Below, in pieces: positions 1 through 64,000 of a stretch of DNA of 64,000 nt (the first letter of the stretch is position 1; the number at the start of each line of letters is the position of its first letter). The stretch is from a virus (Duplodnaviria > Caudoviricetes). The translations under genes were made by a program, and so were the position numbers. The notes under the pieces were generated by a model, which saw nothing but the letters and a program-made list of their open reading frames with translations, ran no database searches and had not been told where the DNA came from. The DNA lies in the IMG/VR virus record IMGVR_UViG_3300021431_000003, positions 159,529-223,528 of that record; one strand, given 5' to 3'.

Positions 1-1
1 G

Positions 2-184
2 ATTATCAAACAGTGTATCGTTCATGGTTGTCCTTACAATATTACTACTGGTAAGTATGATAGTAAGGTTCTCACAAGTATTGATACTGATATTTGTATC
101 ATTGATACTATCTCTAAGATTATCACTATCATGGTAACTGCAAACCAGTTCATCCTTCCTACAATCAATATGAATAATTATTAA
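2..184 (+). CDS. 3' end of a gene, possibly a GroEL-like chaperonin (partial)
   Basis: Open frame ...PYNITTGKYDSKVLTSIDTDICIIDTISKIITIMVTANQFILP ending TAA 182-184 before a terminator; loosely resembles the chaperonin C-terminus (YNxxTGxY...LLTT). Confidence 0.45.
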   Translation: MIKQCIVHGCPYNITTGKYDSKVLTSIDTDICIIDTISKIITIMVTANQFILPTINMNNY

Positions 185-190
185 TAATAC

Positions 191-227
191 AAAAAAGAAC
201 GGGCTCTTAATTGAGTCCGTTCTTTTT
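191..227. terminator. Bidirectional intrinsic terminator
   Basis: aaaaaagaacgggctc-ttaatt-gagtccgttcttttt between convergent genes. Confidence 0.8.
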
Positions 228-296
228 CCAACTACTAATGACCTAAGTCACCTAGCTGATATATTCAATTTTCAAGATTCTATCGGTTACAAACTA

Positions 297-851
297 TTAG
301 TCGCAGAAATAGCTAATCGTCTGTAACGCCTTCCACATGTCAAGGAAGTTTTTCTCGTAGAGCCCAGACTTATTAATTGCGTTTTCGAAAAGCTCGAAAG
401 TTTTTCGCTCTACGACTTCTCCAAGAGGTCTAGTAAGCTGAATGATTGCAGAGCAATATGCATCGTCTGCATTAACACAATCAGCAAATTCCTTTACACA
501 ATGGAAGAAAGTATTATTATGTGCTTTTGCGTATCTTGTCAGTTTCAAAAAGTCCTCACCCTTGCAGTGAGCGAGTAAATCCACTGCTTTGTCGAAACTG
601 TGCTTGTATTCATCCTGTTCAGTGCTAGTCTTCGCTGCTTCGTCGTCAAGACTATCACCCCAAGGGGTAATACCCCATCCAGCGACAACATCAGTTTCCT
701 TGGCTGCAGCAAAGTCTGCTGCAGTGCATTCTTCAATCTTTTTCCAGAATGCACCCGCATCGTTGCCATGTCCGCAGATAACAAGAACGCAACCGTTCTT
801 AACTCCGAGTACCTTTCCGTTTACTACTATACTAGTGATATTTTCGTTCAT
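297..851 (-). CDS. Hypothetical protein, early cassette 1
   Basis: Start re-set to ATG 851 behind GGAGG (MNENITS...); visibly more GC-rich than the backbone. Confidence 0.8.
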   Translation of the reverse strand: MNENITSIVVNGKVLGVKNGCVLVICGHGNDAGAFWKKIEECTAADFAAAKETDVVAGWGITPWGDSLDDEAAKTSTEQDEYKHSFDKAVDLLAHCKGEDFLKLTRYAKAHNNTFFHCVKEFADCVNADDAYCSAIIQLTRPLGEVVERKTFELFENAINKSGLYEKNFLDMWKALQTISYFCD

Positions 852-1070
852 TGTTATTTCCTCCAGGAAATATTTACTCCTCACATAGGAGCATAGATAA
901 ACTGCGCTAGTTTTAAGGGCTATTCTAGCAACCCAAAGCGGCAAAGCTTCTTGGATAATCCCGCAGGTTTGTTTGTAGTATGCCGTCGCCAGGCACTACG
1001 GGAGTCCATTAAGAGATAATATGAGTGGTCGATAGTGACGGCTATCGATTTGATATTATCTCTTACTTGC
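852..1070 (-). ncRNA. Structured 5' leader (cis-regulatory RNA candidate)
   Basis: About 215 nt between promoter motif and ATG; 12-bp stem AAGAGATAATAT/ATATTATCTCTT, further stems and an H-type pseudoknot at 906-934. Confidence 0.5.
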
Positions 1071-1074
1071 TTAT

Positions 1075-1107
1075 ATTATATATATACCAAATATCAGATT
1101 TTTACAA
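1075..1107 (-). promoter_or_regulatory. Bipartite early-type promoter TTGTAA-N21-TATAAT
   Basis: Same 21-nt spacing recurs at 27151-27183, 45971-46003 and 47371-47403. Confidence 0.7.
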
Positions 1108-1129
1108 TCTCGTTATCTTTGATTTCCAG

Positions 1130-1142
1130 AACATTGAAATAA
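1130..1142 (+). promoter_or_regulatory. Late-type promoter motif AACW-N6-TAA
   Basis: AACA-ttgaaa-TAA upstream of an RBS; first of 23 intergenic copies listed in findings. Confidence 0.75.
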
Positions 1143-1163
1143 TACTATGAAAGGAGGACTGTT

Positions 1164-2630
1164 ATGGCTTCAGCAAGAAAGTATAAGTGTCCATTTTGTA
1201 GTAAATCTTTTGAAAGATCTAAGTTAGCTAGTCATATTGATAAGTATCATGATGACATGTTAAATCCTGATAAAGGATATACTGCAAATAGAATTGTATT
1301 TGACATTTGTAATAAGAAAGAACCTATTGGTGCTGGACAGGGAGTATGTCGCATTTGTAAGAAACCTACAGAATGGGACGAAGACTCTGTACGTTATAAG
1401 TCTTATTGCTCTGAAAAATGTAAGCAACAGGCTAGAGAGAATTATAAGAATAATATGCTAAGGGTATATGGTAAAACTACTTTACTTGATGATATTGAAT
1501 GGCAAGAAAATAAGATGCTTGCCAATCGTTCTATCTCTGGTAAATATCGCTGGTCTGATGGTACATACAAAACTTATGTAGGAAGTTATGAAAAGAAGTT
1601 CCTAGAGTTTTGTGATAGCGTATTAGGTATTAAGTCTGAAGACTTATTAACTCCTGGACCCACTATCTATTATGAGTATGACGGAGAAGAGCATACTTGG
1701 ATTACTGATGCGATTTATCTGCCATATAATCTTGTATTTGATATCAAAGATGGTGGAAGTAATAAGAACAATCGTGAAATGCCAGATTATAGAGCAAAGC
1801 AATTAGAGAAAGAGAAGTTTATTACAGACCAAGGTGAGTATAATTATATTAGACTTACTAATAATGAGTTTGTTCAGCTTCTTACAATCTTTGCTGAGCT
1901 TAAAGAAAACTATATGGATAGCACAGAACCTAAGACTATCTCTAGAGTTCATGAGCATATGGGTCCAGCAGGTCCAGGCGGTATGCCAGTTGTAGGGACC
2001 GATACAAATCCAAGTGTATTCATTACCAATTATATGAATAAGAATACATTCGAATCTGGATTTGCTATTTCTAATGACGTTACTTCTGAGTATATGATTG
2101 CTAGAGATAAGAAATCTGGTAAGCTTAAGAAAGTAAAGTCTAAAGATTTGCTAGAAGATTGTGAATGTGAAACTTATAAGTATATTGGTGATAATATTTC
2201 TAATATTCTTAAAGAACTGTATTCTGTATATAAAGCTGAGGAATATGTAGACTATCATTATCTACCTTGTCTTGTTACAGAGTTTACAGAGATTTTATCA
2301 GATGACCAATTAGAATATAGTGAACTATTGGAAATGGTGAATTGGGAACAGATTCATGAGAACTTTAATAGTTCTTTAGCTACATTACAGTTCCAATCTG
2401 AAGCAATATTAGAAGGCATTAAGCCAGTCGTATTTAATGTATTAGACCCAGTTAAGTATGAGTATAAGAAAAAACTCTTGAAAGAATATGAAGACTTGAC
2501 TATTCTACAGAGCCTAAATGGAAAATACTTTGGGTATAATAAACTAACTTGTAAAAGAACTAAAGGAGTAAATAGCATATATGATATAACTGAGTGTATG
2601 CTTAACTCTATATCTACTAACTCACAATAA
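1164..2630 (+). CDS. Zn-finger plus TnsA/T4 gp4-like PD-(D/E)XK nuclease with C-terminal extension
   Basis: C2H2 finger (CPFC...H..KYH), CxxC pairs, and YVGSYEKKFLEFCD...IYYEYDGEEHTWITD...FDIKDG resembling the TnsA-like/head-completion nuclease signature. Confidence 0.6.
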   Translation: MASARKYKCPFCSKSFERSKLASHIDKYHDDMLNPDKGYTANRIVFDICNKKEPIGAGQGVCRICKKPTEWDEDSVRYKSYCSEKCKQQARENYKNNMLRVYGKTTLLDDIEWQENKMLANRSISGKYRWSDGTYKTYVGSYEKKFLEFCDSVLGIKSEDLLTPGPTIYYEYDGEEHTWITDAIYLPYNLVFDIKDGGSNKNNREMPDYRAKQLEKEKFITDQGEYNYIRLTNNEFVQLLTIFAELKENYMDSTEPKTISRVHEHMGPAGPGGMPVVGTDTNPSVFITNYMNKNTFESGFAISNDVTSEYMIARDKKSGKLKKVKSKDLLEDCECETYKYIGDNISNILKELYSVYKAEEYVDYHYLPCLVTEFTEILSDDQLEYSELLEMVNWEQIHENFNSSLATLQFQSEAILEGIKPVVFNVLDPVKYEYKKKLLKEYEDLTILQSLNGKYFGYNKLTCKRTKGVNSIYDITECMLNSISTNSQ

Positions 2631-2643
2631 GGAGGAAATAATC

Positions 2644-3153
2644 ATGAGTATGTTTAACGAGAGAGTATTCAATATTCTTCTTGAATCTAGCAAGTGTAAG
2701 AGCACTTCTAAGGAAGAGTGTGGTAACGAGTGTGCTGATTTCCAGGATACTATCGGTAACGGTCATAACTTCTCTGATGTTATTGTACCGTCTAGTGTAA
2801 AGATGAACAAGGATACTATTCCAGTTTGTCAGGTTTCTAAGAAGGAATGTGGTGCAGAGTGTAAAGAGTGCGGTGATAACTGCAATGAATCTGCATACTT
2901 TATCGACGGTAGAATGCTTGACATTTATATGGATGACAATGGTATTAACGATGATGCTCAGGCGGTATATGATATCTGTGAACATTACGGTATTAATGTA
3001 GATGATGTTTATGTCGTTGTGGAATGCGATGAAGTAAACAAGGGTCTTATTGACCATGCTAAGACATATGTAGATTGCGGTCTGCTTCGTAGATGTCATG
3101 ACCAGATTCGTAATTGTATCAATGCAGGTATTAATGTAGCTAAACGTTCTTAA
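2644..3153 (+). CDS. Cys-rich acidic hypothetical protein
   Basis: AAGGAGG RBS; internal repeat SKEECGNEC/SKKECGAEC. Confidence 0.8.
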   Translation: MSMFNERVFNILLESSKCKSTSKEECGNECADFQDTIGNGHNFSDVIVPSSVKMNKDTIPVCQVSKKECGAECKECGDNCNESAYFIDGRMLDIYMDDNGINDDAQAVYDICEHYGINVDDVYVVVECDEVNKGLIDHAKTYVDCGLLRRCHDQIRNCINAGINVAKRS

Positions 3154-3158
3154 CATAT

Positions 3159-3191
3159 GAGAGAGGGTAGGTTGATTCCTACCCTCTCTTT
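3159..3191. terminator. Intrinsic terminator
   Basis: agagagggtagg-ttgatt-cctaccctctct followed by T. Confidence 0.75.
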
Positions 3192-3229
3192 AACTTCCTT
3201 ATAATATATTATAAATGGAGGTGTTCTAA

Positions 3230-3664
3230 ATGAGTAGAACATACAGACGTCGCAAGAAGAATTATAATAATTATAATTCTAAAAAGAATACCGCACCTGT
3301 TAGTTATAAAGTGTCACAAGACCTTACTAAAGATAAGTCTCCAGAAGTTAAAAGAGATACTTCTGGTAATATTATTTATTCTTCTCAATATATAGGTGAT
3401 GAAAAATTTGAATATTGGGTAGAATATAACTCTGATAAACAACCTATTCATTATCATGATAGTAGAGGTGGAGAATGGTGGATTAAGTATAATTCTAAAG
3501 GAAATATTTCTAACTTCTGGGATAATACTGGATATGAAGAAGTATATAATTACTATAAGAATGATGTAGTAATTAGTACAGATTCTTATGGTATTCGGAT
3601 TAAAAAAATTATAGACAAAGAGCGTTGTAAGATTACACGTGATGTATTCTTAAATACACCATAA
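3230..3664 (+). CDS. Hypothetical protein with YD/MORN-like beta-hairpin repeats
   Basis: Repeats YWVEYNSDKQPIHYHDSRG / WWIKYNSKGNISNFWDNTG; GGAGG RBS. Confidence 0.7.
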   Translation: MSRTYRRRKKNYNNYNSKKNTAPVSYKVSQDLTKDKSPEVKRDTSGNIIYSSQYIGDEKFEYWVEYNSDKQPIHYHDSRGGEWWIKYNSKGNISNFWDNTGYEEVYNYYKNDVVISTDSYGIRIKKIIDKERCKITRDVFLNTP

Positions 3665-3724
3665 ATTATATATTATTTTAATGTAAGTAAGACTTACAAA
3701 TATATTTTGAAAGGAACGATATAT

Positions 3725-4609
3725 ATGCCAAATTGGTGTAACAACTTTATAACATTCTTGAGCGATGGAACTCCAGAAGGAAATTGTGCTTTGGTAGACT
3801 TGCATAATAAAATAGAACAAGTCGCTAAACTTGTACAACAAATCCATCTTGGAAGTGGAGATTTGTGGGAGGTGTATTTAGCTAAGCTAGGATATGGTGT
3901 TGACATTTCGTGTTATCAACGTGGCTATATATATTATATAAGCGATATAGTCGGAAATGTGGAATTTAGCATCGAATGTTATGATGCTTGGTCTCCCAAT
4001 ATTCAATTCTGGCAAGCTTTACTCTATTACTTTTATCAGAATAGAATATCATTTACGTTTCAAGCATCTGAACCTGGTATGCAAATATATGAAACTAATG
4101 ACTTGGGTGTTTTACCAAGGTATACTGTCAATATATATGCAGAAGGTGTAGATGAATTATTGACTTTCGATAAACTTTGGAATTGGGATAATCCATTGTT
4201 TCCAAGAATTGATAATGAATATGTAGATAATTCTCAAGGACAATGGATAAAATATCCGTGTAGTCCATTATTTGATGAGAATGGTAATCGTAAATATTAT
4301 GATAGATGGGTTGAACCAAGAGTCTATTACTGGAATGAATTCGAAGGTGATGAAGACGAAATAATAAGTGAAACAGAAGAACTCATTACACTTCAACCAT
4401 TCGAAACAATTGATGATATCAGAGCAATTCCTGGAATTAATGTTAATGAGTGGCAATATATTAACACTGATGGAGCTATTGCTCAAGAAGAACTTTGTGA
4501 CAAAATTTGTTCAAAGATTGGATATAGTGAAAGTATGACTCCATATGGTAAAGTATCTCCAATCTATGACAACTTTACAACATTTTTAGGAGGTGACTCT
4601 AGTGAGTAA
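3725..4609 (+). CDS. Api92/YubB-like (DUF1281-type) protein
   Basis: N-terminal MPNWCxN motif plus AWSP and SEPG motifs; start moved to ATG 3725 after AAAGGA. Confidence 0.6.
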   Translation: MPNWCNNFITFLSDGTPEGNCALVDLHNKIEQVAKLVQQIHLGSGDLWEVYLAKLGYGVDISCYQRGYIYYISDIVGNVEFSIECYDAWSPNIQFWQALLYYFYQNRISFTFQASEPGMQIYETNDLGVLPRYTVNIYAEGVDELLTFDKLWNWDNPLFPRIDNEYVDNSQGQWIKYPCSPLFDENGNRKYYDRWVEPRVYYWNEFEGDEDEIISETEELITLQPFETIDDIRAIPGINVNEWQYINTDGAIAQEELCDKICSKIGYSESMTPYGKVSPIYDNFTTFLGGDSSE

Positions 4610-5141
4610 TCTTAGAGTATCAGGAATCATGAAAGATTCTATTGTTGACGGTCCTGGACTTAGATATGTAATCTTTGTACAGGGTTGTTATCATAAGTGT
4701 GAGGGTTGTCATAACCCTCAGACACATGACCCTCAGGGTGGTATTAATATGGATACAGATAATATTCTTAAAGAGTTTATCAGTAATCCTATGTATAACG
4801 GTATCACCTTCTCAGGTGGTGAACCTTTCCTTCAGGCTGACGCATTAGCGGATTTAGCTATTGCTATCAATAAGTATTTCAATAGCTCTATTGCACAAGT
4901 TGGAAGAGAGTTTAATATTATCTGTTATACAGGTTATACTTATGAACAGATTAAGAAAGGTATTGATGAAGGAATCATGTCTTATATGAGACTTCTTTAC
5001 AACATTGACTATCTTATTGATGGTAAGTTTGAAAAAGATAAAGCCTCACTTGACTGTAAGTGGAGAGGTTCTACTAATCAGCGTATCATTGATGTTAGAG
5101 CATCTTTGAGAGAAGGTAAAGTTGTAGAGGTAGAACTCTAA
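4602..5141 (+). CDS. nrdG: Anaerobic ribonucleotide reductase activating protein (radical SAM)
   Basis: DSIVDGPGLR, QGCYHKCEGCHNP, GITFSGGEP, DGKF, RGSTNQR motifs; GTG start behind GGAGG. Confidence 0.95.
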   Translation: MSNLRVSGIMKDSIVDGPGLRYVIFVQGCYHKCEGCHNPQTHDPQGGINMDTDNILKEFISNPMYNGITFSGGEPFLQADALADLAIAINKYFNSSIAQVGREFNIICYTGYTYEQIKKGIDEGIMSYMRLLYNIDYLIDGKFEKDKASLDCKWRGSTNQRIIDVRASLREGKVVEVEL

Positions 5142-5147
5142 TATATG

Positions 5148-5182
5148 AAAAGAAACAGGACACGAGAGTCCTGTTTCTTTTT
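5148..5182. terminator. Intrinsic terminator
   Basis: aaaagaaacaggac-acgaga-gtcctgtttcttttt. Confidence 0.8.
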
Positions 5183-5223
5183 AGTGTTGAACTTTATTAT
5201 AATATATAAAGGAGGTAGTTAGT

Positions 5224-6498
5224 ATGGCTACAAATATTGTTAAAGAAGATAATTTGCTCAGAGTTAAACATCATACTACTACATTAGTATATGATGAAAC
5301 AAGAAAAGACGACCTATTATCTAAGACAGATTTAGACCTTGTAGTAGTATTTAAAGATAAAGACGGAGAATATCCTACAGGTAAAATTGTATTAAGTAAT
5401 GAATTTGTTACTAAGTACAACTATAAGTATGTAACAGATGATATTGGTAACGTGTTATCTTGTACTATTACCAAGACTGTATCTAAGAATGGTCAATCTA
5501 CTGACATCGAAAAGACTAGTACAGCATCTTTCTATGATGCTAATGGTAGAGTAATTAAGAAAGAATATTATACTCGTGATGGTATTATGTATAATCGTGA
5601 ACAATTCTGGTATTGGGAGACTGGTAAACTTAAGACAAAGAAAGTTAAGTCTACTCATGTAATCGAAACCACTGAATATAATCATGATGGTAATGTAATT
5701 CTTGTATGGGCTAAGACAATTGCAAGCAAATGTATTTCTAGAAAGTATTCTGCTACTTATAATGAAAAAGGTGAGATTGTTCATTATGTAAAGTACGGCA
5801 AAGGATATGAGTGTTTTGTAGAAAGAGACCTTGACCATGAAGGTAATCTCTTATCTATTACTGAAATCTTTAAGCATCTTAGTGATAGAAAGGTATTTGC
5901 TAAGACTACAAAAGTCTATGACCCTAATGCTGGATATAAGCTTTCTAGAGTTATCAAGAATGGTTTTGTTGTAGACCAATATTGGTATGACTTAGAAGGA
6001 CAAGTAATTAAGAACGTTAAGAGTGAAAAAGATAATGATGTAATCACTACAATCATTGAAAGAAGTACTGATACTGAAACTGGTGAAAAGACAGTTGAAA
6101 AACATATCTACTTTGTAGATAAATGTGGTAAACAACGTAGTAAGTATATTAAAGAAGTATATGATGAGAACAATAATCTTCTTACATTTGCAGAGGATAA
6201 TTCTAAGGTTACAACATATACTTATAACGAAGATGGTAAACGTGAAACTGCAATCACTAAACAGCTTATTGATGAAGAGTTTGTAGTAATTGATAAAATT
6301 ACTTATACTTATTCTACAGATGAAGAAACTGGTGAAGAAAAGAAGACTCGTGTAGAAGAGCGTTATGATGCTAAGGGAAATATCACTCATAAGCAGACTC
6401 ATACAGAATCTATTACAGACACTAAGAAAGAATATACTGTAGAGAATAGAGTATATGAAGTTCCTGAAGCTGATGATAGTAATACTACAAATCCATAA
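5224..6498 (+). CDS. YD/RHS-like repeat protein without toxin tip
   Basis: Many YDxxGxxI units (FYDANGRVI, YNEKGEIV, YDENNNLL, YNEDGKRE, YDAKGNIT). Confidence 0.65.
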   Translation: MATNIVKEDNLLRVKHHTTTLVYDETRKDDLLSKTDLDLVVVFKDKDGEYPTGKIVLSNEFVTKYNYKYVTDDIGNVLSCTITKTVSKNGQSTDIEKTSTASFYDANGRVIKKEYYTRDGIMYNREQFWYWETGKLKTKKVKSTHVIETTEYNHDGNVILVWAKTIASKCISRKYSATYNEKGEIVHYVKYGKGYECFVERDLDHEGNLLSITEIFKHLSDRKVFAKTTKVYDPNAGYKLSRVIKNGFVVDQYWYDLEGQVIKNVKSEKDNDVITTIIERSTDTETGEKTVEKHIYFVDKCGKQRSKYIKEVYDENNNLLTFAEDNSKVTTYTYNEDGKRETAITKQLIDEEFVVIDKITYTYSTDEETGEEKKTRVEERYDAKGNITHKQTHTESITDTKKEYTVENRVYEVPEADDSNTTNP

Positions 6499-6540
6499 TT
6501 GTATATTATTTAAATAGAATATTAGAAAGGAGCCGATAAA

Positions 6541-6819
6541 ATGGCTAAAGCAATTGTTATTTATTATCACATTCCTGGTTTTGAGAAACTAGACCAGGGA
6601 TTGTACAAAAATCCACAGTTCGCTCAGAAGATGAATTTTGACATATTTCATCGAATTATCCTCAGAGCGAGACGTGTAGGACATAAACTTTATGAATTCT
6701 CTATCAACGGGATTACATATAGAGCCCGTTTGATTAGAGATCTTGAATCTTGGGAGAAAGCGTATTATGCCAACTCTAAAGAAACATGTATTACTAAACT
6801 GATGAATATTTATCCGTGA
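6541..6819 (+). CDS. Hypothetical protein
   Basis: AAGGAG RBS; TATATTAT motif at 6502-6509. Confidence 0.75.
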   Translation: MAKAIVIYYHIPGFEKLDQGLYKNPQFAQKMNFDIFHRIILRARRVGHKLYEFSINGITYRARLIRDLESWEKAYYANSKETCITKLMNIYP

Positions 6820-6844
6820 GTTCATCAGTTCGATGATTAAAAAG

Positions 6845-6878
6845 AATAACGGGGTGCATAATGCACCCCGTTTATTTC
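6845..6878. terminator. Bidirectional terminator
   Basis: aataacggggtgca-taa-tgcaccccgtttatt between convergent genes; near-identical stem at 34488. Confidence 0.8.
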
Positions 6879-6883
6879 TTGTC

Positions 6884-7570
6884 TTAAAACATAAGTCCGA
6901 ATTGACGTTGACATAACTTAGCATTATAGTATGTATATACAACTCCCATGAATGCTCTATAACAGTTCTCAATGAATTCGTATTCATCTGGATTACTGAA
7001 TGTCAATGGATACTCTCTGAAGTTTGGTTCTTCTTTATCAAACTGAAGAACTAGACATCCTTCAAGATTGATATTCTTTTTTATATAGATTAGATATCTA
7101 TATGCAGCTAACTGCATAAAGTATTTATAACCTACATGATTAGATGTCTTAAAGTCTACCATATATGGTTTGTCGTCAATACTGATGAGTAAATCGTATG
7201 TTCCTGCAAAGAACTCACCTACCATAGGTTCTTCTTGACCTAAGATTCTTACTCTATGACAATTATTAATTCCTTCCCACCATTTCTTAAATGCTTCTAA
7301 GCATACGTTAGGATGTTCTACTTTCTTTCCCTTTAAATACATCTCAATAGACTCATGTACCATTGTACCAAACTCAGCAGCTTTCATAGCAACTTCTCTA
7401 TTATCTAATCCTTGTCTACCAATTCTATTAGCCCATCCAATAAGACCTTCTGAATCAATAAAAGACAATAGTTCTGTTACACTTGGAACTCCTCTACCAT
7501 TATATGTATATCTAGCTTTTCTCTTATTAAAGACTGTTAAATCATTAAGCAATAATTCTGGGTCTAACAT
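6884..7570 (-). CDS. PD-(D/E)XK family exonuclease
   Basis: PSVTELL, GTMVHESIE, E...AGTYD...VDFKTS, QLAAY motifs. Confidence 0.85.
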   Translation of the reverse strand: MLDPELLLNDLTVFNKRKARYTYNGRGVPSVTELLSFIDSEGLIGWANRIGRQGLDNREVAMKAAEFGTMVHESIEMYLKGKKVEHPNVCLEAFKKWWEGINNCHRVRILGQEEPMVGEFFAGTYDLLISIDDKPYMVDFKTSNHVGYKYFMQLAAYRYLIYIKKNINLEGCLVLQFDKEEPNFREYPLTFSNPDEYEFIENCYRAFMGVVYTYYNAKLCQRQFGLMF

Positions 7571-7681
7571 AGTAAGAATCTACTCCCTTCATTACAATAA
7601 TTTAATAGTAAGTTGAAACATATATTATTTATGTAATGGAGAGACATACTCTCAAATCTAAATGAAAGAAGGAATCAACAC

Positions 7682-9364
7682 GTGGAAATGAATGATCCTC
7701 GTATGGAGAATCTTCGTAGAGCAGCTGGAGTCACTAGACAGCAAAGTCAAGCTATCATGAATCGACTCAACTCTATGAATGATGAGGAAGTTAATTTGTT
7801 ATTAAGTGAAAATGAAGAATTGAGAGATTTTATCTCAGTAGATGCAGACAAGGATAACAGTGGCATCGTTGTCAATTATGCAAATCAGCCACAAAACGAA
7901 AATACAAATCAGATTACATTCCAAGCACCGTGGGAAGGTAATCTATCTGTAGGAGGAGCGATGTCTCCTCAAACAATGAATCTATTCCAATCAAATGGTT
8001 TATTCGGAAACATTTGGAATTGGGGACAGATGGATAAAAGAGTCCAGATATATAATCAGCATCCTGGGATGAGACTGTATAATATCAATCCTTATCAATT
8101 CTTAGATGAGAATGATTTGATTGATTATTATACTGCACTTGAACAGCAGAGAGAAAAAGATGAAAATCTTAAATATGTATTCTGTAGACTTGGAGCTAGA
8201 GAAGACGGTTCTAAAGAAGCTCTTGAATGGGCAGAGCAGTTCAAGTTTAAACCCGCTGATGATATTGTGAAAGAACAATATGAAGCAAGGCAGAGAGCAG
8301 AAGAAGAGAGGAGAAAAGAACTCTATGGAGAAGATGGTACTAGAACAGTATATGGTGTTTATGACGCTAATGGTTATCGTCTTCAGAGAACTTGTGCTTT
8401 CAAAGTTGTAAATCTTGAAACTGGTGAAGTTGTAAAGGAAGTAAAGTATCGTAAAGATGAAAATGGTCAATCTTATGAGATTCATTCTATGACAGAAGAC
8501 CGTAAACTTGCATATGAAATTCAGCAGATTCATGCAGCATTCTATCAGGATGCAAGATTTAAGGAAGTATTCAGAAGACTCTTTAATCAAGATTACTTTG
8601 GTAATATTGCTAAGTGGGAGGGTTGGAAACAAGCAGGTCTTACCAAAGCTCAGATGTATACTCTATATGAAGACGAAAGAGTAGATTGGAAGAAGCATGA
8701 GAAGCTTATTAATAGAGCTCTTATGGCGGCATCATATTCTAGAGAGAAGTTTAATGATATCCTCAGAAAGTGTTGTCATTGTGAGTTGGACTATGCTAAT
8801 AAGTCCAGCTTCTTTAGTCTGTCTTATGACTTTGAAAGAGATTTGCATTATAAGAGACTCACTTCTACACCTGAAGAAATGCAGAATGACCCGATGGTAC
8901 ATTCTAAACTTCAACAGGAATACGAAATCAAACGTAAGTTGTTTATGGATAAGGTGAATAGTGGTAACCTTGGATGTAATATGATGATGGATGCAAACTA
9001 TCATCCTACTTTCCCGAAGCCGAATATCGAACAGCTTACACTTGAGGATTTTAACAAGCCTGAGAATCAAGTAATGTATACTCAGATTGTTACACCAGAA
9101 ATTGCAACTCCGAATATGTTCATTCCAGATAACAAGTCTAATGATAAACCATTGTCAAGAGAGGAGATACTTGCAATGAATGGCGTTAAACTGGATGCAA
9201 ATGGACAGGTTATACCACAACAAAGAACCATTGGTTATATGACTGTAGATGACGATACAGGTCAGGTTATATCTCAGCAAGAGTTTGATGTAGCGACAGG
9301 TAATCAAGGTAACTCTGCGAATAATAATATGACAGACGAAGAATTAATCAATGCTGGTTTCTAA
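7682..9364 (+). CDS. Hypothetical protein (early operon)
   Basis: Long ORF after TATATTAT at 7621-7628. Confidence 0.8.
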   Translation: MEMNDPRMENLRRAAGVTRQQSQAIMNRLNSMNDEEVNLLLSENEELRDFISVDADKDNSGIVVNYANQPQNENTNQITFQAPWEGNLSVGGAMSPQTMNLFQSNGLFGNIWNWGQMDKRVQIYNQHPGMRLYNINPYQFLDENDLIDYYTALEQQREKDENLKYVFCRLGAREDGSKEALEWAEQFKFKPADDIVKEQYEARQRAEEERRKELYGEDGTRTVYGVYDANGYRLQRTCAFKVVNLETGEVVKEVKYRKDENGQSYEIHSMTEDRKLAYEIQQIHAAFYQDARFKEVFRRLFNQDYFGNIAKWEGWKQAGLTKAQMYTLYEDERVDWKKHEKLINRALMAASYSREKFNDILRKCCHCELDYANKSSFFSLSYDFERDLHYKRLTSTPEEMQNDPMVHSKLQQEYEIKRKLFMDKVNSGNLGCNMMMDANYHPTFPKPNIEQLTLEDFNKPENQVMYTQIVTPEIATPNMFIPDNKSNDKPLSREEILAMNGVKLDANGQVIPQQRTIGYMTVDDDTGQVISQQEFDVATGNQGNSANNNMTDEELINAGF

Positions 9365-9376
9365 GGTGGTGTAATT

Positions 9377-11686
9377 ATGAAAATCAACCCTAATCTTGTA
9401 GATATCTATAAGAAAGATACAATCAAGATTTCAAAACTACAAGAAGAATATATTAAGTGGTTTGATAGTCTACAGACTAGATATCCACTATCTTATTATC
9501 TAACTAATCAGGATATAGCTTATCTTTATAGATGTGCAATGTCACCAGCATTGAACTGCGATGTTAAAGAGAAGTATCATCTTATTGGTGAATTAATGAG
9601 AAACAGAGGCTTTGAGTTAATCGGTGGTGGTACTAACCGAAGAGCTTATAGATGTACATTTGAAGATTTGGTTATTAAGATTGCTACAGACCAAGTAGGG
9701 TTTACAAGTAATCTAAGAGAGTATCCGAATCAAAATGTAATCAAGCCTTTCTGTACTAAAATCTTCGGTACAGATTATAATGGTGTAGTATCAATGTCAG
9801 AACAGTTCATTCCGTTCAAAACTGTAGAAGAGTTTCAGAAGTATAGTCAAGATATATTTGATATCTTATATTTCAAACTCAGAAACAATGATATCGGTAT
9901 GGAAGATGTTGGTACTCGCTCATTTAAAAACTGGGGACTTCGTAACGGGTTTGGACCTGGAATGTTAGATTTCCCTACAATGTATGTATTGGACCCCACT
10001 AAGAGATTCTGTCGTAATATCGTCAATGGTCAGATGTGCGGTGGTACGTTAGATTATGATGAGGGTTTTAATGTAATTGTTTGTAGCGAATGTGGTAGAA
10101 CACATTTCGTTAGAACACTTGCAAAGAAAGATGGAGAAGATATCTCCAAATTATTACAAGCTGTTGGTTACCAACAAAGAAAAAGTGAAAAGGAGTCATT
10201 TAGTATGAAAATCAAACTTGTAAATCTTGAAACTGGCGAGGTTGAATCTGTTAGAGAAGTAGGTGGGAAGTCTAACTTCGTAGACCCTAATAGAAGAAAG
10301 AGACCCAGGCAGGTCATTAATCTTAATGAACCTCAGAAGAACACAAAGAAGAAAAAGGAAATCAAGTTCAAGGATGTAATTGTAGGTACGCTTAATCCTG
10401 AAACTGGTGAAATTGAAGATGGAACTGCTCCTAAGATTGAGACTAAAGAAGAACCTGTAATGACAACTGAGAAGAAGCCTATCATTACAGAAGATGAGAT
10501 TGAGAATCTTATTGACAAGGATAAGAAGCATTCTGTAGAAGAAGTTATCAATACGTTTGATAGACTTATTGTCGATACAACTATGAATTATGAAGGTAAT
10601 AACGACCCTAATAATGTCATGGATATTATTAATGTCATCAACAATAATATCAATGGTATAACTAGTATTCCTAAAGAGAAAACAGAGAGTATGTTTAAAG
10701 AACTGTCTGTAGCAACTCTTGACCTTAATTATTATGAGGCTACTTCTATAAGTGATGACACAATCAGAATTTCTAATAATACTATGATTGCACGTCTTGT
10801 ACAGAGAATTATCAGAAATCCAGAAGATAACTTTGCGGCATTTGAGAGACTCATTAATACTGTAAAGAATTCTGCTGCGTTCTTTGAAAGCGTAATCGGA
10901 TTCTTCAAGACAGTATTAGAGCATTTTAGCTATGATATTGAGGAAAAGGTCGGTGGAGAAGATTATCATTATATGTATAAGGATGTCTTTAATATCGCTA
11001 GAAAGGCAATCGCATATGTATTTGATGATTTCCTCTATAATATCATGCTTAACGGTGTTTCTAATTCGTTCAGTGGTCAGCTTGTCTATAATAGAAACAA
11101 TGCTTTTATTAAGCTTAGAGATTGTCTGAAGGAAATGTCTGAAGCATTTAATAATGCTGAGAAGGCTTCTGAATCTACAGACAAGACTGCATCTGTTCAG
11201 CTTTATAGACGTAACGATTATGCAGAACTTTATTGTTTCTTTACAGAGGAAGATGATGATAATGATAACGAATCTGAACTGGATGCATCAGATGATACTG
11301 AAGAGAACACGACTTACTCTAGCGAAGATAATGAAGATATCTCCGAAGAAGTATCAACTGAAAATAGCGAAACAGATGAAGAAGTTGAGACAGAAGGAAA
11401 CTCAACTGTTCAGGAAGAGATTTCAAACGTGGCAGAAGAGGAAGAAACTGAAGAAGAGATTCCTGAGAAGGATGCAGATGGAACAGTGGAAAACATTGTG
11501 GACAATGTATCTAGCTCTGAGTCTTCTGATAACACTTCTGATTCAAATGATGAACCTGATATTCCAGTAAGAAAGAAAGTAGTTGAACACATGCCTACTA
11601 ATACAGATGAAATTGACAGCTATAATAAGATGTCTAGAAAACAGAGAAGAAAGTTTGAGAAAGACAATAAAAAGAAGCGTAAGTAA
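9377..11686 (+). CDS. Ser/Thr protein kinase-like domain, Zn ribbon and acidic tail
   Basis: IGGGTNRRAY, VIKIA, NLRE, EDVGTRSFKNWG, MLDF; CGG...CSECG; E/D-rich C-terminus with basic end. Confidence 0.7.
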   Translation: MKINPNLVDIYKKDTIKISKLQEEYIKWFDSLQTRYPLSYYLTNQDIAYLYRCAMSPALNCDVKEKYHLIGELMRNRGFELIGGGTNRRAYRCTFEDLVIKIATDQVGFTSNLREYPNQNVIKPFCTKIFGTDYNGVVSMSEQFIPFKTVEEFQKYSQDIFDILYFKLRNNDIGMEDVGTRSFKNWGLRNGFGPGMLDFPTMYVLDPTKRFCRNIVNGQMCGGTLDYDEGFNVIVCSECGRTHFVRTLAKKDGEDISKLLQAVGYQQRKSEKESFSMKIKLVNLETGEVESVREVGGKSNFVDPNRRKRPRQVINLNEPQKNTKKKKEIKFKDVIVGTLNPETGEIEDGTAPKIETKEEPVMTTEKKPIITEDEIENLIDKDKKHSVEEVINTFDRLIVDTTMNYEGNNDPNNVMDIINVINNNINGITSIPKEKTESMFKELSVATLDLNYYEATSISDDTIRISNNTMIARLVQRIIRNPEDNFAAFERLINTVKNSAAFFESVIGFFKTVLEHFSYDIEEKVGGEDYHYMYKDVFNIARKAIAYVFDDFLYNIMLNGVSNSFSGQLVYNRNNAFIKLRDCLKEMSEAFNNAEKASESTDKTASVQLYRRNDYAELYCFFTEEDDDNDNESELDASDDTEENTTYSSEDNEDISEEVSTENSETDEEVETEGNSTVQEEISNVAEEEETEEEIPEKDADGTVENIVDNVSSSESSDNTSDSNDEPDIPVRKKVVEHMPTNTDEIDSYNKMSRKQRRKFEKDNKKKRK

Positions 11687-11696
11687 TCCTAATCGT

Positions 11697-11733
11697 GTAA
11701 GTTGAGGTGAGTTTTACACTTACCTCAACTTAC
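11697..11733. terminator. Hairpin/terminator overlapping a late-type promoter motif
   Basis: gtaagttgaggtgagt-tttac-acttacctcaacttac; AACT-taccaa-TAA at 11727-11739. Confidence 0.65.
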
Positions 11734-11761
11734 CAATAATAATATAAAAGGAGGAATTTCC

Positions 11762-12328
11762 ATGATTGGAAATATTTCAATTGCCACTAATTTCAATGAA
11801 CTGAATTTCATCATTCAAACAAGACTTAATACAAAAGTGTCTTCATATATGAGTAACGGCATGAATGCACCTAAGTGTAAAGTTATTGTTGTAGATGATT
11901 TTTGTCCCAGTGATAACAGAGATTATGTATGTGCTTCTATCTTACTTCCCGACAGTAAGTCTATGGAGTGTCTAATCGACGGTAACTACGCTCAGTTCGA
12001 TTATTTTTATAATATGAAACTGATGAATGACCCAGATATCAAAGAATATCTTGCCGTTATTATTACTGGATTGATGGAGAGATGTTATGATTATATCTTC
12101 TATTTTGATTTCCAGAATAATACAAATATGCAACCTATTGCACAGTCTTTGATTAACTTCTTAGACAGAAATCTTGGGTTGCTGTTTTATGATGCAGCTT
12201 GTATTCAACAGAATCCACAGGTACTATTTTATCAGTCTATGAGACCTGAAGCTATGGCTGCTAATAAAATGGCTATTGATTCTTATGGTTATTCAGATAA
12301 AGCACCATCTTTGTTTCAGCAATTCTAA
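11762..12328 (+). CDS. Hypothetical protein
   Basis: GGAGG RBS; shares an FDxxYxxxL motif with the next gene. Confidence 0.8.
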   Translation: MIGNISIATNFNELNFIIQTRLNTKVSSYMSNGMNAPKCKVIVVDDFCPSDNRDYVCASILLPDSKSMECLIDGNYAQFDYFYNMKLMNDPDIKEYLAVIITGLMERCYDYIFYFDFQNNTNMQPIAQSLINFLDRNLGLLFYDAACIQQNPQVLFYQSMRPEAMAANKMAIDSYGYSDKAPSLFQQF

Positions 12329-12339
12329 GAGGTGATTTT

Positions 12340-12828
12340 ATGATTATCTTTGGTAGTCCAGACGCACTGAAATATTGTAAGAGTAGAATAAATATAAATC
12401 TTGTAGTAAACTTCAACACAATGTTTGAGTGTGTACCTCAACTCATGTATCTGAATCCTTATCGTAATAATCAATATTACGGTAATACAAATTGTTATGA
12501 GTTCGACATGTGGTATGTAAACTATCTTGCTTCAACACAAGAAGCATTTAGAGAGTTTATCAATCTCATGAGAGAAGCTTATAACGGTAAGAACGTTTGG
12601 ATATTGGTAGACTTTTCTACTGAGACTGCATCAAATGTAGTTGAGACGTTGATTAAGTATATTATGGAAACTTATGGATATGCTTGTAACGTTGCTCATA
12701 CTCCAGACGATACAGAAAACTTTGTAGAAGGACAATTCTCGCCAATGGGTATTCAAATGTTTGATACTCATATGGAAAACTATCTTCAATACTTTGGAGG
12801 TAGAGGACTTGAATCTGATCCAGAATAG
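12340..12828 (+). CDS. Hypothetical protein
   Basis: GAGG RBS, in operon. Confidence 0.8.
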   Translation: MIIFGSPDALKYCKSRININLVVNFNTMFECVPQLMYLNPYRNNQYYGNTNCYEFDMWYVNYLASTQEAFREFINLMREAYNGKNVWILVDFSTETASNVVETLIKYIMETYGYACNVAHTPDDTENFVEGQFSPMGIQMFDTHMENYLQYFGGRGLESDPE

Positions 12829-12839
12829 AGGTAATTATA

Positions 12840-13625
12840 ATGAATGAGTTATATAAGAAGACATTATATACTATAAATGCAAAATGGCTTATTCACGAGA
12901 TCTTTGAATACGATATCTCTAAAGCGAATATATCCATACTATTACAGTATGGATATATTTCTCCACAAGAGTTCGATATGTATTCTCAGATGAGCAGAAT
13001 GCAAAGACAAATTGCAATCGGTAGACTTCAACAGAATCCTATGTATTCTTCTGCTATTAGTAGAGGATTTGAAGAAGCTAGAAAGAATCTAATAGTCTCT
13101 AACAATATCAAAGAAGATGAGATTGTATCTATTAAGAAAGATGCGCTTTATGTAATGAATAGACTAAATGTGACAGACTTCGATAATATTCACTTTACAC
13201 TTCGAGGAACATATTCAATGTTCTTGATTTGTATGGGGTTAGAGATATACTTCTTCTGGGATGAAAGAACTGATGATTATGATATTCAGATTAAAGGTAT
13301 TAGTGATGATAAGTTATATCTTCACGAAGCTTTCATATCTATTATATGTGATATCTTGAGAAATGTACAAAAGCAAGATATTCAATCTGCAATGATTATG
13401 ATTAGTCAGATTAGAGGTAAGTATGATAGTGGAGAACTTCCTACAGAATGTTATAGAGAATTTAACTCTTCGTCATGTTATAGACTTAAGGGTATGAACT
13501 ATGGAGTTGTTGATTTGACTCAAGATGAAATGCTAACTCTGTTACCACATATTGACAAGTCCTATAATTGTGCATTCTTATTGGAGTTTCATAAGATTTT
13601 GATGGAAATGATGTTTACCAGATAA
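12840..13625 (+). CDS. Small divergent family-B-like DNA polymerase palm protein
   Basis: EYDISKANISIL (motif A-like), VSIKKDAL (motif C-like), IQIKGI. Confidence 0.45.
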   Translation: MNELYKKTLYTINAKWLIHEIFEYDISKANISILLQYGYISPQEFDMYSQMSRMQRQIAIGRLQQNPMYSSAISRGFEEARKNLIVSNNIKEDEIVSIKKDALYVMNRLNVTDFDNIHFTLRGTYSMFLICMGLEIYFFWDERTDDYDIQIKGISDDKLYLHEAFISIICDILRNVQKQDIQSAMIMISQIRGKYDSGELPTECYREFNSSSCYRLKGMNYGVVDLTQDEMLTLLPHIDKSYNCAFLLEFHKILMEMMFTR

Positions 13626-13711
13626 CGAGAAACGTGCTCTTTGTAGCACGTTTCTTTTTTGTCTTAATAGTGGAACTTTAATATAAAGATTCTTGTAAAG
13701 GAGGAAACAGT

Positions 13712-16700
13712 ATGTCAACAAACTTTTTAAATAGACGTATGGATTTGCTACATAGCGTAGCAACAAATACGAACTTTCTTACTATGGATACTAGTTATCC
13801 TGTTAAGATTGCTGGTAAGATATTAAAGCTGTTCACTGCATCTAATATCTTTAATACAAATGATTGGGTACTTCAAAATACTGAAAGTGAACGTATTCTT
13901 ACAATTAGTTCTGACCACGTATATGACTTTGCAGGTAGAGTCATTAAAAATAATATCGGTGAAGAAAAAGCATATGCTACTAATGCCGATGTATATAAAA
14001 GTGAAGATTATGTAATGGTAATCATTGATTTTGATGATGAACATAGCAATGCTAACCCATCTATCCATCTTTGTTCTCAGACTAACTTTGAGAATCTCAT
14101 TACTAGTGGGAGTGGAGATGATTGTAAATTTAAATTATTTGATATAACTGGCGATACTCCAATGGGTAATGGTTTTAATTACGATATAGATACAGATGTA
14201 TTTGAATCTGCAATTGAATTTGATAATTTAGAGGATTCGCATGCTTTAATTCGTCATTCTTCTGATAATATAGTATATGAGTTGCCTATTAAAGATAATA
14301 ACAATAATTATTCTATGAAGCCAGTATCAAATTTAGAAACAATTGATATTAATAGTATTAACATGTCTATTCAAAATTTCATATACCCTTCTATAAGTAT
14401 TCAATCTAATAATATAACAGGAGGATTTGACAATCAAGACGCACTAGAACTATGTAAAGTATATAATGGTTCATTCTCTGACAAGTTTATAGAAGAATAT
14501 TGTTTTACTGAAGAAGAGATGCTTAATCTTGGATTGTGGAATGCTGATTATACTAACTATTTAAAATCATATTATAATAATATAAGCGGTGATAAATCAG
14601 AATATTACTATGTATTAAAGAGTAATAATAGAGAATTTGATAGTGATGAATTAGACGATGATCTTAAATTTACTCCTATCAAGATTAGTAATAACAAAAT
14701 AATGACTATAGATTATATATCTAATAATGCATTTACCGTAGGCGACAGAAAAGTAAATGTTACTTATATTGGAGAAAGTTCTAGATACTTTGGAAATTTC
14801 TGGAGTAGTGATTTAACTACTGGATATTCTTATTACTGGTATATTGGAGATTATGGTAAGCTAAATATTTATAATCTTACATTTATAAATGATAATGGAA
14901 AATCTGTAGACATAGACTCTTATAATGTTAACTATACAGATTATGTAAATAATGGTGGAGATATAAATAGTGCTGACCGTATATTCCATAAAAATTATAA
15001 TGTAACTGATGCTGAAGATAGTGAAGCTTATGTAAATCGTTTTATAGATTTCTTCTGTAATGATGATTCATCTTATAAATCATTTTTACTTGGTAGAGCT
15101 TACGGTTTATCTAATGGCACTTCTGGTGATAATGCTATTACCTTTAAAAGTGAATCTTCTAATTCAAAAGTTATATCTAATACAGTAATAATGTATCCAG
15201 AACTTTATGAGAACATATTGTTTGATAAAGAAGGAAATACATTTGCTCATTCTTCTGAGAAAATTAGAAATTTCACATCTCTATATAATGGAGAATCTAC
15301 AACTGATTTTGATAGAACAGATTATTATAATAATTCAAGAATTAGTGCTAGGTCTAATATAAATAATTATTATACTATATATGAGTTATTCGACCATGCA
15401 AATACTATAGAAAATGCTGTTCCTCAAGATGCATTAGTTGGTACTATTTATAATTACACAACCACAATAAATGGTACTAGCTATAAATATAAGTATAGAT
15501 GTAATAAAACATTGAATAACGACTATGGTAAAATACTTGTTATAACAAATAGAAATAACGTTACCAAAAAGATACTTCTAAATGTTGTAAACAAGCTCAT
15601 AGTTTCTAGAATAGCTGCGCCTTATTATACTGATATTAAACCAAGTTATAATAATGCGGAAATCGGTCATAGCTCTATTGTCGTAAGACAAGATATTAAT
15701 AGTGCTGCTGATTCTATTGATGTAGATGCTGATAATATTGTGATAAATTTAAATGGTGTATCATATCAATTATATAAGATTGTAAAAGATGGAACAAATC
15801 TTACTCATACTGCAGTAACAACAAGTAACTTTAAGACAAATTCTAGTTCAGAAACATCTAACTTAGAATACTATTACTTTATTACTAGTAGGAACGTATA
15901 TAGAATCAAGTATTTTTGGAAATCTGATGACACTTCTAAAACAGTAAATGATTATGATTATTATACAATATCTAGTCTATTTAGATATACAAGTGATATA
16001 ACAGAAGCAAACTGTCATGTTAATATGTTTACAAGGGCATATGTAGCAGCATATGTAAATACAGAAAATGCTACAGTAGATAGTGCTGTTAATTCATTTA
16101 ATAGCCTAAGAAGTTCTAATCAACTTTCTATTGTAGAATATGTGGTTAAGGCGTTTAACTTTTATCCAGTATCCCCATCTAATGATGAATTCATTGTAAA
16201 TTTAAATTTTACCTCTTCTATAGATGAATTTAGTGTATATACAACAGATTTGATAATTGATGACTTTTATCTGGTATATCCAAGAAATGTAGGAGATATT
16301 ACAAAGAATAACGGTACTGGATTAAGAAGAACTGATTTTTATGGTGATTATGTAGTTTATCAGAATGGTCAAATTCCATCACTATCTAATGTCACTAAAA
16401 ATGGTTCTCTAATCTACTCTATACAAAATTATAATAAGTTCATCCAAAAAGAACTTGTTAGCAATAGAATAAATACAGTTGAATTTAAATACTTAAACGG
16501 TGTTGGTATTAGAGAAGAATATTACGTAAACAAATCTCTATATGATTTCTATAATAGTGCTGTATCAAGAAATCTAGCAATACCTAAAGATGATGCAAAT
16601 AGTATCAGAAAATTCAACGAATCACCATTCAGTTTCTTTAAGAAATCTGATGTAGCTAATATAACTAATACAGAAAATATTAATGGTAAAATCAAATTCA

Positions 16701-17602
16701 AATCAGGAACATCTGATTATACACTGAAGTCTAATCTGTATATTTCAACAGATATAGATTCTTCAAATATCTATAACTTCAATAAATCTACAATTTATAG
16801 TAAAGAAGAAACACCTGGTAGTTCTGAAGTTAAATATATAGATGCCACAGCAGATTACTCATCTAATGATAATATATTTGTAAATATATCTAAATCTGGA
16901 GATAAAATTATATATTCTATAGCTATTAGCGATGCAAATATAACATCTCCGTCTATAGTTCCATTATCTGGTATGATGGATGACATAGATGATGATAAAA
17001 TTAAATGGGATTCTTTATTAGTAGCTCTTTTCAATGATAAATCTGTAGACTTATTGTCTAGTCCAATAAGACAAATCAAATCTTCGTTAAATACTGATTT
17101 AGTTGATACTGGACAAAATATTAATGATTCAGTAGATATCAACGATGATGTATCAACTTTAGCAAATTCTCATGATACTATTTTTGATGAGGATAGCAAA
17201 TACTATAAAGAACATAACGCAGAATTTGATAATAAACATAATGTATATAAATTTAATTATGGTTATGGATTTATAAATCAGAGAAGAGATATAAATAATA
17301 GAGGTGTAATAGTATTTGTATCCGATGGTTCTTATACATCTCAAATAAGAAGTGGTGTATCTGGAGAACAACCAGAAGATTACAAATATCAATTTACAGA
17401 AGGTAATATATACCCAAAACGCATGTATATTAACAATGATGGTATTCTTTGTACAAAGGAATACTTTGATAATGAGGCTGCTGAATATACTCCTGCTGGC
17501 GGTACTGAACCTGTATATCCAGACAATCCTACAACTATTGCAGCTCTTCTTAAGAAGATTGAAGAGCTTGAAAACAGAATTGCTGCACTTGAAGGTAACT
17601 AA
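13712..17602 (+). CDS. Large probable virion (tail/fibre) protein
   Basis: 1296 aa, N/Y/S-rich, C-terminal coiled coil IAALLKKIEELENRIAALEG, late-type motif 13674-13686. Confidence 0.6.
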   Translation: MSTNFLNRRMDLLHSVATNTNFLTMDTSYPVKIAGKILKLFTASNIFNTNDWVLQNTESERILTISSDHVYDFAGRVIKNNIGEEKAYATNADVYKSEDYVMVIIDFDDEHSNANPSIHLCSQTNFENLITSGSGDDCKFKLFDITGDTPMGNGFNYDIDTDVFESAIEFDNLEDSHALIRHSSDNIVYELPIKDNNNNYSMKPVSNLETIDINSINMSIQNFIYPSISIQSNNITGGFDNQDALELCKVYNGSFSDKFIEEYCFTEEEMLNLGLWNADYTNYLKSYYNNISGDKSEYYYVLKSNNREFDSDELDDDLKFTPIKISNNKIMTIDYISNNAFTVGDRKVNVTYIGESSRYFGNFWSSDLTTGYSYYWYIGDYGKLNIYNLTFINDNGKSVDIDSYNVNYTDYVNNGGDINSADRIFHKNYNVTDAEDSEAYVNRFIDFFCNDDSSYKSFLLGRAYGLSNGTSGDNAITFKSESSNSKVISNTVIMYPELYENILFDKEGNTFAHSSEKIRNFTSLYNGESTTDFDRTDYYNNSRISARSNINNYYTIYELFDHANTIENAVPQDALVGTIYNYTTTINGTSYKYKYRCNKTLNNDYGKILVITNRNNVTKKILLNVVNKLIVSRIAAPYYTDIKPSYNNAEIGHSSIVVRQDINSAADSIDVDADNIVINLNGVSYQLYKIVKDGTNLTHTAVTTSNFKTNSSSETSNLEYYYFITSRNVYRIKYFWKSDDTSKTVNDYDYYTISSLFRYTSDITEANCHVNMFTRAYVAAYVNTENATVDSAVNSFNSLRSSNQLSIVEYVVKAFNFYPVSPSNDEFIVNLNFTSSIDEFSVYTTDLIIDDFYLVYPRNVGDITKNNGTGLRRTDFYGDYVVYQNGQIPSLSNVTKNGSLIYSIQNYNKFIQKELVSNRINTVEFKYLNGVGIREEYYVNKSLYDFYNSAVSRNLAIPKDDANSIRKFNESPFSFFKKSDVANITNTENINGKIKFKSGTSDYTLKSNLYISTDIDSSNIYNFNKSTIYSKEETPGSSEVKYIDATADYSSNDNIFVNISKSGDKIIYSIAISDANITSPSIVPLSGMMDDIDDDKIKWDSLLVALFNDKSVDLLSSPIRQIKSSLNTDLVDTGQNINDSVDINDDVSTLANSHDTIFDEDSKYYKEHNAEFDNKHNVYKFNYGYGFINQRRDINNRGVIVFVSDGSYTSQIRSGVSGEQPEDYKYQFTEGNIYPKRMYINNDGILCTKEYFDNEAAEYTPAGGTEPVYPDNPTTIAALLKKIEELENRIAALEGN

Positions 17603-17676
17603 TAATTTATCGTTAGAGAGACCCGTCATTTGGGTCTCTCTAACATTATATTAAAATACTAAAAGGAGGTATTTAT

Positions 17677-19320
17677 ATGCTTAAAGGTGTAGATATTTCT
17701 AAATGGAATGGTAGTATTGACTTTTCCAAACTCAAGGGACAAGTAGATTTTGTCATTATGAGAGCTGGATATGGTAGACTTACTTCTCAAAAAGATGAAC
17801 GTTTTGAAGAGTATTATGCTGCTTGTGAAAGGCATGGTATTCCAAAGGGTTGTTACTGGGTATCTTATGCTACATCTGGTTCTGAAGCTATTCAAGAAGC
17901 TAATGCTTTTCTTTCTTGTGTAAAAGGTAAGAAGTTTGAATATCCTGTTATGTTTGATTATGAAGCATTTCCAGGATATGAAAAACAAAAAGAAGCTTCT
18001 GTCGCTAGAGAAGTAATCACCAACTTCATGGATACTGTAAAAAATGCTGGTTATTATGTAGGTTTATACTCTTACTATTCTATGTTTAAGAATTGTATTC
18101 CTAGTGATATGCAAGATGGTAGATATGATATCTGGCTTGCACATTATACTTCTTCTACTTCTTATACTAGTCATAAGATGTGGCAATATTCTTCTAAAGG
18201 AAGACTTAATGGGATCTCTTGTGAATTCGATATGAACTACTGTTATGTAGATAATTATCCAGAGATTATTCAGAAGGGTGGTTATAATGGTTATACTAAG
18301 AATAGTGAAGTTGTAACTCCTACACCAGTAGTAGAACATGTGAATGTAACTCATCCTATTGATTCTTCTACAACTACATATGAACAAAAACATTATGCTT
18401 ATAATGATAAGACCCAGTTATCTAAGCACTTTAATGTACAAGAGTTCAAGTGTAAGTGTGGTAAACAGCATGATATTGTAATCAATACTAGACTCGTTGC
18501 TGGTCTTGAAAAACTGTTTGAGAAGTTTAACTGCTCTATGATTATTGTAAACAGCGGATATCGTTGTCCTGAATATGATATCAAGATGAATGGCTTTGCT
18601 GGTAAACATTCTGTTGGTGATGCTGCAGATGTGGTATTCTATGATAAGAATAAAGCTGTTATTTCTACAAAAAAGATTTCCTGTGCTGCTCAAGATATGG
18701 AAGGTATATTCGGTGGTATTGCAAATACAAACAAGACTTATACAGAAATCCATCTTGATGTAAGACAAGGTCATAGATGGCTTGGTAATGAGATTGTTTC
18801 TAATAACACTGTTACTAACGACTTCTATTCTTACTATGGTCTTTCTAAGGAAAATGCATATAGTAAGACTGCTCCTGTTGTTGGAGCTAAGATTAATCTT
18901 AACAATACAAATTTATATGCTTCTTCTAATACATCTAATGTAGCTAGAAAACTCTCTGGTGACTATTATGTATATGATGGTCAAGTAGTAAATGGAAGAA
19001 TTCGTATTACTAACTCTGCTGATAAAGTAGGTAAGAATATGAATAATGTAACTGGTTGGGTAGATGTTGCATCTGTAACAAAGACTGCACCTAAGCCTGT
19101 AGATACTGCTATTACTGTTGGTAAAGAAGTAAAACTTAGCAGTACACCTATTTATGCTTCTGCAGGTGCTTCCAGATATTCTTCTAAGAAGACTGGTACT
19201 TACTATGTGTATAGTGATGAAGTAATTAAAGGAAGAGTTCGTATTACTAACTCTGCTGATAAAGTAGGTAAGGGCATGAGTAATGTAACTGGCTGGGTAA
19301 ACGTATCTGATATCAAGTAA
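17677..19320 (+). CDS. Endolysin: GH25 muramidase + peptidase M15A + two SH3-like repeats
   Basis: GVDISKWNG, FDYE, WQYSSKG (GH25); SGYRC, HSVGDAAD, HLDVR (M15); duplicated GRxRITNSADKVGKxMxNVTGWV. Confidence 0.9.
   Translation: MLKGVDISKWNGSIDFSKLKGQVDFVIMRAGYGRLTSQKDERFEEYYAACERHGIPKGCYWVSYATSGSEAIQEANAFLSCVKGKKFEYPVMFDYEAFPGYEKQKEASVAREVITNFMDTVKNAGYYVGLYSYYSMFKNCIPSDMQDGRYDIWLAHYTSSTSYTSHKMWQYSSKGRLNGISCEFDMNYCYVDNYPEIIQKGGYNGYTKNSEVVTPTPVVEHVNVTHPIDSSTTTYEQKHYAYNDKTQLSKHFNVQEFKCKCGKQHDIVINTRLVAGLEKLFEKFNCSMIIVNSGYRCPEYDIKMNGFAGKHSVGDAADVVFYDKNKAVISTKKISCAAQDMEGIFGGIANTNKTYTEIHLDVRQGHRWLGNEIVSNNTVTNDFYSYYGLSKENAYSKTAPVVGAKINLNNTNLYASSNTSNVARKLSGDYYVYDGQVVNGRIRITNSADKVGKNMNNVTGWVDVASVTKTAPKPVDTAITVGKEVKLSSTPIYASAGASRYSSKKTGTYYVYSDEVIKGRVRITNSADKVGKGMSNVTGWVNVSDIK
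19001..19272 (+). repeat. Intragenic duplication of cell-wall-binding repeat
   Basis: 35-bp identical block ttcgtattactaactctgctgataaagtaggtaag at 19001-19035 and 19238-19272. Confidence 0.9.
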
Positions 19321-19326
19321 TATAAA

Positions 19327-19356
19327 AAGAACAGGGACATAAAAGTCCCTGTTCTT
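19327..19356. terminator. Intrinsic terminator
   Basis: aagaacagggac-ataaaa-gtccctgttctt. Confidence 0.8.
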
Positions 19357-19413
19357 ATTCTTTGACTCGGAGAACTATTTAGTAATGACTTAATAATGTT
19401 AGGAGGTAATTGT

Positions 19414-20163
19414 ATGGAACAGGATAAAGTAATCCTTAATGGAAACGATTTCCCTGATATTACTATGTATTTAAACAACGGAAATCCTACTCTGAGAAGT
19501 CCGTCTTCTGTTTACGAAGTATCTTTAATGCAAACTAAAGAAACACTTGCTGATATTGATAGTTATAGCAGATTCATCAAGAATGCTATTACTCAATTTA
19601 GACATAATGGTAGATTCTATAAAGCATATAAAGCTCATTTAATGGAACTTGGTTTAGACCATTGTGCTTATTTACATAATGTAAGTTCTGATATGGCAGA
19701 ACTTGAAATGAATCATGTTATTCTTACATTATTTGATGTAGCTCTTATGATTTGTGAGCACTATATTAATACATATGGTCAAGTATCTACTTTCCATATT
19801 GTAGGTGCTTTAAGAGAAGAGCATAAACATAATAGAGTACCAATCATTATGATGTCTAAAACTGTACATCAGTTATATCATGATGATGATTTATTCTATG
19901 TACATCCTAGTCAAGTATTTGGCAAGTGGACTGAACTGATTAGAAATTACTATAATGGTATTACACCAGAGATTTGTAATAAACTGTTATATTATATTAG
20001 ACTTGCTCTTAAAGAGAAAGAGTCTAATGATAATGATTTGCTCACACTAGCAAATGAAATTAAGAATTGGAGCGAAAGGAATTATGGAAGTGTTATCTAC
20101 ACAACTGAATCTCCAAACCCTTATCATTATTGGAATAATCCTAATCCTGGTACTGGTTTTTGA
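19414..20163 (+). CDS. HNH-like protein, paralog of 62855-63622
   Basis: CAYLHNV...EMNHVILTLFD...MSKTVHQLYH; start after GGAGG. Confidence 0.6.
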   Translation: MEQDKVILNGNDFPDITMYLNNGNPTLRSPSSVYEVSLMQTKETLADIDSYSRFIKNAITQFRHNGRFYKAYKAHLMELGLDHCAYLHNVSSDMAELEMNHVILTLFDVALMICEHYINTYGQVSTFHIVGALREEHKHNRVPIIMMSKTVHQLYHDDDLFYVHPSQVFGKWTELIRNYYNGITPEICNKLLYYIRLALKEKESNDNDLLTLANEIKNWSERNYGSVIYTTESPNPYHYWNNPNPGTGF

Positions 20164-20542
20164 GATTAACTTATTCAGGTCATTTAAGAAATGGCTTGAA
20201 TTTAAATATGCAGAACTTGAACAGAAACAATATGATATTGATACCCATCTAAATGTAACAGATGATATTGAAACTCGTTTAGATACAGTAATTGAGAGTT
20301 GTTTTCAAGAATACTCTTTAATGAATTTAATCTATAAGACAGATTGGTATATTAAGGAAGAAGAAGAGATTCAGATTAGTAAAGATATCTGTTCTCTTGT
20401 AAGTGAAAGAATATCTCCTGTAATGCTTAAACAATTATCATTGTATTATAAAGAAGAGGCTATTTATGATATCATTGCAAAGCGTGTATATTTCAAAGTA
20501 ACTAACTTTGTTATTGAGCATAATAAAAATAAACCTCTCTAA
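20084..20542 (+). CDS. Membrane-anchored hypothetical protein
   Basis: N-terminal hydrophobic helix LIIIGIILILVLVF; AAAGGA RBS; overlaps the upstream gene by 80 nt. Confidence 0.7.
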   Translation: MEVLSTQLNLQTLIIIGIILILVLVFEINLFRSFKKWLEFKYAELEQKQYDIDTHLNVTDDIETRLDTVIESCFQEYSLMNLIYKTDWYIKEEEEIQISKDICSLVSERISPVMLKQLSLYYKEEAIYDIIAKRVYFKVTNFVIEHNKNKPL

Positions 20543-20573
20543 GTATTAAAATACTATAGAAAGGAGGATATGG

Positions 20574-23500
20574 ATGAAATATAACTATGAATTCGATATG
20601 AAGTATACTGATAATCCATATATAGATATCATTGTACAGTGTGTTAAGATACTTGGCATGAATGCAGTTGTAAAAAATGAAAACCAAGCTCTTCATTATG
20701 AAGACGTACGTTCTGCAAAATATGCTACAGACTACATCACTTTCAAAGAAGGTGACTGGGATGAACAGAAAAAAGGTGCTTATTGGGAAGAGAAATACTT
20801 TGAGTGGAATAGTTATTACAGAATGCTATACGGATTACCACCAATGTATACTCTTAATGATGAAAAAGCATATCTTGATGCTACTGGATATGGTGACGAA
20901 ATATATGAAGACATCGGTAATGCTTGGGTAATTCCAGAACTTTATAAGAGATATTTTATAGATATGGGTCAGTATACACTTCCAGAAGAGATGTCTAATG
21001 TATTAGATTTGACTGGAAGATATCTACATGAACTTTCATTAGAAGAATTATCTATGATTGAATCATGTGGTATTATGAAACAAATTCTATCTGAGTATGG
21101 AGAAGATCCTCATTATCAATATATTTATCATCTAGGTGATAAGAGAATAGATTATTATACTGCTCGTAAAGCAGTAAACTTCTCTCTTTTATGGATTCCT
21201 TCATTAAATACATTTGATATCATAGAGAATAAGTTTAAGAGAGTATTTGATAGAAACCGTAGATATACTATGGCTACTGTATACTCTGAAGCTTATCGTT
21301 TTATGTCATATCATTATGATGCATTCATTGAGATTCTTATTATCATTCAAACAATGGTAGATATGATTTCTGAAGTACAGGAATACATCATTAACAAAGA
21401 TGTATTTGACTCTAGAACTATCAGATATCTATTTGAATCTTATGGTATTGCATATTATAAAGAGATTCCAGTAAAGTATCAGATTCGCATTATCAAGAAC
21501 GTTAATACTCTATTGAAGTATAAGTCTTCTCATAGAAACATTATTGATATTCTTGAACTGTTTGATGATGATACTATTACTATATACACATATTATCTTA
21601 TGAAGACTAAAAAGCTTCATAGAGATAACTTCTTCTTTTATACTGAAGATGACGTAAATCCTAAATATGGTACAGAAAGAGATTATTGGATTGGTCCTAA
21701 ATCTGATATATCTAATAACAAAGTACCACTAACAAACGTAAAGTATAATGTAGATGAACCAGAATTCATTCAACAATGCGTATATAACTACGAGTTGATT
21801 GATAAAGATGAAAAGGATGAAACTAAAAATCGTAAATTAACAGAAGAGCAAGTAGTAGCATCTATGATTGCTAGACCACTTACTTCTTTTACAGTATTAC
21901 AACCTGTCAATAGTTTCATTGATACTTTTATGCGAAATGAAACAGTTAACTGGTTCGATATAACAGAATATAATAGTGATACACAAGGTTCTGAATATCT
22001 AAGAAAGAGAAATGATTATCTTACTGGATTTGGAGAGGCTATTGCTGAACGAATCAAAAAGTATTTTGATAATCTATGTGTTGACGAAAATAACTTTGCT
22101 TTAAACTCTTATAATTATCGTAGAATTAAGTATGAGCTATACAGTATATTGGGTGTATTTGATGCTAATATACTTGCGAGCGAGAACTTTAATACTATGA
22201 CAGATGCTGAACTTGAACAGTATTTTTATCAAGCAGATACTTTAATTACTGATGCATATGCTACTAAGCATAATATATTAAAAAATTCTGGATATAATAC
22301 ATTAGAAGATTATAGAGAAAACAGTCCTGATAGATTTATACTGAATCATAGTATTCCTTATATGACATACTTTGATTATAAACTTGAAGATACTGAAATA
22401 TATGAGGATGTAGATAATCATATACAAGCATATGTATTCCAAAACAATAATAGCTTTACTATTATTCCTCAATTGTATCCTGACAACTATGATAAGTGGA
22501 CTAAATTATTTAGAGAAACTTATCTAATCGCTGTAAGAAGTTATATAGAGGGTATCTTTACAGATTATGAAATAGATGAAGTTAATAATCCTACACCACA
22601 ATATATTGGATGGATAGATTTAAACTATGTAGTATCGCAGTTAGGTAAAGGTATTAGTGAATTTGAGATTGGTGATAAGGTAACTACAATAGGTCATAAT
22701 AATATTCCTATCTATACATCTTCGTATATATACGAAATTATTACTAAAGACATGGTAGGACAAGAGTTCTATAGAAAGAACTATGACTTATGTTTTCTTA
22801 AAGTACCAATCTTAGACTCTAATGCGTATAAGATGCTAGAACGTTATGATATGCGTCGTAATTATGATATGATTACGTTAGCAGATCCGTTCTGGGACGG
22901 TGTATCTACGTTTGATATTCTTACAGAAGCTGAACGTGAAAAGCTTCATCAATCTAAGAAACAAGAAATTCTTAGTAAGGATTTCACTATTGAACGTACT
23001 AAATATATAGGTGTAGAAGCATCTATAGATTTGACTAAGATGTCATATCAGATATGCTACTTTATGAATATGCTATATGATAAATATAGAGACGAAGAAG
23101 CATTAATATTAGATGTAGATCAAGAGCTAGTATCTTCTGGTAGAGCAAGATTGAATGATATGCTTACTTTTGCTATAGCATTGAATTATCTATATCAAGG
23201 TGTAGAACCAGACAATATTGCATCTGATATGGAAAAGAATATGTATATCAATGGATTCAATTTTGATAATGACTGGAATGATATTTATAACTATCTTGAA
23301 AATCAACATCATATCTATAATAATTATTTGAATGACCCTATAAAAACATATACTTATAAAGATGAATTTGATGAAGAACATACTGTAGAAAATGGTTATG
23401 GTATTGACCCGCTACAACAGGGATGGAAAACTGAATTATATGAAAACTTTATCGTATATGACTTTGGTAAAGATATCAAAACATATTTAGGTCTTCCTAT

Positions 23501-25298
23501 ATATGATTCTACTACTGGTAAGCCTACTAATAAACGTTCACTAAAAAATAGTGATAATACACCTAATAATGTAAGAATTGGTGCATTTTTAAGTGGTCGT
23601 TATAAACAGTGTGCTGATGATTGTATTACAACAGCAAAGTTTGATTTAGACTTTGGTGCTTCTGATATATGGAATTACAATCTATGTAATGCTGTTAAAT
23701 ATGATTGGAGTACTGGAGAATTTTCTACATTTGATATATCTTGGAAACCTACTCAATATCCAAATGATGATAACAATTCTCATGGTTTATGGCTATCTAC
23801 AGATATTCTTAGAGTAATGAATGCAAATGTATCTGATTTAGAAAGATTTGAAATGCTAAAGAAGATATATTATTCTAATACTAATCTATATGACCATCTG
23901 ACTTATATGATGAGAACAGCACAATCTAAACGTATGTATGATATTTATAAAGTAGTATATGATTCATATATGGAAACTAAGATGAATCATGACTTCTATA
24001 AACTCATAAATACTAACGGTTCTGCTATATATACAGATAATAATAACGAGAATTCTACTTACTATATCATAGATAGAACCTATTATATTAAAGATAATGA
24101 AGGTTTTCCTGTATATGAATTAGTAGATAGTATTACTGGTGATACAAAGAAATATTACTTCTCTCATAATGCAGACTTTACTAACTGTAGTTATATAAGC
24201 GAAGATGGTACTGATATAGTAGAGTGTAAGTATATTAAATCTAAGCTTATAAGAGAAAATAAAAAAGAATACTATGTATCTAATGACTTACCAGAAGAAT
24301 TCCCACGTGGATTCATGTTCCCTGATAATATATATGAAGAACAAGATAAGAACTTTGTAATGGCTGAGCAGCATTATTATATGCTACAGAATATTAAGAA
24401 TCCTAGAATTCTTATTCCTATTACAATTGATCCAAAATCTAATCCTATTAAGATGATTGATGTAATTGAAGGGGATACAACATTTGTAGAAAATGGTGTA
24501 GAAGGTAATATAAATGTTACTAAGAACGAAGACGGTTCTGTAACTGTTATTATTACACATCCAGATTACATTGAGCCAATTGAACTTACTGTAAATATTG
24601 AATGGAAGATTGCATCTGATTATTATGAGTATATGCAGTATAGAAATATAGAGTTATATAATCATCTTATTGATATCAAGTATAACTATAATAATGTATA
24701 TGACCCAGTGAAACAAGCCTATGTGCCTAGTGATGAGAAACGTCAAAGAATTGAAGCTCTATGTGAAATGATTGTAATGGCACTGGAAAAATACTTTGAT
24801 AGAAATGAGTGGAGATATATCTTTAATCTTATTCCTACTGCTAACATTCAAAACATCCAGAACTATATTATGAAGATGGTAATCTTCTTCAAATCTTGGA
24901 AAACACAGATTCTTGATACTGCAGTTACTTATGTATTAGATGATCCTTATAATAACCATGTACAGATTCTAGATGATATGTATTACAATACTACATTTGA
25001 TAATTTGTTAGAAAAGGTTAGACCTAAGGAATATAAATACTTCCATAATTATACTGAATACAGAGACTCAATTAAAATTGGAGAGAAGGTTGACTTTGAA
25101 GTCGTAAACTTTGAACCATACTGGGCTACATTTGGATTCGGTGAGAAGATTTATGGTCATAGATTTGATTATCCAGTCTTTAACTCTAATCTTAACTACA
25201 GAGATGCAATTGGAGTTAGTGAAAAGATTGAAATTAATACAGTCGAGTATACTGGTGAAGTCACTCAAGATTCTAACGGAAACTATTTATTCCCATAA
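20574..25298 (+). CDS. Large baseplate wedge-like structural protein
   Basis: 1574 aa; LFESYGIAYY...IIKNVNTLLKYKSS...IIDIL resembles P2 gpI/T4 gp7-type baseplate motif. Confidence 0.55.
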   Translation: MKYNYEFDMKYTDNPYIDIIVQCVKILGMNAVVKNENQALHYEDVRSAKYATDYITFKEGDWDEQKKGAYWEEKYFEWNSYYRMLYGLPPMYTLNDEKAYLDATGYGDEIYEDIGNAWVIPELYKRYFIDMGQYTLPEEMSNVLDLTGRYLHELSLEELSMIESCGIMKQILSEYGEDPHYQYIYHLGDKRIDYYTARKAVNFSLLWIPSLNTFDIIENKFKRVFDRNRRYTMATVYSEAYRFMSYHYDAFIEILIIIQTMVDMISEVQEYIINKDVFDSRTIRYLFESYGIAYYKEIPVKYQIRIIKNVNTLLKYKSSHRNIIDILELFDDDTITIYTYYLMKTKKLHRDNFFFYTEDDVNPKYGTERDYWIGPKSDISNNKVPLTNVKYNVDEPEFIQQCVYNYELIDKDEKDETKNRKLTEEQVVASMIARPLTSFTVLQPVNSFIDTFMRNETVNWFDITEYNSDTQGSEYLRKRNDYLTGFGEAIAERIKKYFDNLCVDENNFALNSYNYRRIKYELYSILGVFDANILASENFNTMTDAELEQYFYQADTLITDAYATKHNILKNSGYNTLEDYRENSPDRFILNHSIPYMTYFDYKLEDTEIYEDVDNHIQAYVFQNNNSFTIIPQLYPDNYDKWTKLFRETYLIAVRSYIEGIFTDYEIDEVNNPTPQYIGWIDLNYVVSQLGKGISEFEIGDKVTTIGHNNIPIYTSSYIYEIITKDMVGQEFYRKNYDLCFLKVPILDSNAYKMLERYDMRRNYDMITLADPFWDGVSTFDILTEAEREKLHQSKKQEILSKDFTIERTKYIGVEASIDLTKMSYQICYFMNMLYDKYRDEEALILDVDQELVSSGRARLNDMLTFAIALNYLYQGVEPDNIASDMEKNMYINGFNFDNDWNDIYNYLENQHHIYNNYLNDPIKTYTYKDEFDEEHTVENGYGIDPLQQGWKTELYENFIVYDFGKDIKTYLGLPIYDSTTGKPTNKRSLKNSDNTPNNVRIGAFLSGRYKQCADDCITTAKFDLDFGASDIWNYNLCNAVKYDWSTGEFSTFDISWKPTQYPNDDNNSHGLWLSTDILRVMNANVSDLERFEMLKKIYYSNTNLYDHLTYMMRTAQSKRMYDIYKVVYDSYMETKMNHDFYKLINTNGSAIYTDNNNENSTYYIIDRTYYIKDNEGFPVYELVDSITGDTKKYYFSHNADFTNCSYISEDGTDIVECKYIKSKLIRENKKEYYVSNDLPEEFPRGFMFPDNIYEEQDKNFVMAEQHYYMLQNIKNPRILIPITIDPKSNPIKMIDVIEGDTTFVENGVEGNINVTKNEDGSVTVIITHPDYIEPIELTVNIEWKIASDYYEYMQYRNIELYNHLIDIKYNYNNVYDPVKQAYVPSDEKRQRIEALCEMIVMALEKYFDRNEWRYIFNLIPTANIQNIQNYIMKMVIFFKSWKTQILDTAVTYVLDDPYNNHVQILDDMYYNTTFDNLLEKVRPKEYKYFHNYTEYRDSIKIGEKVDFEVVNFEPYWATFGFGEKIYGHRFDYPVFNSNLNYRDAIGVSEKIEINTVEYTGEVTQDSNGNYLFP

Positions 25299-25312
25299 TT
25301 AGGAGGTATACT

Positions 25313-26359
25313 ATGGATAATAAAAAATTAACTATCTTTGATAAAGGTAATGATATCAAAGAAACTGCTGGTGTAAAAGGAACCAGTATTATTCTTAAAG
25401 AGCTTGATAGCGGTAAGGTATTATTCAGAGGTAGCAATAAAGTAATTGTATCTGGTTCTGAATTCAATGCGATTAAGGACTTCGATTATGATAGCTTTAT
25501 GTGTGAAGCTGATAATGACTTCTTATCTAATATTCCAAGTTATGACCAGGCATTTGCTGCAGCTGATAAGCCATTTAGATTTGCAGCTGGCACTGATACT
25601 CCAATCGGTGTAGAGAATATTGCTGCAGCTGGTTCTAGTCTTGGTTTCTATACTGGTGCATCCAATAGCGTTCTTAGTAATGTAACTAGTGCACTTACTT
25701 TCTCCAACACAAAGCATCAACAGTTCTACCAGTATTTTACTCGTAGAGTTTGTCTCTGGTGTCTCGGTATTGATGGTTGTGGTGTAGAAGCCTCTAGAGT
25801 ATTCAAGGTTCATAATACTAAGTGGATTGCTCCGTATGGATACGCAGATTATAATGATGGTACAGGTGGTAATAATACCTATAGTCATATCGATAACTGC
25901 TTAATTCCATTTAAGTATAGAACTTCTGATGCAGACTTAGAGGATACTTATAGAGCTCAGTACTTTGGTCGTGCAGAAGTAGCAACCAATATAGTTGGAT
26001 ATTTCTTTAAGGCATTTGATGAGACACCTAAGCTTATTCGTCGTTATGCAGATGATAGTACATTCCTTTCTAATGTAGAAGATGTATGGGCTGATAAGCG
26101 TGCATCTGAAGCAGAAGTAGTTGTACAACTTAAGATGTCTGTATCTGCAACAGACTGCAGAGAATACTTCCAGAAAAGAACTGGTGTTAATGATTCTAAG
26201 GTTAATACTATTTCACTCTGTACTGCAGTTCCATATGTAAGAGATAATGATAAGATTGAATATCTTGATATTCGTCCTTTCACTAGATTCAACTTCCCTA
26301 ACGAAGCACTCATTGATACTAGCAAGGGTATTGATATCACATACTATCTTTATTATTAA
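25313..26359 (+). CDS. Probable baseplate/tail structural protein
   Basis: NKVIVSG near N-terminus and ...KGIDITYYLYY end, as in baseplate/tail-collar proteins; co-transcribed with 20574. Confidence 0.5.
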   Translation: MDNKKLTIFDKGNDIKETAGVKGTSIILKELDSGKVLFRGSNKVIVSGSEFNAIKDFDYDSFMCEADNDFLSNIPSYDQAFAAADKPFRFAAGTDTPIGVENIAAAGSSLGFYTGASNSVLSNVTSALTFSNTKHQQFYQYFTRRVCLWCLGIDGCGVEASRVFKVHNTKWIAPYGYADYNDGTGGNNTYSHIDNCLIPFKYRTSDADLEDTYRAQYFGRAEVATNIVGYFFKAFDETPKLIRRYADDSTFLSNVEDVWADKRASEAEVVVQLKMSVSATDCREYFQKRTGVNDSKVNTISLCTAVPYVRDNDKIEYLDIRPFTRFNFPNEALIDTSKGIDITYYLYY

Positions 26360-26410
26360 TACAAAAAAGAAGGCTGGATGTAAAGTCCAGTCTTCTTTTT
26401 GTTGTCAAGT

Positions 26411-26614
26411 TCAGCTTCTAGCTTCAGCCATCATAGTCAGCATCTTTTCCGTATTTTCTTTTACCATCGCTCTTTCTTCATTGAGCAGAGCAATGACTAG
26501 AGAAAAGTTTTTCTTATCCTGTGCATCTTTGAGTTTAGCTTTCAGTTCAGCATGTGCAATGTCGAACTGTTGCTGAATTTTTTCTAATGCTTGTTTCTGT
26601 TCTGCAATTGTCAT
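26411..26614 (-). CDS. Small coiled-coil hypothetical protein, early cassette 2
   Basis: GAGG RBS directly downstream of 26621-27010. Confidence 0.7.
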   Translation of the reverse strand: MTIAEQKQALEKIQQQFDIAHAELKAKLKDAQDKKNFSLVIALLNEERAMVKENTEKMLTMMAEARS

Positions 26615-26620
26615 AATTAT

Positions 26621-27010
26621 TTATCCTCTCATAATAGCTCTCTGGAATTCGCTAAATTCCGAGGGGTCTCTGACCTCGACCCCAAGCTTTTTACCGAACT
26701 TTTCAAGAGTTTCCATCAGGCTCTTTGCTCTAGCTGTGTAACCTCTTTTTTTGGTTTCATCACCGTCGGGAAGAAGGACGAACAGATTTGGGTCAGCGGC
26801 GCGAACAGGCACTAACTTAATAGCGTACGTCTTGTTTTCGAAGCCAGCTCTCAATACCTCAATTGTGTTGAGGAATTTAACAGTTTTGATGCTGTCTGCA
26901 GGCTTATCCGAATAATTGCCGTCATCAATGACTGCAAATTCACTGTCCATGATAATGTCATCTGCATCCTTTACCTTTAATACCGCTGCAATCTTAATAA
27001 CATACATCAT
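26621..27010 (-). CDS. Hypothetical protein, early cassette 2
   Basis: AGGAG RBS, higher GC, structured leader upstream. Confidence 0.8.
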   Translation of the reverse strand: MMYVIKIAAVLKVKDADDIIMDSEFAVIDDGNYSDKPADSIKTVKFLNTIEVLRAGFENKTYAIKLVPVRAADPNLFVLLPDGDETKKRGYTARAKSLMETLEKFGKKLGVEVRDPSEFSEFQRAIMRG

Positions 27011-27148
27011 AATTTTATCTCCTAGGACTGACCACTAAGTGGCGGGCTGACTAGGCCTCTTATCGATAGAATATATGAACGGAGCATAGACTTTTGTACA
27101 CACGCTCCAGTTAAATACGAATATCAGACAATTGTCTTCTATTCACTA
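27011..27148 (-). ncRNA. Structured 5' leader candidate
   Basis: ATAGAA/TTCTAT outer stem, GGAGCGT/ATGCTCC inner stem, CCTAG/CTAGG stem covering part of the RBS. Confidence 0.45.
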
Positions 27149-27150
27149 TT

Positions 27151-27183
27151 ATTATATACAAGTATCATAGTAAACTTTTACAA
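27151..27183 (-). promoter_or_regulatory. Bipartite early-type promoter TTGTAA-N21-TATAAT
   Basis: Matches three other cassettes in motif and spacing. Confidence 0.7.
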
Positions 27184-27230
27184 AAAAGAAACCCAGTGCA
27201 ATTAAGCACTGGATTTCTTTTGTTAAAATT

Positions 27231-27740
27231 TTAATCCTTATTAGGTATTTTACCTTTGAAACGCAACATATCTTTTGCAGCTTGTTCTCGTGCTTCATTT
27301 CTTATACAGTTCCCTTCAACTAGTACAAGTTTTTCCTGACAAAACTCTTTTAATTTTGAATACTCACTCTCCATTTCTTCTGTAATTCGTAATGTCTTAA
27401 CAGGAGATATATAATATCTGGTTCTTACAGCTCTATGAGTTTCTTTTTCAACTTCAATAGCATTCATTACACATTCTTTTAAATTACCAGAAAAATCATC
27501 TTTCTTAATTACAGCGACACAATCAAATCCTTCTGTAGATAATACTGGCATAAAGCTACGAATGGGACCATAATGATTATAACAAATATAATCTGCCCCT
27601 TCAGACTTTGCATACTTAATGATATTTATAATATTGTCATTAGTAGGAAAGAAGTAAATAACTCTTTCTTTCACTTCTTCTTTATCTTTATAAATGAGAA
27701 AGAACTTGACACAATCAGCATCAATTATTTCATGTAACAT
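27231..27740 (-). CDS. Hypothetical protein, tandem paralog A
   Basis: Highly similar to 27753-28232. Confidence 0.85.
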   Translation of the reverse strand: MLHEIIDADCVKFFLIYKDKEEVKERVIYFFPTNDNIINIIKYAKSEGADYICYNHYGPIRSFMPVLSTEGFDCVAVIKKDDFSGNLKECVMNAIEVEKETHRAVRTRYYISPVKTLRITEEMESEYSKLKEFCQEKLVLVEGNCIRNEAREQAAKDMLRFKGKIPNKD

Positions 27741-27752
27741 ATAAAATCCTCC

Positions 27753-28232
27753 TTAAGATAAATCCTCAAGATTGTTCTTGAGGTTTGTATCGTTTTCTTT
27801 AGCTATTTTGAGAGCTGTTCGACAAAGCTCTTTCATAGTTGAATTTCCACTGTATTCTGCAGTTTCTTCTAAAATTCGTATTGACTTTACAGGAGATAAA
27901 TAATATCTGAGTTTTAAAGCTCTATGAGTTTCTTTTTCAATCTCAATAGCATTCATTACACATTCTTTTAAATTACCAGAAAAATCATCTTTCTTAATTA
28001 CAGCAACACAATCAAATCCTTTTACGGACAATACTGGTATAAAGTCATATCCTAGACCATTGTATCTATAACAGATATAATCTGCTCCTTCTGTCTTAGC
28101 ATACTTAATGATATTTGAAATATTGTTATCATTAGGAAAGAAGTGAATAACTCTTTCCTTTACTTCTTCTTTGTCTTTATAAATGAGAAAGAACTTTTTA
28201 CAAGCAACATCAAATAATTCATGTAAAAGCAT
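27753..28232 (-). CDS. Hypothetical protein, tandem paralog B
   Basis: Same RBS context; 62-bp identical block with paralog A. Confidence 0.85.
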   Translation of the reverse strand: MLLHELFDVACKKFFLIYKDKEEVKERVIHFFPNDNNISNIIKYAKTEGADYICYRYNGLGYDFIPVLSVKGFDCVAVIKKDDFSGNLKECVMNAIEIEKETHRALKLRYYLSPVKSIRILEETAEYSGNSTMKELCRTALKIAKENDTNLKNNLEDLS

Positions 28233-28289
28233 ATAAAATCCTCCTTAAAATAAACCCTCAGGAACATAATTCCTGAGGGTTGTTATATC

Positions 28290-29885
28290 TTAATCTTCAC
28301 ATGCTTGACAAGCTTCAATCATAGCGTACTCTTCTTCTGTAATCTCATCGATACCAAGCTGAGTAAAGCTATTGATACAAATCATTGTATCTGTCTGTAA
28401 TGCCATGTTAGCATTAAACATACCATCATTATAACTGATTTGCATAGACAGTCTTGGATTAAACAGTCTTGCTGCATTAATCAAGAAGTCATCATTAATG
28501 ATGAGCATAATATTCAACGTATCTCCATCGAAGTCCGCACCCATCGATTTAAGAATCTCATGAGGTACACGACAGCTATAAGTGTCATCCTTAGTAACTC
28601 CAATAAGATGAAGCTGGATAATACTTGCAGGTGAGATACTAGGATTACGATTCAGAATGATTCCTACATACTGACTATCAATAATAGATTGAATCAGGTC
28701 AGCAATCATAGGATTATATTCAATTCTCGCTTCATCCCAGATACGATATGCTTCTGACGGACTATAGGTTTTTGTCAAGATATTGATGATTGTCAAACTC
28801 ATCAACTCAATCAAAGTAGAGTATGGAAGAATAATCTCATCAATTCTTAACTCTGGATCGGGAATGATTACATTACGAGCAGTAAAGTTATATCTACCAC
28901 CATTGAGTGAGCGGAAATAACCTTTCTTCTGTGCAATAATCTTTTCCAAATCAGCATAGATTTCCATAAAGTTCATCTGGATATCATAGATAAGCTGATT
29001 GGTAGGCTTCTTTCTACCACGAGAGTTAAACTCTGCTTTATTAAGCTTTGCTGCTGTACCTGCAATTACATTATACTTAGCATTATTACCCTCAAAGTTG
29101 AAGTGATTCTTCTTGATACTATAGGGTCTAAGCTGACTTGTATATACAGGTAGGCTATGTGTAAAGATGAGCTTTTTATGAGACATGATATCATCATAGA
29201 ACTCAAGCTTTGTAGGATTGTTCTTATGCTTATTTCTGAAGAATTCCATTACTTCATCAAAGCGAGCACGAAACTCTTCAAATCCTAACCCGATAAAAGG
29301 ATTATTCTTTAATGGGTCTTTCTTAATCTGAAATCCATCTTCGTCAATCTTATAATCAAGATTAATGATAGAATCCAGATTCTTCTTACCGATAAAACTA
29401 ATGAGCTTCTTAAACATATTTGGGTGAATAATAAAGTGAGGCTCATTAATCTTAATCCAACCAGTAATACTGAAGTCATTACTTACATACTTGACTTTAG
29501 TATGACAGATAGGACAAAGTAAACCATTGTTTACCTTCATTTGTGTCCTACCACATTCACACTTATAGACATCTCCAAAAGGTGTCATATCATCAATCTG
29601 TAGACCATATCTACTAGAGAAGATACTGTCCTGACTTCTGACATCTTTCTTAATATCCTGCTTCTTTGTGATTAAGAATCCAGTACCTTTAATTAAATCT
29701 TCCTCACATTCTTCATCAAGGTCGATTACCTCGATTCTAGATTCATAACGATACTTAGGACGTCCTTGTTCATCTAATGACTGATTATTAGGATAATTAC
29801 CTTTAACTTCAATCATATAGAAATTACTCAGACGTTCATACAGATAATCGTAATTCTCTGTATGAGTTACGGTTTGCTGTGACAT
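28290..29885 (-). CDS. rpoC: Multisubunit RNA polymerase beta'-like subunit, N-terminal/catalytic fragment
   Basis: Zn finger CECG...CPIC; KKGYFR...GGRYNFTARNVIIPDPEL; LNRNPSI; catalytic GADFDGD. Confidence 0.92.
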   Translation of the reverse strand: MSQQTVTHTENYDYLYERLSNFYMIEVKGNYPNNQSLDEQGRPKYRYESRIEVIDLDEECEEDLIKGTGFLITKKQDIKKDVRSQDSIFSSRYGLQIDDMTPFGDVYKCECGRTQMKVNNGLLCPICHTKVKYVSNDFSITGWIKINEPHFIIHPNMFKKLISFIGKKNLDSIINLDYKIDEDGFQIKKDPLKNNPFIGLGFEEFRARFDEVMEFFRNKHKNNPTKLEFYDDIMSHKKLIFTHSLPVYTSQLRPYSIKKNHFNFEGNNAKYNVIAGTAAKLNKAEFNSRGRKKPTNQLIYDIQMNFMEIYADLEKIIAQKKGYFRSLNGGRYNFTARNVIIPDPELRIDEIILPYSTLIELMSLTIINILTKTYSPSEAYRIWDEARIEYNPMIADLIQSIIDSQYVGIILNRNPSISPASIIQLHLIGVTKDDTYSCRVPHEILKSMGADFDGDTLNIMLIINDDFLINAARLFNPRLSMQISYNDGMFNANMALQTDTMICINSFTQLGIDEITEEEYAMIEACQACED

Positions 29886-29933
29886 ATCGGTTCCTCCTTA
29901 TACATTTATTAATGTTAAGTTATCGTCAATGTT

Positions 29934-30398
29934 TTACATAAAAATGTCACCTCCAATTAAGATACCATCTTTAAATTCATTAAAATACTTATATGTCTTC
30001 TTGATTGTCAAAGTATAACAATTGATTATAATCTCTGGATCTGATACAAAATACTTTGCATATTTGTCTAAGACACCACAACGACGAATAATACTTTCTA
30101 ACTTTGCTTTAGTAATATCCTCGTCAAATTCAATATCTTCTTTTGCTGTGATATCAAGTTCTGGAATTGTCTTATGGTCAGACAATATACCAGGATCTGT
30201 CTTAATAACAAAACTTACATCTTCATCAAAATCTTGTGTTATAGTAACACTAAGATTCTCTATCACTAGAACTTTACTTCTAATGATATTAGGGTCAGTT
30301 ACCTCTTTAGGAAAAGGTTTCTCTTTCATTGCATCTATGAGAGCCACATATTTAGGAGTGGGTTTCTCATCTGTATTATTAATAGCAACTACTTTCAT
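29934..30398 (-). CDS. Hypothetical protein
   Basis: Start at ATG 30398 after AAGGAGG; TATATTAT motif at 30452-30459 (-). Confidence 0.75.
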   Translation of the reverse strand: MKVVAINNTDEKPTPKYVALIDAMKEKPFPKEVTDPNIIRSKVLVIENLSVTITQDFDEDVSFVIKTDPGILSDHKTIPELDITAKEDIEFDEDITKAKLESIIRRCGVLDKYAKYFVSDPEIIINCYTLTIKKTYKYFNEFKDGILIGGDIFM

Positions 30399-30468
30399 AT
30401 ATAGATACCTCCTTAAACATATTATCATAGAGTTGCTCACTTGCCATTTTTATAATATACAGTTATCT

Positions 30469-30870
30469 TTACCAATGTATAAAGTTACAGAATTTCATCA
30501 AGTGAGTAACAATTTCAACAGACGAGTTAGCATCGTCTATAACTTTAGTATATATTGAATATCTTGTATTATTACATAGGATATAAAAATGTATTTTATA
30601 TATACACTTCCAACTAAATTTTCGTTTAGCTGTACATGATAAAGTAATTACACATCTTGGTATATCATCTTGTTCTGTGACAATATCATACAAATCTTCT
30701 TCTTGGTATATTTCTTTTAGACCAGTAAGGTCGTCATATATAATACCGTGAACTTTTCTCCAAAGTTTATCATAAACTTTATTATACTCATTTTCTACAT
30801 TATCCATACTAATATCAACAATCTTAAACCCAAGATTGTTTTTATCTTTTCTTGTTATTACTTTTAGCAT
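30469..30870 (-). CDS. Hypothetical protein
   Basis: AAGGAAGG RBS; TATATAAT motif at 30928-30935 (-). Confidence 0.7.
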   Translation of the reverse strand: MLKVITRKDKNNLGFKIVDISMDNVENEYNKVYDKLWRKVHGIIYDDLTGLKEIYQEEDLYDIVTEQDDIPRCVITLSCTAKRKFSWKCIYKIHFYILCNNTRYSIYTKVIDDANSSVEIVTHLMKFCNFIHW

Positions 30871-31036
30871 AGTAATTCCTTCCTTTCTTGACTTAAGTCA
30901 AATAAGATTTAGACTATGTCTATTTATATTATATATAATTTTCATCAAACTTACATTAATACGTAGCAAATATGTTCTCTCATTTTTACAACCTCAACAA
31001 TTTAGTAATATCATATATACATAAGGAGGTATTTAT

Positions 31037-39888: not shown

Positions 39889-42800
39889 TTACTTAATAGA
39901 TTCTTCATCAGATAGTACTACGTCTCCATCTGAACAATGAACACAAGAACCAATCTTAGATTTATCTATAAGCCATGGATTATTTCTAGCCACAGCTTTC
40001 CATTGAGCGGCTGTACCTCTAAAGGTAACTCTGTTTAATGTATTATTACCAAATGCAAGTAATCCAATACCTGAAGTGCCAGGATTATCAGATACATGAG
40101 CATTGGAACTATCATGAATACTGTCAGTCTTTTCAGGAACTTTACCATCAAAGGTTAAGAAGTATTCTCCTCCACCTTGTTTAGTAACATTATAAAGACC
40201 ATTTACCTTGCTATCTTTATAAATGCCATGTCTAAATTTCTGACTTTCTACGACATAACCATTACGATTATCTGTAATAGCTCTATAAGAAAACAGTTCA
40301 TATGATAATTCATATGTAGTATTATTTGTATTAGATACAAAATATTCATCATCTATATCTTCTGGCATTACATTGACAAGTAATTGTACATTCTCTGGAT
40401 CTATTAAACTTGTATCACAAGCTATAACTGGTTTATCATTGAATGTATAATCATCACTATAACCGTCATATAATCCTTTGTCCATCTCATCGCCGTTTTT
40501 ATCTGTTCTTATACTTCTAGCAATTTTAGATATATATTGGCTAGGGACAGTCAATTTCAAATCATCGTTTGTATTACATTGTTTCTCAATTACTCTGTTA
40601 TTAGCATTTAAGAAGAATACAAATTCAAATACATCATTATCAGTTGCATCAGAATCAAGCATATCTACATCAAATGCAATATCATTATAATGAATAGTAT
40701 AATACTTATCATATAATACTCTATTCTTGAATATCATGACATAATTATCTTGTCTAGAGATATTCCAACGAGACATCTGCAGTTTTCTATAAGAATAAAC
40801 TACATCAACTTGTACAGTAACAATAAGATTATCATTAGCATCATAGAACTCTAACAGACCAGTATTCTGATTAAATACAGTCTTATTAGCTACATAATTT
40901 GCAGTGAAGTCCTTATCTACATCTTTAATATAAGACTGAGTAGTGTTAATAATGATAGTAGGATTTACTTGACCTCTATATCTAAGCTCAATATCTCCAG
41001 TTACATTATCATGTCTTACTCCATTATCGTCTATATAAGAGAACGATACACTACCACTCTTATTGATAGTAGCATATAATCTCTCAAGACTTGTAGTAAC
41101 AATGTAGTTATTGTTAGATACAAATGTAAACATCTTATAGTTATCTGTACTTGTATAAATCTCTGCTGGGTGAGAAGAGATATAATCTCTTAATTCTTTA
41201 CCAGTACGAGAGAAAGATGTAATACCACGCTTAATAGTAGCTTCTAACTTATCAGCATCATAACCGATAATATAGTTCATACCCTTTGTAGTATCACCTT
41301 GTCCAAATAGATTCTCTTCATATTCTTTATCGAATCCATAAGTAAAGTCAAATACTTCATCAAGTAAATGCATACTACTAATAGTATATTCATCCTGTTC
41401 AAGTGCCCAATAAAACATCTCTGGAAGATTACGTCTAAGACCCCACTCAGATACAAGTTTATGAGGAGTACCATCTTCTTCATAATAACCAAAGTTATAG
41501 AAGTATCTTGGGTCTTCTTGATAAGTACTATATATAGTTTTAGATGCTGCTGTAGTAATCATATCATCTCTACTACTATCTATTGGAATAGCCTTTGGAA
41601 TGATATAATCTGCAGAGTAGTTCATCTTTACTATACTAAGTATTACTTGATGTGGGTCAGATTTGAAGATATTATAAGCAAGAGCATTCAATAGATTTGC
41701 AGTATATCGCTTGTTATAGCTATCTACTACAGGAGCAGCATTAAGTTGTTTAAAGTTTTCATTATCGAAATAATAAATAAACTCATCTACTGGAGTTGCT
41801 CCTTCTTCCATGTTATTAAGATAAGATAATTCAAATCTTAACTTAAGATAGTCATACACTAAATCAGTATCTTCTTGTACAAATGTATAACCACTCATAA
41901 ATTTAGAATATGGAATTACTTTACCTCTATTATCACCATTACTTATATAGAATATATTGATGCTGGTAGGTTTATCATCTTCTAAGTTTCTAACATCGTC
42001 AATTGGAATTAAGAAATCCATGAGATTAGTATTATCTGGGTCAGCATCAATTAAGCTTTGCCAGAATGCTCTAATATCCTCATTAAGATTTCCTTCTTCA
42101 TCAAATAGTGTATTTTCTTTTACCATTTCTCTGAAGAAATCATGGTCGTCATCACAAATTATGAATCCACCATTCATATATCCAATATAATGCTCAGTAT
42201 CTTCTTCCTCATCTGAGTTTGTTTCAGATACATAATTGTCATCACCTGAGGATTTCATATGGATTTGATAGTTGATTACATTGATGTGTCTAAAGGAATC
42301 AAATGTTACTGTTGGTTTTCCTAATAACTCTTGAAGTGCATTATATAGTATAAAGCATTCATATGGAGTTACATAGTGATATTTATAACCATATGTGAAT
42401 GTCTTTTCATTTTTATTGATATAAGTACCAATATCTTTCTTAGCAAGAATATAAATTTCATTCAAATAAGTTTCGATATTAGCAGTTACATCTTGTCTAT
42501 ACTTCTCATATTCGTCAACTAGTTTATCATGATTCTTAATACGAAGAATATTATCTTGGTCGTATAATACTTTAGTATTATAGAATACTTTGAACAGACG
42601 TCTATTATTATATAAGCGTTTGAATCTTACATCCATGATATTGAATGGATGCCAAACAACTTTAAAGTCATCATTCTTAAGCGTCAATAAATTAGAGCTT
42701 TTAAAGTTTTCATTTACATCTTTATTGAGTTCAAATCCTAAAAAATTAAACTGTTTAAGTTTACATCTATAGTCTGTATTACAGAAAGACTTAAAGTCTT

Positions 42801-44082
42801 GGTTATACTGAATACCAATATCAGGAAGGTAAACTTCATTTCCAGATGTATCATTATTAAGATAGAATTCTGCATATACTATATTTGGGTCAGTACATAC
42901 AACTCTATCAATATAAGAACTATTTGCTCTAGCATTTTTATAATCATCATCTGTCTTTAATATAGCACCGAAACGTTTATTGAAAACAAATGGCACTGTA
43001 TCAAACTTACCACTAGAGTTTAAAAATAACTTATATGGACAATTATCATTAGATGCATCTTCAGTACCTATCATATAGATACACTTAAATGGAATATATA
43101 CATATTCCATCGTAATTTCTTCAGTATCATCTAGATAGTCTGATAATTCTTGTCTAATACCAGATACAATAACAAATGTATCTATATTATCTACAGAGAT
43201 AATAGCTTTAGTCCATTCAATTGCTAGTCCATTTAAGAATATCATAGAAGCATGTATCCAACCAATATTGTATAAATTATATACATTACTTGGAATTGTA
43301 GTATTTATATCTTGACCAGATTGCATTGTATAATCAAAGTCAGATACAGATTCTACAACTTTCTCTTCTAATTCACCTGTTTCTTCATTAGGAACAAGTA
43401 CAACTAACTTTTCATTATCTTTAGTTTTAGTATTAGCTTTTATAATAGAGCTCATTAAGTTATCAATCGTATACGACTCGCCACTAATTTTTCTTACTTT
43501 ACACCAATACTTGTTATTATAATAAGTAAAGAATGTACGTAATAATACGTCTTTAAATGATACACCATTATCTTCATCCTCTGCAAGAGACATGATATGA
43601 ATGGTTCTATCATAAATTAGTCTACGATGTCTATCATCTACAAACTTTACTTTATTGGTACGAAAACAATATTCTTTAGCTTCAGAACCAATATTAGAAG
43701 GATGGTCTTGGAAGAAGTATTGTAAAGACTTAATCTTTACTTCTATATCTTTTCCTTCATTATCTTTCTCTTTTCTATACTCCAAAGGTTGAAATGCCAT
43801 ACCTGGAATTTCTGCTGGAACTAAACAAGACTCTAGAGCTTCATAATAACTCTCTGTTTTTGTTCTAAGTTCTTCTATTTTATTTCTATAGCTATCAAAA
43901 GCATCTGTATCAATATCACTAACAGGTTCGTTATGATTATACATATACTGATAATCTATAGGATGTTCGTTAGCATCTTTTATACCGTCTTCATTCTTAG
44001 GAGTATACGGATACTTAGTATTGGTTTCATTAATAGGATTGGATACGATTTTACCTTGAGCGTCTTCAAGATAAATACTCAT
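39889..44082 (-). CDS. Large probable virion protein with C-terminal BspA LRR cap fragment
   Basis: 1397 aa; MIFLNG/VMIFKN beta motifs; ends GIGLLAFGNNTLNRVTFRGTAAQWKAV...VHCSDG. Confidence 0.7.
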   Translation of the reverse strand: MSIYLEDAQGKIVSNPINETNTKYPYTPKNEDGIKDANEHPIDYQYMYNHNEPVSDIDTDAFDSYRNKIEELRTKTESYYEALESCLVPAEIPGMAFQPLEYRKEKDNEGKDIEVKIKSLQYFFQDHPSNIGSEAKEYCFRTNKVKFVDDRHRRLIYDRTIHIMSLAEDEDNGVSFKDVLLRTFFTYYNNKYWCKVRKISGESYTIDNLMSSIIKANTKTKDNEKLVVLVPNEETGELEEKVVESVSDFDYTMQSGQDINTTIPSNVYNLYNIGWIHASMIFLNGLAIEWTKAIISVDNIDTFVIVSGIRQELSDYLDDTEEITMEYVYIPFKCIYMIGTEDASNDNCPYKLFLNSSGKFDTVPFVFNKRFGAILKTDDDYKNARANSSYIDRVVCTDPNIVYAEFYLNNDTSGNEVYLPDIGIQYNQDFKSFCNTDYRCKLKQFNFLGFELNKDVNENFKSSNLLTLKNDDFKVVWHPFNIMDVRFKRLYNNRRLFKVFYNTKVLYDQDNILRIKNHDKLVDEYEKYRQDVTANIETYLNEIYILAKKDIGTYINKNEKTFTYGYKYHYVTPYECFILYNALQELLGKPTVTFDSFRHINVINYQIHMKSSGDDNYVSETNSDEEEDTEHYIGYMNGGFIICDDDHDFFREMVKENTLFDEEGNLNEDIRAFWQSLIDADPDNTNLMDFLIPIDDVRNLEDDKPTSINIFYISNGDNRGKVIPYSKFMSGYTFVQEDTDLVYDYLKLRFELSYLNNMEEGATPVDEFIYYFDNENFKQLNAAPVVDSYNKRYTANLLNALAYNIFKSDPHQVILSIVKMNYSADYIIPKAIPIDSSRDDMITTAASKTIYSTYQEDPRYFYNFGYYEEDGTPHKLVSEWGLRRNLPEMFYWALEQDEYTISSMHLLDEVFDFTYGFDKEYEENLFGQGDTTKGMNYIIGYDADKLEATIKRGITSFSRTGKELRDYISSHPAEIYTSTDNYKMFTFVSNNNYIVTTSLERLYATINKSGSVSFSYIDDNGVRHDNVTGDIELRYRGQVNPTIIINTTQSYIKDVDKDFTANYVANKTVFNQNTGLLEFYDANDNLIVTVQVDVVYSYRKLQMSRWNISRQDNYVMIFKNRVLYDKYYTIHYNDIAFDVDMLDSDATDNDVFEFVFFLNANNRVIEKQCNTNDDLKLTVPSQYISKIARSIRTDKNGDEMDKGLYDGYSDDYTFNDKPVIACDTSLIDPENVQLLVNVMPEDIDDEYFVSNTNNTTYELSYELFSYRAITDNRNGYVVESQKFRHGIYKDSKVNGLYNVTKQGGGEYFLTFDGKVPEKTDSIHDSSNAHVSDNPGTSGIGLLAFGNNTLNRVTFRGTAAQWKAVARNNPWLIDKSKIGSCVHCSDGDVVLSDEESIK

Positions 44083-45014
44083 ACCATACCTCCACCCTTA
44101 GTAATCACGTTCTTAGAATACTCTACAAGTGTATTACCTACAACTTTCTCAATAGTCTTCTGATTATTGATATAAGCACCACAATATGCATCAGTTAGCA
44201 TAGCAGATAAAGCAGGATAATACTCAAGAGCGAATACAGTGTTAGTACCATACAGATACATCCACTTATCAATGATATTATCTACTTTAAGAGTAGGTAT
44301 CTTAAGAATATCAGATAGCTTAGCTGTAAAAGATTTGATATTAGCAAAGTCACTTTCATCACATTGTACCATAATCATTTCTTGTTCTCTATCAGAAAGA
44401 TTACAGATAGAACCTGCCATATGTTGGAATCCTTCATTAAAGTCCTTCTGAAGAATATTCTCTACAAAGTACATACATGACAGAAATTGACACTTAGACT
44501 TAGTAGAAGAAATTACAGAGATTTTTGCTAAGTAATCAACTACATGAGTAAACAAAGCAGAAAAAGCAGTCATTGTATCTTTAACAAGATGAGTAGATAA
44601 TACCTCATTTTCTGCTTTATGATAAATCATAGTAACCATAGCATTGATAACATGAGAAATTAAGATATCAATATTACGGCATTTATAATTACCATCCTTA
44701 TCATTGACAATAAGTCCAGTACAATCAATGAATACTTTATAATCTGTATTAGATTTGAATTTAGGGTCACGAGAACAAATAACTCTAAACTGAGTATTCA
44801 ATGCCTGAGCTTGCGATTGAAGAAGAATAACATTTTTAGAACAGAGTATCTTTAGTAATCCATTATTAATCTGTCTCTTCTTAAACTCATACTTTACATC
44901 TTCAAACCTAGAACTATCCTTATCGATTCTATCTGCATTAATTAAGAAACGAAAGATATGTTCTTCATACGGAAACTTTGTATAAATAAAAGTGTTATTA
45001 TACGTTTTTGGCAT
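44079..45014 (-). CDS. Hypothetical, probably structural protein heading the tail operon
   Basis: ATG 45014 after AAGGAGGGAG; late-type motif 45042-45054; ATGA overlap with the next gene. Confidence 0.75.
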   Translation of the reverse strand: MPKTYNNTFIYTKFPYEEHIFRFLINADRIDKDSSRFEDVKYEFKKRQINNGLLKILCSKNVILLQSQAQALNTQFRVICSRDPKFKSNTDYKVFIDCTGLIVNDKDGNYKCRNIDILISHVINAMVTMIYHKAENEVLSTHLVKDTMTAFSALFTHVVDYLAKISVISSTKSKCQFLSCMYFVENILQKDFNEGFQHMAGSICNLSDREQEMIMVQCDESDFANIKSFTAKLSDILKIPTLKVDNIIDKWMYLYGTNTVFALEYYPALSAMLTDAYCGAYINNQKTIEKVVGNTLVEYSKNVITKGGGMV

Positions 45015-45189
45015 TATAACTCCCTCCTTCAAATATTGATTTTATATTAAAGTTCCGCTAGACAGACAAAAAAGAAGGCTGCTTGTGATGCAGCCTTCTA
45101 CTATCCCTTGTGATAGGTTTTGTGGAACTCTAATGATACAATCTACCTTGCTTACGGTAACCTTTTACCATTTGAGTTTAGTGTATTAC

Positions 45190-45822
45190 TTACGAAGACA
45201 GCTTATCAATACACATTCTGAATGCAGTTTCAAGGTCCTTGATTTTATACTTGATAATATCAAAATCATCGGTAACCTTTTTACCGATTCTATGAATAGT
45301 AATAGTCCTCTTATCAAAAAATACTGCATCTTCTGTCATAGCTTTTATGCCAAGCTGTTTAAAGAAATGAATCATCTGATTTGCAGGGACGAGACAAATG
45401 ATTTTCTCGTTTACCGTGAAACTAAACAGCTCAATCTTTTCTCTGAAAGTTTCTTTTCTAACCCTTTTTCTCCAGGCGCTGGTCATTTTATTCCAGTCCG
45501 AGATAGGGATATGAACAACACTGTTGGTATCAAATGAGATATCAAAGAATTTCTCATCGAAAAATTCTTTGTTAAGTTTTTCGATAGCTTCTGCTTCTTT
45601 TTTCTGAATTCTGACAAATCCGAAATTTACATCAGTAGCAGCTTTCGCAACACAATATCCAATCATAGATGAGAGGATAATGAGTCTTCGATTCAGCATG
45701 ATTTGGTCTGGATAAACGCAGTCATCACCAACATACTCACTGTTATCGTCGATAGCTTTGTAGAAGTTTGTTTGCGTTGATATTACATGCTGTTCACCAG
45801 CGTAAATATCGATGGTATTCAT
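45190..45822 (-). CDS. Hypothetical protein, early cassette 3
   Basis: ATG 45822 after AAGGAG. Confidence 0.8.
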   Translation of the reverse strand: MNTIDIYAGEQHVISTQTNFYKAIDDNSEYVGDDCVYPDQIMLNRRLIILSSMIGYCVAKAATDVNFGFVRIQKKEAEAIEKLNKEFFDEKFFDISFDTNSVVHIPISDWNKMTSAWRKRVRKETFREKIELFSFTVNEKIICLVPANQMIHFFKQLGIKAMTEDAVFFDKRTITIHRIGKKVTDDFDIIKYKIKDLETAFRMCIDKLSS

Positions 45823-45968
45823 ATTGAACACTCCTTTTAAAAATCGTAGGAATTTGCCTGCTAGAGAAATGGCACTGTCTCATTTCAGTGGATAGTTTTA
45901 AGTCGCATCATAGACTAATAGCGTTAACAAAGCATGATATCTTTATCATATCACGCTCACTATTACAA
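45823..45968 (-). ncRNA. Structured 5' leader candidate
   Basis: 5' stem AGCGTGATAT/ATATCATGCT, AGTC-loop-GACT-TAAAACTAT, and CACTG/CAGTG stem whose AAATG loop can pair with downstream CATTT. Confidence 0.5.
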
Positions 45969-45970
45969 TT

Positions 45971-46003
45971 ATAATATATGTCTGACAGTTTGTAATTTTT
46001 CAA
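45971..46003 (-). promoter_or_regulatory. Bipartite early-type promoter TTGAAA-N21-TATTAT
   Basis: Same spacing as the other three cassettes. Confidence 0.7.
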
Positions 46004-46035
46004 AACAAAAGTGGGCTACATGTGTAGCCCACTTA

Positions 46036-46830
46036 TTATGTCGACCAATCATATTTCTTAAAGTTACTTACTTTACCTAGCATCTTATTTACACACTTAT
46101 CTCTAAGTGAATAGTATTGTTGCTTAGTTAAACCATACTTATTTCTGAAGATATCTGTACCAAGATTTAGCCATTCTTGATATAGCGCATATGCATCATC
46201 TTTAGTATTCGGTTCTTTCAATGTACTCTTAATTTCACATAACAGTTCCTCTTCACTAACACGTTTTACATTAGTAAATACATCAGTAAGTGGACTACTA
46301 ATACAATTCACTGTATTTGTTTTAGCAACAACTGTATTAACTTGTCTAAATGCTTGTGCATTTGGGAATCTGTCTTTCATAACTTTCAACATAGTACCAA
46401 CGCTATTTTGATTCATATTTTGTAGAGTATGTAGAGCTACCGCTGCATCTACAATCTCTTGAGAAGCATGTCCTAGCTTAATTTTCAATTGATGTGTATT
46501 TATTGTAAATACTTGAGATACATCAATAAAGCTGTGGTTTGGATTATTGTTAACTCCAGGGACCCTAATGCTTCTATAAGCGTTGATTGAATCAGAGTAT
46601 CCAGAACCTTCTTTAGAAGAGAATGCTAGTACTTTTACAATATCTTTATTGTATTCATCTTCAGAAATTATAAGAACTGGTCTACTTGGTTTACCGAGAA
46701 TATGGTCATCCTTGTCTATTGCTTCTATCTCTTTAAACAATCCACTACAGATAAATATATCTCCCCTATGAGCGTAAATTCTATCGTCTGTAATGCCAGT
46801 GTCAAAAGAGAGGTAAGTTGGATTATCCAT
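46036..46830 (-). CDS. MazF/PemK-fold endoribonuclease-like protein with C-terminal extension
   Basis: HRGDIF...KPSRPVLIIS...VLAFSSK...DVSQVFTIN...LKIKLG. Confidence 0.75.
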   Translation of the reverse strand: MDNPTYLSFDTGITDDRIYAHRGDIFICSGLFKEIEAIDKDDHILGKPSRPVLIISEDEYNKDIVKVLAFSSKEGSGYSDSINAYRSIRVPGVNNNPNHSFIDVSQVFTINTHQLKIKLGHASQEIVDAAVALHTLQNMNQNSVGTMLKVMKDRFPNAQAFRQVNTVVAKTNTVNCISSPLTDVFTNVKRVSEEELLCEIKSTLKEPNTKDDAYALYQEWLNLGTDIFRNKYGLTKQQYYSLRDKCVNKMLGKVSNFKKYDWST

Positions 46831-46916
46831 ATAATCACCTCCTTATATAACTGTTGGAGATTGGGTAAAATTAGGAAAAAGAAACCGCTTTTTGATAGCA
46901 GTTTCTTTTCTAGTCA

Positions 46917-47336
46917 TCATAAAATTTTATATCCCTCATAATAATAGTCTTTTGGTTTTCCAAGTGATGCTGTCACTCTTAACCAAAATCTTTTTGTCTG
47001 TCTAGTATTATTTATGTCAATAATATCATGACCATAGATTTGTACAAATCTGGTCAAAATTTCATTTTTACATATTTTAGATGTCTCGTCTTTGACTATA
47101 AATATACTACAGAAATGGTCTGCCGCAGCTTGCATTTTCAATGCCGCAAGTTCTTTTGCCATATCATTTTCGAAATGTACAGCGCAGCGTTCCTCCTCCC
47201 TATACCATTCCAATTGTTTCTGTAATTTATCAATTTCTTCTTCGATTTGTTTTATCTTTTCTGCCGCAGTTTTCTTCAGATTAATAGCAAGCTGCAAATT
47301 ATTCTTAACATTTTTGATTTTCTTTTCATGTGTCAT
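46917..47336 (-). CDS. Coiled-coil hypothetical protein, early cassette 4
   Basis: AAGGAG RBS; bipartite promoter motif upstream. Confidence 0.75.
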   Translation of the reverse strand: MTHEKKIKNVKNNLQLAINLKKTAAEKIKQIEEEIDKLQKQLEWYREEERCAVHFENDMAKELAALKMQAAADHFCSIFIVKDETSKICKNEILTRFVQIYGHDIIDINNTRQTKRFWLRVTASLGKPKDYYYEGYKIL

Positions 47337-47370
47337 AATTAGACACTCCTTTCAAATTTATTTCACTATA

Positions 47371-47403
47371 ATAATATATAACTACTATATCTGAAACTTT
47401 CAA
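47371..47403 (-). promoter_or_regulatory. Bipartite early-type promoter TTGAAA-N21-TATTAT
   Basis: Overlaps a divergent late-type motif at 47395-47407 (+). Confidence 0.7.
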
Positions 47404-47428
47404 ATAATAAATTCTAGGAGGTCTTATT

Positions 47429-48541
47429 ATGTACGTTAATCAACCACTTGTAGAGATTCATACTGCAGATATTCACTTTGGAGCAATGGACCCGAAAGTA
47501 CAATATGAACTGTTAATGGAAAGACTTGTTCATAAGATTATACCAATTCATTTTGATGCTTTCTTTATCAATGGTGACCTTTTCCATCATAAATTTATGT
47601 CTAATTCCGATGCTGTAATGTATGCATTGTTATTTGTAGATGAGATAGCTAAGTTATGCAGAAGGAATAATGCTACACTTGTATTACTTCATGGTACTTA
47701 TTCTCATGATGCAGACCAACTTAAACTATTCTATCGTTATTACGGTTCTGGTATAGATATTAGAATCGTAGAGCATATGCAATTTGAAGAGATTAAAGGT
47801 ACTAGAGTACTTTGTATTCCAGAAGAATATGGTAAAGGATATGAATACTATGAGAATGCCTTATTCTATTCTGGTGATTATGATATGGTAGCTATGCATG
47901 GTAATATCAAAGGCGCTATATATGGAATGAATCAAGCAGATTTAAATGCTACTAAGAATCCTACTTTTGATATTCGTTGTTTTCATAGATGTAATGGTCC
48001 TATCTTGTGTGGTCATGTACACGTTGCAGGTTGTTATCAGAATCATATCTATTATTCTGGTTCTCCATTAAGATGGAAGTTTGGAGAAGAACAGGATAAA
48101 GGATTTATAATTTGTGTATATCATCCTGTATCTCATCAATACTATATACACTTTGAAACTATAGAATCTTTTAGATATGATACTATCAATATGGATGATA
48201 TGTTGAAAAGTGAACCTAAAGAGATTATAGAGCATATCATGTATCTAAAATCTCAAGGTATTGATTATATAAAGATTCGATTCTCTGAAGTAAATGCTAC
48301 AACCGATGTAGTAAAACAATATTTCTCTAATAAGACTGATATCATTATTGATGTAGAAGATAGTGGTTTCAAACAGACAGTTCAAGAGAATCAAAAGAAT
48401 GATGATAAGTTTTCAGAATACAATTATATTCTGGATAATAATATGAGTCCACAAGAAATCTTTGTACAATATGTCAATCAAACTAAAGGAGAGACATTTA
48501 TAACAGTAGATGAACTTGTAGAGATTCTTGGTTCGTTATAA
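47429..48541 (+). CDS. sbcD: SbcD/Mre11-like metallophosphoesterase nuclease
   Basis: ADIHFG, GDLFH, GTYSHD, MHG, GHVH, YSGS...FGEEQDKG. Confidence 0.88.
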   Translation: MYVNQPLVEIHTADIHFGAMDPKVQYELLMERLVHKIIPIHFDAFFINGDLFHHKFMSNSDAVMYALLFVDEIAKLCRRNNATLVLLHGTYSHDADQLKLFYRYYGSGIDIRIVEHMQFEEIKGTRVLCIPEEYGKGYEYYENALFYSGDYDMVAMHGNIKGAIYGMNQADLNATKNPTFDIRCFHRCNGPILCGHVHVAGCYQNHIYYSGSPLRWKFGEEQDKGFIICVYHPVSHQYYIHFETIESFRYDTINMDDMLKSEPKEIIEHIMYLKSQGIDYIKIRFSEVNATTDVVKQYFSNKTDIIIDVEDSGFKQTVQENQKNDDKFSEYNYILDNNMSPQEIFVQYVNQTKGETFITVDELVEILGSL

Positions 48542-48675
48542 TACAAAGAGGGTGTTAATCACCCTCTTTCTTCAGCTTACGAAATAAGTACTCTGAGTGA
48601 CATTTTTTGTATTAAACTACTACTATGCAAACAATCACTTAAAGGAACTTTACGTAATAGGAGGTTGTTTGTCAA

Positions 48676-50814
48676 ATGAAAATTTCACGAAAGTACAATA
48701 GCATTACTACTAATCATAGTAATGAGCCAGTAAGAGTTTTAACTCAGAAACTTAGTTATGTATTACTTGACTTGATTTGTTCATATCTTATTTCTGATAA
48801 CCGTAGTATCAGAACTAAAGGATATGCTAATATAGAAACACTCATTAATCTTATCAATATGGAAGATTATAAAACAGAATCTGACATTGAGAGATTGGAT
48901 TTTATTCGTTTTGGTCTCGATGCAAGAATCAGATATGGTCTTGTTAACGGAGCTCAAGTAAGAGATTATATCTTTTCTAATGATGTAAATCATGCAGGAA
49001 ACTATAATATCAATATTCAGGAAATGTCTAATAAGGATGTAACGTATGTAGATGAAACAGTAACTAATCTGTTAGATAGTGCTTCGTTTGCCGCATATAT
49101 TCATTCTTTTGATAACTTTGGTAAGGATTTTGACAATGCAAATTCTTATCAAAAGAAGCAGATTATTGATGCTTGGAAAGAACAAATTGCTACTTGTAGC
49201 ACTATGATTCGAAACAATAAAGTCAATAAAGCTGAAGAGGAGTTCGTATCTCTTAGAGAAGGAATCTTTGAAGATTATGCTAAGGATACACACGCATATA
49301 TTTCTAATTCTTCGTCTAAACTTTCTACTGGTATGTATGCAATGAATTGTCTTCTCGGTGGTGGATTTGAGAATGGCCGTGTATATGGATTTTTTGGTCT
49401 TCAGGGTGAAGGTAAGTCTACTACACTACTTAACTTTGCAACTCAGATTAAAGATTTCAATAAGAAGTATAAAACAAAAGACCCAACCAAGAAGCCTGCC
49501 GTGGTATACTTGACACTTGAAAATACGAAGAGAGAAACTTTCACTCGTTTGTTCTCTATGTCTACTGGTAAGGGTAGAATGATTGATTATGATGCAGAAG
49601 ATAGCATCAGGATGATGAGAGAAAGTGGTCTTGAGGTTACAGATGATAACCCAATTGACATTATTATCAAGTATAAGCCGAGTAATACTGTTACAACAGC
49701 ATATCTGTATGAATTAGCAGATGAACTTGCAGAATATAACTACGAAGTTATTTGTTATATCGTTGACTATATCAACGTAATTCGTTCTGTAGAAACTTTT
49801 TCTGCTTCTGAAGAACGTCTTAGACTTGGTGCAATTATCAATGAATTCAAGACAATTGCATCTACTATGGATATTCCGATTCTTACAGCAGGTCAATTGA
49901 ACAGAGATGCAAATAAAAAGGTTGATGAATTGAGAGATAAAGGTAATCTTAATCTCTTAGGAGCAATTGATAGAAGTAACTTAGGTGAATCTATGCTTAT
50001 TCTTAATAATCTCGATGCAGCTTTCATTATCACACCATCTATGGTTAGAAGTACAAATGAAAAGTATCTGTCTATTAAGCTTGTAAAGCAGAGATATACG
50101 CCTAATATCAAACCTCTCAATTATAGCTATGGAGTTTATCATCCTTATGATAGCATTGATGGTATTAAATTGGTTAATGATGTTAATGCTCATGAACCAG
50201 CATTCTTATTAGACTTGTCTCATAAGAAAGTGGAATGCGAAGAGGATGCAAATGTACCGCTTCCTGATAACAGTAAACGAGTTCCTATTCTTGAAGGACA
50301 AAAAGAAGAGGTTCCGCAGATGCAGAACCCCGTTGCTTTGTATGATGATGGAACTAAACCGTTATACGATGTATACTGGAGAACACAGCCTCAGAAGATT
50401 AATGGTATTAATAATATTAATGCTATGTGTCCTGAGAAACAGCTCAGAGCAAAGTTTAAGAGAAAGGAGTTTGCGAATATTATGAGTGATATGATTAATC
50501 AGCTCAATGGTATTTCGAGATATTCTGATATGTATACAAGACTCTATGATCCTAGCGGTAGTAAAGAGGAGCGTTTGGTTCACGATTATAGAATCAAATA
50601 CGGTAAGGAATTCACAACAAATGACTTCCCGATGTTATATTCGCACTTCATGATGTTGAAGAATGGTGAAATGCAGGATACTGATGAATTCATTGAGCCT
50701 ACAAAGACATATAAACAGGAAGAAGACACGTCTTCTAATGGTCTGTTTGTATATGTACCCAAGATTGACCAGCCTGCGTATCTCGATTATATCAATTCAA
50801 TCAACGCTCGTTAA
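48676..50814 (+). CDS. dnaB: DnaB-like replicative helicase
   Basis: GLQGEGKST, YLTLEN, IVDYI, TAGQLNR, KQR motifs; long C-terminal extension. Confidence 0.9.
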   Translation: MKISRKYNSITTNHSNEPVRVLTQKLSYVLLDLICSYLISDNRSIRTKGYANIETLINLINMEDYKTESDIERLDFIRFGLDARIRYGLVNGAQVRDYIFSNDVNHAGNYNINIQEMSNKDVTYVDETVTNLLDSASFAAYIHSFDNFGKDFDNANSYQKKQIIDAWKEQIATCSTMIRNNKVNKAEEEFVSLREGIFEDYAKDTHAYISNSSSKLSTGMYAMNCLLGGGFENGRVYGFFGLQGEGKSTTLLNFATQIKDFNKKYKTKDPTKKPAVVYLTLENTKRETFTRLFSMSTGKGRMIDYDAEDSIRMMRESGLEVTDDNPIDIIIKYKPSNTVTTAYLYELADELAEYNYEVICYIVDYINVIRSVETFSASEERLRLGAIINEFKTIASTMDIPILTAGQLNRDANKKVDELRDKGNLNLLGAIDRSNLGESMLILNNLDAAFIITPSMVRSTNEKYLSIKLVKQRYTPNIKPLNYSYGVYHPYDSIDGIKLVNDVNAHEPAFLLDLSHKKVECEEDANVPLPDNSKRVPILEGQKEEVPQMQNPVALYDDGTKPLYDVYWRTQPQKINGINNINAMCPEKQLRAKFKRKEFANIMSDMINQLNGISRYSDMYTRLYDPSGSKEERLVHDYRIKYGKEFTTNDFPMLYSHFMMLKNGEMQDTDEFIEPTKTYKQEEDTSSNGLFVYVPKIDQPAYLDYINSINAR

Positions 50815-51242
50815 TAACTTGCGAGCGCTGATTCATTATAAGCCTTAATAAATGACTTTTCAGAAGCATTTATAGAGCTCAAGGCTTGTGCGAGTTCACT
50901 ATTCTTAATAAGTTTTAGTGTTCTTAAGTTGAAATCTTTGACAGACCACATATCATTCAACCAAAGAATGATAAAGTAAAGTTCTCCATTACCGTAAAGA
51001 TAATGAGCTAATAGCTTTGGTTTAAACCTATAAGTATAATACTCAGCTTCAGATAATGTAACCTCTTTAGCCATAGCTTTAAGCTCATTCATATAGTCTG
51101 AAACTACATTAAATACGTCATACTCTATATTATTTTGCGGGTCTTTCTCTAATAAACTCATACTATAGTATGAAACTGTATTAGACGATTTACTATCAGC
51201 AAATTGGTCTAGAGTAAACGTTTTATTAGTTTTAGTACTCAT
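50811..51242 (-). CDS. Baseplate wedge gp53/LysM-like protein
   Basis: YRFKPKLLAHYLYGNGELYFIILWLN pattern. Confidence 0.65.
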   Translation of the reverse strand: MSTKTNKTFTLDQFADSKSSNTVSYYSMSLLEKDPQNNIEYDVFNVVSDYMNELKAMAKEVTLSEAEYYTYRFKPKLLAHYLYGNGELYFIILWLNDMWSVKDFNLRTLKLIKNSELAQALSSINASEKSFIKAYNESALASY

Positions 51243-51592
51243 TCATAACACCTCCCTATTATTTGACAATTGTTTAGATTACCGCCTACAAATGCTACCA
51301 AAAATTTAGTTCCTTTAGGTATGTATTTCTTCGGGTAATCCATCATGAGATACTTAGGTATATATAAATCTATTGTAATCTCACTAGTCATTGTATAAGT
51401 AGATAACCATGTCAAGTCTTTGTTATATACATTAGACTTATTGATATTGATTGTCTGTCCAGCTTCAGTTTCAAGAGGTACTAATGCCTTTATATAAAAA
51501 GGGTGTTTAATACCTTGTTCTTCATATTTGTCTACGGTTTCATATAATATGGCTTCGTGAACAAAATTGTAATTGGAGTAGTCCTTATACAT
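51239..51592 (-). CDS. Possible baseplate hub/spike OB-fold protein
   Basis: IPKGTKFLVAFVGGNLNNCQIIG resembles gp5/gpV OB-fold end; ATGA-coupled to the gp53-like gene. Confidence 0.5.
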   Translation of the reverse strand: MYKDYSNYNFVHEAILYETVDKYEEQGIKHPFYIKALVPLETEAGQTININKSNVYNKDLTWLSTYTMTSEITIDLYIPKYLMMDYPKKYIPKGTKFLVAFVGGNLNNCQIIGRCYE

Positions 51593-51675
51593 ATTCAAAC
51601 CTCCCTCGATTTGTATATTATAAAAGTGTTACAAGGTTCAACTTGTGATAAATAAAATGTAAAGGAGCCTTAATC

Positions 51676-52182
51676 ATGGCTAAGAAAAAGGAACAGTTCG
51701 ACCCGACGCCCTATTTTGCAATGATTGACGATATTGAATATGACCTCATATTCAAACTCGAACTCGGTGTAAACAACAATATCTGTACAGAACAGGATAG
51801 CAGAACTCTTGTACAGTTAGATGGTAAACCAATCTGCTATCCGAAAGTCGCATTTAATGATTACAATATTATTAAGTTTGACCCGTTCTTTAACAGAAAG
51901 CTTGTAAACTTTCTGTTTCAGAGATATGTATATATCTATCTCAAAGAAAATCCTAATATTCAGATTAACTCGTTCTTCCTGACATCTGAGCTTATTCGTC
52001 CTAATGAAGTATTTGCTGTATGCAGAACTAATAGAGGCGATATCGTATCCAACAGCTTTACCAATGAGACAGTTTGTTGGATTGATTTGCTTTATAAGAT
52101 GGAAGGATGTCAGTATCCATATAAGGATTTCTATGCTCTCGACCAAGCTATTACTTTTATAAGAACATCGGGAGGCAAATAA
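51676..52182 (+). CDS. Hypothetical protein
   Basis: AAGGAG RBS; TATATTAT at 51614-51621. Confidence 0.8.
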   Translation: MAKKKEQFDPTPYFAMIDDIEYDLIFKLELGVNNNICTEQDSRTLVQLDGKPICYPKVAFNDYNIIKFDPFFNRKLVNFLFQRYVYIYLKENPNIQINSFFLTSELIRPNEVFAVCRTNRGDIVSNSFTNETVCWIDLLYKMEGCQYPYKDFYALDQAITFIRTSGGK

Positions 52183-52183
52183 A

Positions 52184-53404
52184 ATGAATGATATAGTCTT
52201 AAATAACGGACAAACACAACTCGTAAATGACGCCATCCAATGGTGGCGTCATAGGAGTTATCAGACATTTGAATTGTCTGGACCACCTGGATGTGGTAAG
52301 ACATGGATTGTTAATTATATTATTGACATACTTCATATTGATAGACAGAGAATTGCTCCTATGGCATATACTGGCTCTGCAGCTATCAATATGAGAACAA
52401 AAGGAATGACAAATGCAGGTACTATTTTTTCTTGGTTATATGACTTTGAAGAGAAGCCTATGTATGGTATTGATGGATTACCTATTGTAGACCCAGTATT
52501 CAATAAAGTTAAAACAAGACTTGAATTTGTACCTAAGAAAGCATTAATAGGTATAGACCTTATTATTGTAGACGAAGCAGGTATGGTTCCAGAAGATATG
52601 AGAAAGGTTATAGATAGTATGGGTATTCCAGTTATAGCAATGGGTGATATAGACCAATTGCCTCCTATAACGGGCAAACCTGGATATCTTACTAATCCTA
52701 ATACTGTTCATTTCTTAACTGAAATCATGAGACAAGCCGAAGGAAATACTATTATTACATTCTCTCAATTAGCAATTCAAGGAAGAGAGATCCCTATTGG
52801 TCATTATAAAAACGTAGATGTAATTTATGAAGATCAATTGACAGATGAAATGATTGCTAATTCAAGAATAGTAATCTGTGGTAAGAATGTAACTCGTGAT
52901 AAGTTCATTAACCATATAAGACATGATATGTTATGCTTCCAAGGAGACTTTCCTCATTATGGAGAAAGACTTGTTTGTAGGAAGAATAACTGGCATATTG
53001 AAGCAGGTGGTATTAACTTAACTAATGGCTTGTTAGGAAGTTGTATATCTAGACCCGATATGTCTGTATTCAATAGAACAGACCAGACATTTAAACTCGA
53101 TTTCAAACCAGATTTAATTAATACTATGGATTACTTTCAGGGAATAGATGTAGATTATAGATATCTTAATGGTGATAAGTCTGTTAGAGATGCTATAATG
53201 AGTACAAGATTCTCTAAAGGTAATAAATTTGAATACGGTTATGCTATCACAACACATATGGCTCAAGGCGCAGAGTTTGACCATGGTATCTATATAGAAG
53301 AGTATCTGAATAAGAATATTAACAGAAACCTTAACTATGTAGGTATAACAAGGTTTAGACTTCACTGTATATATGTAAAGCGTAGACCAAGGCAGTATTA
53401 TTAA
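52184..53404 (+). CDS. Dda/RecD-like SF1B helicase
   Basis: GPPGCGKT, AYTGSAA, VDEAGM, GDIDQLPP, EIMRQ, YAITTHMAQG, YVGITR. Confidence 0.9.
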   Translation: MNDIVLNNGQTQLVNDAIQWWRHRSYQTFELSGPPGCGKTWIVNYIIDILHIDRQRIAPMAYTGSAAINMRTKGMTNAGTIFSWLYDFEEKPMYGIDGLPIVDPVFNKVKTRLEFVPKKALIGIDLIIVDEAGMVPEDMRKVIDSMGIPVIAMGDIDQLPPITGKPGYLTNPNTVHFLTEIMRQAEGNTIITFSQLAIQGREIPIGHYKNVDVIYEDQLTDEMIANSRIVICGKNVTRDKFINHIRHDMLCFQGDFPHYGERLVCRKNNWHIEAGGINLTNGLLGSCISRPDMSVFNRTDQTFKLDFKPDLINTMDYFQGIDVDYRYLNGDKSVRDAIMSTRFSKGNKFEYGYAITTHMAQGAEFDHGIYIEEYLNKNINRNLNYVGITRFRLHCIYVKRRPRQYY

Positions 53405-53480
53405 AATTGGTTATATCTGTATATTATTAGTGTGATGAGTCAAATGATTCGTCATACTAATACCGTAGGAGGTAATTAAA

Positions 53481-54023
53481 ATGTCTGGATTATTTCAGCA
53501 AATCAATGGAAACATTACCCAGGAACAGGTAATGGAAATCGCGAAAACAGGAGTTGTTCCATCCAATCTTAAGTCTGTAGATGATAAAGTCTACTATATT
53601 ATCATGCGTAACTACATGACTGTGATGTATTCTAACATCGCAGGTGTTACAGATGAGTATCCAATGGAAATTGATGGTGAAGCGTTTATCATTGTTGGTA
53701 GACATAATGCATTCAATACCATCAAAGAATATCTCTCTAGAGATGGAGAGAATGGTACAGACCTCAGAAAGTCTATCGTAATGGTAGAAGGGGTCGATGC
53801 TGCTCAGGGTGTATCCCTGTATCGTTTCATTAAACTCTGTAATCAGGCTTATCCCAATGAAGCTATTGATGATGAGTTTCTTGAGAAGTCTATTCAAGGC
53901 TTTACAGATTGGGAAAATGATAAAAAGGAATTTCCTGATGATATGAAAGCCATGAATAATAATGCTGTTGCTACTGGTTTCGGTGGTAATGCAGGAACGC
54001 TTATGAATGAAGAGGAGGAATAA
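53481..54023 (+). CDS. Hypothetical protein
   Basis: AGGAGG RBS; TATATTAT 53420-53427 followed by a hairpin. Confidence 0.8.
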   Translation: MSGLFQQINGNITQEQVMEIAKTGVVPSNLKSVDDKVYYIIMRNYMTVMYSNIAGVTDEYPMEIDGEAFIIVGRHNAFNTIKEYLSRDGENGTDLRKSIVMVEGVDAAQGVSLYRFIKLCNQAYPNEAIDDEFLEKSIQGFTDWENDKKEFPDDMKAMNNNAVATGFGGNAGTLMNEEEE

Positions 54024-54026
54024 ATC

Positions 54027-54488
54027 ATGGCAAGAGAATCAATCTTTGCTCGTAAGAAGCGTGAAAGAGGAAGTAATTGGGTAAATGAAATTAAGCCAGA
54101 TGAGCTTATCAGAATGGCAGAGAATATCCTTACAGATATTTCTTATGGCAATCTGTCCTCAAACGAAGACAAGTGGTATCTTGTCTCTGAACCTGTACTG
54201 AATGCACTTATTGCGTTTTGTACTAATCGTTGCAACAATCTCGGTTATATCGTAAGATGTATGGATGAGTATAGAAATACTCAGACAGCATTCTTCAATA
54301 ACGGAGATAATGCAATGTATGATGTCGTATGGGAGAATGTATATAACTCGTATGTTTTCTATGCTACTGCAAAGCAGCTCCTTGAAGCATACAGAGTTAC
54401 GTATGACCCAACATGTATGATTAATCTGTATTCTCTTGCAGCAAATCAGAAGTACAAGAATCTGATTATGCCCAACAGATTTATCTAA
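54027..54488 (+). CDS. Hypothetical protein
   Basis: GGAGG RBS in the tail of the upstream gene. Confidence 0.8.
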   Translation: MARESIFARKKRERGSNWVNEIKPDELIRMAENILTDISYGNLSSNEDKWYLVSEPVLNALIAFCTNRCNNLGYIVRCMDEYRNTQTAFFNNGDNAMYDVVWENVYNSYVFYATAKQLLEAYRVTYDPTCMINLYSLAANQKYKNLIMPNRFI

Positions 54489-54540
54489 AAATAAAGTAAG
54501 CAACTTTCTTATAATTAACGTTATAAGGAGGTTGCTTACT

Positions 54541-55020
54541 ATGACCAAAGAACAAGTAATCAAGCTTAGGAAGGAACTTCATAAACTTCCTGGTGAAGAT
54601 AGAGAAATGAATCTTCCTATCAGAGTAATGGGACCAACGACAAACTATCAATGGGATGAAGCTACATCTTGTTTCCTTTGGGATGATGAGAATGAAATCC
54701 TATATATTGTTTGTCCTAATACAGTTCCTACTCAGACAACCGATAGCAGACTATATCCAATGTCTATTATTACATTGAATTATGAAGCTATCACGTTTAT
54801 TGAGGTAGCAGTAGATAGGTTAAGTCTTGACCACTTCTTTGAAGATAAGGTTGGTAAGGGCTTAACTAATGAAGAAACTCGTAAGAGATACTTTAAGCAG
54901 ATGACAGACCTATTTGATGAGCGTACTTATTTTATGGGTCAACCATCTCCTACTACTGAAAAGCGTGGTCTACGCCCCGATGATGAAATTGTAGACTCTA
55001 ACGCTACCAAGTTTCTTTAA
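54541..55020 (+). CDS. Hypothetical protein
   Basis: ATG after AAGGAGG; late-type motif 54502-54514. Confidence 0.8.
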   Translation: MTKEQVIKLRKELHKLPGEDREMNLPIRVMGPTTNYQWDEATSCFLWDDENEILYIVCPNTVPTQTTDSRLYPMSIITLNYEAITFIEVAVDRLSLDHFFEDKVGKGLTNEETRKRYFKQMTDLFDERTYFMGQPSPTTEKRGLRPDDEIVDSNATKFL

Positions 55021-55129
55021 TCATTTACATTTACAATAACAAAAATGTAAATGGTTATATATCATTCATGTGATTAAGAGATTAGCCATCTCTAATCTAT
55101 CAAATAATATTATTTAAGGAGGTCATCTT

Positions 55130-56065
55130 ATGATGAACAACAATGCATTTGGCTATAACAATTATTTTGGACAGCCTACAAACCCTCAGGGTTTTGCAGT
55201 CCAGTCTGGTCTCACATTTAATAATGTGACTCCTGCAAAGTCCACTTCCTCTACTCCTGAGGAGATGGAAATTATTAAGTCAAAGGGTGGTAGTAACTTC
55301 GAGTTCACCATCAATGACTCTGCAGTAGCAGGTTGGGACTATCGTGATGGTACAAATCTCTGTATTGAACTTGTCGATGCACAAACAGACAGAGTCCGTG
55401 CAAAGTGGACAGGTGAAGAGTTTAACATCACGCTTGTCGAAGATGCTGTTGTACAGAAGCTCCTTGAGATGCTCAGAGATGTTGTATCGACTACTAAGCT
55501 TCTGAATACATCTCTTGATAAGGATGTATCTAAGCAGCTGTATATCGCTGCAGGTATTCTTATGAAGCTTCTGCCTACCGCATATGCAAACGGTAGAAAG
55601 AATTATAACTCTGTAATTAACCAGGCACGTCAGCAGATTGGTGTAACTGGTTATCAGGGCGGCTTTGGTCAGAATGGCATGATGTTTGCAGGTCAGTTTG
55701 GTCAGGCACCGAATTACTTTGTAAATGATTCCAGCACGGGTCCGAATATGCCTGGCTTCATGCCCAATTACGGAGGTCAGCCTCAGGGTGGTATTGATCC
55801 TAATACTATTGCTCAGGCAGCCGCAATTCTTCAGGCAGCTCAGGCACAGCAGATGGGTACACCTACTCAGCCCAATGGTGGTACAATGATGGGTAATCCA
55901 TTCGTTCAGGGTGGACAGCCTCAGCAGGTTCCTCAGATGAACCAGCCCAGTGTACCTTTCCCTGGAACACCTCAGGCACAGACTAATCAGACTTTCAATC
56001 CTCCGATTGGACAGCCTGCAAATAGTGCTCCTGCTAATGCAACAAATGCAGCTGCACCGTTCTAA
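55130..56065 (+). CDS. Hypothetical protein with Q/G/P/N-rich low-complexity C-terminal half
   Basis: Composition of residues ~165-311; AAGGAGG RBS. Confidence 0.8.
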   Translation: MMNNNAFGYNNYFGQPTNPQGFAVQSGLTFNNVTPAKSTSSTPEEMEIIKSKGGSNFEFTINDSAVAGWDYRDGTNLCIELVDAQTDRVRAKWTGEEFNITLVEDAVVQKLLEMLRDVVSTTKLLNTSLDKDVSKQLYIAAGILMKLLPTAYANGRKNYNSVINQARQQIGVTGYQGGFGQNGMMFAGQFGQAPNYFVNDSSTGPNMPGFMPNYGGQPQGGIDPNTIAQAAAILQAAQAQQMGTPTQPNGGTMMGNPFVQGGQPQQVPQMNQPSVPFPGTPQAQTNQTFNPPIGQPANSAPANATNAAAPF

Positions 56066-56079
56066 ACAAAACACAAAGC

Positions 56080-56150
56080 TTGTACACTCATCTTCGGATG
56101 AGTGTACAATTGCTTTGAAAAGAGAGCCATTAAATACAGCTCTCTTTTTT
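56080..56150 (+). terminator. cUUCGg hairpin followed by an intrinsic terminator
   Basis: ttgtacactcatc-TTCG-gatgagtgtacaa, then aaagagagc...gctctcttttttt. Confidence 0.75.
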
Positions 56151-56167
56151 AAGGAGGTAATAAGTAT

Positions 56168-58471
56168 ATGGCTAAAAAAGTTCAAGAATCACTTGAAGAA
56201 AGGGCTAAAAACTATGGTAATGAAATCAAACAGATTTCAGACTTTGTTGAACAGGTACGTCAGACACCTGATATGTATATAGGTAAAGTATTTGGATCAA
56301 AAGCATTTCTTACAATGACTAGAGAAATATTTCAGAATTCTGTAGACGAAATATTGAAAGGTAATGCATTTACTCCAAATATCTATGTTGCCTATGATGA
56401 GAGAGTTCATCAGATTACTATATCTGATAATGGCAGAGGTGTACCTCATGGTAAGATTGGTATAATCTTTGGTTCATCTCATACTAGTTCAAATTATGAT
56501 AAACAACCTTATAACTATTCTGCTGGTAAGAATGGTTGTGGTGCATCTGTAACTTGTGCTCTATCAACTAAATTTACTGTAGATAGTTTTGTTGTAGGAA
56601 AAGCAGTCCATGCTGAGTTTAATGAAGGACATTTATGGTCTAAAGGAGAAGTTAATGTAAAATGTCCTGAAGGAGCTCAGGGTACTATAATTAGCTTTAT
56701 ACCAAATGAAAGTGTAATAGGTGAAGTTACTACAACTTGTAAAGATGTATACGACTTATTATCACTTATTACTCCAAGTACTGCTATAGGAACACATGTT
56801 GAATATATCGGTATAGATAAAGCTGGTAAAAAATCTATAGTAGAAAGTATTGAAAATAGAGATGGTATTATGACATATCTTATCAATATGACTACTTCAC
56901 CGTATATTGAACCTATTGTTATATTTAATGATGATGGTACTCATAGAGTACAGGCTGCGTTCACTTATGATACAAGCATAGATAATAGTGAAGAAGCTGT
57001 TATAGGTTTAAATAACACGTGTCCAACCGATGGAGGAACTCATATAGATGGGTGTATCGATGGTATAACAAGATACTTCAGAGACTATATGAATAAGATA
57101 TTCTTAACTAATACAAAGAGTAAACTTACTTGTACAGTTAATGATATCAGACAAGGATTAAAGCTAGCAGTTTGTAGTTGTCATTTATATGCAAGCTATA
57201 ATGGACAAGCGAAAGAAACTTTAGCAAATCCTGATATGAAACCCTTTTGTAGTCAATCTATTATTAACGGATTGACTGAATGGTCTAAGACACATTCTAG
57301 TGATTTACAAAAGTTATGTAAGTACTTTAAAGAAATCATAGAAATGCGTATGAGACAAGACAAAGAGAAGGTCAAGCTATCTACAAAGTTCGAAGCTAGC
57401 TCTATATCTGGGCTTCCAGCAAAATATCTGAAGCCAAATGGTAGACGTAATTGTGAACTTGTAATAGTTGAGGGTGACTCTGCGTTCGGTAGTGCAAGAA
57501 ATGTACGAGACCAAGCTACACAAGGTATCTTTCCTATTAGAGGTAAAATGCCTAATGTATTTGAAAAGTCTCGTGCTGATGTACTAGCCAATGCAGAAGT
57601 TGCTGGTATTCTGACAATCATCGGTGGTGGATATGGCAAGAATTTTGATTTGGATAAGTGTAAAGTCGATAGGGTAATTATCATGGCAGATGCTGATCCT
57701 GATGGTGCTCATATCAGAACACTTGTATTGAGATTCTTGGCAGTATATTGTAAGCCATTGGTAATGGCTGGTCGTGTATATGCAGCTTTACCGCCATTGT
57801 ATGGTATTCCAGAAAAGAAGGGATATAGATTCTTTACTGATAAGCTTGACTTTGTTAAGTATATTCAGAAAGAATTTAGTAAAGCATATACAATCAAGAC
57901 AATTAAGAACAAGGACTTAACACCAAAAGAGGTAACAAGACTTCTCTATAATAATGCAGACTATGTAGCAGAACTTGATAAGGTTGCTAATACGTATGCA
58001 ATAGATTCTTATCTGTTAGAGGAGATTATTGTTAATAGAAAACAACCATTTGCTAAATTTAAGACAGCAATCAAGAAAAAGTTCAGATTCTTAGAGCTTG
58101 AGCAGAATGGTAATATGATTATTATTAAGGGTGTAGCAAATGAAAAGTATCATGAAGTATTTGTGAATGACCGTCTGTTTGCAGAGTGTAAAGATGTCAT
58201 TCCATATATTGATGGTTCTGAACATGAGTATATTCTTAATGGTCAAGTAGTATCGCTGTATACAGTAATGCGTGAATTTAATAGCTTCATGCCTCCTAGA
58301 TTGGCAAGATTTAAAGGTCTTGGTGAAATGGACCCTGCAATGCTTGGGCCTAGCACTCTTAGACCTGATGGAGATAGACTGTTGGTACAGTATACTTTTG
58401 AGAACTTTGAGAAAGAGCTTGAAGAGATGAGATATATCAACTCTAATAAAGACCTCTTACTTAAAGACTAA
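56168..58471 (+). CDS. gyrB: Type IIA topoisomerase subunit B
   Basis: EIFQNSVDE, DNGRGVP, GKNGCG, EGDSA, PIRGK, DADPDGAHI, RFKGLGEM. Confidence 0.95.
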   Translation: MAKKVQESLEERAKNYGNEIKQISDFVEQVRQTPDMYIGKVFGSKAFLTMTREIFQNSVDEILKGNAFTPNIYVAYDERVHQITISDNGRGVPHGKIGIIFGSSHTSSNYDKQPYNYSAGKNGCGASVTCALSTKFTVDSFVVGKAVHAEFNEGHLWSKGEVNVKCPEGAQGTIISFIPNESVIGEVTTTCKDVYDLLSLITPSTAIGTHVEYIGIDKAGKKSIVESIENRDGIMTYLINMTTSPYIEPIVIFNDDGTHRVQAAFTYDTSIDNSEEAVIGLNNTCPTDGGTHIDGCIDGITRYFRDYMNKIFLTNTKSKLTCTVNDIRQGLKLAVCSCHLYASYNGQAKETLANPDMKPFCSQSIINGLTEWSKTHSSDLQKLCKYFKEIIEMRMRQDKEKVKLSTKFEASSISGLPAKYLKPNGRRNCELVIVEGDSAFGSARNVRDQATQGIFPIRGKMPNVFEKSRADVLANAEVAGILTIIGGGYGKNFDLDKCKVDRVIIMADADPDGAHIRTLVLRFLAVYCKPLVMAGRVYAALPPLYGIPEKKGYRFFTDKLDFVKYIQKEFSKAYTIKTIKNKDLTPKEVTRLLYNNADYVAELDKVANTYAIDSYLLEEIIVNRKQPFAKFKTAIKKKFRFLELEQNGNMIIIKGVANEKYHEVFVNDRLFAECKDVIPYIDGSEHEYILNGQVVSLYTVMREFNSFMPPRLARFKGLGEMDPAMLGPSTLRPDGDRLLVQYTFENFEKELEEMRYINSNKDLLLKD

Positions 58472-58598
58472 TATATAGCGGGTCTTTCATAAGGACCCGT
58501 TATTTTTTTACTAACGTAATAACTTAATTGTAAATGATTTAGATGCATCGCGAGAGTATACTAAATCAAAAATTTTTATTAAAAAGGAGTAATTTCTC

Positions 58599-59132
58599 AT
58601 GGCTAAATTCAATAAGTCCAACAAGAACGATAACAACTTCAAAAAGGATGATAAGAAGACTAACTTCCAAAAGAAGAAGAAGCCTACATATGTCAAGAAA
58701 CAGATTAAAATTGCTTATACAGACTTCTATGCTGAGGCACTTGATTCTCTCTACAACATTCTTAATGAAATCAGCTGGGACAAGATTTCTATCCCTGTAA
58801 AGATGTCTAGAGCTGAGTTCCTCGGTGATAAGACAGCTAAGGGTACTATCGTTATTGGTAGTGTGTCTAAGTTCAATACCGACAATACCTTCACAGTTTC
58901 TATGACTGAAGATAATGCTAAGGTAATCACTGATAAGCATGTTATGAGTGTAAGATGTTATAAGGATTTCAATACTAATGAAATCACTTTCATCACTGAG
59001 CTTACGCTTACAAACAAGTTCGACTCTATTGATGAGCACTTCAAGGATATCGAGGAAGCTTTTACTGATGCTGCTGCAGAAGAGGTAGAAGCTGAGAATA
59101 GTGTTGCTGATGCAGAATCTGACGCTGAGTAA
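58599..59132 (+). CDS. Hypothetical protein with basic N-terminus and acidic C-terminus
   Basis: AAGGAG RBS; late-type motif 58521-58533. Confidence 0.8.
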   Translation: MAKFNKSNKNDNNFKKDDKKTNFQKKKKPTYVKKQIKIAYTDFYAEALDSLYNILNEISWDKISIPVKMSRAEFLGDKTAKGTIVIGSVSKFNTDNTFTVSMTEDNAKVITDKHVMSVRCYKDFNTNEITFITELTLTNKFDSIDEHFKDIEEAFTDAAAEEVEAENSVADAESDAE

Positions 59133-59272
59133 AACAGTTCCAAGTTTTCGTACTTTTACCTCCACCCCTCTAGGGTAACACCTAGAGGGGAAACTTTATT
59201 GTTATTATATATTATATTTATGAATAAGCTGAATAACAACAGCTTAATAAAATCATCAAGGAGGTTATTCTA

Positions 59273-61645
59273 ATGCCTGAAAAGATTATTCAAAAGAACG
59301 CATCGGAGCAGTTCCATGCAGATTATAAGGAATATGCTTTGTATGTAGAAAGACATCGTACAGTGCCAGAGTTCAGAGATGGGCTTAAGCCTGTACAAAG
59401 ACGTATTATATTTACAGCACGCTTCATTTGTGATGCAGCGGACAATAATAGAAAGTCCGCAGACATTGTAGGAAGCACAATGGGTAAATATCATCCGCAT
59501 GGTGATAGCTCTATACAAGGAGCTTTGTATACAATGGTAAATTGGTTCCAGACCAAGATTCCACTGTTTAATGGTCAGGGTAACTTTGGTAATACTTATC
59601 AGAATATCCCTGCTGCAGCTCGATATACTGAAGTAAGGTTAAGCAAGTTTACACAAGAATGTATTCTTGACGAACTGGTAAAGTGTAAAGAGATTATAGA
59701 CTGGGAACCTAATTATGATAATTCTAGATTAGAGCCCAGTTTTCTCCCGTGTAAAGTACCGCTGCTTCTCATTAATGGTTGTAACGGTATCGCAGTTGGT
59801 GACAAGGTAGATGTACCTAGTCATAATATATGTGAAGTAATTGATGCTACAATTGCATTGATTCAGAATCCTAAAACGAATATCGTACTTGTACCTGATA
59901 TGTGTCAAGCATGTGAGATTGTTGATACAGATTGGGCATCAATTTCTAAGATGGGATTTGGTAACTTCAAAGTCAGAGGTGTCGTTGACATTGAACCTTA
60001 CAATGGCGTAGAACGTAAGTATCGTGAGTACCAGACACTTGTAATTAAGTCTGTTCCTAATCTTACTTTTCTTGAGACTGTAATCGACAAGCTTGAAAAT
60101 ATGGTTAAAGAGAATAAGATTACTGGTATTATTGATATGGAAGAACAGTCTTCTGAAAATAATATGAGATTCGTATTGATTCTCAAACCAGGTACAGACC
60201 CTAACTATGTTCGTAATGAACTGTATAAGAATACAGCACTTATGCAGACCATGAGAACAAATCTTAAAGTACTGGATATCAATGATAAAGAACATCCTGC
60301 AAAAAGATTATCTTATAAAGGATATCTTCAAGCATGGATTGACTTTAGAAAGTTGACTAAGTTTAGATACTTTGAAAATACACTTCAGAAAAAGATGACT
60401 CGTCTTCATATGATTCAGCTTTATATCTGGGCTATTGAATCTGGTAAGTCTGATGAGATTATTAAGATTATCAAATCCAATAAGACTACAGATGATTCTG
60501 TTATCATTGAGGCACTTATTAAGAAGTGTAACATGACAGACATTCAAGCTAAGTTCTTTATCAATTGCGAAATAAAGAAGCTTTCTAAGGGTTATCTTGC
60601 AAATTATAAAGCAGAACAGGATAAACTTGTAAAAGAAACTAATTATTATCGTGATTGCATTGTTCATGATGGTGCTATTGAAAGTATCATCATTCAGGAA
60701 CTGCTTGATATTAAAGCAAAATACGGTGAGCCTAGAAAGTGCAGACTCATCAGTGAGACAGAAGCTAATGGAGTTACTGCTGGTACATTCAAGGTTGTAT
60801 TGACTGAAAATAACTTCATTAAGAAGATTGGAGAAAATGAAACACTTACTAAACCTAAGAATGATGTAATTAAGTTTGTTCTTACAGGTGATAATAGTAA
60901 GAGTATTCTATTATTCGACAATCTTGGTAAGGTCTATAATATTCCAATCTCTAAGATTCCATTTGCAGATAAGAATAGTAATGGTGTTGATATCAGACTT
61001 ATCAATAAGTATATCAACTCTCAGATTACTGCAGTTATTTATGAGCCTATTTTGGAACAGTTCAAGAAGGGATTCATTGTAACACTTACTCAGCAAGGAT
61101 TTATTAAGAGAATGACGACAACAGATTTCTTAGCTGTACCAACATCTGGTCTTGTATATTGCAAACTCGATGACAATGACAAAATCATTGACCTGTTACT
61201 GTTTGGTAATAATGCAGAGATTGTAGTGTATGGTTCTAAGAAAGCATTAAGAATTGACATTAATGATATTCCGATCCTTAAGCGTAATGCTAGAGGGTGC
61301 GTATCTATGTCCTCTAAGACAACTAACGTAGAAGGAATGTCAGCAATGAATAAACAGTTCTCAGATATCGTTATTGTAACTAAGAATGGTTATGTTAATA
61401 GAATTATTCCAGATTCTGTTATCAAAGGACGTTCTAAAGCAGGTAGTAATGTTATTAAACTTGGAAAGACTGATAATATTGTTTCTATCTATGGAGTTAA
61501 TAATAATGATACACTAGTATGCCTGATTGCCCCTACTGGAGAAGCCATTGAAATTCCTGTTGCAACGATTGCTAATGGTACTAGCATTAGTACTGGTAAC
61601 AAGATGATTAAGGGTGGAGAGGTAGTTAAGGTATACAAAAAGTAA
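59273..61645 (+). CDS. gyrA: Type IIA topoisomerase subunit A
   Basis: DGLKPVQRRI, YHPHGDSS, GQGNFG, AAARYTE (catalytic Tyr), beta-pinwheel CTD repeats. Confidence 0.95.
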   Translation: MPEKIIQKNASEQFHADYKEYALYVERHRTVPEFRDGLKPVQRRIIFTARFICDAADNNRKSADIVGSTMGKYHPHGDSSIQGALYTMVNWFQTKIPLFNGQGNFGNTYQNIPAAARYTEVRLSKFTQECILDELVKCKEIIDWEPNYDNSRLEPSFLPCKVPLLLINGCNGIAVGDKVDVPSHNICEVIDATIALIQNPKTNIVLVPDMCQACEIVDTDWASISKMGFGNFKVRGVVDIEPYNGVERKYREYQTLVIKSVPNLTFLETVIDKLENMVKENKITGIIDMEEQSSENNMRFVLILKPGTDPNYVRNELYKNTALMQTMRTNLKVLDINDKEHPAKRLSYKGYLQAWIDFRKLTKFRYFENTLQKKMTRLHMIQLYIWAIESGKSDEIIKIIKSNKTTDDSVIIEALIKKCNMTDIQAKFFINCEIKKLSKGYLANYKAEQDKLVKETNYYRDCIVHDGAIESIIIQELLDIKAKYGEPRKCRLISETEANGVTAGTFKVVLTENNFIKKIGENETLTKPKNDVIKFVLTGDNSKSILLFDNLGKVYNIPISKIPFADKNSNGVDIRLINKYINSQITAVIYEPILEQFKKGFIVTLTQQGFIKRMTTTDFLAVPTSGLVYCKLDDNDKIIDLLLFGNNAEIVVYGSKKALRIDINDIPILKRNARGCVSMSSKTTNVEGMSAMNKQFSDIVIVTKNGYVNRIIPDSVIKGRSKAGSNVIKLGKTDNIVSIYGVNNNDTLVCLIAPTGEAIEIPVATIANGTSISTGNKMIKGGEVVKVYKK

Positions 61646-61664
61646 AAAGAAAAGAGGAATCGAT

Positions 61665-62048
61665 ATGACTATTCATGACGAGAAGTCTTATAAGAAGCTT
61701 GACAAGAATAGCCAAAAAATGATATCGAAAGCAATTAATAAACTCACTCAAAGATATGAGGAATATAAAAGGCAGAATATCGCTATCACCAATATATTTG
61801 GTGATAGCGTTATTATTCATGATATCATTGACGGGCATTTCTATGTCTATAAGTGTTGTGTATCAAACCTTCAAATACGTTTACTGTATGAAGTTGATAA
61901 GAATAATAATATCAATGTATTGTATCACTTCATCAAGAACAATAACAATAGTATCAAAAGTCCAGATTCAAAACGATGTGGTGATATGTATTTGAAATTA
62001 TTTGAAAACAAAGTACATGATTATGAAAGGAGTTTAATTCAATCATGA
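61665..62048 (+). CDS. RelE/ParE-fold protein (putative)
   Basis: KSYKKLDKNSQKMISKAINKL...FYVYK...IRLLYEV...INVLYHFIKN. Confidence 0.5.
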   Translation: MTIHDEKSYKKLDKNSQKMISKAINKLTQRYEEYKRQNIAITNIFGDSVIIHDIIDGHFYVYKCCVSNLQIRLLYEVDKNNNINVLYHFIKNNNNSIKSPDSKRCGDMYLKLFENKVHDYERSLIQS

Positions 62049-62452
62049 AACAAGCAAAAGTAAAAGTACCGTTTTTCTTAAACAATAGAAATATGGAATA
62101 TCTATTATCAGGAGCTAAAATCATTAATCTTGATGAAGTACACGAAAAGATGTTATTCCAAAATGGTGTAAATATCTATATACCTAGAAAGGATGATCCA
62201 AATAGGCCTTTACTTAGCGAATATCCAGGTATATCAGATACAATAGTTGGCAAAGCTATAAGATATATAGAAGGAACAGATAATAACTATCTTGAAATAG
62301 AACTATTAGATAGTCTATATTATCATAAGCTAAAAGAACCATGTATTAAGATTAATGGTTATTGTGTAATCGAATGTGGAGACATTACTATTAAAAAGAT
62401 TACTAGATTAACTCTTGCTGATAGAAATCCTATTATGGAAGAAGTATTTTAA
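62045..62452 (+). CDS. Hypothetical protein
   Basis: ATGA overlap with the upstream gene; AAGGAG RBS. Confidence 0.75.
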   Translation: MKQAKVKVPFFLNNRNMEYLLSGAKIINLDEVHEKMLFQNGVNIYIPRKDDPNRPLLSEYPGISDTIVGKAIRYIEGTDNNYLEIELLDSLYYHKLKEPCIKINGYCVIECGDITIKKITRLTLADRNPIMEEVF

Positions 62453-62561
62453 TTTTCTAAAATGGGGAAATTGTACAATCCATTACCAAAAAGTGGTAAT
62501 GTACAATTTTCCCATTTATAAATATTATTTTTTACAATCAATATAACTAATTAATAATGAT

Positions 62562-62637
62562 TAGGGTGTCGCCAAGCGGTAAGGCCGAAGCCTTTGAAGC
62601 TTCCATTTCGTGGGTTCGAATCCCTCCACCCTAACCA
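62562..62637 (+). tRNA. trnQ: tRNA-Gln(TTG)
   Basis: Acceptor TAGGGTG/CACCCTA, anticodon arm GAAGC-CTTTGAA-GCTTC, TTCGAAT loop, encoded CCA. Confidence 0.92.
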
Positions 62638-62648
62638 GTTTTATATAC

Positions 62649-62722
62649 AGGCCACTAGCGCAAATGGTAAGAGCTCTCGGCTCATAACCGAAAGGTTCAG
62701 GGTTCAAGTCCCTGGTGGCCTA
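62649..62722 (+). tRNA. tRNA with CAT anticodon (elongator Met or Ile2)
   Basis: Acceptor AGGCCAC/GTGGCCT, anticodon loop CTCATAA, TTCAAGT loop; no CCA; no initiator hallmarks. Confidence 0.88.
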
Positions 62723-62811
62723 TCCGCTGTTCTGCTTTAAATGGAGTAGAACAGCTTTCTTCACTTTTTCGGCTTGAGACATTTTTCTTAGTTTTGGTGT
62801 CTCTTTGCAAA

Positions 62812-62851
62812 AGAACAGCTCCCAGGGTCTCCATGCCCTGGGAGCTGTTCT
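62812..62851. terminator. Bidirectional terminator
   Basis: agaacagctcccaggg-tctccatg-ccctgggagctgttct between convergent units. Confidence 0.8.
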
Positions 62852-62854
62852 GCT

Positions 62855-63622
62855 TTATAGATTTTCTGGATGCATTATAGCCGAACCTGCAAATGTACCT
62901 TGAGGTTTATCAGCTTCTTTAATATCAAATAGTCTTTGCTTTAACATACTCTGTAATTCATGCAGCTTCTCAAATTGATTATTGCCTTCCATATCAATAG
63001 TAATATACTTCTTTTCAAGCACTTGTTTATATGTATCATTATATGTACCAGCAATAGTAAGCTTTTCTAATTCATCTAGCTTATCTAATAATTCTGGGTC
63101 AATATAATTATAATATGTCTGAACAAATGCTTTATAGTATCCATATACTTTATTTGTAGGAACAAACAGATATTGAGTATGTACTAACTCATGTACTGTT
63201 TCAGATAAAGGAATAAGTCCAACCATTAGAGAATAGTGTACAAACATTACTTCATATCCGACAGATTCAATGGTTAGCATTTCACCATTCTTCATTCTTT
63301 TATTTAAGATAACACAACAGATATCTCTTAGAGTAAATGGAGAGTGATGTATTTCGATTCTAACTCTTCTACTAGTCTCATTACTAATATTAGGAATAAA
63401 AGCACAAGAGTTCATATTCATATACTCTCTAAGATATTGAACCATTTGGCGATATTCAAAAGAAGAACGAACATGACGCTCTAAATCAACAATATACTTT
63501 TCTCTATCTTTATCATCCATCAAATCATAATCTTCAAATTCAAAATCTGGTACATTCTCTGGAATCTTAATTACATCAACTTCATTTACAGGGATACTCA
63601 TCATAGAATTCTCACTAATCAT
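62855..63622 (-). CDS. HNH-like protein, paralog of 19414-20163
   Basis: CAFIPNIS...IEIHHSPFTLRD...LSETVHELVH; ATG after AAGGAGG. Confidence 0.65.
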   Translation of the reverse strand: MISENSMMSIPVNEVDVIKIPENVPDFEFEDYDLMDDKDREKYIVDLERHVRSSFEYRQMVQYLREYMNMNSCAFIPNISNETSRRVRIEIHHSPFTLRDICCVILNKRMKNGEMLTIESVGYEVMFVHYSLMVGLIPLSETVHELVHTQYLFVPTNKVYGYYKAFVQTYYNYIDPELLDKLDELEKLTIAGTYNDTYKQVLEKKYITIDMEGNNQFEKLHELQSMLKQRLFDIKEADKPQGTFAGSAIMHPENL

Positions 63623-63737
63623 ACGTATCAACCTCCTTTATTATATGAATGTTAAAGAACGCAATACGTATGTTTTTTACTAAACCAGAAACATATTTAT
63701 AAACGAGTAGTCTCAGACTGCTTAAGGAGGTATGTAT

Positions 63738-63926
63738 ATGTCTAAATCACCTATGTCAAAGAATGAAAAAGAAGACTTCATTTCTTTTTTAGCTTCTTCA
63801 ACACCAGAAGAGTTGAATGAATTTATTAAAAAGAATGGAAAGAACAATGCTAATGATGCTTTATTCGTCTTTCAATGGGATAACCTAAAGAAAGATGGTA
63901 AACATACACAAATTATTACTAATTAA
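63738..63926 (+). CDS. Small hypothetical protein
   Basis: AAGGAGG RBS; late-type motif 63690-63702. Confidence 0.65.
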   Translation: MSKSPMSKNEKEDFISFLASSTPEELNEFIKKNGKNNANDALFVFQWDNLKKDGKHTQIITN

Positions 63927-63940
63927 GGAGGATTATCACT

Positions 63941-64000
63941 ATGGAATCTACAATGAACGTTCAGGACCTGATTAAGGACATTCATGACAATCTTAAACAG
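63941..64000 (+). CDS. 5' end of a gene (partial)
   Basis: AAGGAGG then ATG, MESTMNVQDLIKDIHDNLKQ, open to the window end. Confidence 0.7.
   Translation, partial: MESTMNVQDLIKDIHDNLKQ

Follow-up and report, generated by a model that had tools for sequence, protein, structure and literature searches.

The late promoters of Bacillus phage AR9 have the sequence A(-11)ACA-N6-T-A/G(+1) (PMC5312081, PMC7598289), and in AR9 and PBS1 they are read by a five-subunit non-virion RNA polymerase (nvRNAP) that includes gp226 (PMC5312081, PMC5449584, PMC9209446). The AR9 nvRNAP requires template-strand uracils, at positions -11 and -10, and thymine is excluded by V206 of gp226, a valine that is absolutely conserved among dU phages (PMC9209446). 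The early AR9 promoter, which is used by the virion RNA polymerase (vRNAP), is AAATATATATTAT-N6-G, and transcription in AR9-type phages is independent of the host enzyme (PMC5312081). In phiKZ, an nvRNAP with gp68 uses the late promoter T(-3)ATG(+1) (PMC7598289, PMC7618050).

We analyzed a window of 64,000 nt (positions 159,529 to 223,528 of IMGVR_UViG_3300021431_000003; genome total, 223,528 bp) from an uncultured giant phage of ~223 kb (Caudoviricetes) that is a distant relative of AR9. A preliminary description of this window had placed the sequence AACW-N6-TAA (here the L motif) before 23 transcription units and had matched it to the AR9 late promoter. All 23 sites (16 on the plus strand and 7 on the minus strand) were found where they had been reported, and downstream of each, in the same orientation, comes either a Shine-Dalgarno sequence with a start codon or a tRNA, in agreement with the reported orientation (Table 1). 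Likely sites overlooked in that description lie at 30422-30434(-) and 55038-55050(+) and as an overlapping pair at 59235-59247 and 59238-59250(+). Two other intergenic matches look like chance: the one at 19330 is inside a terminator hairpin, and the one at 32260(-) points into a gene end.

Table 1. Positions of L motifs (AACW-N6-TAA), E motifs (core TATATTAT, then N6-G) and two RNA polymerase genes in the 64,000-nt window
Feature	Position	Strand	Context
L motif	1130..1142	+	22 nt upstream of endonuclease gene 1164-2630 (AR9 gp233-like)
L motif	3192..3204	+	right behind terminator hairpin; precedes gene 3230-3664
L motif	5190..5202	+	behind terminator; precedes gene 5224-6498
L motif	7602..7614	-	precedes gene 6884-7570(-)
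L motif	11727..11739	+	precedes gene 11762-12328; TTTACA 14 nt upstream of AAC
L motif	13674..13686	+	behind terminator; precedes gene 13712-17602 (1296 aa)
L motif	17642..17654	+	behind terminator; precedes endolysin gene 17677-19320
L motif	19373..19385	+	precedes gene 19414-20163, then gene for 1574-aa virion protein
nvRNAP beta' N-terminal subunit gene, AR9 gp270 homologue	28290..29885	-	phrog_2987, E 7e-60; tblastn, E 2e-31
L motif	29909..29921	-	24 nt before nvRNAP beta'-N gene
L motif (newly noted)	30422..30434	-	precedes gene 29934-30398(-)
E motif TATATTATA, candidate early vRNAP promoter	30451..30459	-	heads operon ending in nvRNAP beta'-N gene
L motif, AACAATTTAGTAA (recurs at several genome sites)	30996..31008	+	precedes vRNAP subunit gene
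vRNAP subunit gene, AR9 gp264 homologue	31037..32251	+	phrog_2962, E 6e-62; tblastn, E 4e-65
L motif	32310..32322	+	precedes gene 32347-33051
L motif	33529..33541	+	precedes gene 33582-34109
L motif	36260..36272	-	behind terminator; precedes gene 35389-36213(-)
L motif	45042..45054	-	behind terminator; heads virion-protein operon (AR9 gp281-like gene 44079-45014, then 1397-aa gene)
L motif	46843..46855	-	13 nt before gene 46036-46830(-)
E motif TATATTATT-ata-GTG	47370..47378	-	precedes gene 46917-47336(-); back to back with L motif at 47395
L motif	47395..47407	+	precedes SbcD-like gene 47429-48541
L motif	48630..48642	+	precedes DnaB-like helicase gene 48676-50814
E motif TATATTATA-aaa-GTG	51614..51622	+	precedes gene 51676-52182 and RecD/Dda-like helicase gene
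L motif	51618..51630	-	precedes gene 51239-51592(-); complement overlaps E motif 51614-51622(+)
E motif TATATTATT-a-GTGTG	53420..53428	+	precedes gene 53481-54023
L motif	54502..54514	+	precedes gene 54541-55020
L motif (newly noted)	55038..55050	+	80 nt before gene 55130-56065, then gyrB-like gene
L motif	58521..58533	+	behind terminator; 66-nt leader to gene 58599-59132; TTTACT 14 nt upstream
E-like motif TATATTATA	59208..59216	+	precedes gyrA-like gene
Two overlapping L matches (newly noted)	59235..59250	+	23-26 nt before gyrA-like gene 59273-61645
L motif	62545..62557	+	TAA ends 4 nt 5' of mature tRNA-Gln (62562-62637); then tRNA-Met
L motif	63641..63653	-	precedes gene 62855-63622(-)
L motif	63690..63702	+	precedes gene 63738-63926; TTTACT 14 nt upstream

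Over the whole window there is no excess of the L motif (45 matches versus 50.4±6.8 in shuffles). Its distribution is uneven: 29 of the 45 matches are intergenic, although intergenic DNA makes up 9.6% of the window (6,153 bases), giving densities of about 4.7 per kb between genes versus 0.28 per kb in coding DNA. Enrichment between genes, which the preliminary description had proposed as a check, was assessed over the whole 223,528-bp genome with 300 dinucleotide-preserving shuffles of the intergenic segments, and 83 intergenic matches were found versus 15.6±3.8 expected (maximum, 29). Genome-wide, 87 of 146 matches fall in the 9.2% of the sequence that is intergenic. A same-strand start lies within 80 nt of 68 of these 87 sites and a same-strand start codon at most 150 nt from 75 of them, at a median distance of 27 nt.

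The spacer is strict, with 83 intergenic matches for N6 and 8 to 20 for each of the other spacers from N3 to N9. Each fixed base is specific: swapping any base of the AAC block cuts the intergenic count from 83 to between 4 and 33, and the T and A after the spacer are likewise specific, with G at +1 in only 6 sites. The A at -8 (AACA) of the AR9 late promoter is not fixed here, and the relaxed fourth position (A/T) that had been proposed was confirmed in the intergenic sites of the genome (A, 48; T, 35; G, 8; C, 4). Position -2 is also constrained (R, never C), as are +2 (A) and +3 (W). These sequences support AAC-W-N5-R-TAA-W as a variant consensus of the putative promoter.

The R-TAA-W end of this consensus could also be taken for a degenerate -10 box (TATAAT) of a host sigma-A (sigma-70 type) promoter, with the host RNA polymerase transcribing these units. 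Such promoters have a -35 element TTGACA, a spacer of 17±1 bp, and a -10 element TATAAT with A in the second position. With A at position 10 and T at position 14 of the motif, the sequence does become ATAAT, and TTTACW lies exactly 14 nt upstream of AAC at 9 of the 87 sites, giving a layout like TTTACA-N16-TATAAA. However, a -35 element is missing from about 90% of the sites, and G takes the would-be second -10 position at 22 of 83 sites; the L motif departs from the sigma-70/sigma-A pattern at both of these features. The invariant AAC would sit in the spacer, where sigma-70 requires nothing, and at tRNA-proximal sites a transcript begun some 7 nt downstream of such a -10 box would have its 5' end within the mature tRNA. 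Moreover, the phage encodes two complete RNA polymerases, and AR9-type phages transcribe without the host enzyme (PMC5312081). We therefore consider a host promoter very unlikely.

The fairly constant distance to the start codon, together with the many L sites that lie between same-strand genes, might instead point to a signal in the RNA at the 5' ends of cistrons, that is, a processing site, a leader stabilizer, or a translational element. However, four L motifs end 1 to 10 nt ahead of the 5' ends of mature tRNAs, and tRNAs carry no ribosome-binding site. At 30 of the 87 sites there is a run of at least five Ts in the upstream 30 nt, often just past a terminator hairpin, so that a new transcription start is needed there, and L motifs also head divergent units without any upstream transcript. 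Compared with codon shuffles, the motif is depleted within genes in the sense direction (45 versus 64±7) and most strongly on the antisense strand (12 versus 53±7), which fits the avoidance of stray initiation and not an mRNA signal. The L motif also matches the biochemically defined promoter of a homologous enzyme. An RNA-level signal is accordingly the reading to which we give the least weight, and its probability is very small.

In all 20 cases in which an AR9 virion or structural gene has a homologue here, the L motif is the nearest upstream signal. The virion and vRNAP genes do have the motif, but the "late" label given in the preliminary description is too narrow as a class name; replication genes and one nvRNAP gene (beta'-N) are also preceded by the motif, and it therefore marks no clean late class.

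The prediction of a homologous nvRNAP was upheld, since tblastn identified homologues of AR9 gp089, gp105, gp154, and gp270 (the core) and of gp226, with E values from 1e-16 to 3e-77. The gp226-like specificity subunit that was to be sought elsewhere in the genome was recovered by tblastn, by profile, and by structure. The sole PDB match of its family profile is AR9 gp226 (7S01_A; E, 2e-25; nearly full length), and an AlphaFold model of the protein (pLDDT, 84) has 7S01_A as its best Foldseek match (E, 3e-15), followed by phiKZ gp68 (8QUE_B; E, 2e-5). Homologues of all four vRNAP subunits (AR9 gp078, gp145, gp189, and gp264) were also found by tblastn, so the genome is predicted to encode both an nvRNAP and a vRNAP in complete form.

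A second intergenic signal, the E motif, was found in about 25 oriented sites 30 to 70 nt ahead of genes. As expected of an AR9-type early promoter, it has a run of about ten conserved AT-rich bases (TATATTAT) and then N6-G. It matches both AAATATATATTAT-N6-G and the promoters annotated in the AR9 record. The motif precedes the nvRNAP beta-C, beta'-C, and gp226-like genes, and its position upstream of the gp226-like gene is kept across the clade. Promoters with the E motif only are confined to the early class, namely, nvRNAP beta-C (with a ligase gene behind), the gp226-like gene (with primase downstream), and a RecD-like helicase, and the beta'-C gene has both E and L motifs.

Among relatives from IMG/VR, orthologous virion and vRNAP genes still have the L motif ahead of them where protein identity has fallen to about 30%, and the flanks and terminators around these conserved motifs diverge. 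AAC is constant at orthologous sites, where both the A and the T forms of the fourth base are seen, and across 67 related loci a spacer of six bases generally occurs more often than one of five or seven. The clade is large: metagenomes contain 627 clusters of gp226-like proteins, and its genomes of 200 to 265 kb number in the dozens. Taken together, the intergenic excess, the strict spacer, the conservation in relatives, the AR9-like nvRNAP and vRNAP homologues, and the AR9-type early promoter support the promoter reading, and by analogy with AR9 the L motif, which stands ahead of most genes of the phage, very probably marks where the RNA polymerase encoded by the phage starts.

The preliminary description had also suggested that the DNA may carry dU instead of dT. 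An AR9-type promoter on a dU genome, read by a polymerase that depends on uracils in the template strand across from the first two As, would agree with a consensus and enzyme set homologous to those of AR9. The phage has no dUTPase, an absence that had been anticipated, and no thymidylate kinase or UDG was found in it; 3 of 28 relatives have neither ThyX nor ThyA. However, the thymidylate synthase that a dU phage was expected to lack is present as ThyX (G000 36946-38109; 116 bits). It keeps the catalytic motifs RHR...SQRY and the other residues aligning to Thermotoga maritima ThyX and looks intact. Twenty of the 28 relatives carry ThyX, and 5 of the 8 without it carry ThyA, a complementary distribution that accounts for 25 of 28, and the AR9 control has neither. 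AR9 Ugi, dCMP deaminase, and deoxyribonucleotidase (dTMPase) (gp104, gp221, and gp151) have no match in the phage at an E value of ≤0.1, and PF00383, the family searched for a dCMP/dCTP deaminase, also has none; for Ugi this speaks only to homologues of the AR9 protein, because small UDG inhibitors are too diverse for homology to exclude.

In gp226 of dU phages the 2.1bis helix is conserved, with the invariant V206 and with Y210. Here the alignment places Ile, likewise a residue with a C-beta, opposite V206, and across the clade this column holds I, T, L, G, S, Q, D, P, or V, Y210 is lost, and W208 is invariant; close AR9 relatives retain V206. Because the alignment has 23% identity and the column is hypervariable, the replacement of the dU-phage valine argues neither way on thymine versus uracil. 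In the beta-N pocket, the residues aligned with AR9 K375 and R363 are K and N, respectively (pairwise, 24% identity). Given the indirect evidence of the thymine-making gene, uracil DNA is probably absent; the gene content suggests that the phage probably contains thymine and not AR9-type uracil, and we regard the dU alternative as unlikely.

Overall, we consider it likely that AAC-W-N5-R-TAA-W is the promoter for the five-subunit nvRNAP, that TATATTAT-N6-G is the early vRNAP promoter, and that both stand on thymine DNA. The motif statistics, its placement and conservation, and the homology of the enzymes are observed. We infer from these which enzyme reads the L motif, where transcription starts, that the template strand is recognized, and that the DNA contains thymine, and the assignment of enzymes to motifs follows AR9 by analogy, at subunit identities of 23 to 32%. 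The injected vRNAP would use TATATTAT-N6-G to turn on the gp226-like gene and other nvRNAP genes. The nvRNAP, with split beta and beta' subunits and the gp226-like protein as a sigma-like specificity subunit, would then read AAC-W-N5-R-TAA-W with AACW at -11 to -8, T at -1, and the start at the first A of TAA. The resulting leaders would be about 25 to 35 nt long and hold only the ribosome-binding site. The four L motifs close to tRNAs and the median of 27 nt to start codons lend this putative start site indirect support. The L motif would in this way drive nearly all non-early units, i.e., virion, vRNAP, many replication genes, and tRNAs. As the DNA most likely contains thymine, the nvRNAP, unlike that of AR9, probably reads its AR9-type signal without needing template-strand uracils.

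The L motif has in common with the AR9 promoter its AAC, a spacer of six bases, and TA where transcription presumably starts, so the proposed match to the AR9 late promoter stands. In both phages the motif lies ahead of virion and vRNAP genes, and some units have both early and late signals. In contrast to AR9, -8 is A or T here (48 versus 35), and AACT-N6-TA shows no enrichment in the AR9 genome; the motif here has additional constraints at -2 (R), +2 (A), and +3 (W), and it seldom has G at +1. By statistics alone it also stands out far more clearly here (83 versus 16) than in AR9 (89 versus 28 to 54 for other spacers). The early core TATATTAT with N6-G lies ahead of nvRNAP genes and the gp226 homologue, and AR9 gp226 too has an early promoter; however, the upstream AAA of AR9 is TG or TTG here, with W3-GTG-A downstream. 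The phage further differs from AR9 in having ThyX, in lacking homologues of the dU toolkit, and in not conserving V206 of gp226.

The phage shares its enzyme architecture with phiKZ, whose gp68 is the second-best structural match to the gp226-like protein. phiKZ too encodes enzymes of its own and has thymine DNA, as is probable here. The promoter sequences are unrelated, however, and the specificity subunit is much closer to AR9 gp226. We lean toward the view that jumbo phages of the gut and rumen, in a large uncultured clade, apply the AR9 code (AACW-N6-TA and TATATTAT-N6-G) to thymine DNA and that the uracil requirement of AR9 is a derived specialization. If so, these phages would have gp226-like subunits that are naturally occurring variants able to accept thymine, and the greater length of the consensus (-2 R, +2 A, and +3 W) would offset the specificity that AR9 gains from uracil.

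The preliminary description listed 23 AACW-N6-TAA sites (L motifs, candidate late-type promoters) in the window, and all of them are present, each with a same-strand AGGAGG-like ribosome-binding site and start codon, or a tRNA, downstream. By count alone, the 45 matches in the window show no excess over chance (50.4 ± 6.8 expected). However, 29 of these 45 fall within the 9.6% of the sequence that is intergenic. Genome-wide the same is true of 87 of 146 matches within 9.2% of the sequence, or 4.22 intergenic versus 0.29 coding matches per kb. When the intergenic segments alone were shuffled with dinucleotides preserved, 83 motifs stood against 15.6 ± 3.8 expected (maximum, 29). The enrichment is confined to the six-base spacer (83, versus 8 to 20 for other spacers of 3 to 9), and every fixed base is specific by intergenic counts. 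Plain k-mer enrichment of intergenic DNA mainly picked up the Shine-Dalgarno sequence and was set aside.

Using a position matrix, we found a purine before TAA (A 53, G 23, T 11, C 0) and A or T after it, giving the full consensus AAC-W-N5-R-TAA-W. A same-strand start codon follows within 150 nt at 75 of the 87 sites (median, 27 nt), and 30 are immediately preceded by a stretch of Ts, in many cases the tail of a terminator. Numbering from the first A of TAA as the presumed start, by analogy with Bacillus phage AR9, inspection by eye showed no pattern by gene class in A versus T at -8. At nine of the 87 sites, both tRNA-operon promoters among them, a TTTACW hexamer begins exactly 14 nt upstream of AAC (about -25 to -20); the hexamer may be an accessory element upstream of the promoter or a host-type -35 box that overlaps it.

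Coding sequences contain fewer copies of the motif than expected. In genome-wide codon-order shuffles, 45 sense-strand motifs compare with 64.0 ± 7.3 expected and 12 antisense motifs with 52.8 ± 7.3, and other spacers have no comparable depletion. This is the pattern that avoidance of stray initiation would produce. The matches left in genes are mostly sense, and by analogy with AR9, in which 13 late promoters are internal and 7 drive antisense transcription, some of them could be real internal starts. Across 67 loci of related IMG/VR jumbo phages (gp226-like identity of 31 to 98%; gp numbers denote AR9 proteins), intergenic matches with the six-base spacer generally outnumber those with five or seven bases. 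Orthologues of the gp165-like virion, gp112-like virion, baseplate, and virion RNA polymerase (vRNAP) beta' genes retain the motif upstream, down to about 30% protein identity. At these orthologous sites AAC, W, and TAA are fixed, while the six spacer bases, flanks, and terminator hairpins vary.

The virus record is 223,528 bp long, has a G+C content of 33%, and carries direct terminal repeats; the window is its final 64 kb. A 20-kb portion of the window had no megablast match among GenBank phages, and when all predicted proteins were compared with AR9 (KU878088) by tblastn, 49 homologues emerged at 23 to 39% identity; in these comparisons, kinship with AR9 is detectable at the protein level only. 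PHROG scans of the window's large proteins returned two phiKZ/AR9-type "RNA polymerase beta subunit" families, an endolysin, DnaB-like and Dda-like helicases, and topoisomerase II subunits. For three very large window genes, family matches are few or absent; a virion-protein match (AR9 gp260-like) exists for the 1574-aa product alone, and all three belong to units headed by L motifs.

With tblastn against AR9 we found homologues of all four core subunits of the non-virion RNA polymerase (nvRNAP; gp089, gp105, gp154, and gp270) and of all four vRNAP subunits (gp078, gp145, gp189, and gp264). The five nvRNAP subunits, the gp226-like protein included, are encoded at record (G000) positions 13682-15934, 19961-21682, 85267-87480, 187818-189413, and 130082-131662, the last being the gp226 homologue. 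The family of this gp226-like specificity subunit comprises 627 metagenomic protein clusters, and its profile has AR9 gp226 as its sole PDB match (7S01_A; E 2e-25, over nearly the whole length). An AlphaFold model of the protein (pLDDT 84) likewise has 7S01_A as its best structural match (E 3e-15), with phiKZ gp68 second. The proposal that this phage uses an AR9-type nvRNAP is therefore supported by its predicted gene content.

Coordinates of features in the whole record (G000) and in the window
Feature	Record (G000)	Window	Strand	Remarks
L-motif sites bearing TTTACW	9245, 24020, 33045(-), 42024, 132521(-)	11727, 58521, 62545, 63690		
Coding L-motif matches		2542-59741		16 matches
gp226 homologue (specificity subunit)	130082-131662			Beside homologues of AR9 neighbours gp225 and gp227
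gp270 homologue (nvRNAP core)		28290-29885	minus	tblastn
gp264 homologue (vRNAP)		31037-32251		tblastn
ThyX	36946-38109			Outside window; 387 aa, 116 bits
Very large gene		13712-17602		1296 aa
Very large gene		20574-25298		1574 aa
Very large gene		39889-44082		1397 aa
4,626-aa ORF	68338-82218		minus	Outside window; weak match to AR9 tape-measure protein gp204; L motif upstream
Divergent E and L pair		51614-51630		Compact; back to back or overlapping as reverse complements
Divergent E and L pair		47370-47407		Compact; back to back or overlapping as reverse complements

A second, AT-rich motif (E motif), correctly oriented as TATATTAT-W-W3-GTG, contains TATATTAT-N6-G, the core of the AR9 early promoter AAATATATATTAT-N6-G (PMC5312081). 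The opposite orientation was rejected, as it pointed antisense into genes, and once reversed the motif agreed with the AR9 early consensus. Some 25 oriented copies precede genes by 30 to 70 nt, including those for nvRNAP beta-C and beta'-C and the gp226-like protein; the copy upstream of the last of these genes is conserved throughout the clade. For 20 of 20 homologues of AR9 virion or structural genes the nearest upstream signal is the L motif, which stands alone in 18, and E-only promoters are restricted to replication and nvRNAP genes. L motifs are found before DnaB-, SbcD-, and DNA-polymerase-like genes as well, so the motif appears to be the general non-early promoter, comparable with the situation in AR9, where "continuously expressed" genes carry both signals (PMC5312081).

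In AR9, transcription starts at the A or G after the T (PMC5312081). Four L motifs here end 1 to 10 nt before mature tRNA 5' ends, a spacing that fits a start inside TAA. Were the motif instead read by sigma-70, the start would fall inside three of these four tRNAs, which does not fit. An ECF-sigma reading with AAC as the -35 element was rejected because AAC and TAA are 7 nt apart, not 16 to 17.

To our knowledge, no multisubunit RNA polymerase other than the AR9 nvRNAP recognises its promoter in the template strand and requires uracil there. The uracils that the AR9 enzyme requires in the template are those at -11 and -10, and thymine is excluded by gp226 V206 (PMC9209446). The preliminary description suggested that this phage, too, may carry dU instead of dT. 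Of the gene content bearing on that suggestion, dUTPase is indeed absent, but a thymidylate synthase, ThyX, is encoded, and no homologue of the AR9 UDG inhibitor Ugi, dCMP deaminase, or deoxyribonucleotidase was found in the genome. The genome likewise lacks ThyA, UDG, and thymidylate kinase, which leaves ThyX as the only positive marker of thymine. Despite an insertion, its RHR...SQRY and later arginine and histidine motifs align to Thermotoga maritima ThyX. The insertion, of about 120 aa, splits the Thy1 domain between profile positions ~104 and ~58-186, and the split match recurs in 20 related phages. ThyX is encoded by 20 of 28 near-complete relatives and ThyA by 5 of the remaining 8, whereas AR9 has neither. 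V206 is retained in close AR9 relatives, but the aligned column is hypervariable in this clade (Ile in this phage); in the beta-N pocket, K375 is kept and R363 is not, in an alignment at 24% identity. Neither of these residue comparisons discriminates between uracil and thymine specificity. Overall, the uracil suggestion is not supported. The DNA probably carries thymine or a thymine-derived base, and dU in place of dT is unlikely. Three relatives at or near full length, L037, L041, and L081 (records G008, G010, and G028), lack both ThyX and ThyA; among the clade members, these have the weakest case against dU or another base.

In the literature searched, we found no description of AR9-type promoters outside dU phages. 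The observation is confirmed, and its interpretation as an nvRNAP promoter is supported. An AR9-type code is recognisable from sequence alone and conserved across a large uncultured clade, so promoters can be annotated in hundreds of jumbo-phage genomes from metagenomes. If the DNA is thymine DNA, the clade supplies natural gp226 variants for study of the origin of uracil specificity and raises the question of how a 13-base signal keeps the polymerase off host DNA without a uracil mark. The intergenic enrichment of AR9's own AACA-N6-TA is slight (89, versus 28 to 54 for other spacers). Its AACT form is not enriched, whereas here the fourth position is A or T, as the preliminary description had proposed. 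At -2, AR9 has A or T (A 37, T 39, G 2, C 3) where this phage has a purine, and at +2 AR9 has no single preferred base. The motif here is therefore a longer variant with more information, and this added information may stand in for the discrimination that AR9 gains from uracil.
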